Shown: positions 1 to 44,188 of the stretch, piece by piece | Layout: every line of letters starts with the position of its first letter | How positions within the stretch are numbered: position 1 is the first letter of the stretch | Source: a virus | Lineage: Duplodnaviria > Heunggongvirae > Uroviricota > Caudoviricetes | Strand: one strand, 5' to 3' | Length of the DNA stretch: 44,188 nucleotides | Virus record (IMG/VR): IMGVR_UViG_2541047701_000003 | Notes under the pieces: model-generated | The model's input: the letters and a program-made list of their open reading frames with translations, nothing else | What the model was told of the DNA's origin: nothing | The model's database searches: none | Program-made: the position numbers and the translations under genes

Positions 1-342
1 ATGATGAGAAAAAGTATTCTGGCGTTTCTGTTACTCACCAGTTCTGCAGCTGCGCTGGCGGCACCGCAGGTGATTACCGTCAGCCGTTTTGAAGTGGGTA
101 AAGACAAATGGGCGTTTAATCGCGAAGAGGTGATGCTGACTTGCCGACCGGGTAATGCTTTGTATGTCATTAACCCAAGTACCCTCGTGCAGTATCCTTT
201 AAACGATATCGCACAAAAGGAAGTTGCCAGTGGGAAGACTAAAGCCCAACCCATTTCGGTGATTCAGATTGATGATCCTAACAATCCCGGCGAAAAAATG
301 AGTCTGGCACCGTTTATAGAGCGAGCTGAAAAACTCTGTTAA
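1..342 (+). CDS. yebY: YebY-like secreted protein (DUF2511-type), host gene flanking the prophage
   Basis: 113-aa ORF with N-terminal signal peptide ([23 protein letters not shown]); recalled as near-identical to E. coli YebY, the neighbour of pphA; recall-based. Confidence 0.6.
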
Positions 343-377
343 TTACCTAAAATAGCCTTTTGATTTCCAATAAAAAA

Positions 378-412
378 CCGCCTCAGTTCTTTCACCAGAA
401 CGGGCGGTTTTT
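378..412 (+). terminator. Rho-independent terminator downstream of yebY
   Basis: Interrupted hairpin CCGCC..GTTCT/AGAAC..GGCGG followed by TTTTT. Confidence 0.5.
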
Positions 413-499
413 AACATTTAAGCTGATGACCACCACGCTTTTTATTGACCATTTTGCACGCAAACTGGAAAACCTGGCGTCGTCATCTATTCTTAAAGA

Positions 500-602
500 G
501 CAAGGCAACTAAGCCTGCATTAATGCCAACTTTTAGCGCACGGCTCTCTCCCAAGAGCCATTTCCCTGGACCGAATACAGGAATCGTATTCGGTCTTTTT
601 TT
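500..602 (+). ncRNA. sdsR: SdsR (RyeB) Hfq-dependent small RNA, 3' end reconstituted by phage sequence; 5' end approximate
   Basis: Sequence ...gcctgcattaatgccaacttttagcgcacggctctctcccaagagccatttccctggaccgaatacaggaatcgtattcggtcttttttt matches my recollection of SdsR including its terminator hairpin CCGAATAC/GTATTCGG plus U-run. Confidence 0.6.
577..602. repeat. attL core (direct repeat shared with attR)
   Basis: acaggaatcgtattcggtcttttttt here versus acaggaatcgtgttcggtctcttttt at 43096..43121; adjacent to integrase gene. Confidence 0.6.
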
Positions 603-637
603 AATTGTATTTAAAATCAATTAGTTGCAACCGTCTC

Positions 638-666
638 CCCGAAATTACTCGAAATTTACTCGAATT
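638..666. promoter_or_regulatory. Candidate integrase arm-type binding sites (left arm)
   Basis: cccgaaatt followed by actcgaaat and actcgaatt between attL core and int; a similar cccgaaatt..actcgaaaa pair occurs at 42952..42980 near attR. Confidence 0.35.
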
Positions 667-733
667 TCTGTATTCCGGTCTTTTTTGGTTATATCACAAC
701 CAAAACACATTTAACAATCCATTTACGTTAAAA

Positions 734-1810
734 TCAGAGCAGTAAGTACGTTTTTTCTCTCTCATCAAGATACATTTTTGTTGTCTTCTCCGATGTGTGG
801 CCAAGTAGACGTTGAGCAAATTCTTCCCCACATGTTTCTTTGTACAATCGTCCAGCCAGGCTTCTGATCTCGTGAAAAGTTGGTGGGTTTTCACTGAACT
901 GGATACCTGTTAATTTTCTGGCTGCGACAAATTTCTTTGTCAGGCCGTCCGGGTGAATGCTGCCGTCAGGGCTGTTTTTTCTAATCCCGGCACTGATTAG
1001 ATAATCCCCCCTACTTACCATGCGGCACTGTTCAACTACTGCACCAAGTCGTAAACCAGCGACAGGAAGGCTGAGTGACAGGGGGATAGCAATCATCATT
1101 CCTGTCTTAATTTGCCTGATGTGGAGACGATCATCATAAATCTCACTGAACCGCATATTTGTTATGTCTTCGCGACGTTGTCCTGTTACAAGGGCTAAGT
1201 CCATAGCTAATGGGAACCATGTCGGAAGTTGATCTGCTGCCTCCCTGATGCAGTTGTATGTCTTTAGTTTCAGCCGTTCTCTTGTAACTACTATTTTCGG
1301 TGCTCTTGTTGGCGTTACTGGATTTTGAGATATACGTCCTTCAACAATGGCCTCGCGGAACATATCAGATAACACAGAACGCATTGATCCTGCCATCGTG
1401 TTTTTCCCTCCTTCAATCCACAAATCAAGAAACTCGGCAATATGGCGAGTGGTTATTTCTGTCAGTAAAACCCCTCCTAATTTTTCTTTTATTGTCTCCA
1501 GTTGATTTACCCGAATTTTATAAGTATTTCTGGACACTTTTCTCCTTATAAGAATCGTTTTGTAACGTTCAATCCAGTCTGCCATAGTAAATGAGTCGAA
1601 CCCTTTTAGTTTTTCAATTAAGGCAGCAGGAGAGTAGTTTTTGTATATATAATGATTTGCTTCAATTGCCTGCGCTACTGCATCTCTTCTTGAAATTTTA
1701 CCTAGTGTAAATTCTTCTTTCGTCAGAGGGTTGCGCCAGTAATATGCTTTGTCCCTCCTTCGATATGTTAAGTTTTTAGGCAAATTGGGATCGTATTTTT
1801 TCCGCTGCAT
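734..1810 (-). CDS. int: Tyrosine integrase, lambda Int family
   Basis: 358 aa; alignable by eye to lambda Int along its length ([29 protein letters not shown]-terminal catalytic motifs); adjacent to attL. Confidence 0.85.
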
Positions 1811-2057
1811 GTTTTAACTTCTCCAGTAACGGACTGTCTCTCCCTTGTCGCCCATTAGGCTGATGGTGTGTTATATCGGTATCAACCTTATTTGGGTTGA
1901 TATAGAAAGCTTCCGGAACCACCCTGTAACTCCTCCCGTGTAGTTCAGGTGCAGGATAAATGTTTCCATTCCTTGCCCATCGTCTCAGCGTTGATATTGA
2001 TGGTGGGTTATCCGGATATCTGAGTTTTCCCCACGTTTTGAGTGTCACAAGATTCAT
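1776..2057 (-). CDS. xis: Excisionase (Xis-like)
   Basis: Small basic protein immediately upstream of and overlapping int; start chosen at second ATG (MNLVTL...) which has AAGAGG at suitable spacing. Confidence 0.6.
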   Translation of the reverse strand: MNLVTLKTWGKLRYPDNPPSISTLRRWARNGNIYPAPELHGRSYRVVPEAFYINPNKVDTDITHHQPNGRQGRDSPLLEKLKHAAEKIRSQFA

Positions 2058-2163
2058 TGCCATACCTCTTACGATATGACCGCCAGTAAATATACAGAAT
2101 ACTGGCGGGTGTGGTTGATTTTTAATAATCAGCTATGAAGTTCTAATTTGTATATAATGCAAC

Positions 2164-2352
2164 TCACGAGGACAGAAGTTTCTCGCAATTAAAATTTATC
2201 AGCTTTACTTTCTGCTCTCTGGACACGCCTGCTTCTTTTTTCCCTGAGAGCATTTTTTCGCATTCTGATTTCGTTAATTTAGATTTTGAATATCTTGTCC
2301 AGTTAGTAGGAGTGCCACCTTCTTTTTCAATAGTGGCAGTTATTTTATACAT
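2164..2352 (-). CDS. Hypothetical small protein (position equivalent to Rac ydaC)
   Basis: 62 aa from ATG with GGAGG SD; overlaps stop of upstream Lar gene by 8 nt. Confidence 0.4.
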   Translation of the reverse strand: MYKITATIEKEGGTPTNWTRYSKSKLTKSECEKMLSGKKEAGVSREQKVKLINFNCEKLLSS

Positions 2353-2554
2353 GAACACCTCCATTATTATTTCCAGTAGTTCGTTTATTCCATCTTTCGA
2401 GTGCTTCTTTTTCACTTCCACCATAGCCAGTTCGGGATTCGCATCCGTTGCATTTTGCCCGGTAATATCCTGAAATGGCTTTCACCGTTACTGATGGACA
2501 ACCACAAAACGGACATGGTTTGACTTTTTCATACCGCATTGTCTTTTCTCTCAT
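2345..2554 (-). CDS. Lar-family restriction alleviation protein (zinc ribbon)
   Basis: 69 aa with CPFCG...C..C motif and WNKR, as remembered for Lar/RalR family. Confidence 0.6.
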   Translation of the reverse strand: MREKTMRYEKVKPCPFCGCPSVTVKAISGYYRAKCNGCESRTGYGGSEKEALERWNKRTTGNNNGGVHV

Positions 2555-2602
2555 AAAATAAAGTTTTGTTATGGCGGTGAGGCTACACCGCCATAGTAAA
2601 TA

Positions 2603-3655
2603 TCAGGAGCCGATATATTCTGGTTTCATATCTGTCAGTGTCGTTTTATACGCCTCATATAATTCTCCCAGATGTGGTCGTGCAGCATTCAGCGTATTTT
2701 CCAGAGCAATAAATTTTTGTTCTGCTTCTGGATCACCTGATGAAGGCAGGTCATTTATCATCTTCTCAATACGGGCAATAGCATTGAGACGGTGATGACG
2801 CTGAACCACTTTTCCTTTAAGTTCTGTGTAGAGAGCGCCAAGTGTATTTTTATGATCTTCCACTTCCTGGCGAAGTGCTGTTGTTTCTCCGGTGCTTTGT
2901 GCCTGCTCAATACGTTCACGGAAAGCACTGATCCAGTTTTCCCCGGCATCCTGCTCAATAATTGTTGTTTCACGTTCCGCACGGCAGGCGGATGTGTTTT
3001 TATGTTCCTGAACCGGATTAATGATTTTTTCCTGTGGTTCGTCCAGTTCGTCCCGGGTGTACACTCCAAGAATCACTTCAGGGCAATAAAGGCGCGCCCA
3101 GCGTTTCAGAGCCAGATAGGCAAGCTGCTGGCGAGGATCATCGGCCCATAACGTTGAGTTACGTGTTCTGGCCTGCGCCAGAAGTAACTCCAGTACGCGT
3201 GGCTTGCTCTCTCCGCGTAGTGTTGCCTGGACGCGAACACCGATCCCGTTTTCATCGGCCAGCTTCCAGCCAGGTACACGATATTCTTTCCCCTTGTCGT
3301 TCTTCCTGATTTCAAATTTCCCGATAATTTTTTCCCACGGCCCGAACCAGTCATATTCAATACGCCCGGTTAGCGGCCCACGAGTACTGATTACGGCATT
3401 AACCAGTTGCGCTTCATATCCGAGCACACCATTCACAACGAAAGTTTTCTGAGCTACTGCGTAAGGGTTCATTTGCCACTGCATCGCCTGCATGGTGATG
3501 GCCATGCAGTCTGATGGATTTCCCCGGAGGTGTTCCGGTACAGTAGCCATGCCGGAAGCCATTACCTGGGAAAATGTCTGAATTGCAGCCAGGGACTGAG
3601 GGCTGAAAACCGCAACATTAGAGTTAATATTTTCTTGTTGAGTTAATTCGTTCAT
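2603..3655 (-). CDS. Phage single-strand annealing recombinase (RecT/Red-beta-like)
   Basis: 350 aa directly downstream of recE; segment RQQLAYLALKRWARLYCPEVILGVYTRDELDE resembles the conserved Red-beta region; GGAAGGA SD. Confidence 0.6.
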   Translation of the reverse strand: MNELTQQENINSNVAVFSPQSLAAIQTFSQVMASGMATVPEHLRGNPSDCMAITMQAMQWQMNPYAVAQKTFVVNGVLGYEAQLVNAVISTRGPLTGRIEYDWFGPWEKIIGKFEIRKNDKGKEYRVPGWKLADENGIGVRVQATLRGESKPRVLELLLAQARTRNSTLWADDPRQQLAYLALKRWARLYCPEVILGVYTRDELDEPQEKIINPVQEHKNTSACRAERETTIIEQDAGENWISAFRERIEQAQSTGETTALRQEVEDHKNTLGALYTELKGKVVQRHHRLNAIARIEKMINDLPSSGDPEAEQKFIALENTLNAARPHLGELYEAYKTTLTDMKPEYIGS

Positions 3656-3666
3656 TGTGTCCTTCC

Positions 3667-6600
3667 TCAGATGCTCAGTGCTTCAAGACGACGAAGATCA
3701 AAGTCGTTTAATTCGTCGGTATAACTTTCGGTAATCGGTGCTGGCCAGTTGTTTGTCTCCAGAGCTTCGTTTATCTGTCGTAGTGTCCGGCGATATTCCT
3801 GTCGACCAAGTTCCAGGAGTTCCTGCGAGGCTTCCACGACGGCCACCCAGTGATAGCCAGCATCTTTGTTGACGAAGATCCAGAAAAATTTGTCCAGGTT
3901 TGCCACATCGCAATACATTGCTGCGCTGAGGTGATAATCACGTTCAATAATTTCACGGTGCAGGCGATCTTTCAGTCGTTCCTGTCGCACATAACCGAGG
4001 CTGACTGACTTCACGTCGGCGCAAATGCTTTCGTATGGCAGCCGGATTTCGATATCAGGACGGACCCTGATTTCCAGCCCGGTTTCTTCATCAAACCCGA
4101 AATAGCTGATTTCAGATTTGCGATCCGGGTGGTTGAGTAGCCTTGCTGCATCGGTATTGTTTTGCAGTGCCGCGTGAATATTTTTTGCCTGTTCATACAT
4201 ATCCGGACTGATAAACGTTTTCCCGGCGTTTTCTTCTTGCTGGCGTTTTTGCCAGTCCTCCAGCGTCACCAGTTCCGGGCGAATTTTCCGCGCGATTTCG
4301 GTTAATTGCTCTTTTGTGCCACTGATGTTGTAAGGCAAAGATTTAGCACGTTCTTTTTTTGCCAGTTCTGGGTCTACAGCTTCAATTTGATCCAGAAGCT
4401 GCTCCCGTGCTCCACTGGTTTTCAACAGAGGAGGGAGGCTTGCGTTGTATTCTTTAATACAGGCTTTCATTGCTGATGCTGTGTGTTTTTCCCCCTCAGG
4501 AATACGCCGAAATTCCACCGGAAGCGAACCGTAAAGGATGCCTGTTTCTTCGGCCCCAGCACTTATAGACAGTGGCTGTATAAGAGTGCTGTTGTAGCTT
4601 TCGATCCACTCTTTCATCTGCTCTGGTGTCATCAGTGCTGGCAGACTGGCATTGTGTTTTTTAATGATGGCGATCAGTTCGTTAGAAGTAGTAACCACAT
4701 ATTCAGGAACCGGTACCGGAATGGCATATTCATCAGCGAATTTATCCGTTTCCAGAACATAGCTGTGAATGATCCGCCCACGCAGCAGTGCATCACTTTC
4801 CTCGTTCGGAATAGTTCCGGCAATGTGCCGCCCGTGGTAATACATCAGGCTGATACGGGCATCCTTCAGCATCGTGCTGCTTATTCCGTTGGCGGAGTGA
4901 TAAACCTCGTTCGGGAGGTTTTCATAGCGGCCAGGCTCGAAATATGATGGCCACATGATTTCAGTTACTACAGGTGCTGTCGCTTCACCAGTTTCATCAC
5001 CGCAATCGCGATGCAGATCGCTGCCAGCATTCTCATTGTGCGGATGTTCAGGGCCTTCCATTTCCTCCGGCTCTTTTTCCTGAGATTCATCCAGATTTTC
5101 TTCATTAAAGGTTTCCTGATACGTTGCGTCGCCCATCACCGCGCCACAGTCAGGACAGTTGCCGCCGCCAGTCTGACCGCAGGCGGTGCAAACTTTCTCC
5201 GTTTCCTGTTGTTGCACTACTGGCTCAGGCTGTTTCGTTTCTGGCTCGTTTTGTTGCGTATTTGGGTCGTTCTGTTCCGTTTCTGGCTGATTCTGGTACA
5301 CAGAATCGCGGGTCTGGATCCCCTTAACCCATTTCGGATCATTCGGGTCGCTAATCCCTTCAACAAATTCTCCGCGAGAGGCAGCCAGTAATTTGTCTGC
5401 ATCGACAGGATTTTTGGGCGGAATGTTTTTCCGGGCTTCATAGAGTTCTGCCCGCAGTTTCTGATATTTCGCATCAACAGAATTTACCTGTGACTGAGCA
5501 TCCAGCGGCTGCGTGTCCTGATGATGTTCAGTTGCATCCGGTTCCACTGTTTCAGCCGTTGCCTGTTCATCTGCCATTGCGCAAGATGGTTGCAGTTTTT
5601 CTTCATCATCCTGTTTTTCTTCTTCTGTTACACGCTGCGGCATCGGGGCAGAGGAACGACCGCAGGCAATATCCACGATTTCTGGATCAGGGTTGGCATG
5701 ATCAGTTTCAGTCAGTACTTTGTTAAGATATTCAGTGACGTGTGCGGGGATAACCTCGATCCCAATTGGTGCTTCTTTTACGGACGCAACCACGATGGCG
5801 CGGGAATAATCCAGCCCGCCAGGCATGGTGATGAATTTGTCGCGGAAAACAGAAAAGGGCGGTTTATTTTCAGCGATAATTTCCTCGACACGTTTAGCGT
5901 GTGCCGGATGAAGGTTATAAATGTCCACGTCCATTGAACGAGCCAGTACGCCAGTCGCTACGTCGCGCGCCAGTGACGTCAGATCGTGAACGAAACCTTC
6001 GCCGCGATCGGTGAGGTTCCCGCCGCCAGCATTAGCGCCGGAAGCCGTGCGCGTGATGCATGAAACACGATTTCCTTTCATCCACTCTTTTGTCAGCAGA
6101 CCGCGATCGGTGTAGTCTGCGTCCAGGTATGCTTCGAAAAAAGCAGTCATCAGCCCCAGGCTTGAATTGCCTGGATTAGGGAAAACTCTGTCAGTATCAC
6201 GCACCAGTTTGTGGAGATCGCGAATTTCCAGCGGGTCGAGCAGGCTGGTTTTGTGGGAAACAGCCAGGGCAGTAACAGCTGGTAGTTCTTCAGCTCGTGC
6301 AATGTGTAATGCCTGTAGTTCGTCGCGTGAAACGTGCGTTACCGGTTTTTCGCTGCCGTGTTGAGCAAGCCAGCGAATGGGCAGCTCCTGACCGGAAATC
6401 GGGAGTAGCATATTCTCCTCAATCTCCGTCATGTCTTCGCCATTAACATTGGTATTGTCAGTGCTGGCTGGTTTGTCCTGCGCAGAGGATGAGGGCGTGA
6501 TAAATACCATTGTGATGCCATCTTCCCCGCCTTTTTCGTAACGGTTGCAGAATTCCGTATCAAATACGCCTTCTGGTGGAAGGTCATCAACAACGGGCAA

Positions 6601-6795
6601 ATTGACGCGAACAGGTTTTTTAAAGTCATCTTCATCGTAGCCAGCATCGTCAATCGCAACAGCACCACGGGAGATGGCAATGGATAATTTTTTCGCTTCA
6701 GCCCAGTAGAAACCGCCTTTAATACCGAGACGTTTTCTTACTTTGTCATTTTTTGCTTCGTAATACAGTGGGTAAACTTGTTTATCGGTGCTCAT
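3667..6795 (-). CDS. recE: Exodeoxyribonuclease VIII (RecE-like)
   Basis: 1042 aa; long stretches ([43 protein letters not shown]...) recalled as RecE of Rac; C-terminal nuclease domain. Confidence 0.7.
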
Positions 6796-6894
6796 TGTTT
6801 TTTAACCTCAACTCAGATTAAAATTAATGCGAGTGATGAATAAATGTCCCAGGTTCTTCACTCAGGCCTGCACAGTGTGCAGGCTTTCTTTTTT

Positions 6895-7170
6895 TCAGAT
6901 TTCACCTTTTAATTTCATTGCAATCAGAGTTGCCAGAAATTCGGCTTTTTTTTCTGCGGGCAGATTCTTTCCTATGTGCACCAGACACATTTTTTTAACA
7001 CCATCGTTAAGTGTTTTAACGTTGCCTGATGGACCGTCGATATCAACCACAGTGAATGGGGTTTCTTTATTTTCTGTCTTAATCACGTAGCCAATACGCT
7101 TTCCTTCCAGGGTAACTTCGTGAACAATGTCATCAGTAGTAACAACAGTGGCTTCATAACTGGTAATCAT
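6895..7170 (-). CDS. RacC-like hypothetical protein
   Basis: 91 aa from ATG with AAGGAGAAAAAC SD; size and position match racC of Rac. Confidence 0.45.
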   Translation of the reverse strand: MITSYEATVVTTDDIVHEVTLEGKRIGYVIKTENKETPFTVVDIDGPSGNVKTLNDGVKKMCLVHIGKNLPAEKKAEFLATLIAMKLKGEI

Positions 7171-7244
7171 GTTTTTCTCCTTAATTAAGGTTGAGCGAAT
7201 CCCTGCCATTGCTGGCATAAATTCAGTTTCGGATAGTCAGTTAA

Positions 7245-7415
7245 TTAAAGTTCGTGTGCCATCTGGTCTTTTTCGGCACAGATTTCACTACAATATTTTT
7301 TCATTTCCGTCGTTGGTATAACTCCACGCATGAAATGAAGTGGTCTTGTAATGATTTTGCTCTCTTCAATTTCTTTATTGCAAAGGTGATAAGCACATTT
7401 TATTTTCTTAGTCAT
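7245..7415 (-). CDS. YdaE-like small zinc-ribbon protein (not in supplied ORF track, below 60 aa)
   Basis: 56-aa [23 protein letters not shown]...CSEICAEKDQMAHEL with two CxxxC pairs; ATG overlaps the kilR stop (TAATG coupling). Confidence 0.5.
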   Translation of the reverse strand: MTKKIKCAYHLCNKEIEESKIITRPLHFMRGVIPTTEMKKYCSEICAEKDQMAHEL

Positions 7416-7636
7416 TACCATGACTCCGCCTTTACAGGTAAACCATCACGACCGAGGAAGACTCTAATCATGCAGTCAGAAATGCATGTTTTTGTAGTCA
7501 GGCTACGAATATAAAGTTTTCGCTTTTTAATATTGTTTGCCGAGGCGATATATGTCCGACCTTCATGAAGAACATAATCGCCAGGGGTCACACACTGACG
7601 TGGTATTTCATCAGTTCCGAAGTGATGAGCAATCAT
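7415..7636 (-). CDS. kilR: KilR-like FtsZ inhibitor (Rac kil)
   Basis: 73 aa from [44 protein letters not shown]..., recalled as near-identical to Rac KilR; GGAG SD before this ATG. Confidence 0.7.
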
Positions 7637-7988
7637 AATTATCTCCATTTTTACAAATGAATTTTGTCGATGCGGTGCCTGGTGCCTCCAGGTGACGTTA
7701 ACCAGTTAACAATTAACGCCGGATAATCCACCCATAACACTGATGCTTTTAACTGTGCCGCGTGCGCTTAGCCGCATTCACCGCATCACAAAATTCACTT
7801 TAAAAAGGGGCGGCAGGGCAGCCACGGAGTAGAACTGATGCCGCCAAAGACTACACATAGCAATGTCGTTATTTACAACCGGAGGCGCACTCCCACCATT
7901 TAAATTTAACAGACAAGACCGACTCTTTATGAATACCGGAAATGCGCCTTCGTGTTGTGCGCCTGTCTTTTTACCACTTCAGGCTCGG

Positions 7989-7997
7989 TGGTATACT
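7989..7997 (+). promoter_or_regulatory. Extended -10 promoter element (TGgTATACT) upstream of the 8032 gene
   Basis: TGGTATACT about 35 nt upstream of the ATG at 8032. Confidence 0.4.
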
Positions 7998-8031
7998 GGA
8001 GTTCTCACACAACCAGTAATAAGGTATTCCG

Positions 8032-8226
8032 ATGGATAATAAAGACAAAGCCTGGCTACTTGCTTTAGCTTTCAGCATCAGATCGCAGCGAGAAACAACT
8101 CATCAAGAATTTTTCTCGGAAATCGAGAATGCTGAGAATGAGTTTTTGTCACTACTCAATGAACGTGATGCTAAAAAAAGCGCCGATTCACTTAAGGCTT
8201 GGGCGAAACTAGGCTCTTCAAAATAA
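8032..8226 (+). CDS. Hypothetical small protein, opposite strand to the early-left operon
   Basis: 64-aa ORF with own promoter-like element; predicted helical/amphipathic. Confidence 0.4.
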   Translation: MDNKDKAWLLALAFSIRSQRETTHQEFFSEIENAENEFLSLLNERDAKKSADSLKAWAKLGSSK

Positions 8227-8410
8227 TTGCTTCTGTAGCGGCATGAACAACTGTTTTTGCCGCCTCTTCAACTTCCTTGTCTGGACGACCAGCCTTTACT
8301 TTTTCTGCAATGACATCCAGCACAGTTGGAAGAACCTTGCTAATAAGCATGGCTGCCACATCTTTGCTGCACAATTGACCGTTAATAACAACCAGATCTT
8401 CACCAACCAT
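8192..8410 (-). CDS. Hypothetical small protein
   Basis: 72 aa from ATG with AAGGGG SD (MVGEDLVVINGQLCSK...); 3' end overlaps the convergent 8032..8226 ORF by 35 nt. Confidence 0.45.
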   Translation of the reverse strand: MVGEDLVVINGQLCSKDVAAMLISKVLPTVLDVIAEKVKAGRPDKEVEEAAKTVVHAATEAIILKSLVSPKP

Positions 8411-8653
8411 CTTTTTTCCCCTTAACGCCGGGTGGCGGAACGTTTTATCTACTGCGCTTTGTATCAATCAACAACTGCCGTCATGTTCGTATGCCTCAGG
8501 CTGGCTACTTAGCCCTGTTCAGTGGCTGGATAACTCGAGGTATTGTCCTGCCGTTCTCTGGTGGGGCGTTGTTTGGATATGCTTATTAAACACAATGCGT
8601 TTTCTTATGTCAACACGAAATGTGTTTTATGGTGAGTGTCATATGATGATGGT

Positions 8654-8679
8654 ACAAAAAAGCCCGCTGATAGCGGGCT
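8654..8679 (-). terminator. Rho-independent terminator after the repressor gene
   Basis: On minus strand AGCCCGC-tatca-GCGGGCT followed by TTTTTT. Confidence 0.5.
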
Positions 8680-8709
8680 GATTGGCATATTACTGTGATA
8701 GCAAGATCA

Positions 8710-9129
8710 TTACTCCGGTGGGGGATTATCTTTAAGCCTGCCTCTCAAATATTTTTCTACATACTCATCGATTTCTTTTAGCCGGACTTCAAATAGCTCA
8801 ATCATTCGTTGTTGTTCTGAGCCCGGTAGCTGGTTAAACAACTCAAGAAGTTTTCGTTGGGATTCATTTAACCACAATTCAGAAGATTCCTGTTCTCCAA
8901 ATAGGAGCTCAGGAGGAGATATGCCAAGTGCCTTTCCCAATACGACAGCGTCATGCACTCCAACATTTCTGCTGCCCGCCTCATAGTTACCTATACGCGA
9001 TTGCGTCCATCCGCAGATTTCAGCAAGTTTTCCTTGAGATAAACCAAGCTTCTGCCTGCGCTCTTTAAGACGCATTGCAATTTTGTCATTGAGCCTACTA
9101 GCGGCAATTTTTTCGTTTTCTTTTTCCAT
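8710..9129 (-). CDS. Prophage repressor, XRE-family HTH (cI/RacR-like)
   Basis: 139 aa; HTH LGLSQGKLAEICGWTQSRIGNYEAG; divergent from Cro-like gene across an operator-containing intergenic region. Confidence 0.7.
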   Translation of the reverse strand: MEKENEKIAASRLNDKIAMRLKERRQKLGLSQGKLAEICGWTQSRIGNYEAGSRNVGVHDAVVLGKALGISPPELLFGEQESSELWLNESQRKLLELFNQLPGSEQQRMIELFEVRLKEIDEYVEKYLRGRLKDNPPPE

Positions 9130-9140
9130 TGCATCCTTGT

Positions 9141-9155
9141 ATCACGAATCGTGAT
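9141..9155. promoter_or_regulatory. Candidate operator palindrome in the divergent promoter region
   Basis: ATCACGA-A-TCGTGAT perfect palindrome; second palindrome ACACA-agg-TGTGT at 9188..9200; TTGACC -35-like at 9177..9182. Confidence 0.45.
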
Positions 9156-9225
9156 TTATATAAAACACAAAACAGCTTGACCATATAACACAAGGTGTGT
9201 TTAAAATTGTCATCGGAGGTTTTCA

Positions 9226-9468
9226 ATGAACAAAATTTCAACATATCGAAAACAGCTTGGGCTGTCTCAAAGACAACTTGCTGTTCAGTTAGGGTGGATA
9301 CAAAGCCGACTGGCAAATTACGAAGCAAATTTTCGTACCCCTGGACTAGAGGAGTGCAGAAAAATTGTTTCTACCCTTAATCGGCTTGGCGCTCATTGTG
9401 GACTTGACGATGTATTCCCCCCAGACGGTAAGCATAGCGAAAACAGCATAGGAGCGGTTGATTCATGA
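9226..9468 (+). CDS. Cro-like HTH regulator (YdaS-like)
   Basis: 80 aa; HTH LGLSQRQLAVQLGWIQSRLANYEA; GGAGG SD; first gene rightward of operator region. Confidence 0.6.
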   Translation: MNKISTYRKQLGLSQRQLAVQLGWIQSRLANYEANFRTPGLEECRKIVSTLNRLGAHCGLDDVFPPDGKHSENSIGAVDS

Positions 9469-9887
9469 AAATCAGGCATGAGCACATCGAATCAGTGTTG
9501 TTAGCCCTGGCAGCCGAAAAAGGGCAGGCGTGGGTCGCTAACGCAATTACTGAAGAATATCTGCGCCAGGGGGGCGGCGAATTGCCCCTTGTACCAGGCA
9601 AGGACTGGAACAATCAGCAGAATATCTATCACCGTTGGTTGAAAGGTGAAACGAAAGCGCAAAGGGAAAAAATTCAGAAACTGATCCCTGCGGTTCTGGC
9701 AATTCTTCCGCGCGAGCTGCGTCACCGACTCTGCATCTTCGATACCCTGGAACGCCGTGCATTACTGGCGGCGCAGGAAGCGTTGAGTACGGCAATTGAT
9801 GCGCATGATGATGCAGTCCAGGCCGTTTACCGGAAAGCACATTTCAGCGGTGGTGGGTCGCCCGGCGATTCTGTCGTAGTGCATTGA
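9465..9887 (+). CDS. YdaT-like protein (early regulator/toxin family of Rac)
   Basis: 140 aa, ATGA-coupled to Cro-like gene; size and position match ydaT of Rac. Confidence 0.5.
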   Translation: MKIRHEHIESVLLALAAEKGQAWVANAITEEYLRQGGGELPLVPGKDWNNQQNIYHRWLKGETKAQREKIQKLIPAVLAILPRELRHRLCIFDTLERRALLAAQEALSTAIDAHDDAVQAVYRKAHFSGGGSPGDSVVVH

Positions 9888-9932
9888 TTGAAATTAATCG
9901 TGCCGGATTGTTTTGTTCGGTATCAGTTAAAT

Positions 9933-10350
9933 GTAACGCTGCGAGCGTTACAAGGTGAAAACAAATGGCTTCAAACTGGATAAAGCTCGAGGTTATTACG
10001 CCGGATAAGCCGGAAATATTCAGGCTTGCTGAGATTCTGAATATTGATCCAGATGCCGCATTAGGGAAGGTTATTCGCTTCTGGGCATGGGCGGATCAAC
10101 AAATGATAGACGGTAATGCAGATTGTAACGCTCGCGGCGTTACAAAAAGTGCAATAGATCGCATCACTTTTATGGCTGGTTTTGCTGATGCGTTAATTCA
10201 GGTTGGATGGCTGGTCGAAAATGACGGTGGGCTTTCTCTACCTAACTTTGAACGTCATAACGGGAAAAGCTCTAAAAAACGGGCGGTTACAAACGAGCGA
10301 GTTACAAAAATACGCGAACTGAAACGAAAAGGTAACGCTGCCAGCGTTAC
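9933..10350. repeat. Iteron-like palindromes, probable origin of replication within and upstream of the initiator gene
   Basis: GTAACGCT-n3-AGCGTTAC at 9933..9951, 10125..10143, 10332..10350 plus GTTACAAA direct repeats at 10286 and 10301. Confidence 0.45.
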
Positions 10351-11095
10351 ACAAACGGATCAAAAAGCGTTACCAGAGGAAGAGGAAGAGGAAGATATAA
10401 ATACTGATCTAACCCATCCCAAACCCTTCCCTTCCGGAAGGGAGTTCCGGGATTTTGTGGCTGGAGTGCTTGAGGGGAGATTATCTGGCGGTACTGCAGC
10501 GGAATTTTGTAATTCTGCGGTGGTTGCGTTGCAGGCTGCTGGCCTGGATGTCTGTCGTGAGTATCCGGTGCCAGAGCGTGGTGACGGCTGCGGAGGGCGG
10601 ATTGATATCGTCGTGACTGACAGGAACGGTGTCCGGTGTGGGATCGAGCTTGACCGAAATTCTCCGCGACAGAAATCACTGCTCAAAATCAGTGCTGTTG
10701 AAACCGGGATATGTGTCTTGCGGCGCAGTGATATCGCAAGGCACACCGAGCAGGGAATTCTGGTTATCGGTGGGGCTGTTCGCCAGAAAAAATTTGACCC
10801 GTTGTCTGTTGATCTGCCCGACTGGTTGCCAGAAACACTCTGGCATGAGTGGGTTCAGTTCAGGCAGGCATTGCGAAAACCGATTCGAACGGAGCAGGGC
10901 GCTAACGGGGCGATACGGGAGCTGGAAAAATTCCGCCAGCAGGGTTTTACCCCTGAGCAGGTGATTAGACACAGCATCGCCAATGAATACCAGGGCTTGT
11001 TCGCGCCGAAAGGCGTTCGGCCTGAGACGTTACTCCGACAGGTTAACACCGTCTCGTTTCCAGACAGTGCTATCCCGCCAGGCTTCAGGGGGTAA
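9965..11095 (+). CDS. Phage replication initiator (lambda O-like role)
   Basis: 376 aa; contains iterons in its 5' part, acidic EEEEEED linker, followed by DnaC-like loader. Confidence 0.6.
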   Translation: MASNWIKLEVITPDKPEIFRLAEILNIDPDAALGKVIRFWAWADQQMIDGNADCNARGVTKSAIDRITFMAGFADALIQVGWLVENDGGLSLPNFERHNGKSSKKRAVTNERVTKIRELKRKGNAASVTQTDQKALPEEEEEEDINTDLTHPKPFPSGREFRDFVAGVLEGRLSGGTAAEFCNSAVVALQAAGLDVCREYPVPERGDGCGGRIDIVVTDRNGVRCGIELDRNSPRQKSLLKISAVETGICVLRRSDIARHTEQGILVIGGAVRQKKFDPLSVDLPDWLPETLWHEWVQFRQALRKPIRTEQGANGAIRELEKFRQQGFTPEQVIRHSIANEYQGLFAPKGVRPETLLRQVNTVSFPDSAIPPGFRG

Positions 11096-11101
11096 CAGAC
11101 C

Positions 11102-11848
11102 ATGAAAAATATTGCGACAGGAGGCGTTCTGGAGCGTATCCGCAGACTGGCCCCACCACATGTAACCGCCCCATTCAGAACGGTTGCGGAGTGGCGCGAG
11201 TGGCAACTTGCTGAAGGCCAGAAACGTAGCGAGGAGATCAACCGCCTGAATCGTCAGTTGCGGGTGGAAAAAATTCTGAATCGCTCAGGCATCCAGCCGT
11301 TGCACCGTAAATGCTCGTTTGCGAATTACCAGGTGCAGAACGACGGCCAGCGATACGCGTTAAGCCAGGCGAAATCCATCGCCGATGAACTGATGACCGG
11401 GTGTACAAATTTTGCGTTCAGCGGAAAACCTGGTACCGGGAAGAATCACTTAGCGGCAGCTATCGGGAATCGCCTGCTGAAAGACGGTCAGACAGTGATT
11501 GTGGTTACCGTGGCTGATGTTATGAGCGCCCTGCACGCCAGCTATGACGACGGGCAGTCAGGCGAAAAATTTTTGCGGGAGCTGTGCGAAGTGGATCTGC
11601 TGGTTCTTGATGAAATTGGCATTCAGCGCGAGACGAAAAACGAGCAGGTGGTGCTGCATCAGATTGTTGATCGCCGGACAGCGTCGATGCGCAGCGTGGG
11701 GATGCTGACAAACCTGAACTATGAGGCCATGAAAACATTGCTCGGCGAGCGGATTATGGATCGCATGACCATGAACGGCGGGCGATGGGTGAATTTTAAC
11801 TGGGAGAGCTGGCGTCCGAATGTTGGTCAGCCAGGAATTGCGAAGTAA
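11102..11848 (+). CDS. DnaC/IstB-like AAA+ helicase loader
   Basis: 248 aa; Walker [16 protein letters not shown] and Walker B LLVLDEIG. Confidence 0.75.
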
Positions 11849-11870
11849 TTTTTACCGGGAGGAAATTTTA

Positions 11871-12632
11871 ATGGAGACTGTTTTTGACGCCCTGAAAGCA
11901 ATGGGAAAAGCCACATCCATAGAACTTGCTGCGCGACTTGATATCAGTCGTGAAGAAGTGCTGAGCGAACTATGGGAACTGAAAAAGGCTGGTTTTGTTG
12001 ATAAAAGCGCGTACACCTGGCGTGTGGCTGATAACAACGTTCAGCAGGAACAGCCAGCGCAGGCAGAACAGCCGGAAGAAACTACCACGGCAACAGTAGC
12101 GAAAATCTCAGAGTGCGATTTAACCGCGACGATTGAACAACGCGGACCACAAACGGCGGATGAGCTGGCTGCGTTGTTCGGTACCACATCACGCAAAGTA
12201 GCTTCAACGCTGGCAATGGCAATCAGCAAGGGGCGTCTGATTCGCGTAAGTCAGAACGGTAAATTTCGTTACTGCATACCGGGCGATAATTTACCAGCAG
12301 AGCCGAAAGCTGCATCGGTAACGGAAACTGATGGTAAGGCCTTTCCTCAGCCCGCAGGTGTTGCGTTACCAGTACAGGAAGCGGCAACACAGGAAGATAT
12401 TAAAACAGAAACTGTGGCGGACATTGTGCAGTCGTTGCCATCGTTTACTGAAATGCAAGCGGATGACCTGATTTTACCATCACTGCATATGGCAAACCGC
12501 GAGCTGCGCCGGGCAAAAGGTCAGGTTCAGAAGTGGGAGCGAGTCTGCGCCGCGCTGCGGGAGCTGAATAAACACCGGGATATTTTCAGTTCGATTGCTG
12601 ATATTCCGGTTCATTCACCGACAACAAAGTGA
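11871..12632 (+). CDS. Hypothetical protein with two winged-helix-like segments
   Basis: 253 aa from ATG with GGGAGG SD (METVFDAL...). Confidence 0.5.
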
Positions 12633-12647
12633 TCTCCGGAGGTGCTT

Positions 12648-13070
12648 ATGACAAGAGCATTTACACCAGAAGAGCGGGAAAAAATTAAGGGGCTGATCGT
12701 GGAATTCGTACGCCTTAACGGACGAGGCACGATTCGGCAGTTATCGGATGAAATTGGTGTCAGTCATGCGTCTGTCGGTCGTTTATGCATGGAGCTGGCC
12801 GCCAGTGGTGATGTTTACAATTCCGGTTACGGAGTATTCCCGTCTGAGCAGGCGCGCAAGGACTGGCAAAACGCCCGCAAAAAACTCTCAAGGGCAAAGC
12901 TGAAGAAACCATCTGTGGTTGATCCGGACCTTATCTGGCTATTACCAGACGGCGAAATACGCCGCTACGACAGGCGCCTAAACATAATCTGTCGCGAGTG
13001 CCGGAAGAGTGAAGCTATGCAGCGTGTACTGGCTTTCTATCAGGGTAATTTTCAGGAGACGGTACTGTGA
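12648..13070 (+). CDS. Hypothetical protein
   Basis: 140 aa from ATG with GGAGG SD (MTRAFTPEE...). Confidence 0.5.
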   Translation: MTRAFTPEEREKIKGLIVEFVRLNGRGTIRQLSDEIGVSHASVGRLCMELAASGDVYNSGYGVFPSEQARKDWQNARKKLSRAKLKKPSVVDPDLIWLLPDGEIRRYDRRLNIICRECRKSEAMQRVLAFYQGNFQETVL

Positions 13071-13127
13071 GTGAAATTAGCTATCAGGCTTCAATTACCG
13101 CTGGCATTCGCATCAAAGGAGAGGAGC

Positions 13128-13484
13128 ATGGAAATAAAACCAGAGGATGAGTTAAGCAATATCGTTTTATTTCCGGTAAAAGAGGATGACCCTCGTAATC
13201 AGGTTAATTTTCTTTATGAGCCATCGGAAAGACCATATTGTCATCACGCCTCTGTCCGGGTTGACGAAAAAGAGCGTCAGGTCCGCTGTAAAATCTGCGG
13301 TGCAGTTGTGGAGCCATTTGACTGGATGCTCTCTGTGGCGAAAAGAGAAACTAGGCTGGCAGATGATGTAAAGCTATTGCGCCAGGAGGAACAGGAAAGG
13401 CGGAAAAATATAGAAAAGTTAATTCAGATTGAGCGTAACGCGAAAGCGCGGATACGCAGGGTGACAAAATCCAGAACTGAATAA
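13128..13484 (+). CDS. Hypothetical zinc-ribbon protein
   Basis: 118 aa from ATG with AAAGGAGAGGAG SD; CHH...CKIC motif. Confidence 0.45.
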   Translation: MEIKPEDELSNIVLFPVKEDDPRNQVNFLYEPSERPYCHHASVRVDEKERQVRCKICGAVVEPFDWMLSVAKRETRLADDVKLLRQEEQERRKNIEKLIQIERNAKARIRRVTKSRTE

Positions 13485-13579
13485 TTAAATTTAGCACTGT
13501 AAATAAAATCAAATCCTTAACCGGAGGGATTTCTGCACCCTCAGAACATCAGGAGGCCGTCCGAAAGGGCGGTAGTGAA

Positions 13580-13762
13580 ATGCGAAAACTCAAAATAATT
13601 ATTGAAACGGGAATAGCCGGTGGAGATTTCGAGGATGAATTCGAAGTGGATGATGATGCAACACCAGATGAAATACAGGATGAAGCTAAAGATATTTTCT
13701 TTAACTACTGCAATTACTCATACCACGAAATAAAAGACGAAGAGGAAGAACAAAATGGCTGA
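13580..13762 (+). CDS. Hypothetical acidic small protein
   Basis: 60-aa ORF, very acidic; weak RBS. Confidence 0.3.
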   Translation: MRKLKIIIETGIAGGDFEDEFEVDDDATPDEIQDEAKDIFFNYCNYSYHEIKDEEEEQNG

Positions 13763-13931
13763 TTTTGGTTCAACTAAATATAACGCCAGTTTTGAAGAAT
13801 GGCATGAACTGTTAATGGATTATGCAGAGTTACGCGGTGGAAGTGCCGCTGATGCTGAAGCATGGCGTGATGATTATGAAGCAGGGAAAACACCGGTCGA
13901 AGCATATTGTGATGAGTGGGGCGATGAATGA
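13755..13931 (+). CDS. Hypothetical small protein (not in ORF track)
   Basis: 58-aa ORF MADFGSTKYNASFEEWHELL...; start overlaps previous stop and its stop overlaps the next ATG. Confidence 0.35.
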   Translation: MADFGSTKYNASFEEWHELLMDYAELRGGSAADAEAWRDDYEAGKTPVEAYCDEWGDE

Positions 13932-14287
13932 GCGAGATTAATTATCAGGAAGGGCATGAAAAGGCAGGGCAGGCAAAACCAGTGGCATGGCGATATCGCT
14001 ACGTGAAAAAAGGCGTTACAGACTTTCAGGGGAAGCAGTGGGTTGGTGACTGGAAATATGTCCCGACAAAAGAGGATTGTAACGACAGACCAAACTATGA
14101 AATTCAGGCGTTATTCACGGCCCCGCCAGCTTCGGTGACATCAGAAGGACTGGTTAAAGCTGTGCGCTTTTATGAACAGGTACGGCGTGAGGATCCGCCA
14201 GTTGAAACCGGAGCATGGAAAGACGCTATTGACTGGGTGCTCAAAGAGGCTTGCCTGGCTGTAAATATAGGCATCAAAGGAGGGTGA
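13928..14287 (+). CDS. Hypothetical protein
   Basis: 119-aa ORF, translationally coupled. Confidence 0.5.
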   Translation: MSEINYQEGHEKAGQAKPVAWRYRYVKKGVTDFQGKQWVGDWKYVPTKEDCNDRPNYEIQALFTAPPASVTSEGLVKAVRFYEQVRREDPPVETGAWKDAIDWVLKEACLAVNIGIKGG

Positions 14288-14288
14288 T

Positions 14289-14576
14289 ATGGCAACTTTG
14301 CAGGAATTAATCGACCTGACGCCAGAACAGGAAAAAGCGTGGAATCGCCTTGTAAAGGCTGTAAAGGATTTCAGGGCAGCCGGAGGAAAGTTTTATAGCG
14401 TCCTGGACACGCTGAGCGCATACAACGGCGAGCACGTTGCCAGCATTGATAACGATAAGGGCTACCACACTGCAAGCGTCTATATGCCTAGCATTGATGC
14501 GCCAGGGCTAACCAGTTGGGCTGATGATTGGCACGGCATCACGCTGAAAGATGGGGTTGAAGTGGATGAGGACTAA
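14289..14576 (+). CDS. Hypothetical protein
   Basis: 95-aa ORF with GGAGGG SD. Confidence 0.5.
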   Translation: MATLQELIDLTPEQEKAWNRLVKAVKDFRAAGGKFYSVLDTLSAYNGEHVASIDNDKGYHTASVYMPSIDAPGLTSWADDWHGITLKDGVEVDED

Positions 14577-14579
14577 CAC

Positions 14580-14750
14580 ATGACTACTTTTACCGACAAA
14601 GAACTGATTAAAGAAATCAAAGAGCGCATAGGCAGCCTGGACGTCCGAGACAATATTGAGCGTCGGGCTTATGAAATTGCGCTGGCATCGCTGGAAGCAG
14701 AGCCGGTTGTGTTCTGGTTTGAAAAATATCAAGAAGGGGCTACGGCATGA
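14580..14750 (+). CDS. Hypothetical small protein, paralog of N-terminus of next gene (not in ORF track)
   Basis: 56-aa [21 protein letters not shown]...[10 protein letters not shown]; ATGA-coupled to next gene. Confidence 0.4.
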
Positions 14751-15091
14751 CGACTTTTACCAGAGAGCAGTTAATAGCTCACGCAGAGGAGACTATTGAA
14801 GCACAGAGACTGTGCATACCGGGCACAATCGACCATGACATCATCCGCACATATAAGATGGATATTGCTGTTCTGGAAATCGCACTGGTATCGCTGGCAG
14901 CAGAGCCAGCCGGTAAATTGCATGAATACAAACCAGTGGGATATCAGCGTCTGGTCGATGAGTTAACCATGCTGGTAAAGCAGTTAACCTGGCAACTGAG
15001 GAAAGCGAAGCCAGACTGCAAATTACCGGATAAGGCGATGAGTTATCTGGAGCGGAACGGACTGATAAGCGTGGAGGATATTTTACGATGA
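14747..15091 (+). CDS. Hypothetical protein
   Basis: 114-aa [18 protein letters not shown]...[10 protein letters not shown]. Confidence 0.5.
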
Positions 15092-15171
15092 CCTGGCCTG
15101 AAGCATTAACAACGGTAGGAATTGCGATGGCGGTGACGCTGATGGTGTATTCGATTTGCCGCTGGGGATAA
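15088..15171 (+). CDS. Possible small hydrophobic membrane peptide (27 aa)
   Basis: [27 protein letters not shown]; GGAGGA SD; ATGA overlap with upstream stop. Confidence 0.25.
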
Positions 15172-15325
15172 AAACGGTTTGCGGGAAAAGGAGAGTTAAG
15201 TAGAATTGCTGCGGGTGCTTGAGGCTATCTGTCTCAGGCATGAACACCAAAAGGCAGATAGAGAAAAGCCCCAGTTAACATTACGCGTCCTGCAAGACGC
15301 TTAACATTAATCTGAGGCCCAATCT

Positions 15326-15538
15326 ATGTCTCACAAATGTAGGTTAGCCTCTTACGTGCCGAAAGGCAAGGAGAAGCAGGCTATGAAGCAGCAAAAGGCG
15401 ATGTTAATCGCCCTGATCGTCATCTGTTTAACCGTCATAGTGACGGCACTGGTAACGAGGAAAGACCTCTGCGAGGTACGAATCCGAACCGGCCAGACGG
15501 AGGTCGCTGTCTTCACAGCTTACGAACCTGAGGAGTAA
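15326..15538 (+). CDS. mok: Mok-like reading frame (N-terminal extension of hok)
   Basis: 70-aa ORF in frame with hok, as in chromosomal mok/hok loci. Confidence 0.45.
   Translation: MSHKCRLASYVPKGKEKQAMKQQKAMLIALIVICLTVIVTALVTRKDLCEVRIRTGQTEVAVFTAYEPEE
15383..15538 (+). CDS. hok: Hok/Gef-family type I toxin
   Basis: 51 aa MKQQKAMLIALIVICLTVIVTALVTRKDLCEVRIRTGQTEVAVFTAYEPEE, typical Hok sequence; 5'/3' fold-back complementarity in flanking RNA. Confidence 0.75.
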   Translation: MKQQKAMLIALIVICLTVIVTALVTRKDLCEVRIRTGQTEVAVFTAYEPEE

Positions 15539-15608
15539 GAGACCAGGCGGGGGAGAAATCCCTCGCCACCTCTGATGTGTCAGGCATCCTCAACGCACCC
15601 GCACTTAA

Positions 15609-15628
15609 CCCGCTTCGGCGGGTTTTTT
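15609..15628 (+). terminator. Rho-independent terminator of hok mRNA
   Basis: CCCGC-ttcg-GCGGG followed by TTTTTT. Confidence 0.6.
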
Positions 15629-15813
15629 GTTGCGCGCTGAATACGCAGGGTGAAAAATAACCATATATTTGATTATATACACAACAAAAAATAAAAGTCA
15701 TTGTATCTGCACATTAAATAATCAAATATACGGCGTGAAATAAATATTTTTCAGATTAATATTTTTGTCTCTATGTGGATATAACCGTTTGTACTTATAA
15801 ACTCGGAGGCATC

Positions 15814-16026
15814 GTGGAAAAAATAAAGAAACTATTTAGTTGCAAATACGCAGTCATACGTCGTGATGACCTGTCAGTTATAGTCGAAATGGATTACTTC
15901 CCTGAAACCCCAAAATCAATGATGTATCGTAATGGTCGAAAGGCAATTTTTTTACCGATGAGGTTAAGTGACATTATGGGAAATGATAAACTGCTGGATG
16001 AATTGCGAGTCAGAGCATCCTGTTAG
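15814..16026 (+). CDS. Hypothetical protein downstream of an AT-rich promoter region
   Basis: 70 aa from GTG with GGAGG SD; start uncertain (ORF track begins at 15775). Confidence 0.35.
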   Translation: MEKIKKLFSCKYAVIRRDDLSVIVEMDYFPETPKSMMYRNGRKAIFLPMRLSDIMGNDKLLDELRVRASC

Positions 16027-16097
16027 TATTGGCATTAATTCTGGTATACTACATAACGGGCTGAACACCCATTCTACTGCGCCAGCGGAGAACTACG

Positions 16098-16697
16098 ATG
16101 GCGCATATACAACTGGTCAAACAAACCTCTTCCGGATTACTTCTCCCGGCGACGCCGGAGAGTTGCGATTTTTTGCATCAAATCAAAATAGGTGAGTGGA
16201 TACACGCAGACTTTAAGCGTGTGCGTAACTACGCATTCCACAAGCGTTTTTTCAAACTCCTGCAACTGGGATTCGATTACTGGACTCCGGTCGGTGGGGC
16301 GATCACGCCTCGCGAACGAAAACTGGTATCAGGCTTCGTTGATTACCTGTGCGAATCAGTAGGTCGGGAACACACTCCAGCCCTGAGTGATGCCGCAGAG
16401 CAATACCTTAATACAGTTGCGACATGCAGAACCCGGGATACGGCATTGCTAAAGTCGTTTGACGCTTTCCGCGAGTGGGTAACCATTCAGGCCGGATTTT
16501 ACACCGAGCATATTTATCCTGATGGTAGTCGTGGGCGCAGGGCAAAATCTATCGCATTTGCGAACATGGACGAAACCGAGTTTCAGCAGGTTTATAAATC
16601 TGTACTGAATGTGCTGTGGAACTGGATCCTGTTCCGTAAATTTTCCTCTCCGGAGGAAGTCGAAAATGTGGCCGCGCAGTTACTGGAGTTTGCGTAA
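16098..16697 (+). CDS. DUF1367-like protein (YbcN-like, nin region)
   Basis: 199 aa; size and synteny with following YbcO-like and Q-like genes as in DLP12-type late control regions; recall-based. Confidence 0.5.
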   Translation: MAHIQLVKQTSSGLLLPATPESCDFLHQIKIGEWIHADFKRVRNYAFHKRFFKLLQLGFDYWTPVGGAITPRERKLVSGFVDYLCESVGREHTPALSDAAEQYLNTVATCRTRDTALLKSFDAFREWVTIQAGFYTEHIYPDGSRGRRAKSIAFANMDETEFQQVYKSVLNVLWNWILFRKFSSPEEVENVAAQLLEFA

Positions 16698-16987
16698 TGG
16701 TGGATTTACGTAAAGCGGCGCGGGGGCAGATGTGCACCGTCAGAATTCCTGGCTACTGCAATCACAATCCCGAAACTTCTGTGCTGGCGCATTACAGGCT
16801 GGCGGGGACGTGCGGAACAGCGACAAAACCACACGATATGCAGGCAGCGATTGCCTGTAGCTCATGCCACGATTTAATCGACGGGCGGGTAAAAACCAGC
16901 GATTACACCAAAGAAGAATTACGCCTGATGCATGCAGAAGGTGTTTTTCGCACACAAGAAATCTGGAGAAAGGAAGGTTATTTATGA
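16697..16987 (+). CDS. DUF1364-like protein (YbcO-like, putative nuclease, Cys-rich)
   Basis: 96 aa with C..C / C..C..H motifs; ATG overlaps previous stop. Confidence 0.5.
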   Translation: MVDLRKAARGQMCTVRIPGYCNHNPETSVLAHYRLAGTCGTATKPHDMQAAIACSSCHDLIDGRVKTSDYTKEELRLMHAEGVFRTQEIWRKEGYL

Positions 16988-17538
16988 TTTACCCAACAAA
17001 TACAGGCAAAAGCGGGGAACACCTTCGTCTCACCACGCTGGAAAGAGTCTGGATTCAGGGAAAACTGCGCATGTGGGGGCGCTGGTCGTATATTGGCGGC
17101 GGTAAGACGGGAAATATGTTCAACCAGTTGCTGACCTCTAAAAAGCTGACAAAAACGGCAATTAACGAGGCGCTCCGGAGGATGAAAAAAGCAGGTCTGG
17201 ACAAACCTGAACTTGAGGCTTTTTTGCGGGATATGATCAACGGCAAGCAAAAAAGCTGGCTGGTGCATTGTACTGATGCAGAGGCGTTATGCATTGATCG
17301 TGTGATTAGTGAAGTGCTGGCAGAACACCCAGGATTGATTTGTATCCTCCGGCAACGATATGAAGGGAGGGGGATGACTAAGCGAAAAATGGCTGAATTG
17401 CTGAATGATTCACACCCTGAGTGGTGTTACGCCACGTGCCGTAATCGCATAGATGCGTGGTTGAAAATGGCAGAGTTTATGCTCTATCTGCCGATGCGTG
17501 ATGCATTCTCTTCCGGGGATCTAAAAACCGTCTGTTGA
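16984..17538 (+). CDS. Late-gene antiterminator Q-like protein
   Basis: 184 aa; RMWGRWSYIGGG motif reminiscent of Q-family; immediately followed by promoter plus terminator (pR'/tR' arrangement). Confidence 0.5.
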   Translation: MIYPTNTGKSGEHLRLTTLERVWIQGKLRMWGRWSYIGGGKTGNMFNQLLTSKKLTKTAINEALRRMKKAGLDKPELEAFLRDMINGKQKSWLVHCTDAEALCIDRVISEVLAEHPGLICILRQRYEGRGMTKRKMAELLNDSHPEWCYATCRNRIDAWLKMAEFMLYLPMRDAFSSGDLKTVC

Positions 17539-17564
17539 CTCAATCTGTTATCCGGGGCTATATT
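17535..17564 (+). promoter_or_regulatory. Candidate late promoter pR'
   Basis: TTGACT (17535..17540) - 18 nt - TATATT (17559..17564) directly after Q stop. Confidence 0.4.
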
Positions 17565-17625
17565 CCTCACGCGCCAGCAAAATCTGGCGTCGGGATTGGC
17601 GTCCTGGATAGAGACCGCGACAGAT

Positions 17626-17648
17626 ACACGCCGCGAGCGTGTTTTTTA
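17626..17648 (+). terminator. Candidate tR' terminator
   Basis: ACACGC-cgcga-GCGTGT followed by TTTTTTATT about 60 nt downstream of the -10. Confidence 0.5.
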
Positions 17649-17808
17649 TTGTCGTATGCACGCGCACATCTGAATTATGGTGGGCTGTGTGGGGGCGGAG
17701 AGATCCGCGCCGGTCGGTTTCCCGGTTACGCCAACCCCGCACAGTTCACCACCAGACGATTGGCGTCGTCGGTGGTGAGTTATTAAGAAACCACCAGAGG
17801 GCGTCATT

Positions 17809-18420
17809 ATGACAACTCAAATTTCTGTTGAAACTCTCTCCCCTATCACCCATAACCAGATTCCTGTTATTACCACCGAACTTTTGGCGCAGCTTTACGG
17901 CACTGAGCCGGTGCGTATTCGCCAGAATCATCATGAGAACAAAGCACGCTTCGTTGAAGGGAAACACTTTTTCAAAGTTGTTGGTAATGACCTTAAAGAA
18001 TTGCGGGTAGCTTTAAACTACTCACAAAATTTGCGGGTTACTTTAAGTAACTCACAAAATTTGCAACCATCTTTAAGAGGGTTACAAATTTCCCCGAAAG
18101 CCCGCTCCCTCATCCTCTGGACAGAACGCGGAGCAGCCCGTCACGCCAAAATGCTCGAAACCGATCAGGCGTGGGATGTGTTCGAAAAACTGGAAGACTG
18201 CTATTTCAGACAAAAGGATCCGTCAGCGCCAGCTTCATGCCAGAAAAGTTACGACACGCGAGTTCTCTGTTATCAGCGAGGCGGTGTCACTGTTTCCACA
18301 ATTCAGTTGCGGGATGATGATATTGTTATTTCCCTTGAGTCATGGCTGGAACTGGCGAGAGCCAATGGTTGGTTTGTTGTTCGCAGAGATAAACTGGTGG
18401 AAAGGTTGATGCAGCTTTAA
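17809..18420 (+). CDS. ORF6N-domain protein (putative antirepressor-like DNA-binding protein)
   Basis: 203 aa; N-terminal ELLAQLYGTEPVRIRQNHHENKARFVEGKHFF resembles ORF6N/KilA-N-type domains; recall-based. Confidence 0.5.
   Translation: MTTQISVETLSPITHNQIPVITTELLAQLYGTEPVRIRQNHHENKARFVEGKHFFKVVGNDLKELRVALNYSQNLRVTLSNSQNLQPSLRGLQISPKARSLILWTERGAARHAKMLETDQAWDVFEKLEDCYFRQKDPSAPASCQKSYDTRVLCYQRGGVTVSTIQLRDDDIVISLESWLELARANGWFVVRRDKLVERLMQL
18001..18090 (+). repeat. Three imperfect 30-bp in-frame tandem repeats inside the ORF6N gene
   Basis: cttta(a)a...ctcacaaaatttgcgggt units at 18011..18040 and 18041..18070 with partial flanking copies; encodes LRVALNYSQN/LRVTLSNSQN. Confidence 0.5.
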
Positions 18421-18516
18421 AAAAGTTCTTGCAATTTTAGCCATAAACTGCTTCAATTCCGGTACGCTTCGCAAAGCTTTATCGCGAGGCGAACCAAGCG
18501 CATGAACTTTACCAGA

Positions 18517-18540
18517 ACCCGCCATTGAGCGGGTTTTGTT
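18517..18540 (+). terminator. Rho-independent terminator
   Basis: ACCCGC-cattga-GCGGGT followed by TTTTGTTGTTT. Confidence 0.45.
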
Positions 18541-18557
18541 GTTTCTGGAGAACACCC

Positions 18558-18788
18558 ATGAAATTTTATGAATTATCTTCTGAGTCCCGATCTCAGGCCA
18601 AAATCACACTGGGTCAGTTGATTGTGGCTCGGGCTAACACCGGGATGGATGATTTTGAAAATTTGGGGCATTGCATCGCTGCCGCGTTTATTGCGATGGA
18701 GCGCCATGAAAGCGCCCCTGAGGTTGGTGAGGGGCGTAGCGGGAACGGAATACCCGTTAATGGCGATCAAAACTCACTTCTTGATTAA
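18558..18788 (+). CDS. Hypothetical small protein
   Basis: 76 aa from ATG with GGAG SD; 3' end overlaps convergent minus-strand gene by 15 nt. Confidence 0.4.
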   Translation: MKFYELSSESRSQAKITLGQLIVARANTGMDDFENLGHCIAAAFIAMERHESAPEVGEGRSGNGIPVNGDQNSLLD

Positions 18789-19052
18789 ATGCCATGAGCG
18801 ATCTGCCGCCTGGGTGACTAGCACCCGAGGGTTCTTTTTTATTGTCCCAGCGATGGCTACAACTTCATCTCGGACTGCGCGAGCAGATGCGTTTTTTTCG
18901 GCTGTGTACTCAGCGTCAGGAAGATAAAACCAGTTTCCAGCTCCATCTTGAATTTCGCGAAAGTATCTTCGGGATTCCATCGCCTCATGAAGGCGATTGT
19001 AGTCATCGGATGATGCACCCACAAGCTCAACGCGGACAGTAAAACTAGCCAT
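18774..19052 (-). CDS. Hypothetical protein, opposite orientation to late operon
   Basis: 92 aa from ATG with AAGGAG SD (MASFTVRVELVGASSDDYNRLHEAMESRRYF...). Confidence 0.5.
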   Translation of the reverse strand: MASFTVRVELVGASSDDYNRLHEAMESRRYFREIQDGAGNWFYLPDAEYTAEKNASARAVRDEVVAIAGTIKKNPRVLVTQAADRSWHLIKK

Positions 19053-19146
19053 ATATACTCCTTTAATTGATATGGTTACTTTTGGCGATTTAACGATATC
19101 AAACACGAGGATATACCGCCAGAAGCTTAATCTGGCACTCCATCTG

Positions 19147-19171
19147 GCCCCGGCATGTCCCGGGGCTTTTT
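19147..19171 (+). terminator. Rho-independent terminator upstream of the lysis cassette
   Basis: GCCCCGG-catgtc-CCGGGGC followed by TTTTT. Confidence 0.5.
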
Positions 19172-19269
19172 CGTTGTTAGGCTCCGGAAACATCCTCGAC
19201 TTCTTGTGAGCAAGCCTGAGAGCCTGAATCTTACATTTAGCACCATCCGAACTCTCGGAGGTGAGGCTT

Positions 19270-19611
19270 ATGAAAATGCACAATGCCCCTCATTCCTGGC
19301 CTGACTTACTGGAACTCTTACAAAGTTGGTGGCGTGGAGATACGCCGCTGGGCGCAGTGGTCATGTCAATTATTATGGCTGGTTTGCGCATTGCCTATTT
19401 TGGCGGTGGCGGCGGCTGGAAACGAAAAACGCTTGAGATTCTGCTTTGTGGTGCCCTGACGCTGACCTTTGCATCCGCGCTTGAGTACGTTGGATGGCCT
19501 AAATCACTTTCTGTTGCCATTGGTGGTGGGGTGGGGCTGATTGGTGTTGATGCTATTCGTGGTGCGGCAATGAGGGTCATCGGTAACAAGTTTGGTGCCC
19601 ATAAGGAGTAA
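19270..19611 (+). CDS. Holin with lambda-S-like dual start (MKM...)
   Basis: 113 aa; Met-Lys-Met start, hydrophobic segments, basic C-terminus; precedes endolysin; GGAGG SD. Confidence 0.55.
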   Translation: MKMHNAPHSWPDLLELLQSWWRGDTPLGAVVMSIIMAGLRIAYFGGGGGWKRKTLEILLCGALTLTFASALEYVGWPKSLSVAIGGGVGLIGVDAIRGAAMRVIGNKFGAHKE

Positions 19612-19614
19612 TTA

Positions 19615-20091
19615 ATGCAGACACTAAATTCCCAGCGTAAAGCTTTCCTTGATATGGTGGCATGGTCAGAAGGAACGGATAACGGACGGCAGAAAACCAG
19701 AAATCACGGTTATGATGTTATTGTCGGTGGCGAACTGTTCACTGATTACTCCGATCACCCCCGCAAACTTGTCACGCTAAATCCGAAACTCAAATCAACA
19801 GCCGCCGGACGTTACCAGCTTCTTTCACGCTGGTGGGATGCCTACCGCAAGCAACTTGGTCTGAAAGATTTTTCTCCAGAAAGCCAGGATGCTGTAGCGC
19901 TGCGGCAGATTAAAGAGCGTGGCGCTTTACCGATGATTGACCGCGGCGATATTCGTCAGGCAATTGACCGTTGCAGCAATATCTGGGCGTCGTTACCTGG
20001 TGCAGGTTACGGTCAGTATGAACATAGAATCGGTGACCTGATTGCCCGATTTAAAGAAGCGGGTGGGGTGGTAAATGAAGCTGAGATATAA
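19615..20091 (+). CDS. R: Endolysin, lambda R-like lytic transglycosylase
   Basis: 158 aa, near-identical to my recollection of lambda R (NSQRKAFLDMVAWSEGTDNGRQKTRNHGYDVIVGGELFTDYSDHPRK...). Confidence 0.85.
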   Translation: MQTLNSQRKAFLDMVAWSEGTDNGRQKTRNHGYDVIVGGELFTDYSDHPRKLVTLNPKLKSTAAGRYQLLSRWWDAYRKQLGLKDFSPESQDAVALRQIKERGALPMIDRGDIRQAIDRCSNIWASLPGAGYGQYEHRIGDLIARFKEAGGVVNEAEI

Positions 20092-20467
20092 GCTGGTTAT
20101 TGTTGCCTTCTTTGTTACCGTCATCGGTTTTTTTATCTGGTCTGCCGGGCATTACTACAGCAAATATCAGCACGAAAAGGAGCGTGCTGATGAGGCTGTA
20201 CGAAATGCTGAATCTGCAACAGCCATTACCAGTAACGTCCTGCAATCACTGCAAATCATCAATACAGTTATAGAGGCTAACCAGCATGCAAAACAGCAGA
20301 TCGCACTGGAGTCACAGAGAACCCAGGAAGATATCAAAGTGGCTGTTGCGGATGATGATTGCGCTGTTCGTATCGTTCCTTCTGGCGCAGTTAAGCGGTT
20401 GCACGAATACGCGAACGGTATACGTGTCGGTGCCGGTCGTTCCGTTACCAGCCAGTCTGACGGATGA
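20075..20467 (+). CDS. Rz: i-spanin (Rz-like)
   Basis: 130 aa, N-terminal TM segment, follows endolysin, contains embedded +1-frame lipoprotein ORF. Confidence 0.55.
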   Translation: MKLRYKLVIVAFFVTVIGFFIWSAGHYYSKYQHEKERADEAVRNAESATAITSNVLQSLQIINTVIEANQHAKQQIALESQRTQEDIKVAVADDDCAVRIVPSGAVKRLHEYANGIRVGAGRSVTSQSDG

Positions 20468-20630
20468 AACACCCCAGCCAGATTTACCCGACCCGTTTAC
20501 GTGGGGAGCCAGCCTTAACCTGAATGTTGCGTTGCTGTCAGCGTTAGCACAGTGCAACAGGGATAAGGCCGATATCAGGACTTTTGAGAAAAACAGGGCA
20601 GCACAAACTAATGGCACGATTAAACGTTGA
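20352..20630 (+). CDS. Rz1: o-spanin (Rz1-like lipoprotein), embedded/overlapping Rz
   Basis: Lipobox LAQLSGC and proline-rich mature region; start at internal ATG of the 20286 ORF. Confidence 0.5.
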   Translation: MMIALFVSFLLAQLSGCTNTRTVYVSVPVVPLPASLTDETPQPDLPDPFTWGASLNLNVALLSALAQCNRDKADIRTFEKNRAAQTNGTIKR

Positions 20631-20796
20631 AGTTATCCCACCAGACAGCGAAACGATGAACGGGATTTTTGCAGAGATTGAACGTAAATATGCGCATCAG
20701 CCGATGACGCCAAAAGTTATCGATGAAATGCAACGCGAAGCGGCGCGCCTTGTACGGCGAGCGACAAACACGAAGGTTACGTTCGTTCGGGACTGA
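20611..20796 (+). CDS. Hypothetical small protein
   Basis: 61 aa from ATG (MARLNVEVIPP...); weak RBS. Confidence 0.3.
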   Translation: MARLNVEVIPPDSETMNGIFAEIERKYAHQPMTPKVIDEMQREAARLVRRATNTKVTFVRD

Positions 20797-20853
20797 CATT
20801 ACAGAAGCTCCTTTGATAAGGGGCTTCGATAATGTCACTAAGAGGAAAAATTC

Positions 20854-21603
20854 ATGGCAAAACCGGACTGGGAGGCCATCGAATCGGCATACCGGGCCGG
20901 AGTCCTTAGCCTCCGTGATATAGGCGAGAAATACGGCGTAACAGAAGGGGCTATCAGGAAGAGGGCTAAAAAGCTTGGTTGGGTACGCAGTGGCGGTACG
21001 CAGGTTTGCAAAAATGGTACGCAAAAAAGAAAAGTGCGTACCAGCAGAAAGCCTGCCATTACTGGCCTTACACAAAAAGGTACGCAACCAAAAACAGAAG
21101 CTACACCGGATACGAAACCGATACGCGGAATGCGTACCGATCCCCCGACTAACCCATTCCAACCCGGTAACCAGCAGGCATTAAAACACGGTGGTTATGC
21201 CCGTCGCCTTCTGCTCAAAGATGAGGTGATAGAGGACGCTAAAGCGTTGACGCTCGAGGACGAATTATTTCGCCTTCGTGCTAACAACCTTGTCGCTGCA
21301 GAGAATATTGGTCGGTGGCTGGTGTCGCTGGAAGATGCTAATGGGGACCAGGAAAGGAAGATGCTGATGGAAAATATCAGCGCCGCCGAGAAAGCAATGA
21401 TGCGCAATACAGTTCGTATTGAGTCCATCGTTGGCACGCTTGCGACGGTAGGAAAAATATTTGCTGATACAGCCTACCGCAAGGCCGCCACTGATAAGGT
21501 GTCTCTGGAGGCTGATCGTCTTCGCCGTGATGCAGGTATTGATGATGGCAATGGAGAGCGTGACCTCAATGACTTCTACTCTGACATCCAAACCGACGCT
21601 TAA
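20854..21603 (+). CDS. Terminase small subunit
   Basis: 249 aa, N-terminal HTH-like region, immediately upstream of and overlapping large terminase; AGAGGA SD. Confidence 0.55.
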   Translation: MAKPDWEAIESAYRAGVLSLRDIGEKYGVTEGAIRKRAKKLGWVRSGGTQVCKNGTQKRKVRTSRKPAITGLTQKGTQPKTEATPDTKPIRGMRTDPPTNPFQPGNQQALKHGGYARRLLLKDEVIEDAKALTLEDELFRLRANNLVAAENIGRWLVSLEDANGDQERKMLMENISAAEKAMMRNTVRIESIVGTLATVGKIFADTAYRKAATDKVSLEADRLRRDAGIDDGNGERDLNDFYSDIQTDA

Positions 21604-22972
21604 TCCGGCTTTACGTAGTTTCTGGACTACGCGGGCACGTAACAAAGTGCTTTATGGTGGCCGGTCATCGTCAAAATCATGGGATGCCGCTGGCATTGCC
21701 ATATTTCTGTCGAATAAATACACCCTGCGTTTTTGTTGTGCCCGTCAGATCCAGAACAAAATCGAAGAGTCGGTGTATACCCTGCTCAAAATTCAGATAG
21801 ACAGGTTTGGCCTGCGGCACCGTTTCCGTATTCTGAACAACAAAATCATTAACCGGGTTACAGGCTCGGAATTTGTTTTTTATGGATTATGGCGCAACAT
21901 CGAAGAAATTAAGTCACTGGAGGGGATCGATGTGTTGTGGCTGGAAGAAGCCCACGCACTGACGGAATACCAGTGGAAAATTCTGGAGCCAACGATCCGT
22001 AAAGAGGGGTCGGAATGCTGGTTCATATTCAACCCCGGACTTGTTACTGATTTCGTCTGGCGCAACTTCGTTGTTGATCCGCCCGAAGGCACTCTCATCC
22101 GCAAAATTAACTATGACGAAAATCCGTTTCTGTCTGACACCATGCTTAAGGTTATCGACGCGGCGCGACGCCGTGATCCGGATGGTTTTAAACATGTGTA
22201 TGAGGGCGTTCCGGAGTCTGATGATGATGCGGCAATCATCAAACTGTCCTGGATAGAAGCCGCAGTGGATGCGCACAAAACGTTAAATTTCGAACCCAGT
22301 GGAAGAAAGCGTATTGGCTTTGACGTGGCTGACAGTGGTACAGATAAGTGCGCTAACGTTTACCGTCACGGATCCGTTGTTTTCTGGGCCGACGAATGGA
22401 AGGCCAAAGAAGATGAATTACTGAAGAGCTGCCAGCGTACTTATCAGGCGGCGCTGGAGCGTGAAGCAGATATTGTTTACGACTCTATCGGTGTTGGTGC
22501 GTCTGCCGGTGCTAAATTCTCTGAAATTAACGCTGACCGGAAGAGCGAGAATGCATACGCGAGACGTGTGAATTACCAGAGGTTTAACGCCGGTGCTGGT
22601 GTGCATGAGCCAGATGACGAATACAACGGCATCCCCAACAAAGACTTTTTCGCAAATCTTAAGGCTCAGGCATGGTGGCTGGTGGCTGACCGTTTCAGAA
22701 ATACGTTTAACGCCATTAACAACGGAGAACAGTATCCTGTGGATGAGCTGATCAGCATAGATTCTCGTTGTCCGTTGCTTGAAAAGCTGAAACTGGAACT
22801 GACAACACCTCATCGCGATTTTGACCGTAACGGACGTGTGATGGTCGAAAGTAAAAAAGACCTCGCAAAACGCGAGATACCGTCACCAAACGTTGCTGAC
22901 GCATTCATTATGGCCTTCGCGCCAATTGATACATCGCTGGATATCTGGGAACAGCTGGGGAGACAGGCCTGA
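21569..22972 (+). CDS. Terminase large subunit (start uncertain; ORF opens at 21461)
   Basis: VLYGGRSSSKSWDAAG Walker A-like motif near N-terminus, C-terminal nuclease-like region. Confidence 0.8.
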   Translation: MTSTLTSKPTLNPALRSFWTTRARNKVLYGGRSSSKSWDAAGIAIFLSNKYTLRFCCARQIQNKIEESVYTLLKIQIDRFGLRHRFRILNNKIINRVTGSEFVFYGLWRNIEEIKSLEGIDVLWLEEAHALTEYQWKILEPTIRKEGSECWFIFNPGLVTDFVWRNFVVDPPEGTLIRKINYDENPFLSDTMLKVIDAARRRDPDGFKHVYEGVPESDDDAAIIKLSWIEAAVDAHKTLNFEPSGRKRIGFDVADSGTDKCANVYRHGSVVFWADEWKAKEDELLKSCQRTYQAALEREADIVYDSIGVGASAGAKFSEINADRKSENAYARRVNYQRFNAGAGVHEPDDEYNGIPNKDFFANLKAQAWWLVADRFRNTFNAINNGEQYPVDELISIDSRCPLLEKLKLELTTPHRDFDRNGRVMVESKKDLAKREIPSPNVADAFIMAFAPIDTSLDIWEQLGRQA

Positions 22973-24438
22973 TGGCACGAAACAAACAAGCCCTGCGGCG
23001 AACTGCGCAGGCCACAGCTGATGGTTATGAGAATTTTATTGCCCGCGTAGGGATGCAGACACCTAACCAGCACTCAGCATCCACCTACCGGGCTAATTTC
23101 ACCAGTCGTAACCGCATGCTGGTGGAATGGTCCTATCGTTCGTCCTGGATCATCGGCGAAGCAGTCGATGCTATCCCGGATGATATGACCCGCAAAGGCA
23201 TTCGCATCACTTCGGAAATTGATGCAAAAGATCGCGGCATTCTCGAATCACAACTGGATGAGTTGCAAATCTGGGATGCACTGAACGACGTGCTGAAATG
23301 GTCGCGCCTCTATGGCGGCGCGGTGGGTTTCATCATGATTGAGGGGCAGGCACCAATGACCCCTCTGCGACCCGAAACCATCGGTAAAGGCAAGTTTAAG
23401 GGGATTCTCCCGCTCGACCGCTGGATGATTGACCCGGTACTGACCCGCCGCATTAAAGATATGGGGCCGGACCTGGGTAAACCTGAGTTTTACGATGTGG
23501 TGACCACAGCAACGGGAATTCCTGCCTGGCGCATTCATCACAGTCGCCTGATTCGCTTTGATGGCGTCACGCTGCCATTTCAGCAGAAGATGACTGAGAA
23601 CGAATGGGGAATGTCGGTTGTAGAGCGTATCTGGGATCGTCTTACCGCGTTCGACAGCGCTACTGTCGGTGCGGCGCAGCTGGTCTACAAGGCGCATCTG
23701 CGTACCTACAGCGTGGAGAAGCTACGTGAGCTTATCGCACTTGGTGGTCCTGCGTATGAAGCGTTGCTGAAGAATATCGACCTGATTCGACAGTTCCAGA
23801 GTAATGAAGGCATGACGCTCATGGACTCGCGGGATAAGTTTGAAACCCATCAGTACAGTTTCAGTGGTCTGGATGACATCCTTTCGCAGTTTGCAGAACA
23901 GATTAGTGGCGCTGTTGGTATTCCACTGGTGCGGCTGTTTGGACAGTCCCCGAAAGGATTTTCTACCGGTGATGCAGACCTTGCCAACTATTACGACCGG
24001 GTAAGCTCGCTGCAGGAGAGGCGTTTACGTCTTCCGGTGCGGCGGATACTGGACATCATGCATCGCTCGGAACTTGGCAAGCCGCTGCCGGACGATTTCA
24101 CGTTTGAGTTTAACCCGCTCTGGCAAATGTCTGATGTCGATCGCTCAACGGTGGCGTTAAACACTACCAACGCAATCAGTACGGCGCTGGGTGATGGTCT
24201 GATGACACTGAAAGCCGCTATGACTGATTTGCGCGAAAATTCTGACGTAACCGGCATCGGGGCATCCATTACCGACGAGGACATCGAGAATGCCGAAGAT
24301 GAAGCGCCGCCCGGCATCGGCGAACCTGATGACGAACCGCAGGAACCGTCAGGCGGAAATCCGCTATCGAACCAGCCTACGCAGGATAGCGCGGGCGGTC
24401 GGAGACATCGTAAATGGTCGCTACGATGGTTCAAATGA
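22972..24438 (+). CDS. Portal protein
   Basis: 488 aa directly after terminase; size and position typical; C-terminal 50 aa overlap the next gene. Confidence 0.7.
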   Translation: MARNKQALRRTAQATADGYENFIARVGMQTPNQHSASTYRANFTSRNRMLVEWSYRSSWIIGEAVDAIPDDMTRKGIRITSEIDAKDRGILESQLDELQIWDALNDVLKWSRLYGGAVGFIMIEGQAPMTPLRPETIGKGKFKGILPLDRWMIDPVLTRRIKDMGPDLGKPEFYDVVTTATGIPAWRIHHSRLIRFDGVTLPFQQKMTENEWGMSVVERIWDRLTAFDSATVGAAQLVYKAHLRTYSVEKLRELIALGGPAYEALLKNIDLIRQFQSNEGMTLMDSRDKFETHQYSFSGLDDILSQFAEQISGAVGIPLVRLFGQSPKGFSTGDADLANYYDRVSSLQERRLRLPVRRILDIMHRSELGKPLPDDFTFEFNPLWQMSDVDRSTVALNTTNAISTALGDGLMTLKAAMTDLRENSDVTGIGASITDEDIENAEDEAPPGIGEPDDEPQEPSGGNPLSNQPTQDSAGGRRHRKWSLRWFK

Positions 24439-25063
24439 CAGTATCACGGAAATTATTGAGGCGCTGGAACGCTACAGTGAAATCATCACCCCCTGGGCGA
24501 CAAAGGTCGCGGAAAACTTTACTGCGGACCTAACCCGGCAGAACGAGAAAGTTTGGCGGCAACACAGCAAGAACATCAGTCGCGAGCTCCGCAATCTTGT
24601 GGAAAGCGCTCCTGTGGGCCAGGTGATGCAATCCATCATCGCCGAACAGGTCAAGTACATCAAATCGCTCCCCCTCGAGGCGGCTGACAGGGTGTACGAC
24701 ATCCAGAATCGGGCGATAGAAGCTGTTGTGACCGGTGGGAGAGCAGAACATTTTGCTAAAGAAATAGCCGCATCGGGTGATATAGCAAAGTCCAGAGCTG
24801 ACCTGATTGCCCGTACTGAACTTGGACGTGCAACCGGCGCGCTGGATCAGGCGCGTGCGCTGTCAATTGGTTCGAATGGTTATATCTGGCGTACAGCCGA
24901 AGATGGTGACGTCAGGCATTCTCATCGGGAAATGGAAGGTAAATTTGTCGAATGGGGCAAACCTCCAACGCTTGACGGCATGACCGGTCACGCTGGCGAG
25001 CTCCCGAATTGTCGCTGTTATAAAGAAATCGTTTTTCCCACCTCCCAATCTTATCCCGCCTGA
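24290..25063 (+). CDS. Head morphogenesis protein (SPP1 gp7/Mu F-like minor head protein); start uncertain
   Basis: 257 aa; follows portal; family recognised by gene order and composition. Confidence 0.6.
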   Translation: MPKMKRRPASANLMTNRRNRQAEIRYRTSLRRIARAVGDIVNGRYDGSNDSITEIIEALERYSEIITPWATKVAENFTADLTRQNEKVWRQHSKNISRELRNLVESAPVGQVMQSIIAEQVKYIKSLPLEAADRVYDIQNRAIEAVVTGGRAEHFAKEIAASGDIAKSRADLIARTELGRATGALDQARALSIGSNGYIWRTAEDGDVRHSHREMEGKFVEWGKPPTLDGMTGHAGELPNCRCYKEIVFPTSQSYPA

Positions 25064-25077
25064 ATCGCAGGTAACAC

Positions 25078-26298
25078 ATGAAATATTTTTTCAATACCCG
25101 GCTGGGGGAAACCCGCTATCAGCTGGCTGACGGCTCGTTGCTGTGCAGAGACGTGCCGATAGGACGAACAGGTAAGCAGCTCTATGGTGCTGATGACTTG
25201 CCAAAACTGAAACCCGATAAGTTCGGTGAAATAGTCGTCACGCGTTCTCCTGAGCAGGTATTCCATCCGGCCACGCTTGCCTCATTCGAAGGGATGAGCA
25301 TCACGATTCTGCATCCTGAAGATGAAAACGGGAATGTGCGGCTGGTAAATCCCGAGAACTGGAAAGAGCTTGCTGTCGGGCACCTCCAGAATGTCCGGCG
25401 CGGGACGGGTGAGCAGTCTGATTTGATGCTGGCTGATCTTATCGTCAAAGACGAAAACGCCATTCAGCTTATCGAAGATGGCCTGCGCGAAGTGTCGTGC
25501 GGCTATGACGCGGAGTACGAGCAGACCGAGCCAGGTAAAGCTGAGCAGGTCGATATTACCGGAAACCATGTGGCTCTTGTCCCTAAAGGCAGAGCCGGAA
25601 ATCGTTGTGCAATTGGAGACAGAGACACAATGGCAAATCAAAAGAAAAACTGGTGGAACCGCATGCGTGCGGCCATCAAGACAGGAGATGCCGACACCAT
25701 GAACGAACTGGTGGAGTCGGCTCCCGCATCGGTTACAGGAGATGAGGGGGATTTGCCGCAGGGCGTTAATCTCAACATCAACCTGTCCCCGCAGCAACCA
25801 CTACCGGACAAAGCACCAGAGATGGGTGGAGGTCCAACCGGCGACAGTGATGATGACCTCAAAACATTACTGAAAGCCCTGCTGGCTAAGCTGGAAGGAC
25901 ATGCGACGGGCGATAACGATAATAAACCTGACGATAATCCGACCGGTGACGGCGAGGACGATGAAGAGGAAACCACGATTACTGGTGACTCAGCCTGGCG
26001 TGCCGAAGTTATCGTTCCGGGTATCGATCTGAGCCGTAAGATAAAACCGACCGCGTTCAAACGCGAGGTTCTGGCTTCCGCAGATAAAACGCTGGTTCGC
26101 CAGATCGTCGGTGATGCGGATATCCGCAAATTACCGAAACAATCGGTCGACATGGCGTTTAATGCCGTGTCTGAGATTGCCAAAGGGCGAAACACCCGCG
26201 CCACCACCGGCGATGCACAGCGCCTAAACATGGGCATGACCAGTATCGCTTCCCTGAACAAACAAAACGCTGAATTCTGGGCAAACCGTAAAGGGTAA
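25078..26298 (+). CDS. Putative scaffolding/prohead protease-like protein
   Basis: 406 aa with long acidic Gly/Asp/Pro-rich linker; between morphogenesis protein and capsid genes. Confidence 0.4.
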   Translation: MKYFFNTRLGETRYQLADGSLLCRDVPIGRTGKQLYGADDLPKLKPDKFGEIVVTRSPEQVFHPATLASFEGMSITILHPEDENGNVRLVNPENWKELAVGHLQNVRRGTGEQSDLMLADLIVKDENAIQLIEDGLREVSCGYDAEYEQTEPGKAEQVDITGNHVALVPKGRAGNRCAIGDRDTMANQKKNWWNRMRAAIKTGDADTMNELVESAPASVTGDEGDLPQGVNLNINLSPQQPLPDKAPEMGGGPTGDSDDDLKTLLKALLAKLEGHATGDNDNKPDDNPTGDGEDDEEETTITGDSAWRAEVIVPGIDLSRKIKPTAFKREVLASADKTLVRQIVGDADIRKLPKQSVDMAFNAVSEIAKGRNTRATTGDAQRLNMGMTSIASLNKQNAEFWANRKG

Positions 26299-26301
26299 AA
26301 A

Positions 26302-26808
26302 ATGAATAATGTATTTCTGTACCGGATGCCTGTTGGCATTGCCGGGGCTGTCTCTCGCCCGCAGGACTTAACCGTCGAACCGGTGGTCCTTAAATCCGAT
26401 AACGCCTTCGCTGCCTATGGCCTGGCTGGTAAATACGATGATGACGGTTTTTTCGTGCCGCTGGCAGATGGTGATACCGCAGACAAGGTGAAGGGGATCT
26501 ACGTGCGCCCTTATCCGACCACGTCGCAGCCGGACATGGTTCGCCAGGTGGGAACAGGCAAGAACTTCCCGGGAGACGCCATGAAGCGTGGCTACGTGAC
26601 TGTTAATCTCGGTTCTGATTTTGATGCCAGCACCATCAAAAAAGGCGACCCGGTATACGTTGTCGTCTCCACTGATGAATCCATCAAAGTGCCGCTGGGG
26701 GGATTCATGTCCACGTCAGTCAGTGGCAAAAATGTGGTGCTGACCAACGCTGAATTCACAGGTGCCGGTGATGCTGACGGCAATGCAGAAATTTCCTGGA
26801 AGATTTAA
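26302..26808 (+). CDS. Putative head structural/decoration protein
   Basis: 168 aa immediately upstream of major capsid gene. Confidence 0.4.
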   Translation: MNNVFLYRMPVGIAGAVSRPQDLTVEPVVLKSDNAFAAYGLAGKYDDDGFFVPLADGDTADKVKGIYVRPYPTTSQPDMVRQVGTGKNFPGDAMKRGYVTVNLGSDFDASTIKKGDPVYVVVSTDESIKVPLGGFMSTSVSGKNVVLTNAEFTGAGDADGNAEISWKI

Positions 26809-26819
26809 GGAACAGACGA

Positions 26820-27761
26820 ATGATTACTTTTGATCAGGCAACCGTTGACAGCTCTGGTGCCTTTCTCATCGGGGAGCTGGAGCGACTCGACCAGACGCTG
26901 AACCTGCCACTGGTGGGGTACACCTGGACCCGCGATATTCAGTTGCGTGAAGATGTCTCTATCGCAGATGACATTTCCAGCTGGACGAATACCAGCTTCG
27001 CCGCTGCGGGTACTGGTGCAAATCCGAATGGCAAAAACTGGGTAGGCAAAGACTCAACCGCTATTGCTGGCGTAAACGTGAATATCGGCAAATCCGGTAA
27101 CCCGCTGAACCTGTGGGGGATGGAACTTGGCTGGACGGTCATAGAATTGCAGGCTGCTCAGCAGGTCGGACGCCCGATTGATACGCAGAAGTATGACGGG
27201 ATGCAACTGAAATGGCAGATGGATAACGATGAACAGGTATATGTTGGCGATTCAGCGTTAAACCTGAAAGGCCTTGTTACCCTGGACGGCGTGCCTGTCA
27301 ACAACGCTGCCAAAACGTGGGCAACCTCAACACCGGACGAAATCCGCGCAAGCATTAACCAGGTGCTGTCTGATGCGTGGGCCGCTTCTGGTTACTCTGT
27401 GGTTCCGCGTGATTTGCTGATCCCGCCTGAGCAGTTTGCTCTGTTGTCCAGCATCATCGTTTCATCTGCGGGTAACCAGTCCCTGTTGACGTACCTTCAG
27501 ACCAACACCATCAGCTATCACCAGAACGGTGTTCCGCTGAATATCCGCGCGGTTAAATGGCTGAAAGGCCGTGGTGTGGGGAATAAGGATCGCATGGTTG
27601 CGTACACCAACGATAAAAAATACGTCCGCTACCCGCAGGTTCCGCTTCAGAGCGTGCCGGTGCAGTATCGCGGTCTGTATCAGATCGTCACTTACTACGG
27701 CAAGCTGGGTGCAGTCGAGCCAGTGTACAAAGAAACCATTTCGTACGTTGATGGCATTTAA
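26820..27761 (+). CDS. Putative major capsid protein
   Basis: 313 aa; position after scaffold-like gene; strong expected expression context. Confidence 0.55.
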   Translation: MITFDQATVDSSGAFLIGELERLDQTLNLPLVGYTWTRDIQLREDVSIADDISSWTNTSFAAAGTGANPNGKNWVGKDSTAIAGVNVNIGKSGNPLNLWGMELGWTVIELQAAQQVGRPIDTQKYDGMQLKWQMDNDEQVYVGDSALNLKGLVTLDGVPVNNAAKTWATSTPDEIRASINQVLSDAWAASGYSVVPRDLLIPPEQFALLSSIIVSSAGNQSLLTYLQTNTISYHQNGVPLNIRAVKWLKGRGVGNKDRMVAYTNDKKYVRYPQVPLQSVPVQYRGLYQIVTYYGKLGAVEPVYKETISYVDGI

Positions 27762-27802
27762 CAGCCATATGGCCCCCTGGCGGGGCCATTAAGGATGACC
27801 CG

Positions 27803-28024
27803 ATGGCAAAAAATAATGCAGTAATACACGTACATACCCCGTTTGTGCTCACGCTTCCCGACGGTTCGCGGCGCGAGTTTGTTAAAGGCCGTCATGCTGT
27901 GGAGGAAGACGTTGCCACGCACTGGTTCACTCGTGCGCACGCGGAAGTATCCGTTGGCAAAGCCACAGACGCGCGTAACGAGGTAAAAAATGCCAAAGAA
28001 TCAAAGTCTGCCAGCGGTAAGTGA
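27803..28024 (+). CDS. Hypothetical small structural-module protein
   Basis: 73-aa ORF. Confidence 0.35.
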
Positions 28025-28397
28025 TTTTCGCCGCGACTTCCCGCAGTTTGCTGACCCTGCCAAATATCCCGAAGCGCAAATCCAGTTTCGTCTGAATCTG
28101 GCCGATGAACTGCTGAGCGAAAACGTCACCGGCAAAAAGTTGTTTCCGTACTTTGCCGGATTGTTCGTTGCACACTACATGACGCTCTGGGCGGCAGACA
28201 GCCGGGCGATGCTGGCTGGCGGGCCGGGCGGTTCAACCAATGGTGTTCAGTCCTCAAAGTCCGTGGATAAGGTAAGCGTCAGTTATGACACCAGCGCGAC
28301 GCTGAATCCTGATGCAGGTTTCTGGAATAACACCCGATATGGCGCTGAATTTTATCAGTTGATCACGATGTTCGGTGCAGGTGGTCGCCAGCTATGA
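27990..28397 (+). CDS. Putative head-tail connector protein
   Basis: 135 aa, GAGGT SD, in head-tail joining block. Confidence 0.4.
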
Positions 28398-28948
28398 GTT
28401 TCAAAAGCGGTGTAACAACGAGGGTGGATAACGCTAAGGCCATTCTGGATGCGCTCAGGTCGTTAACCAAAAAAGATGTGCTGGTCGGCATCCCTTCGGA
28501 AGACAGCGAGCGGGATGATGTTCCGTTTGGTAATGCGGGCATCGGTTACCTCAACGAATACGGCTCACCAGAGCAGAACATCCCGCCACGACCTCACCTG
28601 GTCCCCGGCGTTAAATCGGCAGAAGAGCAGACGGTGCCGCAGCTCAAAGCCGCGGCGCAGGCTGCACTTGATGGTAATGCTGCGGGAGCAGAAAGTGCAC
28701 TCAACCGTGCCGGAACACTGGCCGGTAATGGCGTCAGGCGTTACATGACCATTACCGGCTTTACGCCGCTTGCTGACAGTACTGTTGAAGCCCGGGCTCG
28801 TCGGGGGCGCAAGGGGGCAACACTGGAACTTGCCCGGCGTGTTGCTGGCGAATCCCCGGGAACCGAACTGGCGAAACCATTAATTGACACCGGGCAATAT
28901 CGCAGAGCGATTACCCATGTTGTGAGGGATAAAAATGCCGACTCTTGA
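28394..28948 (+). CDS. Putative head completion/tail joining protein
   Basis: 184 aa, ATGA-coupled. Confidence 0.4.
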
Positions 28949-29324
28949 TGTAACAGATGTGCTTTTTGACCCCGATTTTTGCGACTTCAATTTGTGGGTA
29001 ACACGCCGTGTGCAAACGGTGGATGAGGACGGGATCGGCAGCGACAGCGAAGTTAAAAAGCAGTTTGCCGGAGTCGTAACTGTTGATCGCTCTCTGGAAA
29101 ACCGTCGTATGCAGGCCGGGCAGGTAATCAGTGGTGCAATTCTGATTGTGACGACTGAGCGACTGACGCAGGGACAGACTGGCCGTGATGCCGATATCGT
29201 GACGTATCAGGGCCGTGATTATCGTGTGACTTTCGTCGACCCGTATACAGCGTATGGTGCCGGATTCGTTCAGGCGCATTGTGAGTTGCTGCCGTTTGAT
29301 GGGGGAATTCCGGTTGAGCAATAA
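28935..29324 (+). CDS. Hypothetical structural protein
   Basis: 129 aa, overlapping coupled ORF. Confidence 0.4.
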   Translation: MPTLDVTDVLFDPDFCDFNLWVTRRVQTVDEDGIGSDSEVKKQFAGVVTVDRSLENRRMQAGQVISGAILIVTTERLTQGQTGRDADIVTYQGRDYRVTFVDPYTAYGAGFVQAHCELLPFDGGIPVEQ

Positions 29325-29862
29325 CACCAGCACAGAGCGCGGATGGCTGATACCAACCAGTGGCGATCCGGATTATGACGAAGCGCTCGACAGGCTGTTA
29401 AGCAAGTGGATGCGTAACGTTTCCGGTCTGTCTGCCGGGATGGTTCGCCCGCGCTGGCAGAAAGAGCAGCCGCCACTGCTACCGGCTGAAACGAACTGGT
29501 GTGCGTTTGGGGTTATCGGATGGTCAGGTGATGACAGTCCGGCATTCACCAGACAGACTGATGATGGCTCTCAGCTCTGGCGGCATGAAACGATTGAGTG
29601 TATGGCTTCGTTTTATGGTCCGGCGGGGATGGTGTATGCGTCCCGGTTTCGTGACGGTATATCTGTACCGCAGAACAACGCAGCACTGAATGTGCTGGGG
29701 CTGTCTATTGGCGATTACACAGGTCTGACTCCCTTCCCTGAACTTATTAATCAGCAATGGGTCCGCCGCTACGATATGACGGTGCGTCTGCGCCGGAAGG
29801 TTGTGCGCGAGTACGGTATTAAATCGCTGGTGGAAGCACCAGTCATCTTTTTCGGAGATTAA
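29299..29862 (+). CDS. Hypothetical structural protein (start uncertain; ORF opens at 29254)
   Basis: ORF upstream of sheath gene. Confidence 0.4.
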   Translation: MGEFRLSNNTSTERGWLIPTSGDPDYDEALDRLLSKWMRNVSGLSAGMVRPRWQKEQPPLLPAETNWCAFGVIGWSGDDSPAFTRQTDDGSQLWRHETIECMASFYGPAGMVYASRFRDGISVPQNNAALNVLGLSIGDYTGLTPFPELINQQWVRRYDMTVRLRRKVVREYGIKSLVEAPVIFFGD

Positions 29863-29865
29863 GCT

Positions 29866-31011
29866 ATGGCACAGGGCTTGCCTGTATCAAACGTTGTTAA
29901 TGTTGATGTGATCATGTCGCCGCGTGCAGCATCAGGGCGAAATTTTGGTGCATTACTCATTCTCGGCCCGTCCACAATCATTCCGGTAAGTGAGCGCATT
30001 CGCCGTTATTCTGCCGCGGAAGATATTGGAAAAGATTTTGGCGTGGAATCACCAGAATATAAGGCTGCGCAGGTGTTTTTCTCTCAATCACCGAAACCTC
30101 AGGAGGTTTTTGTTGGTCGTTGGGTGAAAACGAAGGGAGACAGCGAACAGGCCACGCCTGAGACGCTGGAGCAGGCTGTGAATGCCATGCTCGATTATAC
30201 TTCATGGTATGGGCTGGGGATTGCAGACGATGCAGATATTCCGGATGCAGACTGGCTGAAAGTGGCTGCGGCGATCGAATCCTCTTCTGTAAGCCGTATT
30301 CTGGCGATTACGACAAGCGATGAGAAATGCCTGCAGACTGCATCCAGCGATGATTTGGCATCAAAACTGAAAACCGCCGGATATTCACGCAGTTTTATTC
30401 AGTATTCATCGGGTAATAAATACGCTGCGTTATCTGCATTTGGCCGGGCATTCACGGTTAATTTCAATGGCAGTAATACCGCGATTACGCTCAAGTTTAA
30501 GCAGGAGCCGGGTGTCGGGTATGAAACACTGACAGTCAGCCAGGCATCGGCACTTGATGCAAAAAACTGCAATGTATTCGTGTACTACCAGAATGATACG
30601 GCTATCCTCCAGCAGGGAGTGATGGCTAACGGCGATTTCTTTGATGAACGCCACGGCCTGGACTGGTTACAGAATTATGTGCAGACCAACCTCTATAACC
30701 TGCTTTATACCAGCACCACGAAAGTTCCCCAGACTGAAGCCGGTATTACCCGACTGTTATCAAATGTTGAAAAATCACTGGATCAGGCCGTTCAGAATGG
30801 ACTGATTGCTCCGGGCGTATGGAACGGGGGCGACCTTGGTCAGTTGTCATCAGGTGACACACTGCCCAAAGGTTATTACGTATACGCCCAGCCGCTGGAT
30901 GAACAGGCACAATCAGAACGTGAAGCCCGTAAGGCTCCGGTGATTCAGGCTGCAATAAAACTTGCAGGCGCGGTTCATTACGCTGACGTACAGATTAACG
31001 TTGTTCGCTAA
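29866..31011 (+). CDS. Contractile tail sheath protein (DUF3383-like)
   Basis: 381 aa followed by tube and chaperone/tape-measure genes; family recalled from composition and order. Confidence 0.6.
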
Positions 31012-31021
31012 GGGGAAGTGA

Positions 31022-31462
31022 ATGTCTACCTATTCTTTTATGGATGTCACTGCGACGCTGACCGGGCCGACCGGTTCGATTGACCTCGGGTACGGTTCGG
31101 CAAGTTCTGAAGAGGGGATTGTGGTTGCGATGGGCGGTCCTAAAAACACCATGACCATCGGTGCTGATGGCGAAGTGATGCACAGTCTCCATGCAGATAA
31201 AAGCGGGACGATTACCGTTAACCTTCTGAAGACATCACCGACAAATAAAAAATTGTCGCTGGCGTATAACGCACAGAGCCAGTCTTCTGCCACATGGGGG
31301 AATAACGTTATCGTGATCCGCAACAAGGTCAGCGGCGACATCATCACGGCACGCAGTGTTGCGTTCCAGAAACAACCGGATAACGCCAACGCTAAAACCG
31401 GTAATACGATGCCGTGGGTGTTTGACTGCGGCAAGATTGACCAGGTTCTCGGGGAGTTTTAA
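31022..31462 (+). CDS. Tail tube protein
   Basis: 146 aa between sheath and chaperone. Confidence 0.55.
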   Translation: MSTYSFMDVTATLTGPTGSIDLGYGSASSEEGIVVAMGGPKNTMTIGADGEVMHSLHADKSGTITVNLLKTSPTNKKLSLAYNAQSQSSATWGNNVIVIRNKVSGDIITARSVAFQKQPDNANAKTGNTMPWVFDCGKIDQVLGEF

Positions 31463-31465
31463 TAC

Positions 31466-31918
31466 ATGGAATTCGAAATCAAAGGCGTGAAATATCGCGT
31501 GGCAAAACTCAGCGTTTTTGACCAGCTGAAAGTGACCCGCAAACTTCTGCCGGTACTGGCAGGAATGATGTCAGATTTCGGGAGCATTTGCTCCCGTTTG
31601 CCTGCTGACGGCAAAATCGACACCGTGAAATTCGAGCAGTTAAAACCGGTGTTTGAAACCATGCTCCCGCGTATCGCTGAGGAACTGTCTTCCCTGACCG
31701 AAGATGACACCGATGCGATTATTCATCCCTGTCTTGCGGTGGTGTCGCGGCGTCATATGGATGGATGGGTGCCGGTATTTACCCAGGGCGAACTGATGTT
31801 TGATGATATTGACTTGCTGGTCATGCTTCATCTGGTGGCGCGGGTGGTCGCCGATTCGCTGGGAAATTTTTTGCCTACACCCCTTACCAGCACGACACAG
31901 AGCCTGCAACAGGGCTGA
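31466..31918 (+). CDS. Tail assembly chaperone (short form)
   Basis: 150 aa directly upstream of tape measure; contains slippery site near 3' end with open -1 frame beyond. Confidence 0.55.
   Translation: MEFEIKGVKYRVAKLSVFDQLKVTRKLLPVLAGMMSDFGSICSRLPADGKIDTVKFEQLKPVFETMLPRIAEELSSLTEDDTDAIIHPCLAVVSRRHMDGWVPVFTQGELMFDDIDLLVMLHLVARVVADSLGNFLPTPLTSTTQSLQQG
31861..31873 (+). other. Candidate -1 programmed ribosomal frameshift slippery sequence (G GGA AAT / T TTT TTG)
   Basis: GGGAAATTTTTTG in zero frame of chaperone; -1 frame stays open to a stop at 32104..32106. Confidence 0.45.
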
Positions 31919-32095
31919 CGTTTAACAGCCTGCCGGACGGGCTGTCCTACCTTCTCAATCCGGTTGACGCCGGGTTAATTCCCTATACAGCACTTAAAGA
32001 TGGCTCTGTCGATTTGTATGACATTGCTCTCTTGAATGACCATCTGGCGGTAAAAGCGGATAACCAGCGGCGCATTGAGAAATGGAGAGAGGATA

Positions 32096-34081
32096 ATGAA
32101 CGCTGAAACTATTAAAGATTTCCTCGTCTCGCTTGGCTTCAGTGTGGATGATGCAGGAGCGAAAAAGTTCGGTTCTGTCCTCGCCGGTACAACTGCAAAT
32201 GTCATCAAAATGGGGCTGGCTGTTGAAGGAGCTGCGCTGTCCGTGGTGGCCTTCACGGCTAAGATCGCCTCCGGCCTGGATAATCTTTACTGGGCGTCAC
32301 AGCGCACCGGTGCGACGGTCCAGGGAATTCAGTCTATTGGCTATGCGGTTTCGCAGGTTGGCGGCAGCGTGGACGCTGCGCGATCTTCTCTGGAAAGCCT
32401 CTCCCGGTTTATTCGTAACAATCCCGGGGCGGAAGGCTTCCTGAATCGCCTTGGTGTACAGACCCGTGACGCCAGCGGCAACATGCGTGACATGGCCGCT
32501 ATTTTTACAGGTGTAGGCCAGAAGCTCAGCGGTATGCCGTATTACCGGGCTAACCAGTATGCGCAGATGCTGGGCATTGACGAAAATACCCTGATGGCCA
32601 TGCGTCGTGGTGTGGGGCAGTTCAGCGCTCAGTATTCAGAAATGGTGAAAGCGATCGGATTTAATGCCGATCAGGCTGCCTTATCGTCAAACCGGTTTAT
32701 GACCTCGCTGAAATCGCTCGGTGAAATGGCCGGGATGGCGCGGGACAAAATCGGATCGAATCTTGCGGACGGACTGGCGGGGCAGATTGATAACCTGCGC
32801 AAAAAGATAATTGAAAATTTTCCCAAAATTGAAGTCACCATCACAAAGGTCATAAAGGGGATCCTCTGGCTGGGTGAGATAGTCGGGCGGGTAGCATTTC
32901 GGATAGTCGATGGTGTCGGAGATATCATCGAGTGGTGGGGGAAACTGGATGCCGAAACGAAAACCCTGATAGAGGTTATCGGCGGTCTGGTTGTCGCCAT
33001 GCGGATACTTAACTCTACTTTCTGGATGTCACCTATAGGGCTGATTACCGGTCTGATCGTGGCTCTCGGTCTCTTGTGGGAAGACTACAAAACATGGAAA
33101 GAAGGCGGTAACAGTCTTATCGACTGGGAAAAATGGCAACCGGCAATAGATAAAGCGAAGGATGCGATCACCTGGCTTCGTGATCACCTTCTGGAACTAA
33201 AAGATGGTGTTGGCGGCTGGCAAAATGCACTGGAAATCCTCGGTACATTCATCGCGGGTGTCTGGGTATCCAAGGTTCTGGGGGCTTTCGGGAAAATATC
33301 TGGTTTGCCGGTACCGCCATGGTTAAAAGGCTGGATGGCTTATGCTGCTTATTTGTACTCCGATCGCGAAAATATTGGTGCCAGTGCGAAGTCATCCTGG
33401 GATTACACGAAACAAAATATTGGAGATTCATTGCGCTGGCTTGGCATTGATACCGATTTTGGTCGTAATCCTCATACCGTAAAAGGCGCAAATATTCAGT
33501 CAGATATTCCAGGTGCTGAGCCGGAACAACATGCACAGGCTACGAAGCGAGGAGAACGGAATAACAATCCGGGAAACCTTAATTTTGCTGGTCAGGCGGG
33601 GGCTTCTCTTGAACGACCGGGCGGGCGATTTGCCAGATTTGAAACTGCTTTTGATGGATTACGGGCTCTTGCTCGTCAGTTAATGCTGTACGCCGGACGG
33701 GGAATAAACAGTGTGGAGAAAATTATCTCTACCTGGGCACCTGCGTCTGATAATAACAACACAACCGCGTATATCAGGGCTGTATCGCAACGACTGGGAG
33801 TGGATCCCCGGGCTGCCCTGAATATGAGCGATCCGCAAACCATGTCAGCATTGATGAGCAGCATTATCCAGCATGAGAATGGAAGAAATATCTATTCTCG
33901 AGAGCTGATTAATAAGGCTGCCGTGGCGGGAATTAGTGGCAAAGTGACAGAGGTTAACCAGCAAAATACCTACCACATTTACGGTGGCGGAGATCCGCAC
34001 GCTGTCGGTAATGAGGTTGCACGTCGGCAACAGTCTGCAAATGCTCAGGTCATGCGAAGTAATCAGGTGAGGGTGGGTTAG
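32096..34081 (+). CDS. Tail tape measure protein
   Basis: 661 aa from ATG with GGAGAGAGG SD; long helical protein with hydrophobic segments after chaperone. Confidence 0.7.
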   Translation: MNAETIKDFLVSLGFSVDDAGAKKFGSVLAGTTANVIKMGLAVEGAALSVVAFTAKIASGLDNLYWASQRTGATVQGIQSIGYAVSQVGGSVDAARSSLESLSRFIRNNPGAEGFLNRLGVQTRDASGNMRDMAAIFTGVGQKLSGMPYYRANQYAQMLGIDENTLMAMRRGVGQFSAQYSEMVKAIGFNADQAALSSNRFMTSLKSLGEMAGMARDKIGSNLADGLAGQIDNLRKKIIENFPKIEVTITKVIKGILWLGEIVGRVAFRIVDGVGDIIEWWGKLDAETKTLIEVIGGLVVAMRILNSTFWMSPIGLITGLIVALGLLWEDYKTWKEGGNSLIDWEKWQPAIDKAKDAITWLRDHLLELKDGVGGWQNALEILGTFIAGVWVSKVLGAFGKISGLPVPPWLKGWMAYAAYLYSDRENIGASAKSSWDYTKQNIGDSLRWLGIDTDFGRNPHTVKGANIQSDIPGAEPEQHAQATKRGERNNNPGNLNFAGQAGASLERPGGRFARFETAFDGLRALARQLMLYAGRGINSVEKIISTWAPASDNNNTTAYIRAVSQRLGVDPRAALNMSDPQTMSALMSSIIQHENGRNIYSRELINKAAVAGISGKVTEVNQQNTYHIYGGGDPHAVGNEVARRQQSANAQVMRSNQVRVG

Positions 34082-34668
34082 TGGATATTCTCTCTACACT
34101 TTTTCATCAGCAGAGCAGAAAAATAGGAATGATTGTTCCCAGTGTTGTTATTTCAGAGAAGCATACAGATATGCTTGAAATAACAGAGCATCCGGTAGAG
34201 GTCGGGGCCGCTGTCGCTGATCATGCCTATAAAAAACCGTCAGAAGTGGTGATGGAGGTTGGTTTCGCCGGTGGCGGCGCATTGCTGGATTTTGCCAGTA
34301 ACCTGACGGCTACCAGCCTGCTCGGCCTGAGTCCTCAGCAGACGTATCAGGAGCTACTGGATCTGCAGGAAAGCCGTATCCCCTTCGATGTGGTAACCGG
34401 TAAACGGCTGTACAGCAACATGTTGATCCGGGCGCTGGAAGTGACGACGGACAAGACAACCGAAAACGTCCTGTCCGCCGTCCTCACCCTGAGGGAGGTC
34501 ATTATCTCCCGGACACAGCAGATTACCGTCGCGGATAAAACCAACATGAAGGAAGGGGCCAGCACGTCGGCGGTACAGAACAGCGGCAACAAAACCACAA
34601 AACCTCCAGATACTTCACTGCTGAAAAGCATCACGGGTAACGTGGCGTCATTACTGGGGGGCGGCTAA
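34081..34668 (+). CDS. Putative tail/baseplate protein
   Basis: 195-aa ORF from GTG overlapping TMP stop. Confidence 0.45.
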   Translation: MDILSTLFHQQSRKIGMIVPSVVISEKHTDMLEITEHPVEVGAAVADHAYKKPSEVVMEVGFAGGGALLDFASNLTATSLLGLSPQQTYQELLDLQESRIPFDVVTGKRLYSNMLIRALEVTTDKTTENVLSAVLTLREVIISRTQQITVADKTNMKEGASTSAVQNSGNKTTKPPDTSLLKSITGNVASLLGGG

Positions 34669-34970
34669 TGACAATTCAGGAAATTCCGCTGACAGCGGAC
34701 AACCAGCAGTTCAGCATCGTCCTGGGTGGTGTCACCTGGCGGATTAGCATCATATGGCGCGATCTGTACTGGATTATGGACCTGCAGAACGACAGAGGGG
34801 AGCCGGTAATCTCCGGTATTCCTCTCGTCACTGGTGCTGACCTGCTGGCGCAGTACGCCTGTATGGGGCTTGGTTTTAAGCTGGTGGTGGTCTGTGATGA
34901 CAACACACAGGATTACCCCACAAAAACTGACCTGGGCGGTCGCAGCCATTTACTGGTATCAACGGAGTAA
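34668..34970 (+). CDS. Putative tail/baseplate protein
   Basis: 100-aa coupled ORF. Confidence 0.4.
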   Translation: MTIQEIPLTADNQQFSIVLGGVTWRISIIWRDLYWIMDLQNDRGEPVISGIPLVTGADLLAQYACMGLGFKLVVVCDDNTQDYPTKTDLGGRSHLLVSTE

Positions 34971-34972
34971 GC

Positions 34973-36037
34973 ATGTCACAGAACTGGATGAGACATTTCG
35001 AGCTGCAGCTTGTGGACGGGAACGGTCAGGGAATTGAGCTAAGTGATTTTAAAGTCACCTTTACGATCGACTGGTTCAACATCAGCAGCGCGTCCCGGGT
35101 AGGGACTATCAAAATTTATAACCTCTCGGCAGATACTGTGAACCGAATTACCGGGCAGGAGTTTTCGAAAGTGCGTCTGATTGCGGGTTACGACGGTATC
35201 GCGCCGGAGGTGTCGGCAAGCGACGTCGGGACAGTGCGGGAAGTTGACGCGGCGGACGTGGGCCAGAGTGATGGTCGCAACTACGGACTGATTTTCAGCG
35301 GTGAAATTCGCTACTCGGTCACAGGAAAAGACAGTCCGGTTGATTCCTACGTCCTGATTCAGGCAGCCGATACTGATCTGGCTTTTGCCACCAGTATAAC
35401 CTCACAGACGCTGGCTGCCGGTTACACGGTCGCTGATGTAAACCGTGCGCTGATGAAAGACTTCGAAGCCAAAGGCGCGACCGAAGGCCTGACGCCTGAA
35501 ATGCCTGCTACTGTATTCCCCCGGGGGCGGGTACTCTTTGGCATGACGCGGCATCTAATGGATAACGTAGCCGGGCAATGTGGCGCAACATGGCAATTCG
35601 TGGATGGTCAGCGCCAGATGGTGGCGAATAACGAATATGTTCATGAAGCGATTGTGCTCAACAGCGCTACCGGGCTTATTGGCATGCCGCAGCAGACTAT
35701 CGGTAACGGCGTAAACGTCCGCGCGCTTATTAATCCGAACATCCGGGTTAATGGACTCATTCAGCTGGATCAGGCTTCAGTGTATCGTACCGCGTTGTCG
35801 AACAACGATATTGCGATGGCTGGTGGTCAGATCACCGACCAGAACACGGATGGAAATATCACGCTAAGCGGCACCACATCGCAGCCTGCCAGCATCGCAA
35901 CGGATGGCGTTTATATTGTGCGCGGGATTATGTACACTGGCGACACAAGGGGCCAGGCGTGGTACATGGATATGATGTGCGAAGCGCGCGGTGCGCAGGA
36001 TATGCCATCCAGCACTGCTTTGCAGAGAGGATTATAG
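34973..36037 (+). CDS. Putative baseplate hub/tail protein
   Basis: 354-aa ORF in tail block. Confidence 0.45.
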   Translation: MSQNWMRHFELQLVDGNGQGIELSDFKVTFTIDWFNISSASRVGTIKIYNLSADTVNRITGQEFSKVRLIAGYDGIAPEVSASDVGTVREVDAADVGQSDGRNYGLIFSGEIRYSVTGKDSPVDSYVLIQAADTDLAFATSITSQTLAAGYTVADVNRALMKDFEAKGATEGLTPEMPATVFPRGRVLFGMTRHLMDNVAGQCGATWQFVDGQRQMVANNEYVHEAIVLNSATGLIGMPQQTIGNGVNVRALINPNIRVNGLIQLDQASVYRTALSNNDIAMAGGQITDQNTDGNITLSGTTSQPASIATDGVYIVRGIMYTGDTRGQAWYMDMMCEARGAQDMPSSTALQRGL

Positions 36038-36039
36038 AA

Positions 36040-36387
36040 ATGAAACGATGGATATTTTCATTGCTGGCGTTAGTGTCTGTTGGTGTAAGTGCAAACACCA
36101 TAACGATGCAATGCGGCAACTTTCGTATGGATGCGATCCCTGACTCATTATTTAAAATCAATGGCGAAACAGTAACATCCCAAAAAGTAAAAATGTTGGG
36201 TAAAGACGGTACAGGCATGCAGATCAAAATGGAGCTGATGCCTGCCAAAGATGGCAACAATTATGGGTTCGAGTATATCCATCGACCGGGCACTAAAACG
36301 CGTTTCCTGAACGTCCAGTTGTTGCAGAACAGCATGGACGCGCCGAAAATTATCGGCTCCTTCCCGTGTAAAAAAGTGCCTGGTTGA
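36040..36387 (+). CDS. Secreted protein with signal peptide (moron)
   Basis: 115 aa; MKRWIFSLLALVSVGVSA signal peptide, two Cys; lower GC than neighbours. Confidence 0.5.
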   Translation: MKRWIFSLLALVSVGVSANTITMQCGNFRMDAIPDSLFKINGETVTSQKVKMLGKDGTGMQIKMELMPAKDGNNYGFEYIHRPGTKTRFLNVQLLQNSMDAPKIIGSFPCKKVPG

Positions 36388-36400
36388 AGGCAGGCACTTT
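36373..36400. terminator. Bidirectional hairpin terminator between convergent moron genes
   Basis: AAAGTGCCTG-gttgaagg-CAGGCACTTT with T-rich flanks on both strands. Confidence 0.45.
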
Positions 36401-36406
36401 CTTTAA

Positions 36407-36772
36407 TCATTCCTTTTTGATTTCGATTTCTTCTTTAGCCTCACTGAATAGTTTAAAAAGTTCTTCATCGGTGAGGTTGCTTGCTTCGATTTTGTAGCCG
36501 CCTTTTTTGATGATTATCTTCTTACTGTGTTTTGCTCTAATCCATGCGGCCACAACAGCAGCGACGCTATAACAAACATCTTTGTTTTGGATAAATTCAA
36601 AAATGTATCCGAGTATCACTGATGCGGGTGAGGATGCAGAAGGCGCTGAATCACCTACCCGCGCCCTTACACCCATTTTTCTGGCTTCAGCGGGGATGAT
36701 CTCCTCGATATAAGGGATCAACTCTTCCCCTACGGATTTTGAGAGGCGTACTTTGAAAACTGATTTAGTCAT
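36407..36772 (-). CDS. Hypothetical protein (moron, opposite strand inside tail operon)
   Basis: 121-aa ORF, Lys/Glu/Ile-rich, AT-rich codon usage. Confidence 0.5.
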   Translation of the reverse strand: MTKSVFKVRLSKSVGEELIPYIEEIIPAEARKMGVRARVGDSAPSASSPASVILGYIFEFIQNKDVCYSVAAVVAAWIRAKHSKKIIIKKGGYKIEASNLTDEELFKLFSEAKEEIEIKKE

Positions 36773-36953
36773 AACCTTTGGCGGCTCCTTCCGGAAAAGA
36801 ATTAATGCTATATGGTCACTGGCTGGAACTTTGTTGGCTTTGGTCTTTTATGGCGAGGCAAAAATCGTTCTTAAAAACTATTGCCATCAAGATGAGCCGA
36901 AAAAGGTGTAACACCAACACCTGATAATTTATATCCTGATATTTGATCAGTAA

Positions 36954-36976
36954 CCCGCCACCCGGCGGGTTTTTTG
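36954..36976 (+). terminator. Rho-independent terminator just upstream of baseplate genes
   Basis: CCCGCC-accc-GGCGGG followed by TTTTTTG. Confidence 0.45.
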
Positions 36977-36994
36977 CTTTCTGGAGCCTACAAA

Positions 36995-37747
36995 ATGGCA
37001 GTATCTGACCAGACCCGCAGCGGCGACCTTGCCGAAACATTCAAATCCGAGCGGGAAACCACAAAGAACCAGATCCGCGTCGCTTTGCCTGGCATCGTTC
37101 AGTCATTCGATCCTGACGCGGTGACGGCGGTTGTGCAGCCTGCTATTCGTTCGGTTGAAACCGACAACGACGGCAACCGCGTAACCAAAAATTACCCGCT
37201 GCTGGTGGATGTGCCGGTGGTATTTCCGCGCGGCGGCGGCTGCACGTTAACTTTCCCGGTAAAAGCCGGCGATGAATGCCTGGTGATTTTTGCCGATCGT
37301 TGTATTGATTTCTGGTGGCAGAACGGCGGGATACAGGAGCCTGTTGATGACAGAATGCATGATTTATCGGATGCGTTTTGTATTGTCGGTCCCCAGTCGC
37401 AGGCAAGGAAGATTAGCGGTATTAATACCAGTGCCACACAGTTGCGTAGTGATGACGGCAGCACCTATTTTGAGCTTAATCCTGATACCAGGAAAATTAA
37501 AATTGTCGCTCCGGGGGGCCTTGATGTGGTTGCCCCTCTGGCTGATTTTTCTGAGAAAGTAACCATTCATGGCCTGTTAACCTGGATGGGAGGCATGGTG
37601 GGGTCTGTTGTTTCTGGTGTGGCTTCAAAAATCACTGGTGCTGTTGAGTTTTTGGGTAGCGTGAAGGCTAACGGCAAGCCAATCGATGATACGCACACTC
37701 ATGGTGGTGTTCAGCGCGGTGGAAGCAATACCGACGGAGTAAACTGA
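36995..37747 (+). CDS. Baseplate central spike protein (gpV/Mu gp45-like)
   Basis: 251 aa from ATG with TGGAG SD; PLLVDVPVVFPRGGG...GDECLVIFADRCIDFWW pattern typical of phage baseplate V proteins. Confidence 0.55.
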   Translation: MAVSDQTRSGDLAETFKSERETTKNQIRVALPGIVQSFDPDAVTAVVQPAIRSVETDNDGNRVTKNYPLLVDVPVVFPRGGGCTLTFPVKAGDECLVIFADRCIDFWWQNGGIQEPVDDRMHDLSDAFCIVGPQSQARKISGINTSATQLRSDDGSTYFELNPDTRKIKIVAPGGLDVVAPLADFSEKVTIHGLLTWMGGMVGSVVSGVASKITGAVEFLGSVKANGKPIDDTHTHGGVQRGGSNTDGVN

Positions 37748-38100
37748 TGCGATACAGACGTGAAGACGCCGATGGCGATTACACCTTTGGCAGCGGTGAT
37801 GACACCTGGCTGATTAACTCGCCTGAGGCCGTAGCACAGGCTGTGAAAACGCGATTCGAATTGTGGTATGGGCAATGGTTTCTCGACACCACCGAAGGGA
37901 CTCCGTGGATCCAGTCCGTGCTCGGTAAGCAGAAGCCGGAAACCTACAACCTGGCGATCCGTAAGCGCATCCTCGAAACGCGGGGCGTTAAATCAATCCT
38001 CTCTTTCAATACGACAGTGGATACCACGACCCGACGTGTCATGTTTTCCGCTGAAATCGACACTCTTTATGGAATAACGACTGTTACATCGGAGGCGTAA
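37747..38100 (+). CDS. Putative baseplate protein
   Basis: 117 aa, ATGA-coupled to spike gene. Confidence 0.4.
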   Translation: MRYRREDADGDYTFGSGDDTWLINSPEAVAQAVKTRFELWYGQWFLDTTEGTPWIQSVLGKQKPETYNLAIRKRILETRGVKSILSFNTTVDTTTRRVMFSAEIDTLYGITTVTSEA

Positions 38101-39299
38101 TGGCTCTGAACCTTGATTCTCTCGGTTTATCTGCAAAGGTAACTGCGGAGGGGATCAGTGCGCCTGATTATCAGACGATACTCAGCACCCTGATTAGCTA
38201 TTTTCAGCAGATTTATGGCAGTGATGCCTACCTCGAACCGGACAGCAAAGACGGCCAGATGGTGGCTCTGATGGCGCTGGCGATTCATGATGCCAATAAT
38301 ATGGCGATAACTGTCTACAACTGTTTTTCACCGGCAACCGGCTATGGGGCTGCACTGACCAGTAACGTGAAAATAAATGGTATTTCACGTAAAGGCGCGA
38401 CGAACTCTACGGTTGATTTGCTTCTTACAGGAGCTGCCGGAACAACCATCATTAATGGCAGCGTGAAAGACAGTAATAATGTGATATGGCGTTTGCCTGC
38501 TTCAGTGGTGGTCGGCGTGGATGGTACAGTGATGGCGACCGCAACATGTTCCGTCAGTGGTGCAGTGGCGGCGCTGGCTGGAACTATCACTGAAATTAAT
38601 ACGCCAACCCGTGGCTGGGTTTCGGTAACTAATCCTGCTGTGGCTACTGTGGGCACTCCGGCAGAAACTGACGCGGAGTTACGTATCCGCCAGTCGCAAA
38701 GTGTTGCGTTGCCATCAATAACCCCATTTGAAGCACTGGATGGTGCTGTTTCTAATGTTACCGGTGTAACCCGCCACAAACTCTATGAAAACGATACTGG
38801 TTCGGAGGACGGTAACGGGTTACCGCCACACTCTGTTGCTGTAATTGTGGATGGCGGTGATGTGACGGATATTGCTCAGGCTATCAGAGGAAATAAAGGC
38901 CAGGGGACAGCCACTCACGGTACAACATCCGTTACAGTTCCGGATAAATACGGCAATCCCCATGTAATCAAATTCTCGCGTTCCAGTGATGTGCCTGTTT
39001 ATGCCCGGATCAAATTAAAAGTTTTTACGGGTTATACCTCACAGATAGGGCAGCAGATCCAGCAGGCTATTTCCGACTATATCAATAGTCTGATGATTGG
39101 TGATTCGGTCCTTTTAAGTCGCATTTACTCACCGGCGAATCTTGGCGTGGTGAGTGGCGGGAATGCACGCTATTACGATATTCAGGAACTGACGATTGGG
39201 AAATCCCCGGGGGCTTTGTCGTCATCAAACATTGATATCAGATACAACGAATCTGCGTCCTGTACCCCGGAAAATATCGTTATAACGGTGGAGTCATGA
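38100..39299 (+). CDS. Putative baseplate wedge protein (J-like)
   Basis: 399 aa, coupled, position typical. Confidence 0.45.
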   Translation: MALNLDSLGLSAKVTAEGISAPDYQTILSTLISYFQQIYGSDAYLEPDSKDGQMVALMALAIHDANNMAITVYNCFSPATGYGAALTSNVKINGISRKGATNSTVDLLLTGAAGTTIINGSVKDSNNVIWRLPASVVVGVDGTVMATATCSVSGAVAALAGTITEINTPTRGWVSVTNPAVATVGTPAETDAELRIRQSQSVALPSITPFEALDGAVSNVTGVTRHKLYENDTGSEDGNGLPPHSVAVIVDGGDVTDIAQAIRGNKGQGTATHGTTSVTVPDKYGNPHVIKFSRSSDVPVYARIKLKVFTGYTSQIGQQIQQAISDYINSLMIGDSVLLSRIYSPANLGVVSGGNARYYDIQELTIGKSPGALSSSNIDIRYNESASCTPENIVITVES

Positions 39300-39976
39300 G
39301 CAAATACACCGAACTGATCACGAACTACCACGCCACCAAACCTAAATTTCTTGCACATGTTGATCTGATGACCCGGCCGCTTATTGATGTTGCGGCTGCC
39401 ACCAGAGGGCTGATTACTGCATTTGATATTGACTCTGCGGTTGGTGTGCAACTTGACATTCTTGGATTGTGGATCGGACGTAGCCGTGTTGTCAGCCAGC
39501 CTATCTCAGGTGTCTATTTCAGCTGGGATACCGACGGGCTTGGATATGATCAGGGTGTATGGCAGGGGCCATACGATCCTGATTCCGGATACATGTACCT
39601 CAGCGATGAAACTTATCGTGTCATCCTTAAAGCGAAGATTGCGATTAATAACTGGGACGGACGGAATGATTCGCTTCCGGCAATTCTTGACGCGGCGACA
39701 GCAGGATCCGGACTGCGAATGCAGATAGTCGATAACCAGGACATGACGATATCGGTCTGGCTCTTTCCTGATACTGATATTTCAGATGTATCGCGTGAGT
39801 TAATTGCTGCAATTAAACAGGGATATCTCACAGTAAAAGCCGCCGGGGTTTGGGCGGGTGGCATTGAAACACCTTCGGTGGAAACTCCATCGGAAGGTTC
39901 AAAATTTTTTGGTTTTGATATGGATAACGAATTCATCAGTGGTTTTGATGTAGGGGCATGGGGAGTATTACTCTGA
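39296..39976 (+). CDS. Putative baseplate/tail fibre attachment protein
   Basis: 226 aa, coupled. Confidence 0.4.
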   Translation: MSKYTELITNYHATKPKFLAHVDLMTRPLIDVAAATRGLITAFDIDSAVGVQLDILGLWIGRSRVVSQPISGVYFSWDTDGLGYDQGVWQGPYDPDSGYMYLSDETYRVILKAKIAINNWDGRNDSLPAILDAATAGSGLRMQIVDNQDMTISVWLFPDTDISDVSRELIAAIKQGYLTVKAAGVWAGGIETPSVETPSEGSKFFGFDMDNEFISGFDVGAWGVLL

Positions 39977-42399
39977 TGGCGAAAAATGACTTTAAAGCGT
40001 TTGCAACTGATCGGAATGCCAATGTTATGTCGCAGGAGGAATGGGAAGCGTTGCCTGCGCTTTTATCCGGATTTACAGCAGGGAAAGCATCCAGTGCGCA
40101 GGTGAACAAAGCCATTCGACAGGCCAGCTTTATTGCTGCAGCTCTGGCCCAGTTTGTAAGTGACAAAACGCAACGGGATGTGCTTGATAATGGTGATCTG
40201 CCCGGTTTTGTTGAATTGCTTGGATCGGGGTTTGCTGTTGAATACCTGAGTCGCAAGAATCCGTTTGGTGATATCAAATCGGACGGCACGGTAGAACGCG
40301 CTCTTGAAAATCTGGGGTTACAGGATGTAAAAGCTGGTTCATTGAACAATCTGTACACTAACCATTCCCGTAGTGTCTTAATGGAATTGCCGTTATTATT
40401 CCCGGACTACGATACGGTGCTGGCTGCTCAGTCTGGTGCGGAATATATGTATCCACAGGGATTTGTGGTGACAGGAGAAAAAATCTATCTGAGTTATACC
40501 GTTGAGCCAAAGCAGACACGGAACGTTATAGTTCAGTACACAACATCCGGCGAATATGAGGGATATTATTATGTCGATAATGGAGGTCGTGGCGTTGTCA
40601 GCGAAGGCCTTGTGGTGACAACGGATTACGGTGGATTACGTTTGTTCATGTCAGGAGAAAATGGATTACTGAAACAGTTTTCGCTTGATGGGGCAATTTC
40701 TGGTTCAGTATTGCCGTTAATTGATGAACATGATGTCGGTGTTTACAACCAGTTCAGCTATCGTAAAAACCGCTGGGTGGTTGAACAGTCAGCGCCGGAA
40801 GTGGGAGGCCTGATCACCCGCACAGTATTTGCGGTGTATGATTTTCAGTTTCGTCGGACAGGGACATTCACATTACCGTTGCATGATTCCGGATATATCA
40901 CGGAAAGCACAGACAGCTATGCAAGACGCTTCACAAAACGTCAGGGAATTGCTGTGGGAGACGATTATATTGCCTGTTCTTATGGTGGCTATTTTAATAC
41001 CGGGGCATCAGCCGGATTTAACCAGTTTCAGGGGGTTAAGGTCTTTTCTCCGGATGGAGTAAAGCAGCAGGAATCCATTCTTCATCCCCAAAAAATGATA
41101 GATGTGCTTACCAGGCAGGGTTTTACACCTTCGCGCATTGAGAACGAAGGAATTTGTATTTCTGACGACGGCGGCAGTATATATTCGCTTTATATCTTTC
41201 TGGAGCGTGGGTTACCACAGGCTTATCAGAAAGGAATTGTTCTGATGAAAGAGTTCAGTACTGGCAGAGATGCTATTGATTTTCGTCAGGCAGCCTGGTT
41301 GTACACGGGGTTTGATGTGTCTCATGCCAGTATTGGAACATTTCCCCGTAGTGCCCAGGGGTTGGTAAACCCGGTGTTGGGGACGGTATTCACATCCCTG
41401 TCTGAAATTCTGGCATATATGCGTTCTGTGAGTCAGAAATGGTTTTGTCTGCATACAACCACGACACCGATTAAAGATCTGAGTGGAAATGACATTCCTG
41501 CTGACAATTATGTGTTCATCAAGAATGCTAATAACCAGACATTCTATATAACGCAGGAGTCAGCTGAAGGTGGAATAAAATATAAAGCTGTCACTACAGA
41601 CAGCGGAGAATATGGTTTTCAGCGACAAAGAGAGGCAATCTGGTCCAATGTTATCACCATCGCACAAAAGAGCGATGGTGAGGATCAGTTTAATCGTATT
41701 ATCGCTGCCTCGAAAAGTGGTTCAGGTAAAAATCAGGATAAAATACTGGTAGTTGACCAACAGGCATCAGAGGGGAATAACACGCTGGTAATTGGCGGTG
41801 GTTCATCTGTGTTCAGGTCAGCGACAGTGATTGATTTTGCAACGAATCAGGATGCAAATGCCACAGGAGGAGAAAAGAGATGGCGCATAGATTCATCAGG
41901 AAATCTCCGCCCTTATACAGATAATACGTATTCGATCGGTTATGCCTCATGGCGACCCGCACAGGTTTATTCAGCTACGGGAAGTATCAGTACATCAGAC
42001 CGGACTCATAAACAGGACGAAACAATTCTGTCGGATGCAGAAAAAAGGGTTGCCAGAAAGCTGCTCGGGTATATCTGTCGGTTCCGTTTCAGGGATGCAG
42101 TGTCCAGCAAAGGGAACGCAGCCAGATGGCATGTAGGAGTGATTGCTCAGGACGTACAGAAGGTCTTCTCTGAGGAAGGGCTGGACGCTTTTGATTACGG
42201 TATTTTGTGTCGTGATGAATATCCGGCGGAATATGAAGTGGTTTACGGGACTCGTATGGAGCTTGGTCCTGACGGACTCCTTACAATGGAAGAATACGAT
42301 ACCGGAGAGCGCAAGCTGGTCAGGGAGGCTGGTGAAATAATGTCTGTAAGGAATGATGAGCTGCATTATTTCATGCTGGCATCGCTGTCTGGCCAGTGA
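39958..42399 (+). CDS. Tail fibre/tailspike with C-terminal intramolecular chaperone (peptidase S74-like) domain; alternative start at 39976
   Basis: 813 aa; C-terminus ...DRTHKQDETILSDAEKRVARKLLGYICRFRFRDAVS...WHVGVIAQDV... resembles self-cleaving chaperone domains of endosialidase-type fibres. Confidence 0.7.
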   Translation: MGSITLMAKNDFKAFATDRNANVMSQEEWEALPALLSGFTAGKASSAQVNKAIRQASFIAAALAQFVSDKTQRDVLDNGDLPGFVELLGSGFAVEYLSRKNPFGDIKSDGTVERALENLGLQDVKAGSLNNLYTNHSRSVLMELPLLFPDYDTVLAAQSGAEYMYPQGFVVTGEKIYLSYTVEPKQTRNVIVQYTTSGEYEGYYYVDNGGRGVVSEGLVVTTDYGGLRLFMSGENGLLKQFSLDGAISGSVLPLIDEHDVGVYNQFSYRKNRWVVEQSAPEVGGLITRTVFAVYDFQFRRTGTFTLPLHDSGYITESTDSYARRFTKRQGIAVGDDYIACSYGGYFNTGASAGFNQFQGVKVFSPDGVKQQESILHPQKMIDVLTRQGFTPSRIENEGICISDDGGSIYSLYIFLERGLPQAYQKGIVLMKEFSTGRDAIDFRQAAWLYTGFDVSHASIGTFPRSAQGLVNPVLGTVFTSLSEILAYMRSVSQKWFCLHTTTTPIKDLSGNDIPADNYVFIKNANNQTFYITQESAEGGIKYKAVTTDSGEYGFQRQREAIWSNVITIAQKSDGEDQFNRIIAASKSGSGKNQDKILVVDQQASEGNNTLVIGGGSSVFRSATVIDFATNQDANATGGEKRWRIDSSGNLRPYTDNTYSIGYASWRPAQVYSATGSISTSDRTHKQDETILSDAEKRVARKLLGYICRFRFRDAVSSKGNAARWHVGVIAQDVQKVFSEEGLDAFDYGILCRDEYPAEYEVVYGTRMELGPDGLLTMEEYDTGERKLVREAGEIMSVRNDELHYFMLASLSGQ

Positions 42400-42438
42400 A
42401 TAATATTAATGTAAGGAGCGATATAAGCTCCTTACATC

Positions 42439-42618
42439 ATGCATTTTATGCTGCGATTATGCGTTCTCCTGTTGTTTGTTGCTGAGAGTGAAACACCGGA
42501 AACATACTGGTGGATTGAAATGTTCTGTGTGGCAGCGTATGAATATGTCGTGGTAGGGTGGATAAAAAATGCCCGTGATGATCCGGGCAACATAGCAGTA
42601 TGCATTTTTCTATTGTGA
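42439..42618 (+). CDS. Possible small secreted/membrane peptide
   Basis: 59-aa ORF MHFMLRLCVLLLFVAESE...; start sits in a hairpin containing AAGGAG; weak support. Confidence 0.2.
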   Translation: MHFMLRLCVLLLFVAESETPETYWWIEMFCVAAYEYVVVGWIKNARDDPGNIAVCIFLL

Positions 42619-42951
42619 ACTGATGCATTATACAAGTAATGCTGTTATTGAGGAAAGTTTAAAGAAGCGGCTCTTCTCCGCCTGTAAAGTTTGGTCATTA
42701 TTGCTTTATATATAAGTTCCACCAGTAGGCGATCATCTATGATGTTGGCGTATCGACTTTGTATAAGAAGTTTCCAGTCGGAGATAAATGAAACCGTAGC
42801 ACGTCGTATGCAAGAACGTGCCACGGCTGGCTGATGGACGTTCGATAGCGCGAGTTTGAATGAAAATCAGCCGGAGGTGATTTTACATAATTGTTGCGGA
42901 ATCATTCAATATAGGGATTGCTTATTTCTGCCTGGATTGGTCTGAAATAGT

Positions 42952-42980
42952 CCCGAAATTTTCTCTAAAAAACTCGAAAA
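42952..42980. promoter_or_regulatory. Candidate integrase arm-type sites (right arm)
   Basis: cccgaaatt and actcgaaaa, matching motifs next to attL. Confidence 0.3.
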
Positions 42981-43095
42981 AAATGGTAACTAATTGAATG
43001 CATTAATATGCAATGGTACGTGTTTGGGATTAAAAGATGAGCGTGATTTTGTTTAACACATTAATTTAAAAAGGGTTTCTTGTTTGTTGACGAAA

Positions 43096-43121
43096 ACAGG
43101 AATCGTGTTCGGTCTCTTTTT
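43096..43121. repeat. attR core (direct repeat, displaced copy of sdsR 3' end)
   Basis: acaggaatcgtgttcggtctcttttt matches 577..602 at 24 of 26 positions. Confidence 0.6.
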
Positions 43122-43255
43122 ATCTGTTAAAAGCCAGAAGCATTCCCTTCGCTGACTTTATAGTCAACCATAACACACACTCTACTGTCTGAGTCCAGCG
43201 TTTTTTAACATTCTTGTTAAGATTATGTGATCTTTAGCGCGGGAGGAAAATATTG

Positions 43256-43912
43256 ATGAAACAGCCTGCGCCCGTTTATCAGAGAATTGCGGGTCATCAA
43301 TGGCGACATATCTGGCTTTCAGGCGATATACACGGTTGTCTTGAGCAGTTGCGCCGCAAATTATGGCATTGTCGTTTTGATCCGTGGCGAGATTTACTTA
43401 TCTCAGTGGGAGACGTTATCGATCGTGGGCCGCAAAGTTTACGTTGCCTGCAGTTACTGGAACAACATTGGGTTCGTGCGGTAAGAGGCAATCATGAACA
43501 GATGGCGATGGATGCGCTGGCATCCCGGCAGATGTCTTTATGGTTGATAAATGGCGGCGACTGGTTTATTGCGCTGGCAGATAATCAACAGAAACAAGCG
43601 AAAACGGCGCTGGAAAAATGTCAGCATTTGCCCTTTATTCTTGAATTACACAGTCGCACCGGCAAACATGTTATTGCTCATGCCGATTATCCAGATGATG
43701 TCTATGAATGGCAAAAGGACGTCGATTTGCATCAGGTCTTGTGGAGCCGCTCGCGATTAGGTGAACGCCAAAAAGGGCAGGGAATTGCAGGTGCTGATCA
43801 TTTCTGGTTTGGTCATACACCTTTGCGCCATCGCGTGGATATTGGCAACCTGCATTATATTGATACCGGTGCTGTCTTTGGGGGAGAACTGACTCTTGTG
43901 CAATTGCAATAA
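43256..43912 (+). CDS. pphA: Serine/threonine protein phosphatase 1 (PrpA/PphA)
   Basis: 218 aa MKQPAPVYQRIAGHQWRHIWLSGDIHGC...; metallophosphatase motifs GDxHG, GDxxDRG, GNHE; GGGAGG SD. Confidence 0.85.
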   Translation: MKQPAPVYQRIAGHQWRHIWLSGDIHGCLEQLRRKLWHCRFDPWRDLLISVGDVIDRGPQSLRCLQLLEQHWVRAVRGNHEQMAMDALASRQMSLWLINGGDWFIALADNQQKQAKTALEKCQHLPFILELHSRTGKHVIAHADYPDDVYEWQKDVDLHQVLWSRSRLGERQKGQGIAGADHFWFGHTPLRHRVDIGNLHYIDTGAVFGGELTLVQLQ

Positions 43913-44104
43913 TTAAAAATCACCGTATTCCTGTGCAGGTCGCCAGAAACCATCTATAAAATCCTCAATCGGAAAACAACCGCCATGGCGGATCCGTTGA
44001 TCGCTCATAGAATAAAGACACTGCTGTTCCGTGTTGTAGACATCCACAACAATATCTTCACAACCGCCATCCAGGTAGCAAACAAAAAGTACCAGCGCGA
44101 ACAT
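43913..44104 (-). CDS. yebW: YebW-like small protein (ORF remains open to window edge)
   Basis: 63 aa from internal Met (MFALVLFVCYLDGGCEDIVVDVYNTEQQCLY...); convergent with pphA as I recall for yebW. Confidence 0.55.
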   Translation of the reverse strand: MFALVLFVCYLDGGCEDIVVDVYNTEQQCLYSMSDQRIRHGGCFPIEDFIDGFWRPAQEYGDF

Positions 44105-44188
44105 TTCATCCCCGAAGTGTGGTGCCGTACCGTTAAGTTTAGGAGAGATTTTACAACGGGGGAATAACCAGGACAAATAACCCGCCAT

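Follow-up and report, generated by a model that had tools for sequence, protein, structure and literature searches.

Background

The closest system so far described is that of Salmonella ΦW104 (Balbontín 2008, J Bacteriol 190:4075), whose attachment site, according to the accounts of that work in PMC7380047 and PMC3333887, corresponds to the last 23 bp of the small RNA gene ryeB and is internal to ryeA; by the same accounts, lysogeny changes the 5' part of ryeA, ryeA transcription is lower and ryeB is higher. The ryeA/ryeB site, an insertion hot spot in Salmonella, is also summarised in PMC3603311 and PMC10969437, and "RyeB" also serves to denote the target site of genomic islands (PMC10111431). 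Integration at the 3' end of tRNA and tmRNA genes (Williams 2002, as reported in PMC3603311) is comparable, in that the dyad-symmetric stem-loop of a small RNA serves as attB and the 3' part brought by the phage restores the gene. Finally, ryeE/cyaR in E. coli (PMC3603311) is another locus at which a small RNA gene with a stable hairpin is a prophage hot spot.

We have analysed a stretch of 44,188 nucleotides (the window) in which a prophage occupies the ryeB (sdsR) site in E. coli, and we consider it very probable that site-specific recombination inserted a temperate lambda-like phage there, in the Rho-independent terminator of sdsR. The target is that of ΦW104 as described, i.e. the last 23-26 bp of ryeB/sdsR: both the block of exact attP/attB identity (577-587) and the longer repeat (577-602) fall within the last 26 nt of sdsR, ryeB is made whole again, and phage DNA takes the place of the 5' part of ryeA, which is displaced likewise. 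Salmonella integrases encoded at the same spot are 72% identical to that of the window, ΦW104 itself being known here by its published description. Our locus differs from ΦW104 in its E. coli host, its Rac-like early backbone and its baseplate-type tail; moreover, the E. coli attB and attP differ at two core positions, and the dependence of pphA on read-through from sdsR adds a predicted effect. In contrast to the tRNA/tmRNA cases, the target here is the terminator of a regulatory small RNA with an overlapping antisense gene, so that the locus is not a member of that class; it works alike, with the peculiarity that restoration is one-sided (sdsR is kept, ryeA is split) because the antisense gene overlaps the target.

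Since the integrase clade and the site are the same as in Salmonella, we rate the E. coli case as already known: as far as the available accounts go, the site, the mechanism and the RyeA/RyeB effect have been published for Salmonella, and E. coli is a further host. We found no explicit description in the literature of an E. coli case at the sdsR site. The original prediction, made from the window alone, had overlooked the Salmonella precedent, and also the expected loss of sdsR read-through for pphA.

The integrated element

The element and its bacterial flanks comprise the following features.

1..342, plus strand: yebY, bacterial left flank (open reading frame aligning with K-12 yebY; the YebY/CopD neighbours are the same in all related loci)
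588..43095, no strand: prophage DNA (inserted unit of 42,519 bp, from the spacing of the repeat)
734..1810, minus strand: tyrosine integrase of lambda type (PF09003, PF22022 and PF00589; lambda Int structures at E=1.4e-71)
1776..2063, minus strand: excisionase (PF07825 Exc, E=6.5e-14; so annotated by RefSeq in the closest genome), whose gene overlaps the start of int
43256..43912, plus strand: pphA, bacterial right flank, which the insertion places 42.5 kb away from the sdsR promoter

The integrase gene abuts the junction, as had been noticed at the outset, its open reading frame (734-1810, minus strand) ending 131 bp from the end of sdsR. The protein has an arm-binding domain (PF09003, 28.1 bits for a cut-off of 22), a core-binding domain (PF22022) and a catalytic domain (PF00589) in Pfam, and its alignment with lambda Int (5j0n/1z1b) shows the catalytic R, K, H, R, H and Y to be conserved; we take its motifs GQRR, IKTG, FHEIRS, LLGH and KMY to lie opposite lambda R212, K235, H308, R311, H333 and Y342. 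It is about 40% identical to the integrases of HK022, lambda and 434, and the layout is also that of lambda and HK022: a three-domain Int with the same catalytic residues, xis adjoining int, and int adjoining the P' arm.

In gene content, the prophage combines an early region resembling that of Rac with lysis genes, terminase, head genes and a tail of baseplate type. FDAARGOS_1289 is the closest genome, with 99.8-99.9% identity to the prophage outside a mosaic segment at 10.4-18.0 kb; its RefSeq annotation lists int, xis, ralR, recT, recE, kil, repressor-like regulators and replication genes, together with hokD, holin, lysozyme, terminase, portal, head, baseplate-type tail and tail fibre. In the mosaic segment itself (10410-18026, immunity and replication) the two sequences are 93% identical in patches, are interrupted by gaps and differ by 894 bp in net length; these differences are due to module exchange between related prophages.

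E. coli prophages are mostly defective, and one could thus imagine that the element is a fixed, defective remnant, its att repeats being fossils and neither integration nor excision taking place at present. The two frameshifted genes and one partial gene annotated inside the element in the closest genome, together with the mosaic at 10.4-18.0 kb between strains, speak for such a reading. However, the open reading frames of int and xis are intact with conserved catalytic residues, both att sites are intact, every functional module is present, a phage genome deposited as complete (PP818812.1) has an integrase 98% identical to that of the window and a matching attP, and the element has a patchy distribution (4% of genomes, in unrelated serotypes). 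We therefore think a mere remnant unlikely, and retain the hypothesis of a temperate phage that entered by site-specific recombination.

Several other observations were made along the element. Over int, attP and the early region, the prophage shares 94-98% identity with PP818812.1, which was deposited as "Actinobacillus phage vB_Apl-pPE4"; the att core of this phage genome matches the sdsR of enterobacteria, and one may doubt the host given for it, Actinobacillus pleuropneumoniae. At 2168-2554, the RalA antitoxin small RNA (219 bits in Rfam) adjoins the ralR toxin gene (Lar-type Pfam match), forming beside xis a type I toxin-antitoxin pair of Rac type. Other Rfam RNAs are DicF (7808-7859, minus strand), sok (15213-15388, plus strand, by the annotated hokD) and an isrK / C4 / a1b1 cluster (17558-17756, plus strand), of the kind involved in P1/P7-type antisense immunity. 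Between the tail-fibre gene and attR lie about 690 bp without annotated gene (42400-43090), with a two-way terminator-like hairpin (42407-42439), a terminator-like site on the minus strand (42589-42570) and, at about 42783-42834, the remaining 3' part of a gene of which PP818812.1 has an intact copy. An IS3-type frameshift pseudoknot (Rfam ALIL) is found upstream of xis (locus 837-953) in two other copies of the prophage, those of Shigella flexneri and E. coli ECMA0423, suggesting that an insertion sequence landed in them.

A complete sdsR at the left junction

The following features are found at the junction between bacterial and phage DNA on the left side.

499..602, plus strand: sdsR (ryeB), full length, rebuilt at attL (Rfam RF00111 and mapping of the K-12 annotation)
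568..603, plus strand: SdsR Rho-independent terminator, with stems 568-578 / 586-596, loop AGGAATC (579-585) and U tail, predicted at -15.8 kcal/mol

The original prediction recognised here a complete SdsR with its terminator hairpin, and this is borne out by a full-length match to RF00111 (503-602, plus strand; all 100 model positions, 118.1 bits for a gathering score of 38) and by a hairpin (568-596) followed by a T run. The K-12 annotation of sdsR, 104 nt long, maps onto 499-602; its place is between yebY and pphA, and RyeA lies opposite (RF00101, SraC/RyeA, matches the window at 606-462, minus strand, with 180 bits), and the promoter region (420-498) is near-identical to its K-12 counterpart. 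The window has A at 499, the annotated 5' end of sdsR, for G in K-12. The RefSeq annotation of FDAARGOS_1289 contains no small RNA at this junction.

The copy of sdsR at attL is thus a rebuilt gene whose 3' stem and U tail are supplied by the phage, and it differs from that of K-12 by two phage-derived substitutions, 588 G to A and 597 C to T. Could these two changes make the rebuilt gene non-functional, so that lysogeny would inactivate SdsR? The differences are real, but the Rfam match is full length at 118 bits, the predicted energy of the hairpin with A588 and T597 is identical (-15.8 kcal/mol), the U tail gets longer and not shorter, the A variant is the state of the attL sdsR in Salmonella, Citrobacter, Cedecea, Serratia and Yersinia, and RyeB is reported, in the account given by PMC7380047, to be higher, not lower, in Salmonella lysogens. 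Inactivation of SdsR is in our opinion very improbable, and we keep to the view that the gene restored by the phage probably still works.

The core repeat and the point of strand exchange

The cores, and the four attachment sites that can be compared through them, are as follows.

572..603, no strand: attL core (attP and attB exactly identical over 577-587; 579-585 presumed to be the 7-bp overlap)
43091..43122, no strand: attR core (base of phage type at 43095; G43107 and C43116 of bacterial type, shared with K-12)
attB (K-12): GGACCGAATACAGGAATCGTGTTCGGTCTCTTTTTATCTGT
attP: TTGACGAAAACAGGAATCGTATTCGGTCTTTTTTTAATTGT
attL (window): GGACCGAATACAGGAATCGTATTCGGTCTTTTTTTAATTGT
attR (window): TTGACGAAAACAGGAATCGTGTTCGGTCTCTTTTTATCTGT

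The last 26 bp of sdsR (577..602) had been seen to be repeated with two mismatches at 43096..43121, and this is indeed their sole recurrence in the window, for 0.00 expected from 100 shuffles. The similarity extends beyond the 26-mer (572-608 versus 43091-43127, 86% identity, at a spacing of 42,519 bp). It had also been proposed to examine whether a prophage-free yebY-pphA region consists of the left flank, one core and the right flank: this is exactly the situation in K-12 MG1655, which has no insert and a single copy of the core, the left flank of the window matching K-12 up to the core and the right flank from the core onward. Conversely, PP818812.1 (47.5 kb) has an uninterrupted attP, located between the last tail-region gene and int, which equals the P arm of the window (left of 43095), the core and the P' arm of the window (right of 588); it has the A and T variants seen in attL, whereas attR keeps the G and C of K-12. 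Terminator hairpins and T runs being common and of low complexity, one might still attribute the repeat to chance or to a terminator-like similarity unrelated to recombination, the foreign DNA having come otherwise, but we give this practically no credence, since no match is expected by chance in the shuffle test, the two copies bound exactly the DNA that is absent from K-12, matching attP sites exist in phage genomes from three sources (PP818812.1 among them), and an integrase lies beside the same core in seven genera.

It follows that attL consists of the bacterial left arm and the phage right arm, and attR of the phage left arm and the bacterial right arm, and that the phage attP nearly duplicates the final 26-32 bp of sdsR. 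The idea of a tRNA-style reconstitution of a 3' end, applied to a small RNA gene, is thus upheld by the single core of K-12, by the matching attP and by the unchanged energy of the hairpin.

Because E. coli attB and attP differ at two core positions, the position of the crossover can be read, taking the attB of the host before integration to have been K-12-like. As attL and attR are reciprocal chimaeras of attB and attP, strand exchange took place inside ACAGGAATCGT (577-587), a block which includes the loop of the sdsR terminator hairpin. A tandem locus in Yersinia, described below, allows this to be refined: its similarity to an sdsR-containing locus ends exactly at the base before AGGAATC, which narrows the exchange to 578-587, containing the 7-nt terminator loop. 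By analogy with lambda and with the att sites in tRNA genes, the loop is probably the overlap region, and the stem halves of the terminator, CCGAATAC and GTATTCGG, are probably the inverted core sites. Int would bind these two halves and exchange strands in or beside the loop AGGAATC (579-585), presumably assisted, as in lambda, by the CGAAAT arm repeats, IHF and Xis. The location is unlike that of lambda, whose core is in the gal-bio spacer and not in the terminator hairpin of an RNA.

Candidate arm-type sites

Beside the two cores, the following candidate sites and conserved blocks were noted.

615..627, plus strand: candidate H', IHF-consensus-like (AATCAATTAGTTG, read from the sequence), with CA....TT columns invariant across genera
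638..667, plus strand: candidate P'1-P'3, tandem arm-type repeats CCCGAAATT / CTCGAAATT / CTCGAATTT, with invariant CGAA(A/T)T columns
670..686, plus strand: conserved pseudo-core GTATTCCGGTCTTTTTT, similar in sequence to the core's 3' half
42941..42981, plus strand: candidate P-arm arm-type sites TCTGAAATA, CCCGAAATT and ACTCGAAAAA, from motif clustering and partial recurrence in the attP of other phages
42987..42999, minus strand: conserved TAACTAATTGAAT block, candidate IHF site, with invariant columns and the IHF consensus with one mismatch on the minus strand

The original prediction had pointed to short arm-type-like motifs flanking both cores, and such motifs are present at 638-667 on one side and at 42952-42960 (CCCGAAATT) and 42972-42979 (ACTCGAAA) on the other; the presence of an arm-binding domain in Int and conservation across genera speak in the same direction. 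On the P' side, the three CGAA(A/T)T elements are invariant in 10 junction sequences from 7 genera, in an alignment in which the core-proximal spacer has diverged, and the arm-type motifs can be considered well supported. On the P side, the repeats are less regular in the three attP sequences compared, but two other attP sequences, from Salmonella phage ZC-S1_prp and the Flyfo siphovirus Tbat2_3, likewise contain CTCGAAA and a CGAAAT element, and arm-type motifs are plausible. Over the whole window, the motif CYCGAAWWT is not enriched (6 found for 3.7 expected); four of the six matches are within about 150 bp of the two cores. The argument for arm-type sites is therefore that the motif is clustered and conserved, not that it is enriched across the window.

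The arrangement recalls that of lambda and HK022, with three putative arm repeats in tandem, at a distance of about 55-85 bp from the centre of the core, and an IHF-like site in the interval. It departs from lambda in the arm motif, which is CGAAAT and not the lambda arm sequence, and in the extra pseudo-core after the third repeat. The block GTATTC(C)GGTCTTTT (670-686) is invariant across the same 10 sequences from 7 genera. Beyond the third arm repeat, the somewhat longer segment CGAATTTCTGTATTCCGGTCTTTTTT (659-688) contains again CCGAAT and ATTCGG, the half-sites of the core, separated by 6 nt and not by 11 nt, and this has been kept in seven genera while the neighbouring DNA has diverged. 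We considered a role as back-up RNA terminator for this pseudo-core (659-688) and rejected it: the folds are weak and inconsistent between genera.

An integrase clade tied to the sdsR site

A protein search revealed a large clade of integrases, 60-74% identical to that of the window, across Enterobacterales. A contig scan with the integrase returned only two near-identical loci, the wider set coming from the protein search and contig look-ups; six clade members and the two near-identical loci were looked up in this way, and 12 loci (Int 63-95% identical) were scanned for SdsR, from Escherichia, Shigella, Salmonella, Cedecea, Serratia, Yersinia and two species of Citrobacter (C. koseri, C. portucalensis). 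At 11 of them, a full SdsR is found 80-135 bp from the int stop codon with its 3' end facing int, and yebY and then copD lie beyond it. The more distant of these integrases, those 63-74% identical that are beside sdsR-yebY, belong to Citrobacter, Salmonella, Cedecea, Serratia and Yersinia. The integrase clade is thus tied to the sdsR site across Enterobacterales.

The twelfth locus, without adjoining sdsR, is the Yersinia tandem case mentioned above. In this Yersinia enterocolitica locus (2560-2900), integrase and P' arm are joined at the core to the arm of another element, which also has CGAAA motifs, and this indicates that two elements occupy the site in tandem. Of 5426 complete E. coli genomes, 228 (about 4%) have the sdsR-int junction, O26:H11, O103 and O111 strains among them, and 5191 have the uninterrupted site.

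Expected consequences for RyeA, SdsR and pphA

Whereas sdsR is restored, the gene on the opposite strand is split in two.

369..602, minus strand: body of ryeA (sraC), without its own promoter and first 38 nt (RF00101 and mapping of K-12 RyeA)
43122..43159, minus strand: first 38 nt of RyeA, start site at 43159 (K-12 annotation and identical sequence)

K-12 RyeA (272 nt) maps to 43159..43122 joined to 602..369. Because it starts 38 nt past the 3' end of sdsR, which corresponds to 43159 on the attR side, its promoter and first 38 nt are separated from sdsR by 42,519 bp; the original prediction of a promoter-proximal part removed to a distance of about 42 kb was thus correct. We infer that the promoter lies at about 43160-43200 on the minus strand, just upstream of the start site. 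A single-base difference from K-12 is seen in the 5' part of RyeA at 43145 (GAAGGGAATG, versus GAAGGAAATG in K-12). Transcription of RyeA at attR would read into the P arm, the next terminator-like site on the same strand being that at 42589-42570. A promoter scan of 350-2200 found no sigma-70-like site for the orphaned RyeA body, and neither promoter nor terminator was predicted between int and this body (602-369). On the plus strand, there was no clear terminator fold beyond that of shuffled sequences at attR (z = -0.7) or at attP (borderline, z = -2.3).

In K-12, the ryeA promoter is sigma-70-dependent, ryeA transcription interferes with sdsR, RyeA promotes the decay of SdsR, and pphA is transcribed mainly by read-through from the sigma-S promoter of sdsR (PMC6610125). 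In the lysogen, the sigma-70 promoter of ryeA and the first 38 nt of RyeA would remain at attR, reading into phage DNA, and both full-length RyeA and the interference of convergent transcription with sdsR would be lost, so that SdsR should rise. At the same time, pphA would lose its main source of transcription, i.e. sdsR read-through. Judging from the work on K-12 and Salmonella, we thus expect the lysogen to have more SdsR, no normal RyeA and less pphA; an effect of this insertion on pphA was not found in the literature, as far as we searched.

One can go further, on much less certain ground. Since no terminator is predicted between int and sdsR, int transcripts should run antisense over sdsR as far as the RyeA terminator. 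The 3' tail of the int mRNA might then be fully complementary to SdsR, and pairing with this stationary-phase RNA might trigger cleavage of the int mRNA. Lysogeny would at the same time de-repress SdsR and silence pphA in some 4% of E. coli, O26, O103 and O111 strains among them. We offer this as a speculation that is quite improbable as a whole; if true, it would be a prophage-state counterpart of lambda sib retroregulation, in which excision would be tied to sigma-S.

Conclusion

As far as it is described in the accounts available, the Salmonella work of 2008 showed both the principle and the RyeA/RyeB effect, so the present case changes no open question. It is nevertheless a clean example of a phage that uses the terminator of a small RNA as attB and in which, of an overlapping sense/antisense pair, one gene is restored and the other is split. 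It predicts that levels of SdsR, RyeA and pphA would differ between strains, the prophage being at this site in about 4% of E. coli genomes, including Shiga-toxin-producing lineages, and is therefore relevant whenever regulation by small RNAs is compared from one strain to another.

Follow-up and report, generated by a model that had tools for sequence, protein, structure and literature searches.

The integrase (Int) of phage lambda is the textbook heterobivalent recombinase, and its regulation resides in which arm site is bridged to which of the four core sites. In lambda there are exactly four core-type sites, none of them in an arm, and the P' arm runs in the order C', H', P'1, P'2 and P'3, after which comes the int stop codon (PMC4880445). 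According to PMC7380047 and PMC3333887, which cite Balbontin et al. 2008, the Salmonella prophage PhiW104 and other prophages integrate at the 3' end of ryeB/sdsR, and the same papers present the sdsR locus as a known insertion hot spot. For the Yersinia prophage vB_Yen_24-YE00064, PMC12653942 gives a 27-bp att beside yebY.

The stretch of DNA analysed here, called the window throughout, comprises 44,188 nucleotides (IMG/VR virus record IMGVR_UViG_2541047701_000003) and contains a lambda-like prophage of about 42.5 kb, which lies between yebY and pphA and is inserted in the terminator of the sdsR small RNA. PhiW104, the Yersinia prophage and the prophage of the window share the same locus and a type of core that consists of the last ~23-27 bp of ryeB/sdsR and is internal to ryeA. 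The early genes of the prophage are Rac-like and include a RecT-family ORF and RalA. Small-RNA genes above Rfam thresholds occur at 2168-2346, 7808-7859, 15213-15388 and 17558-17756; the small RNAs of the prophage are RalA (the antitoxin of RalR), DicF, sok, IsrK and a C4 antisense RNA with a1/b1 targets. The flanks and the core sites are the following.

1-342, YebY coding sequence, left flank
503-602, plus strand, sdsR/ryeB small-RNA gene (Rfam RF00111, 118 bits, full length)
606-462, minus strand, SraC/RyeA antisense RNA (Rfam RF00101, 180 bits)
569-578, plus strand, B, the host-derived left hairpin arm GACCGAATAC, in a 10-bp perfect inverted repeat with 586-595
579-585, plus strand, O, the putative 7-bp overlap/crossover AGGAATC, which is the terminator loop
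586-602, plus strand, C', the phage-derived right half-site GTATTCGGTC (586-595) with T7 (596-602), the SdsR terminator tail
43089-43121, plus strand, attR core: phage C GACGAAAAC, O AGGAATC, host B' GTGTTCGGTC and the tail TCTTTTT
start near 43256, pphA, right flank

The att core of the prophage is the SdsR/RyeB terminator hairpin, and the common core is 27 nt long. For the hairpin a folding energy of -14.9 kcal/mol (z = -5.6) was obtained, and a scan of positions 350-950 returned it (568-596) as the single terminator-like site. At attL the C' side bears the phage-type bases A588 and T597, where attR and the empty attB have G and C; the attR copy of the core (43096-43122) accordingly differs from the attL copy at two positions, G43107 and C43116. 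The right part of attR is identical to the empty attB of L001, an unoccupied site in another E. coli strain, and the attL-type bases are present in both attPs that join the phage arms, one from a free-phage record (L003) and one from a viral-contig locus (L055). The host form of the attL core region, with its two mismatches, was found in ~5,260 E. coli genomes. This comparison of bases in attL, attR, attB and attP therefore assigns the DNA to the right of the loop to the phage at attL and to the host at attR. The final 24 nt of sdsR (579-602) are prophage-supplied in this lysogen. On the left side, the phage arm GACGAAAAC diverges from the host arm three bases ahead of the loop. Taken together, attL, attR, the empty attB of L001 and the free-phage attP of L003 place strand exchange inside 577-587. 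These limits fit a 7-bp overlap that coincides with the hairpin loop and is flanked by inverted half-sites, B and C' in attL and C and B' in attR, with cleavage points predicted from the sequence comparison. The order GACCGAATAC/AGGAATC/GTATTCGGTC in attL and GACGAAAAC/AGGAATC/GTATTCGGTC in the attP of L003 is that of a lambda-type core, and we infer that B is the left core-type site of attL.

In L144, L145, L129 and L134 variant host left arms (GACTGAATAC, GACCGAGTAT) are complementary to the phage-supplied right arms (GTATTCAGTC, GTACTCGGTC), which indicates that the phage C' follows the local host SdsR stem; L093, with a G-U pair, is an exception to this complementarity. The SdsR 3' end is itself altered by lysogeny (586-602 compared with 43105-43121 and L001): the host G in the stem becomes A, so that a G-U pair is turned into A-U, and the tail UCUUUUU becomes UUUUUUU. 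Beyond 606, upstream of the RyeA 5' end, the DNA is that of the phage, and the native flank lies 42.5 kb off, beside attR. In PhiW104 lysogens RyeA is reported to be down and RyeB up (PMC7380047), and the rewritten SdsR and RyeA ends of the present lysogen fit that drop and rise. These changes at the locus are also of consequence for the physiology of the host. A separate peculiarity of the locus is found in the metagenome scaffold L160, where sdsR is short of ~30 nt, GCCTGCATTAATGCC...CTCTCCCAAGAGCC being collapsed between two AGCC, and gene calling merges CopD with YebY into one fused gene; either a true deletion or an error of assembly may lie behind it.

The arms and the genes next to them contain the following features.

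615-627, plus strand, IHF-like site AATCAATTAGTTG, which fits the consensus WATCAANNNNTTR exactly by pattern match and is the putative H' equivalent
637-669, plus strand, three direct repeats CCCCGAAATTA, CTCGAAATTTA and CTCGAATTTCT with a 10-11-bp period, the putative arm-type sites P'1-P'3
670-686, plus strand, second C'-type half-site GTATTCCGGTC (670-680) with T6 (681-686), abutting P'3 directly
687-733, plus strand, 47-nt block GGTTATATCACAACC...TTTAACA from the second site to the int stop, in E. coli and Salmonella types only
734-1810, minus strand, int, an ORF for a lambda-family tyrosine integrase of 358 aa, stop codon at 734-736
1776-2063, minus strand, xis, an excisionase-like ORF overlapping the int start
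42952-42999, plus strand, P-arm arm-type repeats CCCGAAATTTT, CTCTAAAAAA and CTCGAAAAAAA and an IHF-like site TAACTAATTGAAT

Int shares 38% identity with lambda Int across 97% of its length and 41% with HK022 Int, and the domains PF09003 (arm-binding), PF22022 and PF00589 are present on its close homologues (99% identity). The counterpart of xis is annotated as an excisionase in L004, and PF07825 (Exc) is matched in sister-clade loci. The P' arm reads, in order, C' with its T-run, a variable spacer that includes the IHF match, three repeats, the second site, the 47-nt block and the int stop. The pattern AAATCAA....TTR recurs at the position of the IHF-like site in the E. coli and Salmonella types; in Serratia/Yersinia-type arms (e.g. 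L088) the bottom strand carries the IHF match (TTGTTGATTTTA...), about as far from the core. Three copies of the motif nnnCGAAwwT lie in the P' arm (637-669), and the P arm has two to three (42952-42986), followed by the IHF-consensus match at 42987-42999; the P-arm repeats and IHF match are conserved in the attPs of L003, L055, L002, L069, L150 and L152. Judged from these patterns, both arms carry repeated arm-type sites that bear no relation to the crossover sequence, with an IHF match between arm and core, which is the lambda-type organisation, and by analogy with lambda the repeats would be bound as arm-type sites and the IHF match would be used.

In 28 non-redundant arms (pairwise identity <88%) none of the three arm repeats varies in its CGAA. 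The repeats show concerted evolution: the trinucleotide before CGAA is particular to the lineage (ACT, CCT, GTC, TTC, TAT, ACA, CTC, GCC or CCC) and recurs in all or most of the copies. L149 and L088 have four arm repeats rather than three. The 687-733 block, conserved within the E. coli and Salmonella types, is missing from the Serratia/Yersinia type and from the sister clade. An 8-bp inverted repeat (TTTTGGTT/AACCAAAA) at 683-705 could form a hairpin, for which compensatory changes were not seen; its sequence is conserved.

The second site is a near-copy of the right half of the core. The sequence GTATTCCGGTCTTTTTT (670-686) equals GTATTCGGTCTTTTTTT (586-602), which is the core right arm with its T-run, with one inserted C, and against the C' of the window it matches at 10 of 10 positions plus that inserted C, as expected of a core half-site. 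It has the same orientation as C' and lies 84 bp from it, start to start. The likeness to the right half of the att core that the first-pass annotation had placed at 669-686 thus holds for 670-686, a start at 669 adding one T. The same annotation was also right that the acaggaatc part is absent: ACAGGAATC is not duplicated, and the 9 nt upstream of the second site are CGAATTTCT, the third arm-type repeat. Among 20,000 dinucleotide-preserving shuffles of the 131-nt arm, the 16-mer was never recovered within one edit (0/20,000) and was recovered within two edits in 27, so that coincidence can hardly account for the match. On both strands of the 44-kb window, the places within two edits are the attL core, the second site and the attR core, and there is no other. 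The minus strand of the second site (GACCGGAATACAGAAATTCG) also resembles the core left arm plus loop, because the core is a palindromic hairpin; comparison across relatives supports the reading as a direct, C'-like repeat. A conserved C'-like copy was searched for in the P arm and none was found. The sequence GGATTGGTCT (42934-42943) had been considered as a C-like counterpart there, and its likeness is probably due to chance, since it is gone in L055 and L150.

Comparison with the attP of related phages, which had been suggested as a check on the site, with absence of conservation as the refuting outcome, showed that it is conserved. It covered 147 loci with a recognisable core and an Int 60-100% identical to that of the window, from E. 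coli, Salmonella, Citrobacter-like, Serratia, Yersinia and other hosts, and all 147 are inserted at the sdsR terminator. The second site is present in 146 of them and is still recognisable in the sister clade. Most E. coli and Salmonella types have the form GTATTCCGGTC; in the Serratia/Yersinia type and several others the site reads TATTCGGTC, which equals C' exactly, and TATCCGGTC, TATACGGTC and TATTCCGGCC are variants of few lineages. Exact copies of C' over 12-17 nt are present in L067, L077, L079, L085, L033, L140 and L146, and in the last two the match to the core extends over 16-17 nt, into the CG of the overlap. In L149 the second site is shifted along with the added fourth arm repeat, which shows that its position is set by the last arm repeat and not by the core. 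In the Serratia/Yersinia type it directly abuts the int stop codon.

The sister clade consists of 361-aa integrases ~50% identical to that of the window, with the same sdsR target; its members include L154, a phage record, and prophages found in E. coli, Klebsiella, Enterobacter and Pantoea. Here the third arm repeat is followed by ATATTCGGTCT (L154) or by the more diverged ATATCCTGTCT, ATATACTGTCT or ATATCCGGCCT, which overlaps the int stop codon, so that conservation in this clade is partly due to coding. The element matches C' at 7-8 of 11 positions and is about as degenerate as the phage's own C site. The next relatives beyond the sister clade are lambda, HK022 and the Hafnia phage Pocitis76 (Int 38-41% identical), all of which are without a second site. 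In lambda and in Pocitis76 (38-39% identical), where a copy was looked for and not found, P'3 runs directly into the int stop, and the second site is therefore a shared derived feature of the sdsR-targeting integrases. Among representative genomes, viral contigs, phage records and chromosomal loci, no relative using a different core was found down to ~50% Int identity. Covariation between the two copies can be seen in L129 and L134, where C' and the second site both read TACTCGG; it is not seen in L144/L145 (GTATTCAGTC vs ATATACGGTC) or in L031/L047 (GTACTC vs GTATTCC).

Does such conservation mean that the site is used? Among the 28 arms, column conservation is ~40-60% in the spacer, rises to ~80-100% in the second site and is lower again downstream. 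In closely related E. coli-type arms 82% of the columns segregate in the segment designated spacer2, compared with 18% in the second site and 20% in C', and the spacer before the repeats is the sole polymorphism hot region. An inert duplicate, that is, an ancient copy of the right arm kept by slow evolution of the P' arm or by gene conversion from the core, is an unlikely explanation of this pattern. On the one hand, the sister-clade element has moved away from C' and matches it at 7-8 of 11 positions, minor indels and base changes are tolerated (the extra C, TATCC, TATAC, GGCC), the joint change in L129 and L134 could reflect conversion and not selection, and the E. coli-type block downstream of the second site is also poorly polymorphic. 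On the other hand, the spacer 30-40 bp off has diverged almost completely in the same genomes, and a neutral 11-mer is not expected to be 80-100% identical down to 60% Int identity and recognisable at 50%. Repeats of 10-17 nt are, moreover, poor substrates for conversion and prone to deletion, yet 146 of the 147 loci retain both.

Such a deletion has occurred naturally. The attL of L030 (IMG/VR UViG_2728369554_000022) lacks 84 bp from the core right arm to the second site (...CGTATTCGGTCTTTTTT|GGTTATATC...), which takes out the IHF-like site and all three arm repeats. It looks like direct-repeat slippage, and the prophage is probably unable to excise. When the L030-type junction was sought in complete E. 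coli genomes, the best 15 matches were all undeleted, with the two pieces spanning ~204 nt. The 84-bp direct repeat is a deletion hazard: as L030 illustrates, attL can lose its IHF and arm sites, which would probably lock the prophage in place. Since these repeats carry a risk of deletion, retention of the second site suggests that it brings a benefit.

The flanks of the element provide information about which part of Int, if any, recognises it. The core of the arm repeats, CGAA(T/A), is common to them and to the second site, and the CGAAT of P'3 makes an inverted repeat with the ATTCG of the second site; in L154 there is also a close likeness between the element's lower strand (GACCGAATATT) and the arm repeat of that phage (TCCCGAATTTA). 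It could therefore be argued that the site binds something else than the core-binding part of Int, either as an inverted fourth arm-type site for the N-terminal domain or as a site for Xis or a host protein, and the constant distance from the last arm repeat would suit either. We regard this as rather improbable. In the arm repeats the trinucleotide before CGAA differs among lineages; the second site ignores it and on its lower strand has GAC before CGAA, reading AGACCG like C', in 27 of 29 lineages; an inverted arm-type repeat was rejected on this test of its flank. The stretch identical to C' also takes in GGTCTTTT and, in both L146 and L140, the CG of the overlap, and the Xis and Fis sites of lambda are in the P arm, not in the P' arm (PMC4880445).

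An RNA-level element was considered as well, either a back-up terminator for read-through from sdsR or late genes into int antisense or an element of the int mRNA 3'-UTR. The T-run that follows the second site in most lineages and a weak hairpin between P'3 and the second site in some relatives (-4.1 to -7.4 kcal/mol) are in keeping with it, but the corresponding fold in the window (-2.5 kcal/mol, z = 0.05) does not surpass that of shuffled sequence on either strand, and no hairpin is found in two other lineages either. The scan gave the sdsR terminator (568-596) alone and no promoter, and L154 and the sister clade are without the T-run, which makes such an element very unlikely. A terminator or conserved RNA hairpin was rejected after folding, for which the plus strand of the window and of five further lineages and the minus strand of two were used, gave no structure common to them.

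The first-pass annotation had also proposed that the element could be a relic of an earlier integration event, and this idea did not survive. A scar of this kind would be the degenerate att of another element that once occupied sdsR, and the status of the locus as an insertion hot spot, described in PMC3333887 and PMC7380047, gives it some plausibility. However, the second site lies inside the attP of the free-phage records L003, L002 and L154, the empty attB of L001 has no second copy, and the DNA between the copies consists of the phage's own IHF-like site and arm repeats, with no foreign remnants. A relic att site is also at odds with presence in 146 of 147 loci, a conservation higher than that of the adjacent spacer, a position fixed by the last arm repeat and an age as old as the clade, and we give this explanation almost no credence. 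The second site is likely to have originated in a one-off ancestral duplication of C', and the word relic is apt in that evolutionary sense only. One of the free-phage records requires a comment of its own: L003 (PP818812.1, 'Actinobacillus phage vB_Apl-pPE4') has an int and attP 97-98% identical to those of this prophage, and its stated Actinobacillus host looks doubtful, given this near-identity and a core that is the enterobacterial sdsR terminator.

The other suggestion made at first pass, an additional core-type binding site for the integrase, has to be divided in two. Conservation supports the option of a functional site, and its retention across relatives makes a working role in the integration machinery probable. 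It is not a recombination core: there is neither an inverted partner half-site nor an AGGAATC overlap matching attB, the 7-9 nt upstream being the P'3 repeat CGAATTTCT, and for this reason the second site cannot support strand exchange and is at most an accessory half-site. That it is an accessory, non-recombining C'-type half-site for the core-binding/catalytic part of Int, with binding predicted from its likeness to C', is the reading that we prefer, and we consider the chances of it to be about even. Counting against this reading are the drift of the sister-clade element away from C', the mixed covariation with C' and the limitation of lambda, the paradigm, to four core-type sites outside the arms. 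The additional C of the window's copy might weaken binding.

Under the preferred reading of an accessory half-site, the right arm of the core would have been duplicated in the ancestor of the sdsR-targeting integrases and then retained, and the core-binding/catalytic part of Int would bind the copy. An Int with its N-terminal domain on P'3 could at the same time grip the adjoining C'-like site, and this two-point anchor would stabilise the loading of Int on the P' arm. Alternatively, the second site may park a protomer that is later delivered to the near-identical B' of attB. A more specific proposal is that in the sdsR-targeting integrases of the lambda family the end of the P' arm serves as a fifth core-type site that does not recombine; it would hold the catalytic half of the P'3-bound Int and, as a parking or anchoring site, tune intasome assembly or the direction of the reaction. 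An element of this sort is foreign to the lambda paradigm, and the proposal is put forward tentatively, with the balance of probability somewhat against it.

Compared with lambda, the prophage has the same three-domain Int (38% identical), an imperfect inverted-repeat core around a putative 7-bp overlap, an IHF-consensus site between the core and three close direct arm repeats, and an int gene that ends beside the P' arm. It is unlike lambda in the extra C'-like half-site after P'3, where lambda P'3 meets the int stop, in the arm-repeat motif nnnCGAAwwT, which is unrelated to that of lambda, and in the target, which is a small-RNA terminator here and the gal-bio intergenic attB in lambda. The second site resembles the half-sites of tyrosine recombinases (C, C', B and B' of lambda and the arms of loxP and FRT) in that it is ~10 bp long and near-identical to the C'/B' of its own system. 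It differs from the half-sites of lambda, loxP and FRT in having no inverted partner or attB-matching overlap and in adjoining an arm-type site. As represented in the papers that cite Balbontin et al. 2008, the PhiW104 literature describes the core and the RyeA/RyeB levels, and no arm half-site. The literature searched, with Balbontin et al. 2008 covered through these citing papers, offered no earlier instance of a fifth core-type site or of a core-like site placed in a lambda-type arm. Integration at the ryeB/sdsR end and the lambda-type arm layout were thus already known, whereas the conserved extra core-type half-site in the arm is new with respect to that literature. If the second site is inert, it is a tidy detail of an ordinary lambda-type attL. 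If the proposed role is true, the site would represent a new kind of intramolecular Int contact beside P'3, which could help explain how Int is loaded on attP and attL in these phages and would add a small twist to the lambda Int model.

Follow-up and report, generated by a model that had tools for sequence, protein, structure and literature searches.

A mosaic lambda-order prophage at the sdsR 3' end of Escherichia coli, with a Rac-like early region and a SEN34-like contractile-tail module

SEN34, a plaque-forming Salmonella phage in which electron microscopy shows a long contractile tail, was described in 2017 as combining a lambda-like genome with the morphology of a myovirus (PMC5261728). 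TEM shows a myovirus for a urinary E. coli phage that has vB_EcoM-683R1 as its closest record (PMC12945033). The 3' end of the host sRNA gene sdsR is the integration site of PhiW104 in Salmonella (PMC7380047; PMC3333887). In the window analyzed here, a 44,188-nucleotide stretch of DNA, positions 577-43106 constitute one E. coli prophage of ~42.5 kb, flanked by yebY and pphA. The original prediction described a mosaic of a Rac-like early region, a contractile-tail structural module and lambda-type lysis genes, and protein and profile searches of each module located all three where it had placed them.

Integration site and relatives

The insertion point lies in the final ~25 nt of sdsR/ryeB, the 3' terminator of this host gene, which is restored by phage DNA at attL, as illustrated by an alignment with the empty K-12 site.

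462-606, minus: body of the antisense SraC/RyeA (Rfam RF00101, 180 bits)
503-602, plus: host sRNA gene sdsR/ryeB (Rfam RF00111, 118 bits)
577-606: attL core, ACAGGAATCGTATTCGGTCTTTTTTT (repeat search and empty-site alignment)
43096-43125: attR core, ACAGGAATCGTGTTCGGTCTCTTTTT (repeat search and empty-site alignment)

The element ends are imperfect direct repeats that, when joined, give the exact empty K-12 site, and an 11-bp stretch, ACAGGAATCGT, is perfectly identical across attL, attR and attB. The short CGAAATTTACT repeats at 640-667 could be arm-type sites for the integrase, while the promoter and 5' end of ryeA, displaced by the insertion, would, judging from the K-12 coordinates, lie to the right of attR, near 43160. 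With the att cores so placed, the span originally proposed (734-42399) is too short. The suggestion of an integration site other than that of Rac is borne out, since the element occupies the sdsR 3' end in the yebY/pphA interval, as opposed to ttcA.

The nearest relative is a prophage in E. coli FDAARGOS_1289 (98.1-99.9% identical). In a set of 5,426 complete genomes of E. coli, the attL-int junction occurs in 228 and the sheath and tube genes in 327, and the same mosaic is found at the same site in 21-27, counted as at least 80% of each half in one place and contiguous with yebY or pphA (27 and 21 genomes).

Lysis, packaging and virion genes

19270-19611, plus: lambda S-family holin with MKM dual start (Pfam Phage_holin_3_1)
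19615-20091, plus: R-type endolysin (88% identity to lambda R)
20075-20467, plus: i-spanin (sequence read)
20286-20630, plus: LysC-like lipoprotein o-spanin, lipobox LSGC (Pfam LysC)
20854-21603, plus: terminase small subunit (PHROG 370)
about 21569-22972, plus: terminase large subunit, PBSX/Terminase_3 type (Pfam Terminase_3)
within 22972-29862, plus: portal, MuF-like, DUF2213 scaffold-like, cement and major capsid proteins (Pfam; PHROGs)
within 22972-29862, plus: DUF4054, Neck1, head-tail adaptor and tail terminator (Pfam; PHROGs)
29866-31011, plus: tail sheath, DUF3383 (phrog_205 tail sheath, E=1e-135)
31022-31462, plus: tail tube (Pam3 tube match, 1e-9)
31466-31918, plus: tail assembly chaperone (Pfam Phage_TAC_15)
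32096-34081, plus: tape measure protein with transglycosylase-like C-terminal part (Pfam/PHROG)
up to 36037, plus: Dit-like protein, Pam3 gp18-like plug and baseplate hub (Pfam Dit_like, Pam3_gp18)
36040-36387, plus: small secreted protein, at a variable spot within the baseplate cluster
36407-36772, minus: moron, 42% GC, at the same variable spot on the opposite strand
36995-39976, plus: baseplate spike, wedge subunit, baseplate J/gp47 and DUF2612 (Pfam; PHROG 120)
39958-42399, plus: chimeric tail fibre or spike, 813 aa (Pfam PF13884; PHROG 1171, 11303)

The lysis cassette (19261-20630, plus) is of lambda type in its S-type holin and its endolysin, which is indeed close to lambda R; its overlapping i-spanin and o-spanin genes are of the P2 LysB/LysC type, not Rz/Rz1. 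The terminases are unlike those of SEN34 and 611R5, and DNA similarity to both begins at 22882, immediately ahead of the portal gene. All 24 genes from portal to DUF2612 have colinear SEN34 homologues (57-96% protein identity), with the head and neck proteins at 69-96% identity to SEN34 and 94-100% to 611R5, and the spike-to-DUF2612 proteins at 69-91% to SEN34. The E. coli phage records vB_EcoM-611R5/683R1 share ~97% DNA identity with the virion module (97.5% for 683R1). The predicted packaging, head and myovirus-like tail set is complete, every named gene having been recovered through Pfam, PHROG or PDB structure matches; those of the sheath are to the sheath structures 7kh1 (6.5e-41) and Pam3 8hdr (4e-24), and PHROG matches from tape measure to hub (32096-36037) are to 2276, 817, 349 and 196. 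Homology supports a tail module of the contractile type. The sheath is 99% identical to the 611R5/683R1 type, and because it is only 65% identical to that of SEN34, virion morphology is argued here from homology.

The frameshifted tail chaperone that had been proposed is real. Frame analysis places a slippery run, GGGAAATTTTTTG, at 31861-31873, with a -1 ORF that is open to 32106 and overlaps the tape-measure start, and SEN34 and 611R5 retain this site as well as the -1 peptide despite ~25% nucleotide divergence. The minus-strand moron is followed closely by a terminator-like hairpin. Read-through of a terminator-like hairpin lying just ahead of the spike gene would require antiterminated transcription. 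The spike consists of an N-terminal spike domain and a GpV apex motif. DNA similarity to 611R5 stops at 40319, within the fibre gene, whose product has its N-terminal ~120 residues in common with 611R5/SEN34, differs over the remainder and has an intramolecular chaperone domain (Peptidase_S74) at its end; a separate gene for fibre assembly is absent 3' of the fibre.

These observations bear on the possibility that the prophage is cryptic and decaying, as K-12 Rac is, kept for a few host-useful genes and no longer yielding virions. Rac-like early regions do often occur in defective elements, and the near-identical copy in FDAARGOS_1289 has two accessory genes flagged by PGAP as frameshifted. 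However, DUF977, frameshifted in that copy, is intact here; the integrase, excisionase, repressor, replication, Q-like, lysis and terminase genes are all full-length ORFs, as are the 24 colinear virion genes, and neither the structural nor the regulatory genes show visible disruption. The size of 42.5 kb also agrees with the 40.7 kb of SEN34, the virion module closely matches phage records, and a relative has undergone induction and imaging. Decay is therefore unlikely, albeit with some claim to consideration.

The early region and its relation to Rac

734-1810, minus: tyrosine integrase (Pfam Phage_integrase, Arm-DNA-bind_1)
1776-2063, minus: excisionase xis (Pfam Exc)
2164-2424, minus: rcbA/ydaC-like (97.7% protein identity to K-12 Rac)
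2168-2346, plus: RalA antitoxin sRNA, opposite the ralR strand (Rfam RalA, 219 bits)
2345-2554, minus: ralR/lar (95.5% protein identity to K-12 Rac)
2603-3655, minus: RecT-family annealase (Pfam RecT)
3667-6795, minus: recE, RecE exonuclease VIII (Pfam Exonuc_VIII, DUF3799)
6895-7218, minus: racC homologue (95.3% protein identity to K-12 Rac)
7245-7421, minus: ydaE homologue (74.1% protein identity to K-12 Rac)
7415-7648, minus: kilR homologue, FtsZ inhibitor (93.5% protein identity to K-12 Rac)
7808-7859, minus: DicF-family sRNA (Rfam RF00039, 60.9 bits; gathering score 48)
8710-9129, minus: HTH repressor, 139 aa (Pfam HTH_3)
9226-9468, plus: Cro-like HTH protein (Pfam)
9465-9887, plus: YdaT-like protein, CII analogue (Pfam YdaT_toxin; 95% identity to Rac YdaT)
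9965-11095, plus: chimeric replication initiator (PHROG replication initiator; Pfam)
11102-11848, plus: YdaV, DnaC/IstB-like (PHROG primosomal; Pfam; 96% identity to Rac)
11820-12632, plus: YdaW-like DUF1627 protein (Pfam; 93% identity to Rac)
12642-17538, plus: nin-like region, DUF977 and small ORFs (Pfam; PGAP annotation of near-identical prophage)
15213-15388: sok of hok/sok (Rfam sok, 120 bits)
15326-15538, plus: hok of hok/sok
16098-16697, plus: DUF1367 (Pfam)
16697-16987, plus: YbcO nuclease (Pfam)
about 16984-17538, plus: Q-like antiterminator, DUF1133 (Pfam)
17558-17756, plus: c4-a1b1 targets, isrK and C4 antisense RNA (Rfam RF03163, RF01394, RF01695)
17809-18420, plus: ORF6N antirepressor-like gene (Pfam ORF6N)

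As anticipated, the early-left genes follow the K-12 Rac order (ydaC-like, lar, recT-like, recE, racC, ydaE, kilR), and the Rac-like proteins of the element (rcbA, ralR, racC, ydaE, kilR, ydaT, ydaV and ydaW) are 74-98% identical to those of Rac. The DicF-family sRNA lies upstream of kilR, within the leftward operon; the K-12 Rac kilS region can be aligned to this locus but has a diverged 3' half and gives no DicF match in Rfam. By tblastn, the integrase and excisionase are unrelated to Rac IntR and XisR, the integrase being 38% identical to lambda Int. The gene described as recT-like is placed by Pfam in the RecT family, yet pairwise comparison with Rac RecT detects no similarity, and recE is Rac-like over its N-terminal ~600 residues but not in its C-terminal PDDEXK nuclease domain (29% identity over 133 residues). 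The nuclease domain and RecT are of another type than those of Rac, nearer to Rac-SA53, a full-size Rac-like prophage (81% identity for RecE, 63% for RecT).

Of the racR/ydaS/ydaT-like immunity region (8710-9887) only ydaT stands, for pairwise comparison revealed no similarity of the repressor to RacR or of the Cro-like protein to YdaS. The repressor has no Pfam peptidase S24 match, and a sequence search found no LexA box. The replication initiator is YdaU-like solely in its C-terminal 102 residues (88% identity to Rac), its N-terminal part not being that of Rac. A candidate promoter (TTGACT-17-TATATT, 17535-17563; sequence read) precedes the C4/isrK cassette (17558-18420), which resembles P1/P7 immI or Gifsy-1 IsrK.

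An essentially intact Rac, that is, a full-length, direct version of the K-12 cryptic prophage at a new site, would accommodate the Rac-like gene order, the similarity of 8-10 early proteins, the conserved RalA and the DicF-family sRNA at the position of kilS. Yet the DNA alignable to K-12 Rac amounts to six segments totaling only 5.3 kb (~12% of the element; five at 87-94% identity and one, of 166 bp, at 75%), and the integrase, excisionase, att site, repressor, Cro-like protein, RecT, RecE nuclease domain and every late gene differ. The late remnants of K-12 Rac (ynaA, stfR and tfaR) have their matches in the lambda genes H, stf and tfa and none here, while the Rac integrase and site are common to Rac-SA53 (IntR 98.8% identical to K-12 IntR, at ttcA) and not to the present element, ~80% of which does not group with Rac/Rac-SA53 on present data. 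This interpretation is highly improbable; of the proposed intact relative of Rac, the intact appearance stands and the kinship is limited. Nor does the contractile tail mark a departure from Rac-like phages, as Rac-SA53 already has genes for a sheath of phrog_205, a hub of the baseplate and a wedge protein, and in vB_Apl-pPE4 the early region of the present element, with an integrase gene equal in length to the one here, is joined to a Rac-SA53-like, sheath-containing module.

Contractile tail clusters are occasionally tailocins, and the closest relatives differ between the halves, but a tailocin, or a separate element beside a Rac-like remnant, is scarcely credible given both terminase subunits, the portal, MuF-like, scaffold and major capsid proteins, a single integrase and att repeat pair, a Q-like gene followed directly by lysis and late genes on the same strand, and an arrangement contiguous in more than 20 genomes.

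A proposed life cycle

The region ~577-43106 is very likely a single, probably functional lambda-order temperate tailed phage arising through modular exchange of five blocks. The blocks would be an int/xis pair targeting sdsR; the Rac-like early region, in which the putatively heteroimmune repressor and Cro-like protein are its own and the RecE-nuclease/RecT cassette is of a different kind; a holin and endolysin of lambda S/R type, accompanied by overlapped spanins of P2 type; a PBSX-type terminase; and a SEN34 (Brunovirus)-like head and contractile tail, with a swapped fibre carrying its own S74 chaperone domain.

The phage would insert into the sdsR/ryeB 3' terminator by means of its own tyrosine integrase, and the HTH repressor would keep the divergent early promoters off. 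The leftward operon would express the DicF-like sRNA, kilR, ydaE, racC, recE, the recT-family gene, ralR/RalA and rcbA, and the rightward genes the Cro-like protein, YdaT, the replication initiator and the YdaV and YdaW homologues. Because the repressor lacks an S24 match and, at 139 residues, has little room for that domain, induction may run via the ORF6N antirepressor, under the control of C4 RNA, instead of cleavage mediated by RecA. The Q-like antiterminator would then switch on a single long late operon, a -1 ribosomal frameshift would yield two tail chaperone forms, and the virions predicted from homology would carry a tube enclosed in a contractile sheath, with baseplate and spike. Since every module, and the whole combination, is already present in public genomes, this is an ordinary mosaic temperate phage.

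Mosaic composition and the contractile-tail module

Homology searches confirmed that the element is a mosaic of Rac-like early, lambda-type lysis and contractile-tail modules, arranged in the lambdoid order (int-xis, recombination, repressor/cro, replication, nin-like genes, Q, lysis, head and tail). The further proposal, that it is an intact relative of the cryptic K-12 prophage Rac, holds only in part: the element is a probably intact, contractile-tailed mosaic at a different site, but it is only fractionally Rac. A tailocin or tandem-element reading of the structural half was rejected.

In the structural half, Pfam and PHROG comparisons assign a head set comprising a small terminase subunit, a Terminase_3/PBSX large subunit and portal, MuF-like, DUF2213, cement and major capsid proteins, as well as neck proteins, tail terminator, sheath, tube, chaperone, tape measure, Dit-like protein, Pam3 gp18-like plug and hub; the set is closed by a spike, wedge, baseplate J (gp47/J), a DUF2612 protein and an 813-aa Peptidase_S74 fibre. 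A large subunit of Terminase_3/PBSX type would be expected to leave headful (pac) termini. The sheath (DUF3383) matches phrog_205 at E=1e-135 and is recovered against solved sheath proteins (7kh1, 6.5e-41; Pam3 8hdr, 4e-24, full length), while the tube matches the Pam3 tube at 1e-9. With sheath, tube, hub, spike, wedge and gp47/J all assigned, the contractile-tail module of the original prediction is borne out. The late genes probably make up a single operon on the plus strand, the sole break in which is a small opposite-strand moron (36407-36772). Annotation pipelines call most of the tail genes DUFs, and the present gene map is of practical use for that reason.

The tail chaperone had been described as frameshifted, and the site proved to be in phase and conserved. 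The chaperone gene ends at 31918, and the open -1 frame (31813-32106) overlaps the start of the tape-measure gene (32096). Three overlapping in-phase slippery heptamers are formed by GGGAAATTTTTTG at 31861-31873, and the same run, together with a nearly identical -1 peptide, is found in Salmonella phage SEN34 and in Escherichia phage vB_EcoM-611R5. The predicted fusion product has ~214 aa. Because the DNA of the chaperone region is only ~74% identical to that of SEN34, the retention of both site and peptide supports a programmed frameshift, predicted with good comparative support to be of the lambda G/GT kind.

The DNA between 22882, a little ahead of the portal gene, and 40319, some 120 codons inside the fibre gene, shares ~97% identity with the Escherichia phage records vB_EcoM-611R5, 606R2, 683R1 and 689R2 and 74-88% with SEN34. 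SEN34 has a colinear homologue for each of the 24 genes from portal to DUF2612 (57-96% protein identity), and the morphogenesis module is shared with Brunovirus. The SEN34 alignment amounts to 15.7 kb at 74-88%, or ~12.3 kb of identical bases, giving an intergenomic similarity of ~30%. The ICTV draws the genus line at 70% or more nucleotide similarity across the entire genome, and by this rule the element is therefore not a Brunovirus. SEN34 itself (Brunovirus SEN34, Casjens and Grose cluster 'temperate 26') has the same lambda-like layout, a contractile tail and an identical chaperone frameshift site, but its early genes are of the lambda Red, O/P and NinB/G types instead of Rac-like, and its terminase, integrase, tail fibre and endolysin also differ. 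It is mitomycin-inducible and plaque-forming, with a long contractile tail by electron microscopy, and its authors had already noted that it is genetically lambda-like and morphologically a myovirus (PMC5261728). Tail lengths in that study were roughly 110-150 nm for SEN34 and the other myoviruses.

The 611R5-type records share the holin and endolysin of the element (95-97% protein identity) but differ in an early region with a DNA polymerase, a helicase and a TIR-like gene, as well as in terminase and integration locus; their fibre is of the invertible Stf/Tfa type and is accompanied by a DNA invertase. A urinary E. coli phage, released spontaneously and closest to the record 683R1, proved to be a myovirus under TEM (PMC12945033). 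The myovirus morphotype of the element is predicted here from its genes, contractile tails having been seen on the relatives SEN34 and urinary phage 923. Lambda shares with the element the overall gene order and an integrase of the arm-binding type (38% identity), whereas its head and tail, Rz/Rz1, N, cI/cro, O/P and Red genes have no counterpart of lambda type in the element; the DNA aligns only at R (84% over 435 bp) and at a 99-bp b-region stretch.

The Rac-like early region and its combinations

Comparison with K-12 Rac upheld the Rac-like early-left gene order. The operon rcbA-ralR-recT-recE-racC-ydaE-kilR, with the RalA antitoxin sRNA (219 bits, Rfam), is arranged as in K-12, with protein identities of 97.7% for rcbA/ydaC, 95.5% for ralR, 95.3% for racC, 74.1% for ydaE and 93.5% for kilR. 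The ydaT-ydaU-ydaV-ydaW replication block of Rac is likewise present (ydaT 95%, ydaV 96.4%, ydaW 93.5% over 168 residues), the YdaU match being confined to the C-terminal 102 residues (88%). In DNA, the alignment to K-12 Rac consists of six segments totalling 5.3 kb, five at 87-94% and one of 166 bp at 75%.

The immunity genes did not turn out to be racR/ydaS-like: the 139-aa HTH repressor and the 80-aa Cro-like protein are without similarity to RacR and YdaS (BLASTP E=2.0 against RacR, no alignment against YdaS), and only the divergent HTH/HTH/YdaT arrangement of the Rac immunity region is retained. Neither integrase nor excisionase matches Rac, and K-12 IntR gave no tblastn match in the window. 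The RecE protein (within 2603-6795, minus strand) is a chimera of a Rac-like N-terminal part and a different nuclease domain; it is about 85-90% identical to K-12 Rac RecE up to approximately residue 600 and then diverges, the PDDEXK nuclease domain reaching 29% identity over 133 residues only. Its neighbour is a RecT-family protein of 350 aa (Pfam RecT, 3.5e-43) in which pairwise comparison detected no similarity to K-12 Rac RecT. It thus seems that nuclease domain and annealase moved in a single exchange; the RecE and RecT of Rac-SA53, a full-size Rac-like prophage, are 81% and 63% identical to those of the window. K-12 Rac differs from the element in IntR/XisR, the ttcA site, RacR/YdaS, RecT, the RecE nuclease domain and sieB, and its late remnants (ynaA, stfR, tfaR) are lambda-like, matching lambda H, stf and tfa.

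A DicF-family sRNA (7808-7859, minus strand, 60.9 bits) lies just upstream of kilR, which encodes an FtsZ inhibitor, so that the leftward operon would carry two cell-division inhibitors in series. The kilS region of K-12 Rac aligns to this site, but its 3' half has diverged and gives no DicF match. The replication initiator (9965-11095) has 376 aa here versus 264 aa in the prophage of E. coli FDAARGOS_1289, and its gene contains tandem repeats (14 bp x2.2 at 10277-10308; AGAGGA x3.5 at 10375-10395), which might serve as origin iterons by analogy with lambda O. The nin-like region contains a hok/sok type I toxin-antitoxin locus (15213-15538; sok 120 bits, with a hokD-like ORF), as do Rac-SA53 and many lambdoid prophages.

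A contractile tail is, on predicted gene content, not new for Rac-like phages. Rac-SA53 (KU052037), which lies in ttcA and has an integrase 98.8% identical to K-12 IntR, already encodes a sheath (phrog_205, 2e-54), a hub (phrog_196) and a baseplate wedge protein. The phage record vB_Apl-pPE4 (PP818812) is ~94% identical in DNA over about half of window 1-22000; its integrase gene equals that of the window in length (1077 nt), and a match to the right arm of the window extends up to attR. Both combine a Rac-like early region and a long RecE with a sheath/baseplate tail module (phrog_205, phrog_196), but this virion module belongs to a different and only distantly related lineage: in a tblastn search of the window's virion module against Rac-SA53, baseplate J (26%) was the sole match. 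Rac-SA53 also carries LT-IIa toxin genes, and the holins and endolysins of both differ from those of the element. The pPE4 record is named as an Actinobacillus phage with A. pleuropneumoniae as its host; this assignment looks doubtful, unless the transfer was very recent.

Since pPE4 joins the early region of the window to the virion module of Rac-SA53 type, these two and K-12 Rac together indicate that early and late blocks reassort freely, the window being one more combination. A Rac-like early region thus occurs with two sheath-containing virion modules (the window type and the Rac-SA53/pPE4 type), and the SEN34-like virion module with at least three early regions (those of the window, 611R5 and SEN34).

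The same mosaic occupies the same site in FDAARGOS_1289 (NZ_CP069882.1, about 3,929,900-3,971,600), where window 20000-44188 is matched at 99.9% identity and 94% of window 1-25000 at 98.1%. This prophage differs in part of its nin-like content and in two accessory genes flagged there as frameshifted; it has automatic annotation only and is not described as a phage. Between its yebY and pphA genes, RefSeq annotates a single integrase and a single excisionase, along with Rac-named early genes, a lysis cassette and a long series of structural genes. Of 5,426 complete E. coli genomes, 27 have at least 80% of window 1-25000 in one place and 21 have at least 80% of window 20000-44188 in one place, and each of the matches listed adjoins the yebY or pphA flank. 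The sheath and tube genes occur in 327 of the 5,426, and the host sources of carriers include humans, chickens, pigs, cattle, mice, dogs, a pangolin and river water. Tail type and architecture are already known, and near-identical copies are already public; the element is a sharply bounded illustration of how enterobacterial temperate phages exchange modules, with little significance beyond cataloguing in that respect.

Lysis, induction and the variable spots

The holin belongs to the lambda S family (Pfam Phage_holin_3_1, 2e-27) and starts with MKM, like the S107/S105 dual start, and the endolysin is, as predicted, close to lambda R (88% identical; an R-type transglycosylase). Lambda Rz and Rz1 gave no tblastn match, and the embedded Rz/Rz1 pair of a lambda-type cassette is replaced by two overlapping frames:

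20075-20467: i-spanin, with an N-terminal membrane helix
20286-20630: o-spanin ORF, with an LSGC lipobox and a Pfam LysC match

The o-spanin ORF extends 163 nt beyond the i-spanin stop, and the predicted spanin pair is of the overlapped P2 LysB/LysC arrangement.

The HTH repressor has no Pfam peptidase S24 match. A strict LexA-box scan (CTGT-N8-ACAG) returned one match, inside the tail fibre gene, and at least one such match arises by chance in 45 of 100 shuffles; in a looser scan (CTG-N10-CAG, scored against the 20-bp consensus) the best site reached 13/20 and none lay near ant or the early promoters. A LexA box was consequently rejected as the induction signal, and in view of the missing S24 match RecA-mediated repressor cleavage seems unlikely. 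A candidate switch is instead provided by a cassette between the Q-like gene (DUF1133/Phage_antitermQ) and the holin gene:

17558-17756: c4-a1b1 targets, isrK and C4 antisense RNA (Rfam)
17809-18420: ORF6N antirepressor-like gene, after the C4 RNA

The unit (17535-18420) is headed by a consensus-like promoter, TTGACT-17-TATATT, and resembles P1/P7 immI or Gifsy-1 IsrK; homology thus points to the C4-RNA/ORF6N cassette as a candidate induction switch. PADLOC models applied to 10 accessory proteins gave two weak matches (E ~1e-4) to a candidate family, both to the ORF6N protein, and no defence system was called.

Within the baseplate cluster, 36040-36772 is a variable spot, at which SEN34 and 611R5 have different genes. 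It contains a small plus-strand protein with a signal peptide and the minus-strand gene at 36407-36772 (121 aa, 42% GC), which has its own terminator-like hairpin and neither a Pfam nor a PADLOC match; Hafnia phage yong1 (97% protein identity) is the only phage record with the latter gene. A second, strong terminator-like hairpin (36952-36971, plus strand; AACCCGCC-ACCC-GGCGGGTT followed by TTTT) directly precedes the spike gene within the late operon.

The tail fibre (39958-42399) is also a chimera, in which ~120 N-terminal residues common to 611R5 and SEN34 are joined to a different receptor-binding part and a Peptidase_S74 self-cleaving chaperone domain. No fibre-assembly gene follows it, whereas 611R5 has the invertible Stf/Tfa set and DNA invertase at this position; in FDAARGOS_1289, PGAP splits the same single fibre ORF into two features. 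The ~700 bp from the fibre gene to attR (42400-43095) contain no convincing gene. One frame reads IIYDVGVSTLYKK and one ends in IIYDVGVSTLYKKFPVGDK, which resembles the C-terminus of Pin-type invertases and suggested a possible invertase remnant; K-12 PinR has no match in the window at E<=1e-3. Only short stretches of this DNA match elsewhere, near the Rac right end and the lambda b region (42791-42897) and at the ends of Stx phages.

Insertion in sdsR and the SdsR/RyeA circuit

The element lies not in ttcA, the Rac site, but in the host sRNA gene sdsR (ryeB) between yebY and pphA. No tRNA gene was found in the window, and the flanking features are as follows:

1-342: yebY, at the left window edge
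462-606, minus strand: SraC/RyeA (Rfam), just left of the integrase
503-602, plus strand: SdsR/RyeB (Rfam), just left of the integrase
43253-43912: pphA, then yebW, at the right window edge

Alignment of both junctions against the empty K-12 site gives attL as GACCGAATACAGGAATCGT-A-TTCGGTCT-T-TTTTTA and attR as ...GAAAACAGGAATCGT-G-TTCGGTCT-C-TTTTTA. The two are identical over 11 bp, ACAGGAATCGT (577-587 and 43096-43106), within which the crossover must have taken place; the predicted attP joins 43095 to 588. The prophage accordingly measures ~42.5 kb, and its insertion point falls within the final ~25 nt of sdsR. Phage DNA provides a new sdsR terminator with 2 substitutions relative to the original, one of which converts a stem G-U pair to an A-U pair. 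As ryeA, encoding the antisense RNA of SdsR, starts ~38 nt past the sdsR 3' end in K-12 coordinates, its promoter and 5' end should now be at attR, near 43160, with the remainder 42.5 kb off at attL, downstream of int.

The site has been used before. The attachment site of Salmonella phage PhiW104 is the last ~23 bp of ryeB/sdsR (PMC7380047), and the locus has been termed an attachment site for contemporary phages (PMC3333887). The PhiW104 site is internal to ryeA, the 5' part of which is displaced, as is predicted for the present element; the host genus is different. Insertion would cut ryeA off from its promoter while restoring an intact sdsR, and lysogens would lose the RyeA antitoxin/sponge and make more SdsR; by analogy with the PhiW104 report in Salmonella, the SdsR/RyeA balance may be altered. 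Taken together, it is a tentative reading, and one we consider rather improbable as a whole, that insertion rewires the SdsR/RyeA circuit and that the C4-RNA/antirepressor cassette drives induction, with PhiW104 as precedent for the insertion site and P1/P7 and Gifsy-1 IsrK as precedents for the switch. The sdsR-integrase junction is present in 228 of the 5,426 complete E. coli genomes. Insertion at sdsR/ryeA could affect host sRNA regulation in the ~4% of complete genomes with this integrase at this site and, if the reading is true, the prophage would re-tune a conserved RpoS-dependent sRNA circuit in about that share of E. coli strains.

Follow-up and report, generated by a model that had tools for sequence, protein, structure and literature searches.

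A reverse-facing terminator at the racC-recE junction of Rac-type prophages marks the end of a probable unannotated antisense RNA

The stretch of DNA analysed here (the window, 44,188 nucleotides; IMG/VR record IMGVR_UViG_2541047701_000003) matches, at 100% identity, a prophage inserted beside yebY/copD in E. coli FDAARGOS_1289. Its minus strand carries, in order, int-xis-ralR-recT-recE-racC-ydaE-kil, with gene names taken from the 100% identical RefSeq record, and the 91-aa protein encoded upstream of recE shares 96% identity with one named RacC. Between the start codon of recE and the racC-like stop codon lies a gap of 99 nt, which contains a hairpin followed by a T-run on the plus strand. 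The junction comprises the following features.

3667–6795, minus strand: recE (1042 aa), directly downstream of the terminator site on this strand.
6793–6809, minus strand: translation start region of recE, with GAGG at 6809–6806 and ATG at 6795–6793; a predicted antisense promoter lies inside.
6864–6886, plus strand: terminator stem-loop AGGCCTGCA(C)-AGT-(G)TGCAGGCTT, 9–10 pairs (scan, fold, covariation, K-12 homolog).
6885–6895, plus strand: T-run TTTCTTTTTTT, with the RNA 3′ end expected at ~6891–6894 from K-12 homology.
6895–7170, minus strand: racC-like gene (91 aa), its stop codon TGA (6897–6895) touching the T-run.

The same arrangement is found in E. coli K-12, where recE (1414786–1417386) and racC (1417488–1417763) also lie on the minus strand. 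RecE has 1042 aa in the window and 866 aa in K-12, and the first ~300 nt of the window gene show a ~82% match to the 5′ ends of Qin/dicB-type '3′-5′ exonuclease' genes. One leader, together with the first three codons, is common to three unrelated recE 5′ coding sequences, which places a mosaic junction right at the recE start codon.

Positions 6866–6895 read GCCTGCA (6866–6872), CAGTG (6873–6877), TGCAGGC (6878–6884) and then TTTCTTTTTTT (6885–6895), exactly as a first-pass annotation of this DNA had described. The overlap it noted between the T-run and the minus-strand stop codon is also there and amounts to one base, the T at 6895 that complements the A of TGA. A G+C-rich RNA hairpin with a U-rich tract directly 3′ of it on the same strand is the anatomy of a Rho-independent terminator, and the stem at 6864–6886 (10 pairs, 6 of them G-C, loop of 3) ranked first of 18 in a terminator scan of positions 1–15000; a match in this generic scan means little by itself, since shuffled sequence is expected to yield 16.8 such sites. 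When the requirements were set to 7 or more perfect pairs, 5 or more G-C pairs, a loop of 3–7 and 9 or more T among the 11 positions that follow, the hairpin became the sole site on either strand of the 44-kb window and none of 200 dinucleotide shuffles produced any, a result that gives an upper bound on significance because these values were chosen after the site had been seen. The hairpin has a predicted free energy of −15.5 kcal/mol (z = −3.4).

Several other identities for the element were considered. What follows the hairpin on the minus strand is CUGAGUGAAGAACC and not a U-tract, which rules out a bidirectional terminator, and a REP-like dispersed repeat is ruled out by copy number, the palindrome occurring once in the window and at a median of one place per genome. 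An Rfam search returned nothing at this site at the gathering threshold; the best permissive match, OmrA-B (21 bits, where the threshold is 40; E = 0.08), reflects terminator resemblance. We also dismissed a small plus-strand ORF (6827–7090) as a gene, since it passes through the terminator and its start codon is absent in the K-12 type of the module.

To follow the element across genomes we assembled three sets of loci: exact matches to the recE leader (n = 135), loci anchored on the RacC protein (n = 80, together with the most divergent family members), and 327 captures, with some contigs repeated, anchored inside a second hairpin just upstream, an anchor that presupposes neither the leader nor the terminator. 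Hairpin and T-run are kept in 135/135 leader-anchored loci, in all 80 RacC-anchored loci and in 325/327 captures; the two exceptions are an indel-ridden read-level assembly (L215) and an unrelated chance 19-mer match. The module comes in two types, a K-12 type with the stem GCCTGCG/CGCAGGC and the tail ATTTCTTTC, and a window type with the stem GCCTGCA/TGCAGGC and the tail TTTCTTTTTTT; a T-rich tail is found in all variants, with run lengths of 6 to 8. Among complete E. coli genomes, 1,594/5,426 carry the K-12 type and 268/5,426 the window type, about a third overall, and in none of them is the site annotated as an RNA. Some genomes hold both types in separate prophages of one chromosome, as in NZ_AP018808.1 (E. 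coli E2865).

Within this conserved frame the loop varies freely (CCATA, TATGG, TCATA, GCATA, CAGTG, CGTTG, CACTG, CACAG, CGTTA, CGTCG, CTGAG and CTCTG) and the stem stays paired. In an alignment of 38 distinct variants all 304 stem cells form standard pairs, a level reached by 0/500 shuffles and compared with 14–45% in slid controls, and RNAalifold returns the same helix, extended to 9 pairs. Two pairs show changes on both sides, AU/GC next to the loop and AU/UA at the base, in a shallow phylogeny with about three lineages contributing the covariation. RacC homologs occur only in prophages of Escherichia and Shigella, and a search for distant relatives that might deepen the covariation found the same module in the most divergent RacC members. 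Separately, some terminator loops (6873–6877 and homologous positions) occur as exact reverse complements between isolates, CAGTG/CACTG and CCATA/TATGG; this is inversion of the loop within the palindrome, with the stem untouched.

Such inversions are typical of palindromes, and one could suppose that the element is only a functionless palindrome at a mosaic module junction, or a dispersed REP-like repeat, an idea to which three unrelated recE 5′ sequences on one leader would also lend themselves. We consider this very unlikely: the palindrome is single-copy in the window and sits at a median of one place per genome, compensatory changes preserve its stem while the loops drift, and in K-12 an RNA 3′ end has been measured there in vivo.

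The stem variants also bear on which strand is read as RNA. Read on the plus strand, all one-sided changes replace C by T or A by G, namely GCCTGTG in the K type, GCCTGTA in the window type, GCCTGCG..TGCAGGC in a third lineage and the outer G·U of the whole window type. In 27/27 one-sided cells the result is a G·U pair in the plus-strand RNA and an A·C mismatch in the minus-strand RNA, and changes of the converse kind were absent; as these cells reduce to about 3–4 independent events (p about 0.06–0.13), the asymmetry is suggestive and not conclusive. The upstream hairpin was left out of this argument, since the prediction of its inner stem is weak and one variant of the K type (GAATAATC) would point to the other strand.

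These observations have to be set against the proposal that the hairpins act instead on the minus-strand racC-recE mRNA, in its processing, its stability or the translation of recE, with the T-run and the plus-strand 3′ end being incidental. The minus-strand intergenic RNA does fold well (−30.1 kcal/mol, z = −3.4), Watson-Crick covariation is identical on both strands, and the element stands 55 nt upstream of the recE Shine-Dalgarno sequence. On that strand, however, the one-sided changes give A·C and the outer pair of the window type is mismatched, the hairpin is followed by CUGAGUGAAG rather than a U-tract, a conserved A-run 5′ of a hairpin is not known to have any role, and the plus strand shows a strong 3′ end while the operon is repressed. 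As the explanation of the element we find an mRNA role improbable; as a second function alongside termination it is not mutually exclusive with the plus-strand role.

Direct evidence for a plus-strand RNA end comes from K-12, whose homologous hairpin, AGCCTGCG-CCATA-CGCAGGCT, lies at 1417460–1417480 and is followed by ATTTCTTTC. The first-pass annotation had named the mapping of plus-strand 3′ ends at the T-run as its decisive experiment, and Term-seq of MG1655 reports just such an end at 1417486(+), given no class other than 'antisense' to racC (Adams et al. 2021, PMC7815308, Supplementary file 1). This end belongs to the K-12-type module, from which the window type differs in loop, tail and upstream hairpin. 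It lies 6 nt past the stem, inside the U-tract, a position typical of intrinsic termination, and it agrees with the strand indicated by the one-sided changes.

The signal is also strong. Average reads at 1417486(+) are 185,664 in the LB OD 0.4 sheet and 146,140 in a later sheet, and the coordinate appears three times in a file with three condition sheets (PMC7815308). Read counts were compared within the plus strand only, because minus-strand values are apparently on a different scale; among the first ~75 rows a single plus-strand end, that of a tRNA, exceeds it, with sokC at 66,698, sgrS at 6,222 and most mRNA ends at 1,000–20,000 (PMC7815308). The 3′ end table lists no further end on either strand between 1411575 and 1417486, RalA has no 3′ end in the LB OD 0.4 sheet, Supplementary file 2 contains no Rho-termination region near the site, which speaks only indirectly for termination without Rho, and the main text never mentions the site (PMC7815308).

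Taken with the hairpin and U-tract, the K-12 end makes it very probable that the element works as a plus-strand intrinsic terminator within a minus-strand operon, in agreement with the first-pass annotation. It shares with E. coli Rho-independent terminators a G+C-rich stem of 9–10 pairs, a short loop, an immediate U-tract and, in K-12, a 3′ end 6 nt into that tract, with no structural difference; what sets it apart is that it faces against its own operon, with no annotated gene to terminate.

The role first suggested for this terminator, insulation of recET from antisense read-through, for example from a plus-strand promoter at 7989, does not withstand the coordinates. Plus-strand polymerase moves towards higher coordinates, so that only RNAs starting below 6864 can be stopped here, and plus-strand transcripts arriving at the terminator have already crossed recT and recE, which it cannot insulate. 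The promoter in question (7970–7997) lies 1.1 kb downstream and fires rightward into the ORF at 8032–8226. Apart from the element being a plus-strand terminator within the operon, nothing speaks for the insulation model, which the coordinates and strand of that promoter contradict, and we regard it as virtually untenable. It is the racC-ydaE-kil-DicF side that the terminator shields from antisense transcription. As an observation in its own right, the promoter at 7970–7997 (TTTACC-16-TATACT with an upstream TG) is a good one and drives a 64-aa hypothetical ORF (8032–8226, plus strand), which occupies the position of sieB in K-12 Rac.

Because the K-12 3′ end is so abundant and isolated, it suggests a promoter nearby. 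The stretch of 33 nt that begins at the recE start codon and stops just short of the divergent region (CATTGTTTTTTAACCTCAACTCAGATTAAAATT) holds a plus-strand TTGTTT-N18-TAAAAT, a promoter-like site 35 nt upstream of the hairpin, and the corresponding predicted features of the window are listed here.

6795–6800, plus strand: predicted −35 element TTGTTT, overlapping the recE start codon by one base (position-weight scan).
6819–6824, plus strand: predicted −10 element TAAAAT, after an 18-nt spacer, with a predicted start near 6831 (position-weight scan).
6831–6863, plus strand: predicted upstream stem-loop GAGUGA.GAAU...GUUC.UCACUC, which abuts the terminator and would form the body of the predicted RNA (fold).
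6831–6893, plus strand: predicted cis-antisense RNA of about 61–65 nt, with two hairpins and a U tail (fold; 3′ end supported by K-12 Term-seq, 5′ end predicted).

In the position-weight scan the candidate scores 9.0 bits, at the 99.994th percentile of window positions, and exceeds what the promoter regions of RalA and SdsR reach at best. Within the 650 nt upstream of the K-12 terminator no candidate ranks higher, and no other high scorer is common to different recE backgrounds. A stricter consensus scan omitted it, since its −35 element has only 3/6 consensus bases (the TTG). The TAAAAT is invariant in 325/325 genuine captures anchored elsewhere, the TTG is lost in 1/325, and the T-run of the spacer varies by one base in either direction among these captures. 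In Qin-type prophages a related exonuclease gene sits behind ydfD; its leader is a different one that has no TAAAAT, and the hairpin and T-run are absent there too, so that at these junctions, as at the others, TAAAAT leader and terminator either both occur or are both missing. That the leader does not vary might just as well be due to signals for recE translation or to a recombination linker. No 5′ end at this site is listed in the supplements of SMRT-Cappable-seq and Cappable-seq.

With a start assumed 7–8 nt past the −10 element, the predicted window RNA (6831 to about 6892) folds at −26.8 kcal/mol (z = −5.15), and its K-12 counterpart would be ~64 nt long (about 1417423–1417486) with two adjacent hairpins (z = −4.1). 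The K-12-type upstream hairpin differs in sequence and forms an analogous stem (CAGUG/CACUG); structural support for this predicted upstream stem-loop is weaker than for the terminator. By position the RNA would be complementary to the 3′ end of racC and the 5′ leader of recE. The K-12 tail, AUUUCU, is poorly suited as a 3′ end for Hfq. No racC/recE entry appears in the RIL-seq-based candidate tables of Bar et al. 2021, on which ground an Hfq-dependent trans-acting sRNA was set aside.

These observations lead us to favour, as the probable though by no means certain explanation, that the terminator ends a short (~65-nt) cis-antisense RNA arising from the predicted promoter in the recE start region. 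A predicted sigma-70 promoter, TTGTTT-N18-TAAAAT (6795–6824), inside the recE ribosome-binding and start-codon region, would point backwards and give rise to an RNA starting near 6831, antisense to the racC-recE junction. The terminator would confine antisense transcription to the intergenic region and halt polymerase before a head-on entry into the early-left operon (racC, ydaE, kil, DicF), and its hairpin would supply a 3′ end that stabilises the RNA.

A simpler account has no dedicated RNA at all: the terminator would be a barrier to long or spurious plus-strand transcripts from recE and recT or from RalA read-through, and the mapped end a protected remnant of these. The geometry permits this, terminator hairpins protect decay fragments, and other promoter-like sites of about 6–9 bits lie upstream (6743 and 6388 in the window; 1417013, 1417145 and 1417210 in K-12). 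These upstream candidates, though, differ between recE backgrounds, whereas the terminator is common to them; the reads are about 3 times those of sokC, with no other 3′ end for 6 kb upstream; no Rho-termination region is called in the area; and wherever one of leader promoter and terminator is absent, so is the other. We therefore judge a pure barrier to be unlikely, if still a credible account of the site.

If the terminator does end a promoter-borne antisense RNA, recE might be affected in two ways: by duplex-directed cleavage of the racC-recE mRNA, or by polymerase collision, or antisense-promoter activity, against the early-left transcript at the recE start. Direct translational repression appears unlikely, since an RNA starting at 6831 would not cover the Shine-Dalgarno sequence at 6809–6806, and cleavage or transcription interference fits the anatomy better than occlusion of the ribosome site. 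Extending this further, to the idea that Rac-type prophages, that of K-12 included, carry a constitutive gene for a ~65-nt antisense RNA, and that the RNA or its transcription helps to silence recET in the lysogen, is a speculation that we hold only tentatively and consider rather doubtful.

Among known systems the predicted RNA most resembles, by its geometry, P22 sar and lambda OOP. The sar RNA (immI) is likewise an antisense RNA at a two-gene unit of a lambdoid phage and controls the downstream gene ant; it is reportedly about 69 nt long, with a promoter at the start of ant that points back across the arc-ant intercistronic region, and this geometry is the one predicted at racC-recE. The sar RNA covers the ant ribosome-binding site, whereas the predicted RNA would begin 22 nt upstream of the Shine-Dalgarno sequence of recE and leave it uncovered, and the sequences are unrelated. 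Lambda OOP is also a short (77 nt) cis-encoded antisense RNA in a lambdoid phage operon, as would be the predicted RNA here, and induces RNase III cleavage and decay of the cII mRNA (PMC5415839); unlike the present element in a leftward recombination operon, it lies in a rightward operon, at the 3′ end of cII, and the two have no sequence similarity, with no Rfam match at the element.

GadY is cis-encoded and complementary to the gadX-gadW intergenic region of a polycistronic mRNA, where it directs cleavage (PMC5415839), and the RNA predicted here would be complementary to such an intergenic region too. GadY is, however, chromosomal, Hfq-associated and stress-regulated, whereas the predicted RNA is prophage-borne and not in the Hfq RIL-seq candidate lists. 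The same prophage carries RalA, an antitoxin sRNA encoded on the plus strand within the left arm of Rac, whose genes are on the minus strand; RalA differs in having an Rfam family and a known toxin partner, ralR; the element described here is without family, name or known partner.

The element itself is an ordinary intrinsic terminator, and its interest lies in what it delimits: the end of an abundant unnamed RNA that, in the best-studied of bacterial genomes, lies immediately before recET, on which one of the standard recombineering systems is based. That 3′ end was already present, unremarked, in a published supplementary table (PMC7815308), and the RefSeq K-12 annotation names RalA and KilS nearby but no RNA at this site. 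Should the RNA have its own promoter, it would add one more lysogen-expressed antisense RNA to the lambdoid set of OOP, sar and RalA, and might contribute to the silence of recET in wild-type cells beside repression by RacR. Should it have none, the site would exemplify a prophage operon with a reverse-facing terminator that contains antisense transcription.

The surroundings hold further RNA features. The window carries a DicF homolog at 7808–7859 on the minus strand, upstream of kil, matched over its full length by Rfam at 60.9 bits, and K-12 Rac has an annotated small RNA, KilS (1418405–1418502, minus strand), in the corresponding region upstream of kil. Rfam matches elsewhere in the window (462–606, 2168–2346, 15213–15388 and 17558–17756) are to SdsR/RyeA, RalA, sok, IsrK and C4 antisense RNA; the SdsR/RyeA match is at the prophage border, RalA (2168–2346) is a plus-strand small RNA in the minus-strand left arm of Rac, sok adjoins hokD, and the C4 antisense RNA is accompanied by its a1/b1 targets. 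In the K-12 Term-seq table, Rac also shows strong minus-strand 3′ ends at 1419679 ('orphan') and at 1420148 (internal to racR). Lastly, a strong terminator-like site on the minus strand of the window (8661–8679, AGCCCGCTATCAGCGGGCT followed by TTTTTG) lies just downstream of an HTH repressor-like gene (8710–9129) and looks like an ordinary gene-end terminator.

Follow-up and report, generated by a model that had tools for sequence, protein, structure and literature searches.

The window analysed here, a stretch of 44,188 nucleotides, is a Rac-like lambdoid prophage of E. coli that carries recE, a racC-like gene, ydaE and kil on the minus strand and a cro-like gene, ydaT and replication genes on the plus strand. 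Two small genes lie between kil and the gene of the immunity repressor. One, on the plus strand, encodes 64 amino acids and the other, on the minus strand, 72; they converge and share a 3′ overlap that is coding in both frames (Table 1). Both ORFs are RefSeq/PGAP coding sequences with the same bounds, labelled 'hypothetical protein', and each product matches a PHROG of its own length without assigned function (phrog_22868 and phrog_23495, respectively). The ATG of the 72-aa gene, at 8410, is located inside a longer minus-strand ORF (8192-8467) and follows the SD sequence AAGGGG at a distance of 7 nt. A first-pass annotation of this DNA had proposed the convergent pair with its 35-bp overlap, an extended -10 promoter for the 64-aa gene and a strong SD for the 72-aa gene. 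The ORF list, PGAP and PHROG all confirmed the pair, and both signals were found again, the promoter as TTTACC-16-TGgTATACT.

The same annotation had described the flanks of the pair as non-coding. They are indeed free of protein genes, but rich in regulatory elements. The left flank contains a DicF-family sRNA, an STnc100-like leader of kil and the predicted promoter of the 64-aa gene, and the right flank contains the terminator of the repressor gene and a pL-like promoter overlapped by operator palindromes. The DicF candidate scores above the gathering threshold of Rfam RF00039 and carries its own terminator stem. In the related loci of Rac-SA53 and 666R9 DicF falls below this threshold and in Klebsiella-type loci none was found, thus DicF is not an obligatory neighbour of the pair. 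The STnc100-like kil leader was kept in all loci, including the Klebsiella-type loci without DicF.

Table 1. Features in and around the convergent gene pair (positions in the window; promoters, operators and terminators are predictions)
Feature	Position	Strand	Evidence
kil, next protein gene of the early-left operon	7415..7648	-	phrog_294 Kil, E 3e-37; PGAP kil
STnc100-like leader of kil	7629..7818	-	Rfam 44.3 bits, below gathering score 47; E 4.6e-8
DicF-family sRNA, downstream of the pair in the early-left transcript	7808..7859	-	Rfam RF00039, 60.9 bits (gathering score 48)
Promoter of the 64-aa gene	7970..7997	+	consensus scan; -35 TTTACC, 16-nt spacer, extended -10 TGgTATACT
Left junction, 27-nt block over -10 and 5′UTR	7987..8013	+	GGTGGTATACTGGAGTTCTCACACAAC; unique in the window
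64-aa gene	8032..8226	+	WP_001419881.1; ATG ORF; PGAP CDS; phrog_22868, E 5e-47
35-bp 3′ overlap	8192..8226		coding in both frames
72-aa gene	8192..8410	-	WP_000232637.1; PGAP CDS; phrog_23495, E 4e-50
Hairpin, candidate terminator of the 64-aa transcript	8238..8263	+	12 nt past the 64-aa stop
Early-left operon leader	8411..8581	-	75-100% identity in about 194 E. coli genomes
Right junction, SD-proximal leader element	about 8446-8417	-	AAAACGTTCCGCCACCCGGCGTTAAGGGG
pL-like promoter	8585..8613	-	-35 TTGACA 8613-8608, 17-nt spacer, -10 TTTAAT 8590-8585
oL-like operators, half-palindromes	8585-8603 and 8612-8630		repeats D7, D11, D15 and I4
Intrinsic terminator directly after the repressor gene	8661..8679	-	8-bp stem with 6 GC pairs, then TTTTTT
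HTH_3 immunity repressor	8710..9129	-	WP_000410105.1; Pfam HTH_3, E 5e-13

ORFs as short as these, with no family annotation, might be chance open frames, and selection on the two genes was studied in seven diverged loci (21 pairwise comparisons over the non-overlapping parts of the genes, with JC-corrected dN/dS where dS was not saturated). For the 64-aa gene, pN/pS in its own frame was about 0.1-0.65 and dN/dS 0.06-0.61; for the 72-aa gene the values were 0.3-0.7 and 0.08-0.70, respectively, the dN/dS values nearest to 1 belonging to closely related pairs that differ by few substitutions. Control frames on the same DNA gave about 0.7-3 (about 0.8-2.7 for that of the 64-aa gene). Codon position 3 was the most variable one. 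The 379 nt of the pair contained no indel and no stop in any of the seven loci, and the two genes keep the same arrangement in each of them. The geometry of the 3′ overlap was the same in 7/7 aligned loci, and 22 of its 35 positions, including two long runs, were invariant. Both genes are real, and purifying selection acts on each in its own frame alone. The frame-specific selection, the intact reading frames, homologues in several genera (E. coli, Salmonella, Escherichia sp., Klebsiella and Raoultella) and confident secondary-structure models of the products leave a negligible chance that one or both ORFs are open by accident. Among 5,426 complete E. coli genomes, 27 carry the cassette with this pair.

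The earlier statement that neither protein can be named also held: profile searches (Pfam, NCBIfam, PADLOC and others) gave no named family at threshold for either, and fold searches gave only generic helical hairpins. No similarity to defence, toxin or antitoxin families was found in Pfam, NCBIfam or PADLOC, and the PADLOC-DB 2.0 models gave no match at E<=1. Neither protein matched the SieB family in Pfam, PHROG, NCBIfam or PADLOC. Hydropathy calculations indicate that the 64-aa protein is hydrophilic, and its AF2 model (pLDDT 75) consists of two helices, at residues 3-19 and 24-61. The AF2 model of the 72-aa protein (pLDDT 80) has strands at 6-9 and 12-15 and helices at 16-39 and 44-67, a predicted beta-hairpin plus helical hairpin, with a borderline hydrophobic helix (Kyte-Doolittle 19-residue maximum 1.61 at residues 17-35). 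A profile search of the 72-aa protein against 1.84 billion proteins returned only 16 representatives at 50% identity. Several candidate relatives of the 72-aa protein were rejected. The C-terminus of rac11 looks alike by eye (VEEALEKLIAAADAII versus VEEAAKTVVHAATEAII), but the similarity is not significant (E 0.2); a comparison with YdfC gave no homology; Pfam gave no match to the N-peptide domain (PF25694). A scan of contigs of species-representative genomes with the alignment of the 72-aa protein returned one weak and probably spurious match in a Candidatus Nomurabacteria (candidate phyla radiation) MAG, with 44% identity over 36 residues. The species-representative genomes do not contain this prophage.

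For the 64-aa protein a distant relationship was found. The window protein itself did not match any Pfam family at E<=1, including YdiH (PF15930, a DUF). One diverged relative (L019) scored 22.6 bits (E 1.2e-4) and another (L016) 13.9 bits against PF15930, whose gathering threshold is 27 bits. When the alignment of the 64-aa family (A6) was compared by hhalign with E. coli K-12 YdiH, a probability of 74% (E 2.9e-5, 49 columns) was obtained, and with the L019 protein 88% (E 3.4e-6). The 64-aa protein and YdiH are also alike in length, in helical pattern and in the positions of the motifs LA..F, EF..LL and AW.LG. These similarities suggest that the 64-aa family and the YdiH DUF are remotely related. 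No homology to rac10 or to the corresponding protein of another related locus (L018) could be detected, and both candidates were rejected.

The pL-like promoter was read from the sequence directly; our consensus scan passes over its TTTAAT because it needs an A at position 2 of the -10. Half-palindromes overlapping this promoter recur in the repressor-cro intergenic region (repeats D7, D11, D15 and I4). The operator palindrome AACAC-N5-GTGTT occurs at two sites in the 44-kb window, 8612-8626 and 9187-9201, where 0.27 would be expected. In prophages of other immunity, homology stops at 8581, the predicted start of transcription. Whatever its type of repressor, every related locus carries, 70-170 nt ahead of the 72-aa gene, a TTGAC promoter of its own accompanied by operator-like repeats, and in two of these loci (L016 and L017) an N-peptide gene (PF25694) lies between the immunity region and the 72-aa homologue, directly preceding the latter. 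The operator-covered promoter, the terminator of the repressor gene, the breakpoint at 8581 and the N-peptide neighbours all indicate that a repressor-controlled early-left (pL-type) operon begins with the 72-aa gene. This operon would run from about 8577 through the 72-aa gene and DicF into kil, ydaE, recE and beyond. We found no terminator-like minus-strand site from the 72-aa stop to DicF; therefore a transcript of the operon can reach DicF and kil only by crossing the complete 64-aa gene, promoter included.

This arrangement changes how the position of the pair has to be described. It had been called the rexAB-equivalent position, but the space between the repressor gene and the pL-like promoter contains a terminator only and the pair lies beyond that promoter. 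The alternative comparison, with the slot of sieB, fits the antisense placement of the 64-aa gene but not the 72-aa gene, which belongs to the early-left operon. Likewise, expression in the lysogen had been proposed for both genes and can be retained at most for the 64-aa gene. Since the 72-aa gene is placed under the repressor-controlled promoter, it should be silent in the lysogen and transcribed immediately upon induction or infection; it is thus probably not expressed in the lysogen.

The 64-aa gene, on the other hand, has a predicted promoter of its own, which is kept in all pair-carrying loci and is nearly invariant across genera. Scanning the 44-kb window for AACAC-N5-GTGTT gave no operator palindrome near it. 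As this promoter has no nearby operator, the 64-aa protein should be made in the lysogen. We considered whether it could be the sieB promoter, but homology to sieB-type phages stops near 7955, before the -35; these phages do not have the 64-aa promoter. The hairpin downstream of the 64-aa stop falls within the 72-aa codons AAKTVVHAA. The 66-nt stretch around it (8225-8290) folds with -17.4 kcal/mol (z -2.95), and every locus has a hairpin here; when the E. coli clade is compared with the Klebsiella clade, two of the stem pairs differ at both of their positions. The hairpin may end the 64-aa transcript within the 72-aa gene; its U-tract is weak.

When the related loci were compared, the repressor gene and the leader (8406-8581) were found, identical or nearly so, together with quite different contents. 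One locus with a near-identical repressor (L022) carries a ydaG-like gene, ydaF and a convergent sieB, the O157:H7 variant carries a DUF1391 gene and Rha with no plus-strand gene, and Rac-SA53 carries the convergent genes rac10 and rac11 with a 39-bp overlap. This agrees with the earlier suggestion of a variable accessory slot between repressor and kil. The variable part is essentially the two ORFs alone. On the right, the leader of the early-left operon is 75-100% identical in about 194 E. coli genomes, where it stands ahead of other first genes, and the motif CCGCYACCCGGCG of its SD-proximal element is also found ahead of rac11 and several other partner families; folding did not support a hairpin at this element (z +1.2). 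On the left, the 27-nt block over the -10 and 5′UTR hardly varies even when E. coli is compared with Klebsiella, a distance at which synonymous sites are saturated, and is common to rac10 of Rac-SA53 and to the unrelated 80-aa cargo of L018. The pair is a two-gene accessory cassette, at about 8020-8415, in a recombination slot of Rac-like and other lambdoid prophages.

To survey this slot, IMG/VR was searched with the 27-nt sequence GGTGGTATRCTGGAGTTCTCACACAAC by exact match (R = A/G at one position). The motif was present in 102 contigs. The cargo ORFs behind it form at least 16 unrelated clusters of 55-148 aa, and none of ten representative sequences reached a gathering threshold in Pfam. 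Of 99 cargo genes, about 70 face a convergent ORF with which they share 4-179 bp at the 3′ end; for 14 others a gap of 30-83 nt separates the cargo stop from the end of the closest such ORF, and for 15 none was called. The partner proteins are modular, with recurring N-terminal domains and variable C-terminal parts. Literature searches returned no description of the pair or of a promoter-anchored slot. Genes that are antisense, expressed in the lysogen and located in the early-left region next to the immunity module are already known in general; this pair and the multi-cargo slot between two conserved junctions look undescribed.

The promoter/5′UTR block is far better conserved than either coding sequence, and its conservation is independent of the cargo. 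It is located between the pL-like promoter and the toxic DicF and kil, and it is directed at pL. Therefore one may ask whether only the promoter matters, with the ORFs as passengers and convergent transcription acting as an RNA-level brake on leaky DicF and kil expression in the lysogen. We consider this improbable, given the clear purifying selection on the 64-aa ORF as a protein and the ORF start within 70 nt downstream of the motif in 99 of the 102 contigs, with the ORF intact. Folding of the block also gave nothing significant for either strand (z -0.6 to +0.2), no Rfam family matched it, and RNA structure was rejected as the cause of its extreme conservation.

Whether the two families belong together was studied in more distant loci. 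Five diverged lineages combine the 72-aa-type domain with YdiH-like cargo, namely the E. coli type, the Klebsiella type, L016, L019 and L024. In L016 the two genes overlap by 29 bp and in L019 by 83 bp, while in L024 the 72-aa-type domain is fused behind another N-terminal domain (hhalign probabilities 76% and 54%). The pairing can be dispensed with, however: the 72-aa homologue of L017 lacks a convergent partner, in L018 the 72-aa domain is paired with unrelated cargo, and ydiH of E. coli K-12 (b1685) is a chromosomal core gene that stands alone, with no annotated convergent partner. From the co-inheritance across deep divergence we infer that the proteins form a cognate pair. A different explanation is that they are independent and non-interacting, an early-left host-takeover gene and a lysogen moron that are linked by the overlap and by recombination at the junctions. 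Both junctions are conserved and common to many cassettes, so that together with the physical 3′ overlap they could alone keep two genes together as one unit of inheritance. The occurrence of the 72-aa family without the 64-aa family in L017 and L018, the solitary YdiH and the partners' N-terminal domains common to several cassettes would all fit such independence. However, the pairing persists at about 25-30% identity and also where the conserved leader is missing, namely in L016 (with N upstream), L019 and L024, and the association outlasts the usual neutral linkage in mosaic lambdoid genomes. We therefore regard independence as somewhat unlikely.

The architecture of the locus is well supported, and we propose the following model for its function. 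In the lysogen pL would be repressed, and the 64-aa gene would be transcribed from its operator-free extended -10 promoter. Upon induction or infection pL would fire and the 72-aa protein would be made first. Read-through from pL over the 64-aa gene and its promoter would then switch the 64-aa gene off by transcriptional interference and antisense pairing. The result would be a toggle between lysogeny and lysis, in which each gene is on only while the other is off; judged from the arrangement of promoters and genes, such a toggle is likely. The first-pass annotation had suggested mutual antisense regulation through the 3′ overlap. A coupling of this kind is plausible, but it would not be limited to the 35 bp, as the early-left transcript crosses the entire 64-aa gene. 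The 64-aa protein could serve as an effector of the lysogen that excludes incoming phages or modulates the host, and the 72-aa protein as an early-lytic neutraliser, by which the phage escapes its own product. This effector/self-immunity relationship, and any role in defence, is plausible by analogy with known systems. As a whole, a swappable cassette that holds a life-cycle toggle and a cognate effector/self-immunity pair is our best explanation of the data, to which we give a probability of about 45%.

The roles could also be reversed. The 72-aa protein would then be harmful to the host, as a takeover factor that is possibly membrane-associated, and the 64-aa protein would neutralise the product of a leaky pL or of the copy of a superinfecting phage. 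The operon neighbours of the 72-aa gene, DicF and Kil, are toxic to the host (PMC10448788), the 72-aa protein has the borderline hydrophobic helix, and co-inheritance of the two families would also be expected from such a pair. Nevertheless, we found no toxin or antitoxin domain, the convergent layout is unlike that of classical type II operons, and we consider a reversal of the roles quite doubtful.

If the effector/self-immunity model is true, the slot is a compact two-promoter site for life-cycle-switched genes together with their own antidotes, and the cassette is one of its alleles. The slot might even be a diversity-generating locus of cognate exclusion/escape pairs in the lambdoid prophages of Enterobacteriaceae, with this pair as one specificity, a generalisation that we consider unlikely. 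In that case a small effector expressed from the invariant promoter would block or abort related phages that do not carry the matching early-left partner, the partner would also spare the resident phage on induction, and the at least 16 cargo families, with convergent partners that co-vary with them, would be alternative specificities. If, on the contrary, neutral linkage is the true explanation, the pair amounts to two further hypothetical prophage genes. The 27-nt motif is a simple handle to more than 100 cassettes and at least 16 uncharacterised small-protein families for defence and anti-defence screening. The main value of the locus is as an entry point to this cassette family rather than as a demonstrated defence system.

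Compared with known systems, the pair differs from type II toxin-antitoxin modules in being convergent and not co-directional and in having no toxin or antitoxin domain. In lambda, rexAB is transcribed together with cI and is located between that gene and pL. Like rexAB, the pair would encode an accessory function near the immunity region, but it lies downstream of the pL-like promoter and has no sequence similarity to rexAB. Small ORFs precede DicF and a cell-division inhibitor also in the repressor-controlled dicBF operon of Qin, ydfA-ydfB-ydfC-dicF-dicB (PMC10448788). There YdfC, located just upstream of dicF, also has 72 aa, but it is not homologous to our 72-aa protein, and there is no credible convergent ORF. 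The rac10/rac11 genes of Rac-SA53 come close in layout, as they occupy the same slot and have the left-junction promoter, the SD-proximal leader motif and the convergent overlap, but their proteins have no detectable homology to either member of our pair.

The same slot is occupied by sieB/ydaF/ydaG of the Rac K-12 type. For the sieB/esc/sas system of P22/lambda it has been shown that sieB is an antisense gene expressed from the prophage and tied to the phage life cycle by antisense transcription, while Esc is the cognate phage product that shields the phage from its own exclusion (PMC12197685). Like sieB, the 64-aa gene has its own (predicted) promoter and lies antisense in the early-left operon beside the immunity region. 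This likeness is one of layout only. SieB in the same slot (L022) has 162 residues, whereas the 64-aa protein is smaller and soluble and has no sequence similarity to it. Moreover, the SieB/Esc antidote is an internal translation product, and the antidote proposed here is a separate convergent gene.

In the tha/ith system of S. aureus prophages, an antisense noncontiguous operon combines a lysogen-expressed defence gene with a lytic-cycle inhibitor that avoids autoimmunity, the overlap making expression of the one incompatible with that of the other (PMC11087260). A gene that has its own (predicted) promoter and is antisense within a longer operon is also what we found for the 64-aa gene. The polarity, however, is inverted. 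In S. aureus the antisense gene is the inhibitor and overlaps the lysogenic cI operon, while here the operon is lytic and the antisense gene is presumed to be lysogenic. The Tha/Ith proteins belong to another host clade and are unrelated to the pair, which has no HEPN domain. If our model is right, the avoidance of autoimmunity by an antisense architecture, known from S. aureus phages and from sieB of P22, would also apply to Rac-like prophages, which are present in most E. coli genomes.

The promoter and 5′UTR of the 64-aa gene lie in a block that is nearly invariant, while synonymous sites in the coding DNA beside it are saturated. An RNA fold or Rfam family accounting for this conservation was looked for at the block, and none was found. 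In the IMG/VR contigs that carry the promoter motif (L024-L125), the convergent partner proteins opposite the ORF read from the promoter motif consist of recurrent N-terminal modules with variable C-terminal parts fused behind them. One such module reads ELKHVIALLLEDAKRLQQ..PNAGTEARIW and a second M.F[KR][DE]LP..VQ.IAAQ.LA. Among the cargo families, those of the ORFs read from the motif, there are zinc-ribbon proteins as well as a rac10-like 'L(T/S)(P/E)EQR' group. None of these has been characterised.

To the left of the pair, a DicF copy and the kil leader were detected (see table). The 5′ single-stranded 'seed' of this DicF is UAUGUGUAGUC, which is not identical to the Rfam consensus UUcugGUGacaU, and because of this departure its targets may differ from those of Qin DicF. 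The DicF copies of the related prophage loci Rac-SA53 and 666R9 reached 39-41 bits, which is under the gathering score. The kil leader is kept in every related locus, including those devoid of DicF, and it may serve as a regulatory 5′UTR of kil.

A related Klebsiella michiganensis prophage (L006, 1992-3791) carries three genes of 79, 204 and 140 aa after the repressor and on the same strand. These stand before the pL-like promoter, the true rexAB-type position, and are candidate lysogen-expressed genes; none of the three proteins (0/3) has a Pfam match. The pair is absent from PP818812.1, named 'Actinobacillus phage vB_Apl-pPE4'. Over kil, the leader and the repressor region this record hardly differs from the DNA of E. 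coli Rac-like prophages, and the host given for it looks doubtful.

RNA elements and the promoter block in the window
Feature	Position	Strand	Remark
SraC/RyeA and SdsR/RyeB sRNA pair	462-606	both	left edge of window
RalA antitoxin sRNA	2168-2346	+	219 bits
kil leader, STnc100-like	7629-7818	-	Rfam STnc100 44.3 bits, just under threshold of 47
DicF copy	7808-7859	-	terminator stem-loop retained
Promoter/5′UTR block	7962-8019	+	almost no variation between genera; exact in 102 viral contigs
sok antitoxin RNA	15213-15388	+	further along prophage
isrK and C4 antisense RNA with a1/b1 targets	17558-17756	+	further along prophage

The segment with the SraC/RyeA and SdsR/RyeB pair is probably chromosomal DNA that marks the integration neighbourhood of the prophage. 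The sok RNA indicates a hok/sok-type locus. From the RalA sRNA it follows that this prophage, like Rac, has a ralR/RalA type I toxin-antitoxin. The isrK and C4 RNA with its targets form a P1/P7-like c4 immunity element.

Follow-up and report, generated by a model that had tools for sequence, protein, structure and literature searches.

The repressor N-domain and Cro of phage 434 are all-helical HTH homologues with similar recognition helices, and both bind three operators, 14 bp long and of the form ACAA-N6-TTGT, located between divergent promoters. In lambda, Cro and CI are not homologues, and Cro has another fold. The closest studied system to the locus described here is that of CP-933P, where a short CI analogue (PaaR2), a Cro analogue (YdaS) and YdaT are arranged around a spacer of 97 bp. 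PaaR2 and YdaS footprint overlapping sites in this spacer and repress both promoters (PMC8630535), and a YdaT site, TTGATT-N6-AATCAA, is found at the end of ydaS (PMC9986795). DicA and DicC of Qin act as CI and Cro, and the antirepressor Rem relieves DicA (PMC10448788). The Gifsy repressors are short and uncleaved, and antirepressors inactivate them (PMC3121763); the order in Gifsy-1 is antQ-isrK-orf45-anrP (PMC4825925).

The locus compared here with these systems belongs to a stretch of 44,188 nucleotides from a Caudoviricetes record (IMG/VR IMGVR_UViG_2541047701_000003), hereafter called the window. Its DNA matches at 100% that of an E. coli prophage with the gene order int-xis-ralR-recT-recE-kil ... 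repressor-cro-ydaT-replication genes, and the flanking genes recET, kil, ydaT and ydaV are common with Rac of E. coli K-12 (RacR/YdaS/YdaT). As is typical of lambdoid immunity regions, repressor and cro are divergent, repeated palindromic operators lie over promoter-like hexamers, and a cII analogue and replication genes follow (Table 1). Given the gene order, the homologies, the pattern and conservation of the operators and the co-occurrence across phages, we consider this region, with a probability of about 0.8, as the immunity switch, deciding between lysis and lysogeny, of a Rac-like lambdoid E. coli prophage built on the lambda/434 plan. Switches of this kind are well known, and the present one is an ordinary, previously uncharacterised representative; the region is almost completely present in 153 of 5,426 complete E. 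coli genomes. None of the papers retrieved from the literature describes this immunity type, which has apparently never been studied.

Gene order and logic are as in lambda, and so are the three OR sites, at intervals of about 23 bp, the terminator, and the leftward promoter with operators of its own. However, lambda CI is RecA-cleavable whereas the repressor of the window has no S24 domain, and lambda CII is replaced by an unrelated YdaT-family protein. As in 434, the N-domain of the repressor and Cro are homologous, and the 434 repressor N-domain matches the repressor of the window (1per, E 6.5e-4). The differences from 434 concern the operators (CAC-N5-GTG within a 15-bp site in the window), the S24-type cleavable C-domain of the 434 repressor, which is lacking here, and an extra conserved C-terminal segment of the window Cro (..CR.IV..LN.LG...LDDVFPP). 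The 96-bp spacer resembles that of CP-933P, whose PaaR2 and YdaS are likened to the proteins of the window through their published description. Unlike the window, CP-933P has operators that are GTTTAGTAA-type repeats and a repressor gene that heads a paaA2-parE2 toxin-antitoxin operon, and its YdaT is a distant relative (E 1.7e-6). DicA of Qin has the same two-part architecture as the window repressor over its full length, whereas DicC and YdaS are unlike the window Cro. The likeness to Gifsy-1, whose repressor GfoR is also short and non-cleavable, is based on the description of the proteins.

In VT1-Sakai, mEpX1, mEp213, ECP1, GF-2 and S107, the repressor N-domain is 48-58% identical and Cro 54-62% identical to those of the window (54-55% for the Cro of the first three), and the CAC-N5-GTG operator triplet and the promoter register are the same. 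The VT1-Sakai record itself annotates three operators, PR and PRM in a register that matches the window. However, the VT1-Sakai-type repressors are 212-217 aa long and end with a Peptidase_S24 domain, while that of the window ends with a DicA-like domain. The DNA-binding module has therefore been combined with a different control domain.

Table 1. Positions in the window of the genes, sites and candidate signals of the switch
Feature	Position	Strand	Description
Exchangeable immunity cassette	8582-9225		PL/OL, terminator, repressor gene, OR/PRM/PR; cro excluded; blastn breakpoints
Candidate PL-like leftward early promoter	8585-8613	minus	-35 TTGACA (8613..8608), 17-nt spacer, -10 TTTAAT (8590..8585)
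OL1, AACACAATGCGTTTT	8589-8603		One-mismatch pattern match; left half-site good, right half weak
OL2, AACACGAAATGTGTT	8612-8626		Exact match to pattern
Intrinsic terminator after repressor gene	8661-8679	minus	8-bp stem, 6 GC pairs, then T run (terminator scan)
Repressor (CI analogue), 139 aa	8710-9129	minus	ORF; N-terminal HTH_3 and short helical DicA-like C-terminal domain
Candidate PRM	9136-9164	minus	-10 TACAAG (9141..9136), -35 TTTATA (9164..9159); inferred
OR3, ATCACGAATCGTGAT	9141-9155		Perfect 7+1+7 palindrome, nearest repressor gene
OR2, AACACAAAACAGCTT	9164-9178		Left half-site alone conserved; right half overlaps PR -35
Candidate PR	9177-9205	plus	-35 TTGACC (9177-9182), 17-nt spacer, -10 TTTAAA (9200-9205)
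OR1, AACACAAGGTGTGTT	9187-9201		6+3+6 palindrome, within PR spacer and -10
Cro analogue, 80 aa, XRE/HTH_3 type	9226-9468	plus	ORF, Pfam HTH_3
Candidate YdaT (CII-like) box, TTGATTCATGAAAATCAG	9458-9475		TTGATT-N6-AATCAG, at cro stop/ydaT start
YdaT-family protein, CII analogue	9465-9887	plus	Pfam YdaT_toxin (PF06254), E 5e-11
isrK/C4-type RNAs	17558-17756	plus	Rfam c4-a1b1, isrK, C4, above gathering score
ORF6N anti-repressor-like gene	17809-18420	plus	PHROG 2379 'anti-repressor', E 5e-93; Pfam ORF6N

The repressor and the Cro analogue

Both proteins match Pfam HTH_3 (PF01381) well above its curated cut-off of 23 bits (49.4 bits for the repressor and 39.3 bits for Cro). The comparison of the whole proteins by BLASTP gives 19/42 identities (E 2e-10), which is the significant similarity between repressor N-domain and Cro that defines the 434 type. 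The initial annotation had attributed to them homologous DNA-binding domains with near-identical HTH recognition segments. The homology is confirmed, but the segments that it quoted (repressor residues 28-52 and Cro residues 11-35) are identical at 16 of 25 positions (64%) and so are not near-identical. The repressor aligns with the N-domains of the lambda, 434 and P22 repressors. Residues Q33, Q44, S45 and N55 of the lambda repressor, which contact bases or Gln44, align with Q32, Q43, S44 and R54 of the repressor and with Q15, Q26, S27 and R37 of Cro; the residues at these four positions are thus equal in the two proteins, which both keep the lambda Q33, Q44 and S45.

HTH_3 is the only Pfam match of the repressor. 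Peptidase_S24 was not detected in its 139 aa by a scan that does detect this domain in VT1-Sakai CI (E 3e-26). The repressor aligns with DicA over its full length (BLASTP, 29% identity, E 2e-15), including the segment ..LLELFN.LP.SEQ.., and its residues 15-133 cover positions 4-131 of the 135 of the NCBIfam DicA model NF007257, with a score of 57.2 bits versus a cut-off of 101. By these comparisons, it is DicA-like in architecture and is no DicA orthologue. Its length, N-terminal HTH, DicA-like helical C-domain and lack of S24 are those of the short non-cleavable repressors of Gifsy/DicA type. The best match among phage records is 66% identical.

The Cro-like protein matches HTH_3, HTH_19 and HTH_31 only. 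It does not match the YdaS and P22_Cro profiles of Pfam (PF15943, PF14549), whereas DicC and YdaS do match them in the same scan. A kinship with DicC/YdaS was therefore rejected, considering these different Pfam families and the lack of any BLAST alignment to DicC. Its closest solved relative is 28tn_A (E 8e-15). Matches to solved structures and to profiles are sufficient to establish the folds.

Operators, candidate promoters and the exchangeable cassette

The spacer between the repressor and cro genes contains the perfect 15-bp palindrome and the second palindrome that had been noticed earlier, i.e., OR3 and OR1. The outer bases of OR3, TATCAC, are those of the lambda operator consensus. OR2, located between them, is a half-site only. 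Operator pattern AWCACRNNNYGTGWT, derived from the two OR palindromes, has five matches with at most one mismatch in 44 kb, while 1.6 are expected and only 1 of 100 shuffles reaches five; four of the five fall within 8589-9201, including OL2, which was not among the sources of the pattern. The 15-bp CAC-N5-GTG operators are three at OR (centres 9148, 9171 and 9194) and two at the leftward promoter (centres 8596 and 8619), every spacing being 23 bp. Another operator-like site, at 43095-43109, has one mismatch and no convincing promoter in its vicinity, and fits chance at 1.6 expected per window.

Comparison of 28 distinct natural variants of the spacer reveals that OR3 varies only at its centre (9148-9149) and keeps its arms unchanged, that the arms of OR1 are invariant around a variable centre (9193-9196), and that 9162-9172 is invariant and 9173-9176 variable in OR2. 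Only 1 of the 30 columns of the operator arms is variable versus 34 of the 66 other spacer columns (Fisher p 1.8e-6); the arms are evidently under purifying selection.

The promoters proposed in Table 1 come from hexamers read by eye and from analogy with known systems. None of PR, PRM and PL was reported by a promoter scan of the window, which is explained by a final A or G in their -10 hexamers or by too low a match total. Candidate PR agrees in register with the rightward promoter and operator annotated for VT1-Sakai, and candidate PL is built like it, with one operator in the spacer/-10 and another overlapping the -35. The transcript from candidate PRM probably starts with the first base of the repressor ATG (9129) and would thus be leaderless. 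Relative to this position, the centres of OR2 and OR3 lie at -42 and -19, respectively, as they do at lambda PRM. Furthermore, the relatives have TAAAAT, TATAAA or TACATT 6-7 nt ahead of the repressor ATG, and the mRNA of PaaR2 was found to be leaderless by 5' RACE (PMC8630535). However, the repressor gene has an AAGGA Shine-Dalgarno sequence, which counts against this placement, and a leadered promoter, TGGTCA-17-TATAAA, is a possible alternative.

The repressor gene and its operators can be exchanged together. According to blastn, the window and a locus with the same Cro and another cassette (L038) are 99.7% identical over 8200-8581 and 99.4% identical from 9226 on, whereas a single 78% stretch aligns between 8581 and 9226. 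Identical breakpoints are found in a second lineage, about 22% diverged (L080 versus L085), and the sister cassette is carried by a sequenced phage isolate. In the alternative cassette, OL2 is replaced by CTCACATATCGTGAG and the repressor-type sites are changed to CTCAC, while the ATCACG left half of OR3 is kept. The same Cro HTH thus occurs with two different repressor-plus-operator cassettes, which suggests that the specificities of Cro and repressor overlap; the two proteins probably share the CAC-N5-GTG core without being identical in specificity.

These differences between sites would also fit a division of labour in which Cro binds only the TATCACG site (OR3) and the repressor only the AACAC sites (OR1, OR2 and OL), so that they do not compete. 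Indeed, OR3 has ATCAC in both halves and every other good half-site of the window is AACAC, and only the repressor-type sites are altered in the cassette that keeps ATCACG at OR3 and carries the same Cro. Such a strict partition is nevertheless rather improbable, considering that the CAC-N5-GTG core is common to all sites and that both proteins hold equal residues at the four lambda-type contact positions. In addition, in lambda and in 434, the entire operator region is occupied by both proteins, which differ in affinity. This is also the case in CP-933P (PMC8630535).

It can be tentatively proposed, although we would not bet on it, that immunity specificity is carried by the OL, repressor and OR block, exchanged without cro, and that one Cro serves two, probably heteroimmune, sets. 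It could do so because each block keeps at OR3 the TATCACG half-site that Cro would prefer. If true, Cro would be a generic factor that turns the repressor gene off and is external to the immunity determinant, unlike in lambda, 434 and 21, whose classical imm regions carry cro along with cI.

The AACAC-type sites are found with a WTQSR helix and the CTCAC-type sites with a WSGSSR helix. To explain the two cassettes, a code was considered in which A at the second position of the half-site is read by Gln at the first position of helix 3. It agrees with the window, pPE4 and pAEv1818 but was dropped as a rule, since the VT1-Sakai repressor has Pro in place of this Gln and its sites yet keep A.

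Pairing of Cro with its repressor and identity of YdaT

The likeness of the two HTH domains could be generic for the XRE family and thus be silent about shared targets. The motif LGLSQ..LA..G is widespread in HTH_3 proteins, and, within the family, a Cro scores about the same against its own repressor (38.3 bits) as against those of other members (37.3 bits; p 0.16), so that the similarity is a family trait and nothing special to this pair. However, class-I Cro proteins score 37.4 bits against class-I repressors and only 13.8 bits against other DicA-type repressors. Furthermore, the divergent repressor carries the helix G(W/Y)..SR..NYE in all 160 IMG/VR loci found through Cro, which correspond to far fewer independent events as these loci are related to each other (17 distinct helix combinations). 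In phiPSA1, ENT1 and YMC11/07/P54, which were chosen from the Cro match list alone, helix 3 of Cro differs, the repressor helix differs to match and the operators are of TAC type and not of CAC type. A purely generic likeness is thus very unlikely, and these comparisons are consistent with Cro and repressor reading a shared operator set, for which the two proteins may compete, as the initial annotation considered probable.

A co-variation of Cro and repressor at the level of alleles within the family was dropped, given the scores of own and cross pairs; the signal is real at the class level only. The residue just before QSR in Cro (I, N, G, R or S) occurs in fixed combinations with repressor variants, with few independent cases.

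The gene downstream of cro, which overlaps the cro stop codon, encodes a YdaT-family protein (43.3 bits versus a Pfam cut-off of 21) that also matches PHROG 163, 'CII-like transcriptional activator' (E 1.5e-36), and the solved structures 8bt1 and 3c4r of the PDB. The candidate box at the junction differs by one mismatch from the YdaT site of CP-933P, and the pattern of this site has two matches with at most one mismatch in the window versus 0.15 expected. It was seen only with the pattern from the literature, the repeat finder giving no inverted repeat inside cro-ydaT.

It should be emphasized that databases name this family YdaT_toxin (Pfam) or 'toxin YdaT family protein' (RefSeq), and that early reports described YdaS and YdaT as toxic on RacR depletion (PMC5700373, PMC5700377). 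A toxin-antitoxin pair, or a toxin module restrained by the repressor, could thus be suspected. This has very little probability: the experiments on CP-933P identified YdaS and YdaT as Cro and CII analogues and not as a toxin-antitoxin pair (PMC8630535), Jobling's letter is likewise cited against it (PMC5917428), and the genes of the window are placed as in the canonical cI-cro-cII-O order and are accompanied by operator sites and a candidate YdaT box. The label 'toxin YdaT' is misleading and is corrected by the present analysis.

As for a recent duplication of, or gene conversion between, the two divergent genes, whose 5' parts form a long imperfect inverted repeat (9060-9086 versus 9230-9256, 70% complementary), it can practically be set aside, since the aligned 126 nt are only 49% identical, third codon positions agree in 14 of 42 cases (33%), the same codon is used at 8 of the 19 identical residues, and the same pairing is found in phages of Escherichia, Citrobacter, Salmonella, Edwardsiella, Aeromonas, Pasteurella and Mannheimia. 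The low identity at third positions indicates that the similarity is ancient.

Proposed working of the switch and its meaning

As the repressor has no S24 autocleavage domain, an antirepressor, like those acting on DicA and on the Gifsy repressors, would be expected to bring about induction. A homologue of the K-12 Rem was not found in the window (tblastn, best E 0.28). The segment 16864-18420 contains a Q-like gene, an isrK RNA and an anti-repressor-like gene in the order of Gifsy-1, and the 17558-18420 block is tentatively considered as a candidate accessory part, which may offer a way to inactivate an uncleavable repressor. The Gifsy antirepressor genes are under LexA control, but a search of the window for a LexA box was negative, the best CTG-N10-CAG boxes having at least 7 mismatches to the LexA consensus. 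An SOS control was rejected, as the sole CTGT-N8-ACAG match of the window (41588) is also at chance level. The 70-aa ORF that follows hokD (15811-16026) belongs to PHROG 1813, of unknown function.

Binding, promoters, order of occupancy and route of induction can be assembled into the following proposal. A dimer of the repressor would bind the 15-bp operators: OR1 and OR2 would cover PR and the two OL sites the leftward promoter, thus preventing the expression of cro and ydaT, of the replication genes and of the kil/DicF operon. The repressor bound at OR2 could activate its own weak, probably leaderless PRM, and OR3, located inside this promoter, could serve to shut it off. Cro would recognise the half-site core that the repressor recognises, most likely ranking the sites differently, and would occupy OR3 (TATCACG) first, turning the repressor gene off. 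YdaT would act as a CII analogue through its box at the cro/ydaT junction, and an antirepressor would trigger induction. The switch had been presented as a simple one; with three OR and two OL sites, a CII-like YdaT that has a candidate box of its own and a non-cleavable repressor, it is more elaborate than that.

The present analysis provides a map for testing, which comprises five operators and three promoters together with a CII-type box and a candidate antirepressor, all of them predicted. Besides this map, one DNA-binding module (HTH, operators and Cro) is joined in some phages to an S24 autocleavage domain and in others to a DicA-type domain, and the repressor/operator block appears swappable under an unchanged Cro. 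Such domain combinations and block swaps are small natural experiments on the diversification of phage immunity specificities.

Prophage setting and the two DNA-binding proteins

The 1.5 kb surrounding the switch occur with 100% identity in a prophage on the chromosome of E. coli FDAARGOS_1289. This prophage adjoins yebY and carries, in this order, int, xis, ralR, recT, recE, kil, the repressor gene, the Cro-like gene, ydaT and replication genes, followed by a Q-like gene, lysis genes and terminase. It is a Rac-like lambdoid prophage, whose chromosomal edge is marked by the host sRNA pair SraC/RyeA (minus strand) and SdsR/RyeB (plus strand) at 462-606, adjoining the integrase gene (734-1810). 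An Rfam DicF RNA match (7808-7859, minus strand) lies in the leftward early operon close to kil-like genes, so that an sRNA of dicF type, which inhibits cell division, is carried by the prophage under the presumed PL. The window also holds two type I toxin-antitoxin RNAs, RalA (antisense to ralR) and sok with hokD (2168-2346 and 15213-15631), the hokD region being 98.9% identical to its K-12 Qin counterpart. The replication-initiator ORF (9965-11095) encodes 376 aa, versus 264 aa annotated in the FDAARGOS_1289 prophage (13566-14360 of that locus), which is otherwise near-identical; the N- and C-terminal parts of the initiator hit different PHROG families, with an insert at 157-270 (PHROG 1347).

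The repressor is made of an N-terminal HTH domain and a short C-terminal domain. It aligns over its full length with DicA of prophage Qin (29% identity, E 2e-15, including ..LLELFN.LP.SEQ..). A Pfam scan found no Peptidase_S24 domain in it, the same scan giving S24 for the VT1-Sakai CI control. Since it scores 57 bits against the NCBI DicA subfamily model, under the 101-bit cut-off, despite this full-length alignment, the repressor is DicA-like in architecture without being a DicA orthologue. Profile scan and BLAST comparison with DicC indicate that Cro is not a member of the DicC/YdaS/P22_Cro type; its best solved relative is 28tn_A, an 82-aa "lambda repressor-like protein" (E 8e-15).

Relatives of both proteins were sought by tblastn against phage genomes. 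Cro is 54-62% identical to the cro products of VT1-Sakai, mEpX1, mEp213, ECP1, GF-2, Edno5 and S107, and the repressor N-domain 48-58% identical to the cI products of the same phages; both proteins are parts of a module common to many lambdoid phages. A repressor of 212-228 aa with an S24 domain is found in VT1-Sakai, mEp213, GF-2, S107, Pmp14 and a Mannheimia phage, and one of 126-139 aa with a DicA-like domain in the window, pPE4, Chris1 and pAEv1818. In Klebsiella phage Kp4865-4, the same DicA-like C-domain is joined to a different HTH and Cro is of YdaS type. Evidently, DNA-binding module and control domain have been shuffled, the Cro type going with the repressor HTH type.

The initial annotation described the HTH segments of repressor and Cro as near-identical. 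The similarity is real, the pairwise BLASTP alignment being significant (19 identities over 42 aligned residues, E 2e-10) and both proteins passing the Pfam HTH_3 threshold, but the wording is too strong for 64% identity (16 of 25 positions between repressor residues 28-52 and Cro residues 11-35). The aligned codons share 49% nucleotide identity, their third positions agree in 14 of 42 cases and the same codon is used at just 8 of the 19 conserved residues. These figures are incompatible with recent duplication or gene conversion; the similarity is old.

Candidate operators, promoters and regulators

Both palindromes first reported in the 96-bp divergent spacer exist and follow a common pattern, A-W-CAC-R-N3-Y-GTG-W-T. 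When one mismatch is allowed, it has five matches in 44 kb, versus 1.6 expected, and four of them (both OL sites, OR3 and OR1) lie in the immunity region. The fifth (AACAGGAATCGTGTT, 43095-43109, one mismatch) is far from this region and adjoins TTGACG; it is compatible with chance, given the 1.6 matches expected per window. The centre of candidate OR2 (9171) is exactly 23 bp from those of OR3 (9148) and OR1 (9194), and the two leftward (OL) sites are likewise 23 bp apart.

Candidate features of the window
Feature	Position	Strand	Sequence	Remark or basis
Repressor ORF	8710-9129	minus		139 aa
Cro-like ORF	9226-9468	plus		80 aa
OL site	8589-8603			pattern match
OL site	8612-8626			exact pattern match
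Candidate OR3	9141-9155		ATCACGAATCGTGAT	perfect 7+1+7 palindrome
Candidate OR2	9164-9178		AACACAAAACAGCTT	good left half alone
Candidate OR1	9187-9201		AACACAAGGTGTGTT	palindrome with 6-bp arms
Candidate PR	9177-9182, 9200-9205	plus	TTGACC, 17 nt, TTTAAA	sequence and VT1-Sakai analogy
Candidate PL-like promoter	8613..8608, 8590..8585	minus	TTGACA, 17 nt, TTTAAT	sequence and VT1-Sakai analogy
Intrinsic terminator after repressor gene	8661-8679	minus		terminator scan
Candidate YdaT box	9458-9475		TTGATTCATGAAAATCAG	cro stop / ydaT start
Second candidate YdaT box	2115-2132		TTGATTTTTAATAATCAG	same single mismatch; just upstream of xis
c4-a1b1 targets	17558-17610			Rfam
isrK	17571-17647			Rfam
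C4 antisense RNA	17673-17756			Rfam
ORF6N "anti-repressor" gene	17809-18420			PHROG 2379, E 5e-93

The spacer of the candidate PR holds OR1 and its -35 is overlapped by OR2; two sites are arranged in the same way at the PL-like promoter. Because a consensus promoter scan reported none of the candidate PR, PRM and PL, every promoter position is one that we infer, for PR and PL from the sequence and from the annotation of the corresponding VT1-Sakai region. If the repressor mRNA begins at the A of the ATG (9129), OR2 and OR3 are centred at -42 and -19, the same positions as at lambda PRM. Furthermore, a -10-like TACAAG lies 6 nt ahead of this ATG, where relatives have TAAAAT, TATAAA or TACATT. 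These spacings and the hexamer, with its counterparts in relatives, suggest a leaderless PRM, as shown in the case of PaaR2. The alternative is a leadered PRM (TGGTCA-17-TATAAA), in favour of which the repressor gene has an AAGGA ribosome-binding site. An exact 11-nt direct repeat, AAAACAGCTTG, occurs at 9169-9179 (OR2/PR -35) and 9249-9259 (inside cro, codons for RKQLG); it may be due to chance and has no evident function.

Scanning IMG/VR with the Cro alignment gave 80 loci, 65 of them with the repressor type of the window, which yielded 28 distinct indel-free spacer sequences. Of the 30 columns of the 6-bp operator arms (OR3 and OR1 counted with both arms, OR2 with the left one), just 1 varies, versus 34 of the 66 other spacer columns (Fisher p 1.8e-6), the arms having been set from the window sequence and the variant list being already known when columns were counted. 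Variation falls in the site centres (9148-9149, 9193-9196), in the right half of OR2 and in inter-site DNA. This conservation is evidence that the candidate sites are functional.

The gene following cro belongs to the YdaT family (Pfam E 5e-11; PHROG "CII-like transcriptional activator" E 1.5e-36; PDB 8bt1/3c4r). The candidate YdaT box beside it has one mismatch to the CP-933P YdaT site, which is likewise located where the cro-like gene ends (PMC9986795). Just two matches with at most one mismatch occur in the window, versus 0.15 expected. The second lies between two minus-strand genes, ORF 2164-2424 and xis (1776-2063), with a hairpin-like repeat, CGCCAGTA...TACTGGCG, after it; it may be a PI-like promoter through which YdaT (CII) activates xis/int.

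DicA is relieved by the antirepressor Rem (PMC10448788) and Gifsy repressors by LexA-controlled antirepressors (PMC3121763); neither a Rem homologue nor a LexA box was found in the window. The ORF6N gene directly follows the isrK/C4 RNAs (17558-17756), which themselves come after the Q-like gene (16864-17538). Gifsy-1 has a matching order, antQ-isrK-orf45-anrP (PMC4825925). The region 16864-18420 appears to be a P1 immI-like/Gifsy-1 isrK-anrP-like module within a lambdoid prophage, encoding a putative anti-repressor.

Predicted operator recognition by repressor and Cro

The repressor was aligned with the lambda repressor N-domain, the aligned range being consistent with the PDB 1lli match range, obtained independently. 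Lambda Q33, Q44, S45 and N55 correspond to repressor Q32, Q43, S44 and R54. The Cro-lambda alignment extends to S45 only (Q15, Q26, S27), and Cro R37 is assigned through the repressor of the window, not through lambda directly. Lambda Q44 and S45 reportedly read positions 2 and 4 of TATCAC, and the OR3 half-site is TATCACG.

When 18 immunity regions were compared in a matrix, the average score of Cro proteins of this class was 37.4 bits against repressors of this class, versus 13.8 against other DicA-architecture repressors. Over all pairs of the matrix, own pairs score 30.9 bits and non-own pairs 21.5, and 100,000 permutations never attained the observed value. Inside the class, own pairs show no greater similarity than cross pairs (38.3 versus 37.3 bits, p 0.16). 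The divergent upstream gene encodes G(W/Y)..SR..NYE in 160/160 IMG/VR loci recovered by Cro similarity, these loci being mutually related and representing 17 distinct helix combinations. Phages phiPSA1, ENT1 and YMC11/07/P54, selected solely by their Cro hits, carry a Cro of the same family with a different helix 3 (TQGAIAHYE, STGAVCHYE and TQAAIGHYE), a matching helix in the partner repressor (TQGGVAHWL, TKGAVSHWL and TQGAVAHWL) and spacers with TAC-type, not CAC-type, repeats. Cro helix, repressor helix and operator thus change together at class level. The proposed sharing of one operator set by repressor and Cro is well supported by comparison.

The switch is nearest to phage 434 for the homologous DNA-binding domains of repressor and Cro, to lambda for operator half-site and layout, to CP-933P and Rac for the CII analogue, and to DicA and Gifsy repressors for the control domain. 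In CP-933P, the roles of CI, Cro and CII are played by the analogous PaaR2, YdaS and YdaT, which are not a toxin-antitoxin pair (PMC8630535; also PMC5917428). The CP-933P spacer measures 97 bp; in it, the sites footprinted by PaaR2 overlap those of YdaS, and the mRNA of the repressor was found to be leaderless (PMC8630535). The locus, rightly read from the start as a genetic switch, is an ordinary lambdoid immunity switch, a new and previously unstudied example of this well-known type.

Exchange of repressor/operator cassettes beside a constant Cro

Among the 80 IMG/VR loci, Cro has two alleles, A (that of the window) and B (about 76% identical), with only two differences over their first 47 residues, and two repressor types are found with each of them. 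The type 1 cassette, that of the window, has the helix GWTQSRIGNYEAG, OR3 ATCACGAATCGTGAT, OR1 AACACAAGGTGTGTT and the exact OL site AACACGAAATGTGTT. The type 2 cassette, as in the isolate vB_Apl-pPE4, has the helix GWSGSSRIANYEAG, OR3 ATCACGATGTGTGAA, OR2 CTCACGTATCTGTAG, OR1 CTCACGAAATGTGAA and the OL site CTCACATATCGTGAG. This isolate (PP818812.1) is recorded as an Actinobacillus phage; it matches 55% of a 1.5-kb query (window 8400-9900) with 96.4% identity, and its Cro has exactly the protein sequence of that of the window (100% identity). Actinobacillus as its host looks doubtful.

The window and a type 2 locus with the same Cro are 99.7% identical up to 8581 and 99.4% from 9226 on, whereas just a 78% stretch is alignable within 8582-9225. 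The exchanged block contains PL/OL, terminator, repressor gene and OR, and leaves cro outside; its edges are sharp, just outside the PL -10 and 0 to about 12 nt before the cro start codon (9226). In the B lineage, the same breakpoints separate the two cassettes (L080 versus L085, one locus per cassette type), and between lineages each cassette differs by about 22%, as do the flanks. Since the same breakpoints occur in two lineages about 22% apart, this combination of cassette and Cro cannot be put down to a single accident.

In type 1, good half-sites read AACAC, and in type 2 mostly CTCAC, with ATCACG at OR3 in both. Type 1 and type 2 repressors would thus differ in reading the first half-site positions, and Cro would either tolerate both operator sets or prefer TATCACG at OR3, where it should act first, shutting off the repressor gene. 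This exchange of a cassette lacking cro is the one feature that a specialist might deem worth an experiment.

Follow-up and report, generated by a model that had tools for sequence, protein, structure and literature searches.

Conserved palindromes in and upstream of a Rac-like prophage initiator gene as predicted initiator-binding sites of a putative replication origin

The window, meaning the whole 44,188-nt stretch of DNA that was analyzed, carries a Rac-like lambdoid immunity/replication module. Its initiator gene occupies the position of ydaU or lambda O and is followed by a gene for a DnaC-like helicase loader, the presumed partner of the C-terminal domain of the initiator. The genes of this module, together with the N-terminal domain of the initiator, are as follows.

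8710-9129, minus strand: repressor
9226-9468: Cro-like HTH protein
9465-9887: YdaT/CII-like protein
9965-11095, plus strand: initiator gene, 376 aa
9965-10339, plus strand: N-terminal domain of the initiator, predicted to be origin-binding
11102-11848, plus strand: DnaC-like helicase loader (ydaV)
After the DnaC-like loader: DUF1627 protein

The initiator is composed of an N-domain (aa 1 to ~125), a basic/acidic linker, an inserted middle domain (~150-272) whose searches returned no informative match, and a C-domain (~275-376) that is DnaT-like over aa 284-376 (PDB accession numbers 2ru8, E = 1.5e-4, and 9zbt, E = 5.9e-4); its relatives carry the DnaT-like PF17948. The N-domain matches phrog_2509, “replication initiation protein” (E = 1e-85), and the initiator also matches phrog_6451, “primosomal protein” (E = 2.5e-35), while phrog_678, “O-like,” is matched by the C-terminal part only. 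The N-domain matched no Pfam family at E values up to 10, Phage_rep_O (the lambda O N-domain) and Phage_rep_org_N included, and no NCBIfam family; PADLOC likewise gave no match. An AF2 model of aa 1 to 125, built on a 115-sequence alignment (pLDDT of 79.6, pTM of 0.70), predicts helices at residues 16-25, 29-46, 61-68, and 73-80, a beta-hairpin at 84-91, and a basic helix at 103-119. When compared by Foldseek with the predicted structures of BFVD, the N-domain resembles that of a “Replisome organizer” (E = 2.7e-5, TM of 0.75) and that of the organizer of Streptococcus phage Abc2 (E = 7.9e-4), with DUF1376 proteins matched weakly (E = 0.09). Foldseek searches of the PDB with two models returned nothing significant (E > 0.29), and because the top matches, which mostly contain winged helices, fall in this nonsignificant range, we do not claim a winged-helix fold.

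The family to which this domain belongs runs to thousands of metagenomic clusters and is thus very large (6798 clusters at 50% identity with E values up to 1e-3 and 4287 at 1e-10), and the N-domain module occurs in 786 of 5426 complete E. coli genomes. Isolated phages that encode the domain include epsilon15, SPN1S, TL-2011b, Xanthomonas CP2, PAN70, and phiPSA1, as well as Ralstonia phages. Family members are usually annotated as “hypothetical protein” or “primosomal protein I.”

Allowing at most one mismatch, the pattern GTAACGC-N5-GCGTTAC has exactly three matches in the window and none in 100 dinucleotide-preserving shuffles (0 expected by chance). The repeat-finder analysis proposed in an earlier note on this DNA recovers the same three palindromes, as direct family D1 and inverted pairs I1 to I3. 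They lie ~200 bp apart, as listed here.

9932-9952 (pattern match at 9933-9951): upstream palindrome (copy 1), TGTAACGCT-GCG-AGCGTTACA, in the spacer between ydaT and the initiator gene
10124-10144 (pattern match at 10125-10143): site 1 palindrome (copy 2), TGTAACGC-TCGCG-GCGTTACA, in the initiator gene
10332-10350: site 2 palindrome (copy 3), GTAACGCT-GCC-AGCGTTAC, in the initiator gene, at the center of a half-site array

The earlier note had described three 19-bp palindromes of one form within the first 400 bp of the gene, and its count is correct, but its account of their form and placement needs amendment. Copies 1 and 3 are perfect 8-3-8 palindromes (GTAACGCT-N3-AGCGTTAC), whereas copy 2, GTAACGCT-CGC-GGCGTTAC, is a 7-5-7 palindrome only; and copies 2 and 3 are situated in that part of the gene, whereas copy 1 is outside it, 14 to 32 nt upstream of the ATG at 9965 and directly followed by a Shine-Dalgarno sequence, AAGGTGA (9952-9958). 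Site 1 encodes C-N-A-R-G-V-T in the window. Two conventional identities for the palindromes were considered and rejected: an intrinsic terminator, since no T-run follows any copy on the plus strand (a terminator scan gave one minus-strand match, within chance expectation), and a known structured RNA, there being no relevant Rfam match.

The additional GTTACAAA repeats that had been reported are also real, at 10139, 10286, and 10301, together with GTTACACAAA at 10346, and all of them are right-arm half-sites of the palindrome. Between 9965 and 10412 there are two palindromes and at least four half-sites, and the array ends at a run of purines and a short A/T-rich stretch, as follows.

10113-10119: degenerate left half-site GTAATGC, 12 nt before site 1, inside an enteric-specific insertion of four codons
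10284-10290 and 10299-10305: two degenerate right-type half-sites, cGGTTACaaa and GAGTTACaaa, 15 nt apart
10321-10327: degenerate left half-site GAAACGA, 11 nt before site 2
10367-10373: terminal right half-site, an exact GCGTTAC, one base before the purine tract
10375-10395, plus strand: polypurine tract AGAGGAAGAGGAAGAGGAAGA, 21 nt, translated as EEEEEE
10396-10412: short A/T-rich stretch TATAAATACTGATCTAA, 17 nt, after the purine tract

Across 10250-10400 the AT skew is +0.5 to +0.58, with a GC content that is only moderately low (0.42 to 0.47). The polypurine tract is also a mirror repeat.

A scan of one genome per species yielded 79 loci with relatives of the N-domain (34 to 97% identity), from which we retained a nonredundant comparison set of 56 loci (34 to 72% protein identity). 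The loci originate from Enterobacterales, Pseudomonas, Burkholderiales, Planctomycetota, and Verrucomicrobiota (including Akkermansia), among others. Within the gene, the palindrome recurs in two conserved places, offset by +136 to +160 and by +323 to +412, with conserved arms and five central bases that are free to vary. The earlier note had made its reading depend on the presence of the repeats in homologous initiator genes, and this expectation is borne out for most loci but not for all: the in-gene sites are both present in 37 of the 56, a single one is present in 9, and the remaining 10 lack any that is recognizable, with a de novo palindrome search of these 10 revealing no clear alternative motif. 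Matches are concentrated at the gene, with 88 between -120 and +520 (2.5 per kb) versus 2 in 141 kb of flanking sequence, and the two in-gene sites are separated by 189 to 264 bp (median of 212 bp). A third copy, at -32 to -44, is found in Enterobacterales-type loci only. The gene after the initiator in these relatives always encodes a helicase or a loader (DnaC-like, DnaB-like, or lambda-P-like). At shorter range, 58 unique, near-identical E. coli alleles vary at 4 of 49 arm positions, compared with 104 of 491 positions elsewhere (P = 0.04), and at 11 of 15 positions of the 5-nt palindrome centers. A scan of IMG/VR recovered only alleles that are 95 to 100% identical to the window; it says nothing on deep conservation and served solely to assess variability within the species.

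The constraint on these sites acts on DNA rather than on the encoded peptide. In most of the 56 loci, site 1 falls on homologous codons specifying G-N-A-x-x-V-T, in which synonymous positions are frozen while codons elsewhere in the N-domain are scrambled: glycine is encoded by GGT in 41 of 53 cases at the site 1 arms (50 of 223 for conserved glycines elsewhere; P = 1e-13), the codon AAC appears in 40 of 40, GTT in 40 of 50 (56 of 193 elsewhere; P = 8e-11), and GCT in 31 of 42 (64 of 253 elsewhere; P = 2e-9). Site 2 occurs among the relatives in reading frames 0, 1, and 2; palindromes of the GTAAC class are limited to two frames because the third would produce a TAA stop, and all frame 2 cases belong to the GTCAC class. 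In epsilon15 and phiPSA1, site 1 has moved to +65, and the GNAxxVT peptide is missing. Given this relocation without the peptide, and given that the residues encoded by site 1 form a low-confidence loop between helices 2 and 3 of the model (pLDDT of <50 at aa 51-56), the conserved peptide is probably a by-product of the DNA signal. The sites are clearly constrained at the DNA level and, as judged from these sequence comparisons, functional there.

Variants of the arms are symmetric, such that both arms and both sites of one genome change together. The arms GTCACGC/GCGTGAC are present at both sites of five loci (L061, L068, L074, L075, and L081) and at one site of three others (L042, L056, and L072); GTTGCGC/GCGCAAC, CTAACGC/GCGTTAG, and GTTACGC/GCGTAAC are the arms of L043, L062, and L039, respectively; and epsilon15 and phiPSA1 have GTCCGC/GCGGAC. 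The lone terminal half-site that precedes the purine tract tracks the arm class, appearing as GCGTGACC, GCGCAACC, or GCGGACC. When site 1 sequences were extracted purely by protein alignment, its arms paired in 84.6% of cells, as opposed to 25 to 45% with the partner slid, and double-sided changes numbered 22, compared with 6.4 in shuffles (0 of 500).

The arms also vary in concert with the protein. Residue 113, which lies in the basic helix of the N-domain (103-119), tracks the third base of the arm: it is V in 46 of 47 GTAAC loci, K or Q in all 8 GTCAC loci (among them L042, whose N-domain is otherwise like that of the GTAAC-class locus L034), and M with GTTAC or GTTGC. A protein-only proxy agrees for the non-A classes, the exceptions being a clade with N55 and G109/Q113, plus an alignment artifact. 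We consider this rule, whose statistics ignore shared ancestry, to be no more than suggestive. The earlier note’s view of the repeats as DNA-level elements tied to the initiator is supported by the sequence comparisons.

In relatives, half-sites form arrays with a period of 11 to 12 bp, left-type up to the center of the palindrome and right-type after it, and exact copies of GTAACGC are present at the place homologous to 10321-10327. Two loci illustrate the arrangement (L008, 356>' 367> 379> 391> 403< 426<; L043, 328> 340< 351< 362<), with the same half-site used in both inverted and direct orientation at helical phasing.

The purine tract is similarly widespread. On the coding strand, 39 of the 56 loci have a run of 14 or more purines that starts between +330 and +470, at a density of 5 per kb there versus 0.12 per kb elsewhere in the same loci, and 31 of the 39 tracts directly follow a half-site. 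The tract CCAGAGAAGAGAAGAGAAGAGAAGA, with the form (AGAGA)n, is shared without change by epsilon15, Xanthomonas CP2, phiPSA1, and Planctomycetota despite their differing half-sites; most relatives have (AGAGA)n, and enteric alleles, including that of the window, have three copies of GAGGAA in the tract. The first base of the GAGAAG unit falls in frame 0 at 12 loci, in frame 1 at 13, and in frame 2 at 1, and the tract is translated in relatives as EKRREEK, PEKRREEK, REEKRR, or REEKRREE. The acidic linker mentioned in the earlier note does exist, as EEEEEED at aa 138-144, but it is not an independent protein feature: it is encoded by the purine tract at 10375-10395 and is the translation of a polypurine element conserved at the DNA level. 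The likely core of the region is the cluster at 10284-10412 rather than a set of three equivalent iterons, with the polypurine tract as a candidate unwinding or single-stranded-DNA (ssDNA)-loading element and the upstream palindrome as a candidate autoregulatory or auxiliary site.

The palindromes are conserved DNA signals and, on the comparative evidence, most likely binding sites of the initiator in and just upstream of its own gene. That they constitute the initiator-binding sites of a replication origin, arranged as in lambda ori within O or SPP1 oriL, is in our estimation reasonably probable; strong comparative evidence makes this reading plausible. Points that weigh against it are the ~200-bp spacing of the palindromes, which contrasts with the tight packing of iterons in lambda, the shortness of the A/T-rich stretch and its GC content, the nonsignificant fold matches among solved structures, the 10 loci in which no site was recognized, and the exceptions to the rule for residue 113. 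The layout of an origin within the initiator gene, as originally proposed, agrees with the presence of binding-type sites, of purine and A/T stretches in the part of the gene that codes for the linker, and of a helicase loader gene immediately downstream.

We infer the identity of the binder, strand opening, loader recruitment, origin activity, and autoregulation, and a mechanism may be envisaged along the following lines. The palindromes and flanking half-sites would be bound as duplex DNA by the N-terminal domain of the initiator that the gene itself encodes, with a dimer at each palindrome and a single subunit at each flanking half-site. The origin core at 10284-10412 would combine a phased array on palindrome 2, a terminal half-site abutting the polypurine tract, and the A/T stretch; bound initiator would open or destabilize the purine/AT segment, and the DnaT-like C-domain would recruit YdaV, the DnaC-like loader, together with the DnaB helicase of the host. 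Both palindrome 1, ~200 bp upstream of the core palindrome, and the enteric-specific palindrome before the ribosome-binding site may be auxiliary sites that serve in looping or cooperative assembly and in autoregulation.

Several other explanations bear on the same evidence. The sites could be initiator-binding operators only, acting in autorepression, titration, or handcuffing, with the origin elsewhere in the prophage. In iteron plasmids, Rep dimers on inverted repeats serve as operators, and copy 1 in the window abuts the Shine-Dalgarno sequence and the start codon, as would suit an operator, with upstream copies at -32 to -44 recurring in enteric relatives. This upstream copy is, however, lineage specific, whereas the two most conserved sites lie in coding sequence, 150 to 400 bp downstream of any promoter, and the pairing of a terminal half-site with the polypurine-AT segment (31 of 39 tracts) has no obvious role in repression. 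We regard an exclusively regulatory function as unlikely.

To an equal degree, we doubt that the palindromes act as single-strand hairpins, be it as mRNA stem-loops affecting translation or stability or as ssDNA or cruciform signals for priming or primosome assembly. The palindromes are certainly capable of folding (stems of 8 to 9 bp, loops of 3 to 5 nt, and -7.6 to -9.4 kcal/mol as DNA, with z of about -4); their both-sided compensatory changes fit a hairpin or cruciform as well as they fit a symmetric binding site; the loops are hypervariable among close alleles; and the C-domain resembles DnaT. But the stem sequence is nearly invariant across phyla and does not drift, and both sites of a genome always have the same arms. 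Moreover, single mismatches are mostly nonwobble, no Rfam family was matched, and no U-tract follows the stems. The lone half-sites, too, covary with the arms although they have no partner: half-sites that stand unpaired in direct arrays (>>> <<<) cannot form hairpins.

It appears very improbable that the sites are bound by some other protein of the phage (for example, the CII-like YdaT, the repressor, or Cro) or of the host, so as to regulate the early-right operon rather than replication. In favor of this, YdaT is a regulator that binds DNA and is said to act in cis within Rac (PMC11014345), and copy 1 lies just downstream of ydaT. Against such a role, the upstream neighbors differ among relatives that keep the sites, consisting of small open reading frames in BUCT554 and a Klebsiella phage, a methyltransferase gene in epsilon15, and a repressor gene in phiPSA1; Planctomycetota and Enterobacterales have no host factor in common; and arm classes that switch with the initiator sequence would be left unexplained. 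Only the initiator itself accompanies the sites throughout. Finally, that the palindromes are a chance by-product of coding for the conserved GNAxxVT peptide, with no function as DNA, would account for sites 1 and 2 of the window both encoding N-A-x-x-V-T in the same frame, but has a negligible chance of being correct in view of the frozen synonymous positions, the other frames of site 2, the noncoding position of copy 1, and the loss of the peptide where the site moves, as in epsilon15.

The reading as an origin can be set beside several known systems, of which lambda is the most obvious. In lambda, two O proteins bind to each iteron, an inverted repeat of 18 bp, and the iterons are located beside a region of high AT content (PMC6022878). 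The earlier note had contrasted the palindromic repeats of the window with direct-repeat iterons in lambdoid origins; this contrast fails because lambda iterons are themselves inverted repeats (PMC6022878), and direct half-site arrays occur in the present family. The resemblance to lambda ori in O, and to the origins of phi80, 82, P22 (gene 18), and Stx phages, extends to the position of the origin, predicted here, in the linker-coding part of the gene and, as in lambda O, to a linker that joins an N-terminal DNA-binding domain (predicted here) to a C-terminal loader-binding domain. Both systems have repeats with inverted symmetry, dimer bound in lambda (PMC6022878), a purine- and A/T-rich stretch to the right of the repeats (a putative unwinding element here), and a helicase-loader gene next in line, and in both the N-domain and repeats are exchanged between phages as a module (PMC6022878). 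The differences are that the N-domain has no sequence match to the O N-domain family, that sites are spread over ~420 bp in three clusters, compared with four to six abutting iterons in lambda, that the putative core mixes one palindrome with direct half-sites, and that the polypurine tract is conserved in sequence across phyla and one site is located at the ribosome-binding site.

Two further groups of initiators provide partial parallels. The SPP1 protein G38P binds origin DNA at sites inside the gene that encodes it (oriL in gene 38), and the predicted fold of the N-domain matches those of phage replisome-organizer N-domains. In the present case, there is no Phage_rep_org_N match, the repeats differ from the AB boxes of SPP1, the C-domain is DnaT-like, and a second, distant copy of the origin is not known. 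Iteron-binding Reps (RepE, pi, TrfA, and RepA) similarly have their recognition sequence as both inverted and direct repeats beside an unwinding element, a putative one here; inverted repeats are bound by dimers and serve as operators, direct repeats are bound by monomers at the origin, and one strand of the unwinding element may be Rep bound. They differ from the present system in protein family, in the phage setting, and in the location of the sites inside coding sequence here.

A further known system is the Rac prophage of E. coli K-12, for which an active origin, oriJ, has been reported (PMC3945230). The module has the same organization (racR-ydaS-ydaT-ydaU-ydaV-ydaW), and the initiators share a C-domain, but only the C-terminal 102 aa of K-12 ydaU align with the initiator of the window (88% identity). 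The N-domain of K-12 ydaU is DUF1376, and the repeats inside that gene are of another kind, AACAGATGTTCAA, in several direct copies and one inverted copy. Identity with oriJ was rejected on these differences in N-domain and repeats; the window has another allele of origin specificity, and oriJ results are not transferable to it. That the same C-domain is accompanied by another N-domain and by other repeats indicates that N-domain and repeats swap together as a specificity module.

At oriC, the DnaA box and the DnaA-trio place a duplex initiator site beside a short-period, strand-asymmetric repeat at which opening and ssDNA binding occur. By analogy, the terminal half-site of the initiator in the present family would immediately adjoin a short-period, strand-asymmetric repeat, although the period is 5 to 6 nt rather than 3, the tract is all purine, and the initiator is not an AAA+ protein. 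It is possible, if rather doubtful, that the polypurine tract is a sequence-specific strand-opening or ssDNA-loading element, a functional counterpart of the DnaA-trio in a very large, uncharacterized family of prophage initiators that extends over many bacterial phyla. Were this so, the GNAxxVT and EEEEEE/EKRREEK motifs would be by-products of origin signals embedded in coding sequence.

In the literature on oriJ and Rac, ydaU, the motifs, DnaT-like initiators, and epsilon15, we found no description of these sites, and we found no binding or replication data for any member of the family. Although an origin within an initiator gene is a familiar concept, the initiator family, the sequence of the site, the three-cluster layout, the cross-phylum conservation within the gene, and the invariant polypurine element appear to be undescribed. 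There is a practical consequence for annotation: in-gene repeats of this kind, along with a domain inserted in frame, cause pipelines to score the gene as a pseudogene. Residue 113 and arm base 3 represent a testable protein-DNA recognition pair for which natural specificity variants exist, and the conserved polypurine element beside an initiator site is a candidate site of opening. The locus would also be a clear example of overlapping codes: peptide motifs that look conserved, as well as a linker of low complexity and high charge, would be imposed on the protein by origin signals. If correct, the reading proposed here would establish where replication starts, and which sequence is recognized, in a prophage replication module that is among the commonest.

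Base 3 of the half-site, a single arm of the candidate initiator-binding palindromes (GTAACGC-N5-GCGTTAC), co-varies with residue 113, and also with residue 109, in the basic helix of the initiator. Residue 113 is V where the arms are GTAAC, K or Q where they are GTCAC, and M where they are GTTAC or GTTGC; protein-only data show exceptions to this pairing, in the form of a clade that carries N55 together with G109/Q113. In a set of 58 unique E. coli alleles that are nearly identical to one another, 4 of 49 positions are variable in the palindrome arms, versus 104 of 491 in the remaining region. The 5-nt palindrome centers (9940-9944, 10132-10136, and 10339-10343) vary at 11 of their 15 positions, which could be due to relaxed constraint or to a mutational hotspot at hairpin loops. 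The basic-helix residues and two further elements lie in the window as follows.

10289-10291, codon for initiator residue 109
10301-10303, codon for initiator residue 113
10358-10361, GATC (Dam) site between palindrome 2 (10332-10350) and the terminal half-site
10406-10409, GATC (Dam) site in the A/T-rich stretch

Many enteric homologues retain the first of these GATC sites. An enteric-specific insertion of four codons (DGNAD-CNA..., window 10113-10124), 12 nt upstream of site 1 (the palindrome at 10125-10143), constitutes an additional, partly decayed left half-site, which is an exact GTAACGC in several relatives and in the record for phage Rac; a DNA repeat unit has thus been gained inside the protein loop.

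Sites of different sequence or position occur in other loci. The isolated phages epsilon15 (L165) and phiPSA1 (L167) have altered arms, and site 1 is relocated within the gene.

+65 and +344/+365 from the ATG, GTCCGC/GCGGAC sites of epsilon15 and phiPSA1

Despite these changed arms, the tract CCAGAGAAGAGAAGAGAAGAGAAGA is identical in both phages, and the A/T-rich stretch is also retained. A clade from Verrucomicrobiota (L045, L048, L049, L052, L053, L055, L058, L066, and L070) has neither intact palindromes nor the purine tract and is enriched in CGTTAC half-sites (3 to 4 copies); its predicted origin may be rearranged or decayed. In another locus, L076, two GTCACGC-type palindromes lie outside the usual positions, at +820 and +853, far downstream of a short N-domain open reading frame (116 aa), and the gene may be disrupted.

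Directly 3' of the A/T-rich stretch, the initiator linker contains an in-frame insertion, a domain of ~120 aa (window 10412-10780). Most initiator alleles lack this domain, the full three-domain form being present in 38 of 5,426 E. coli genomes, and PGAP calls such alleles two partial pseudogenes. The domain matches PHROG 1347, a family of unknown function, but none in Pfam; REase_MTES_1575 gives only a weak match (E value of 0.18), and the domain's RIDIVV...GIELD motif looks PD-(D/E)xK-like. At the edge of the domain, inside the initiator reading frame, the + strand carries a hairpin, TTCCGGAAGGGAGTTCCGGGA, followed by TTTTGTGG (10432-10452), which is terminator-like in a consensus scan whose matches are no more numerous than expected by chance.

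The C-domain of the window initiator is 88% identical to that of YdaU from the Rac prophage of E. coli K-12 MG1655 (L163), whose N-domain is DUF1376 and whose gene also contains internal repeats.

L163 4472-4583, in-gene AACAGATGTTCAA repeats of ydaU, several direct and one inverted

Together with the A-rich stretch that lies 3' of them, these repeats probably form the core of oriJ, an origin known from genetics.
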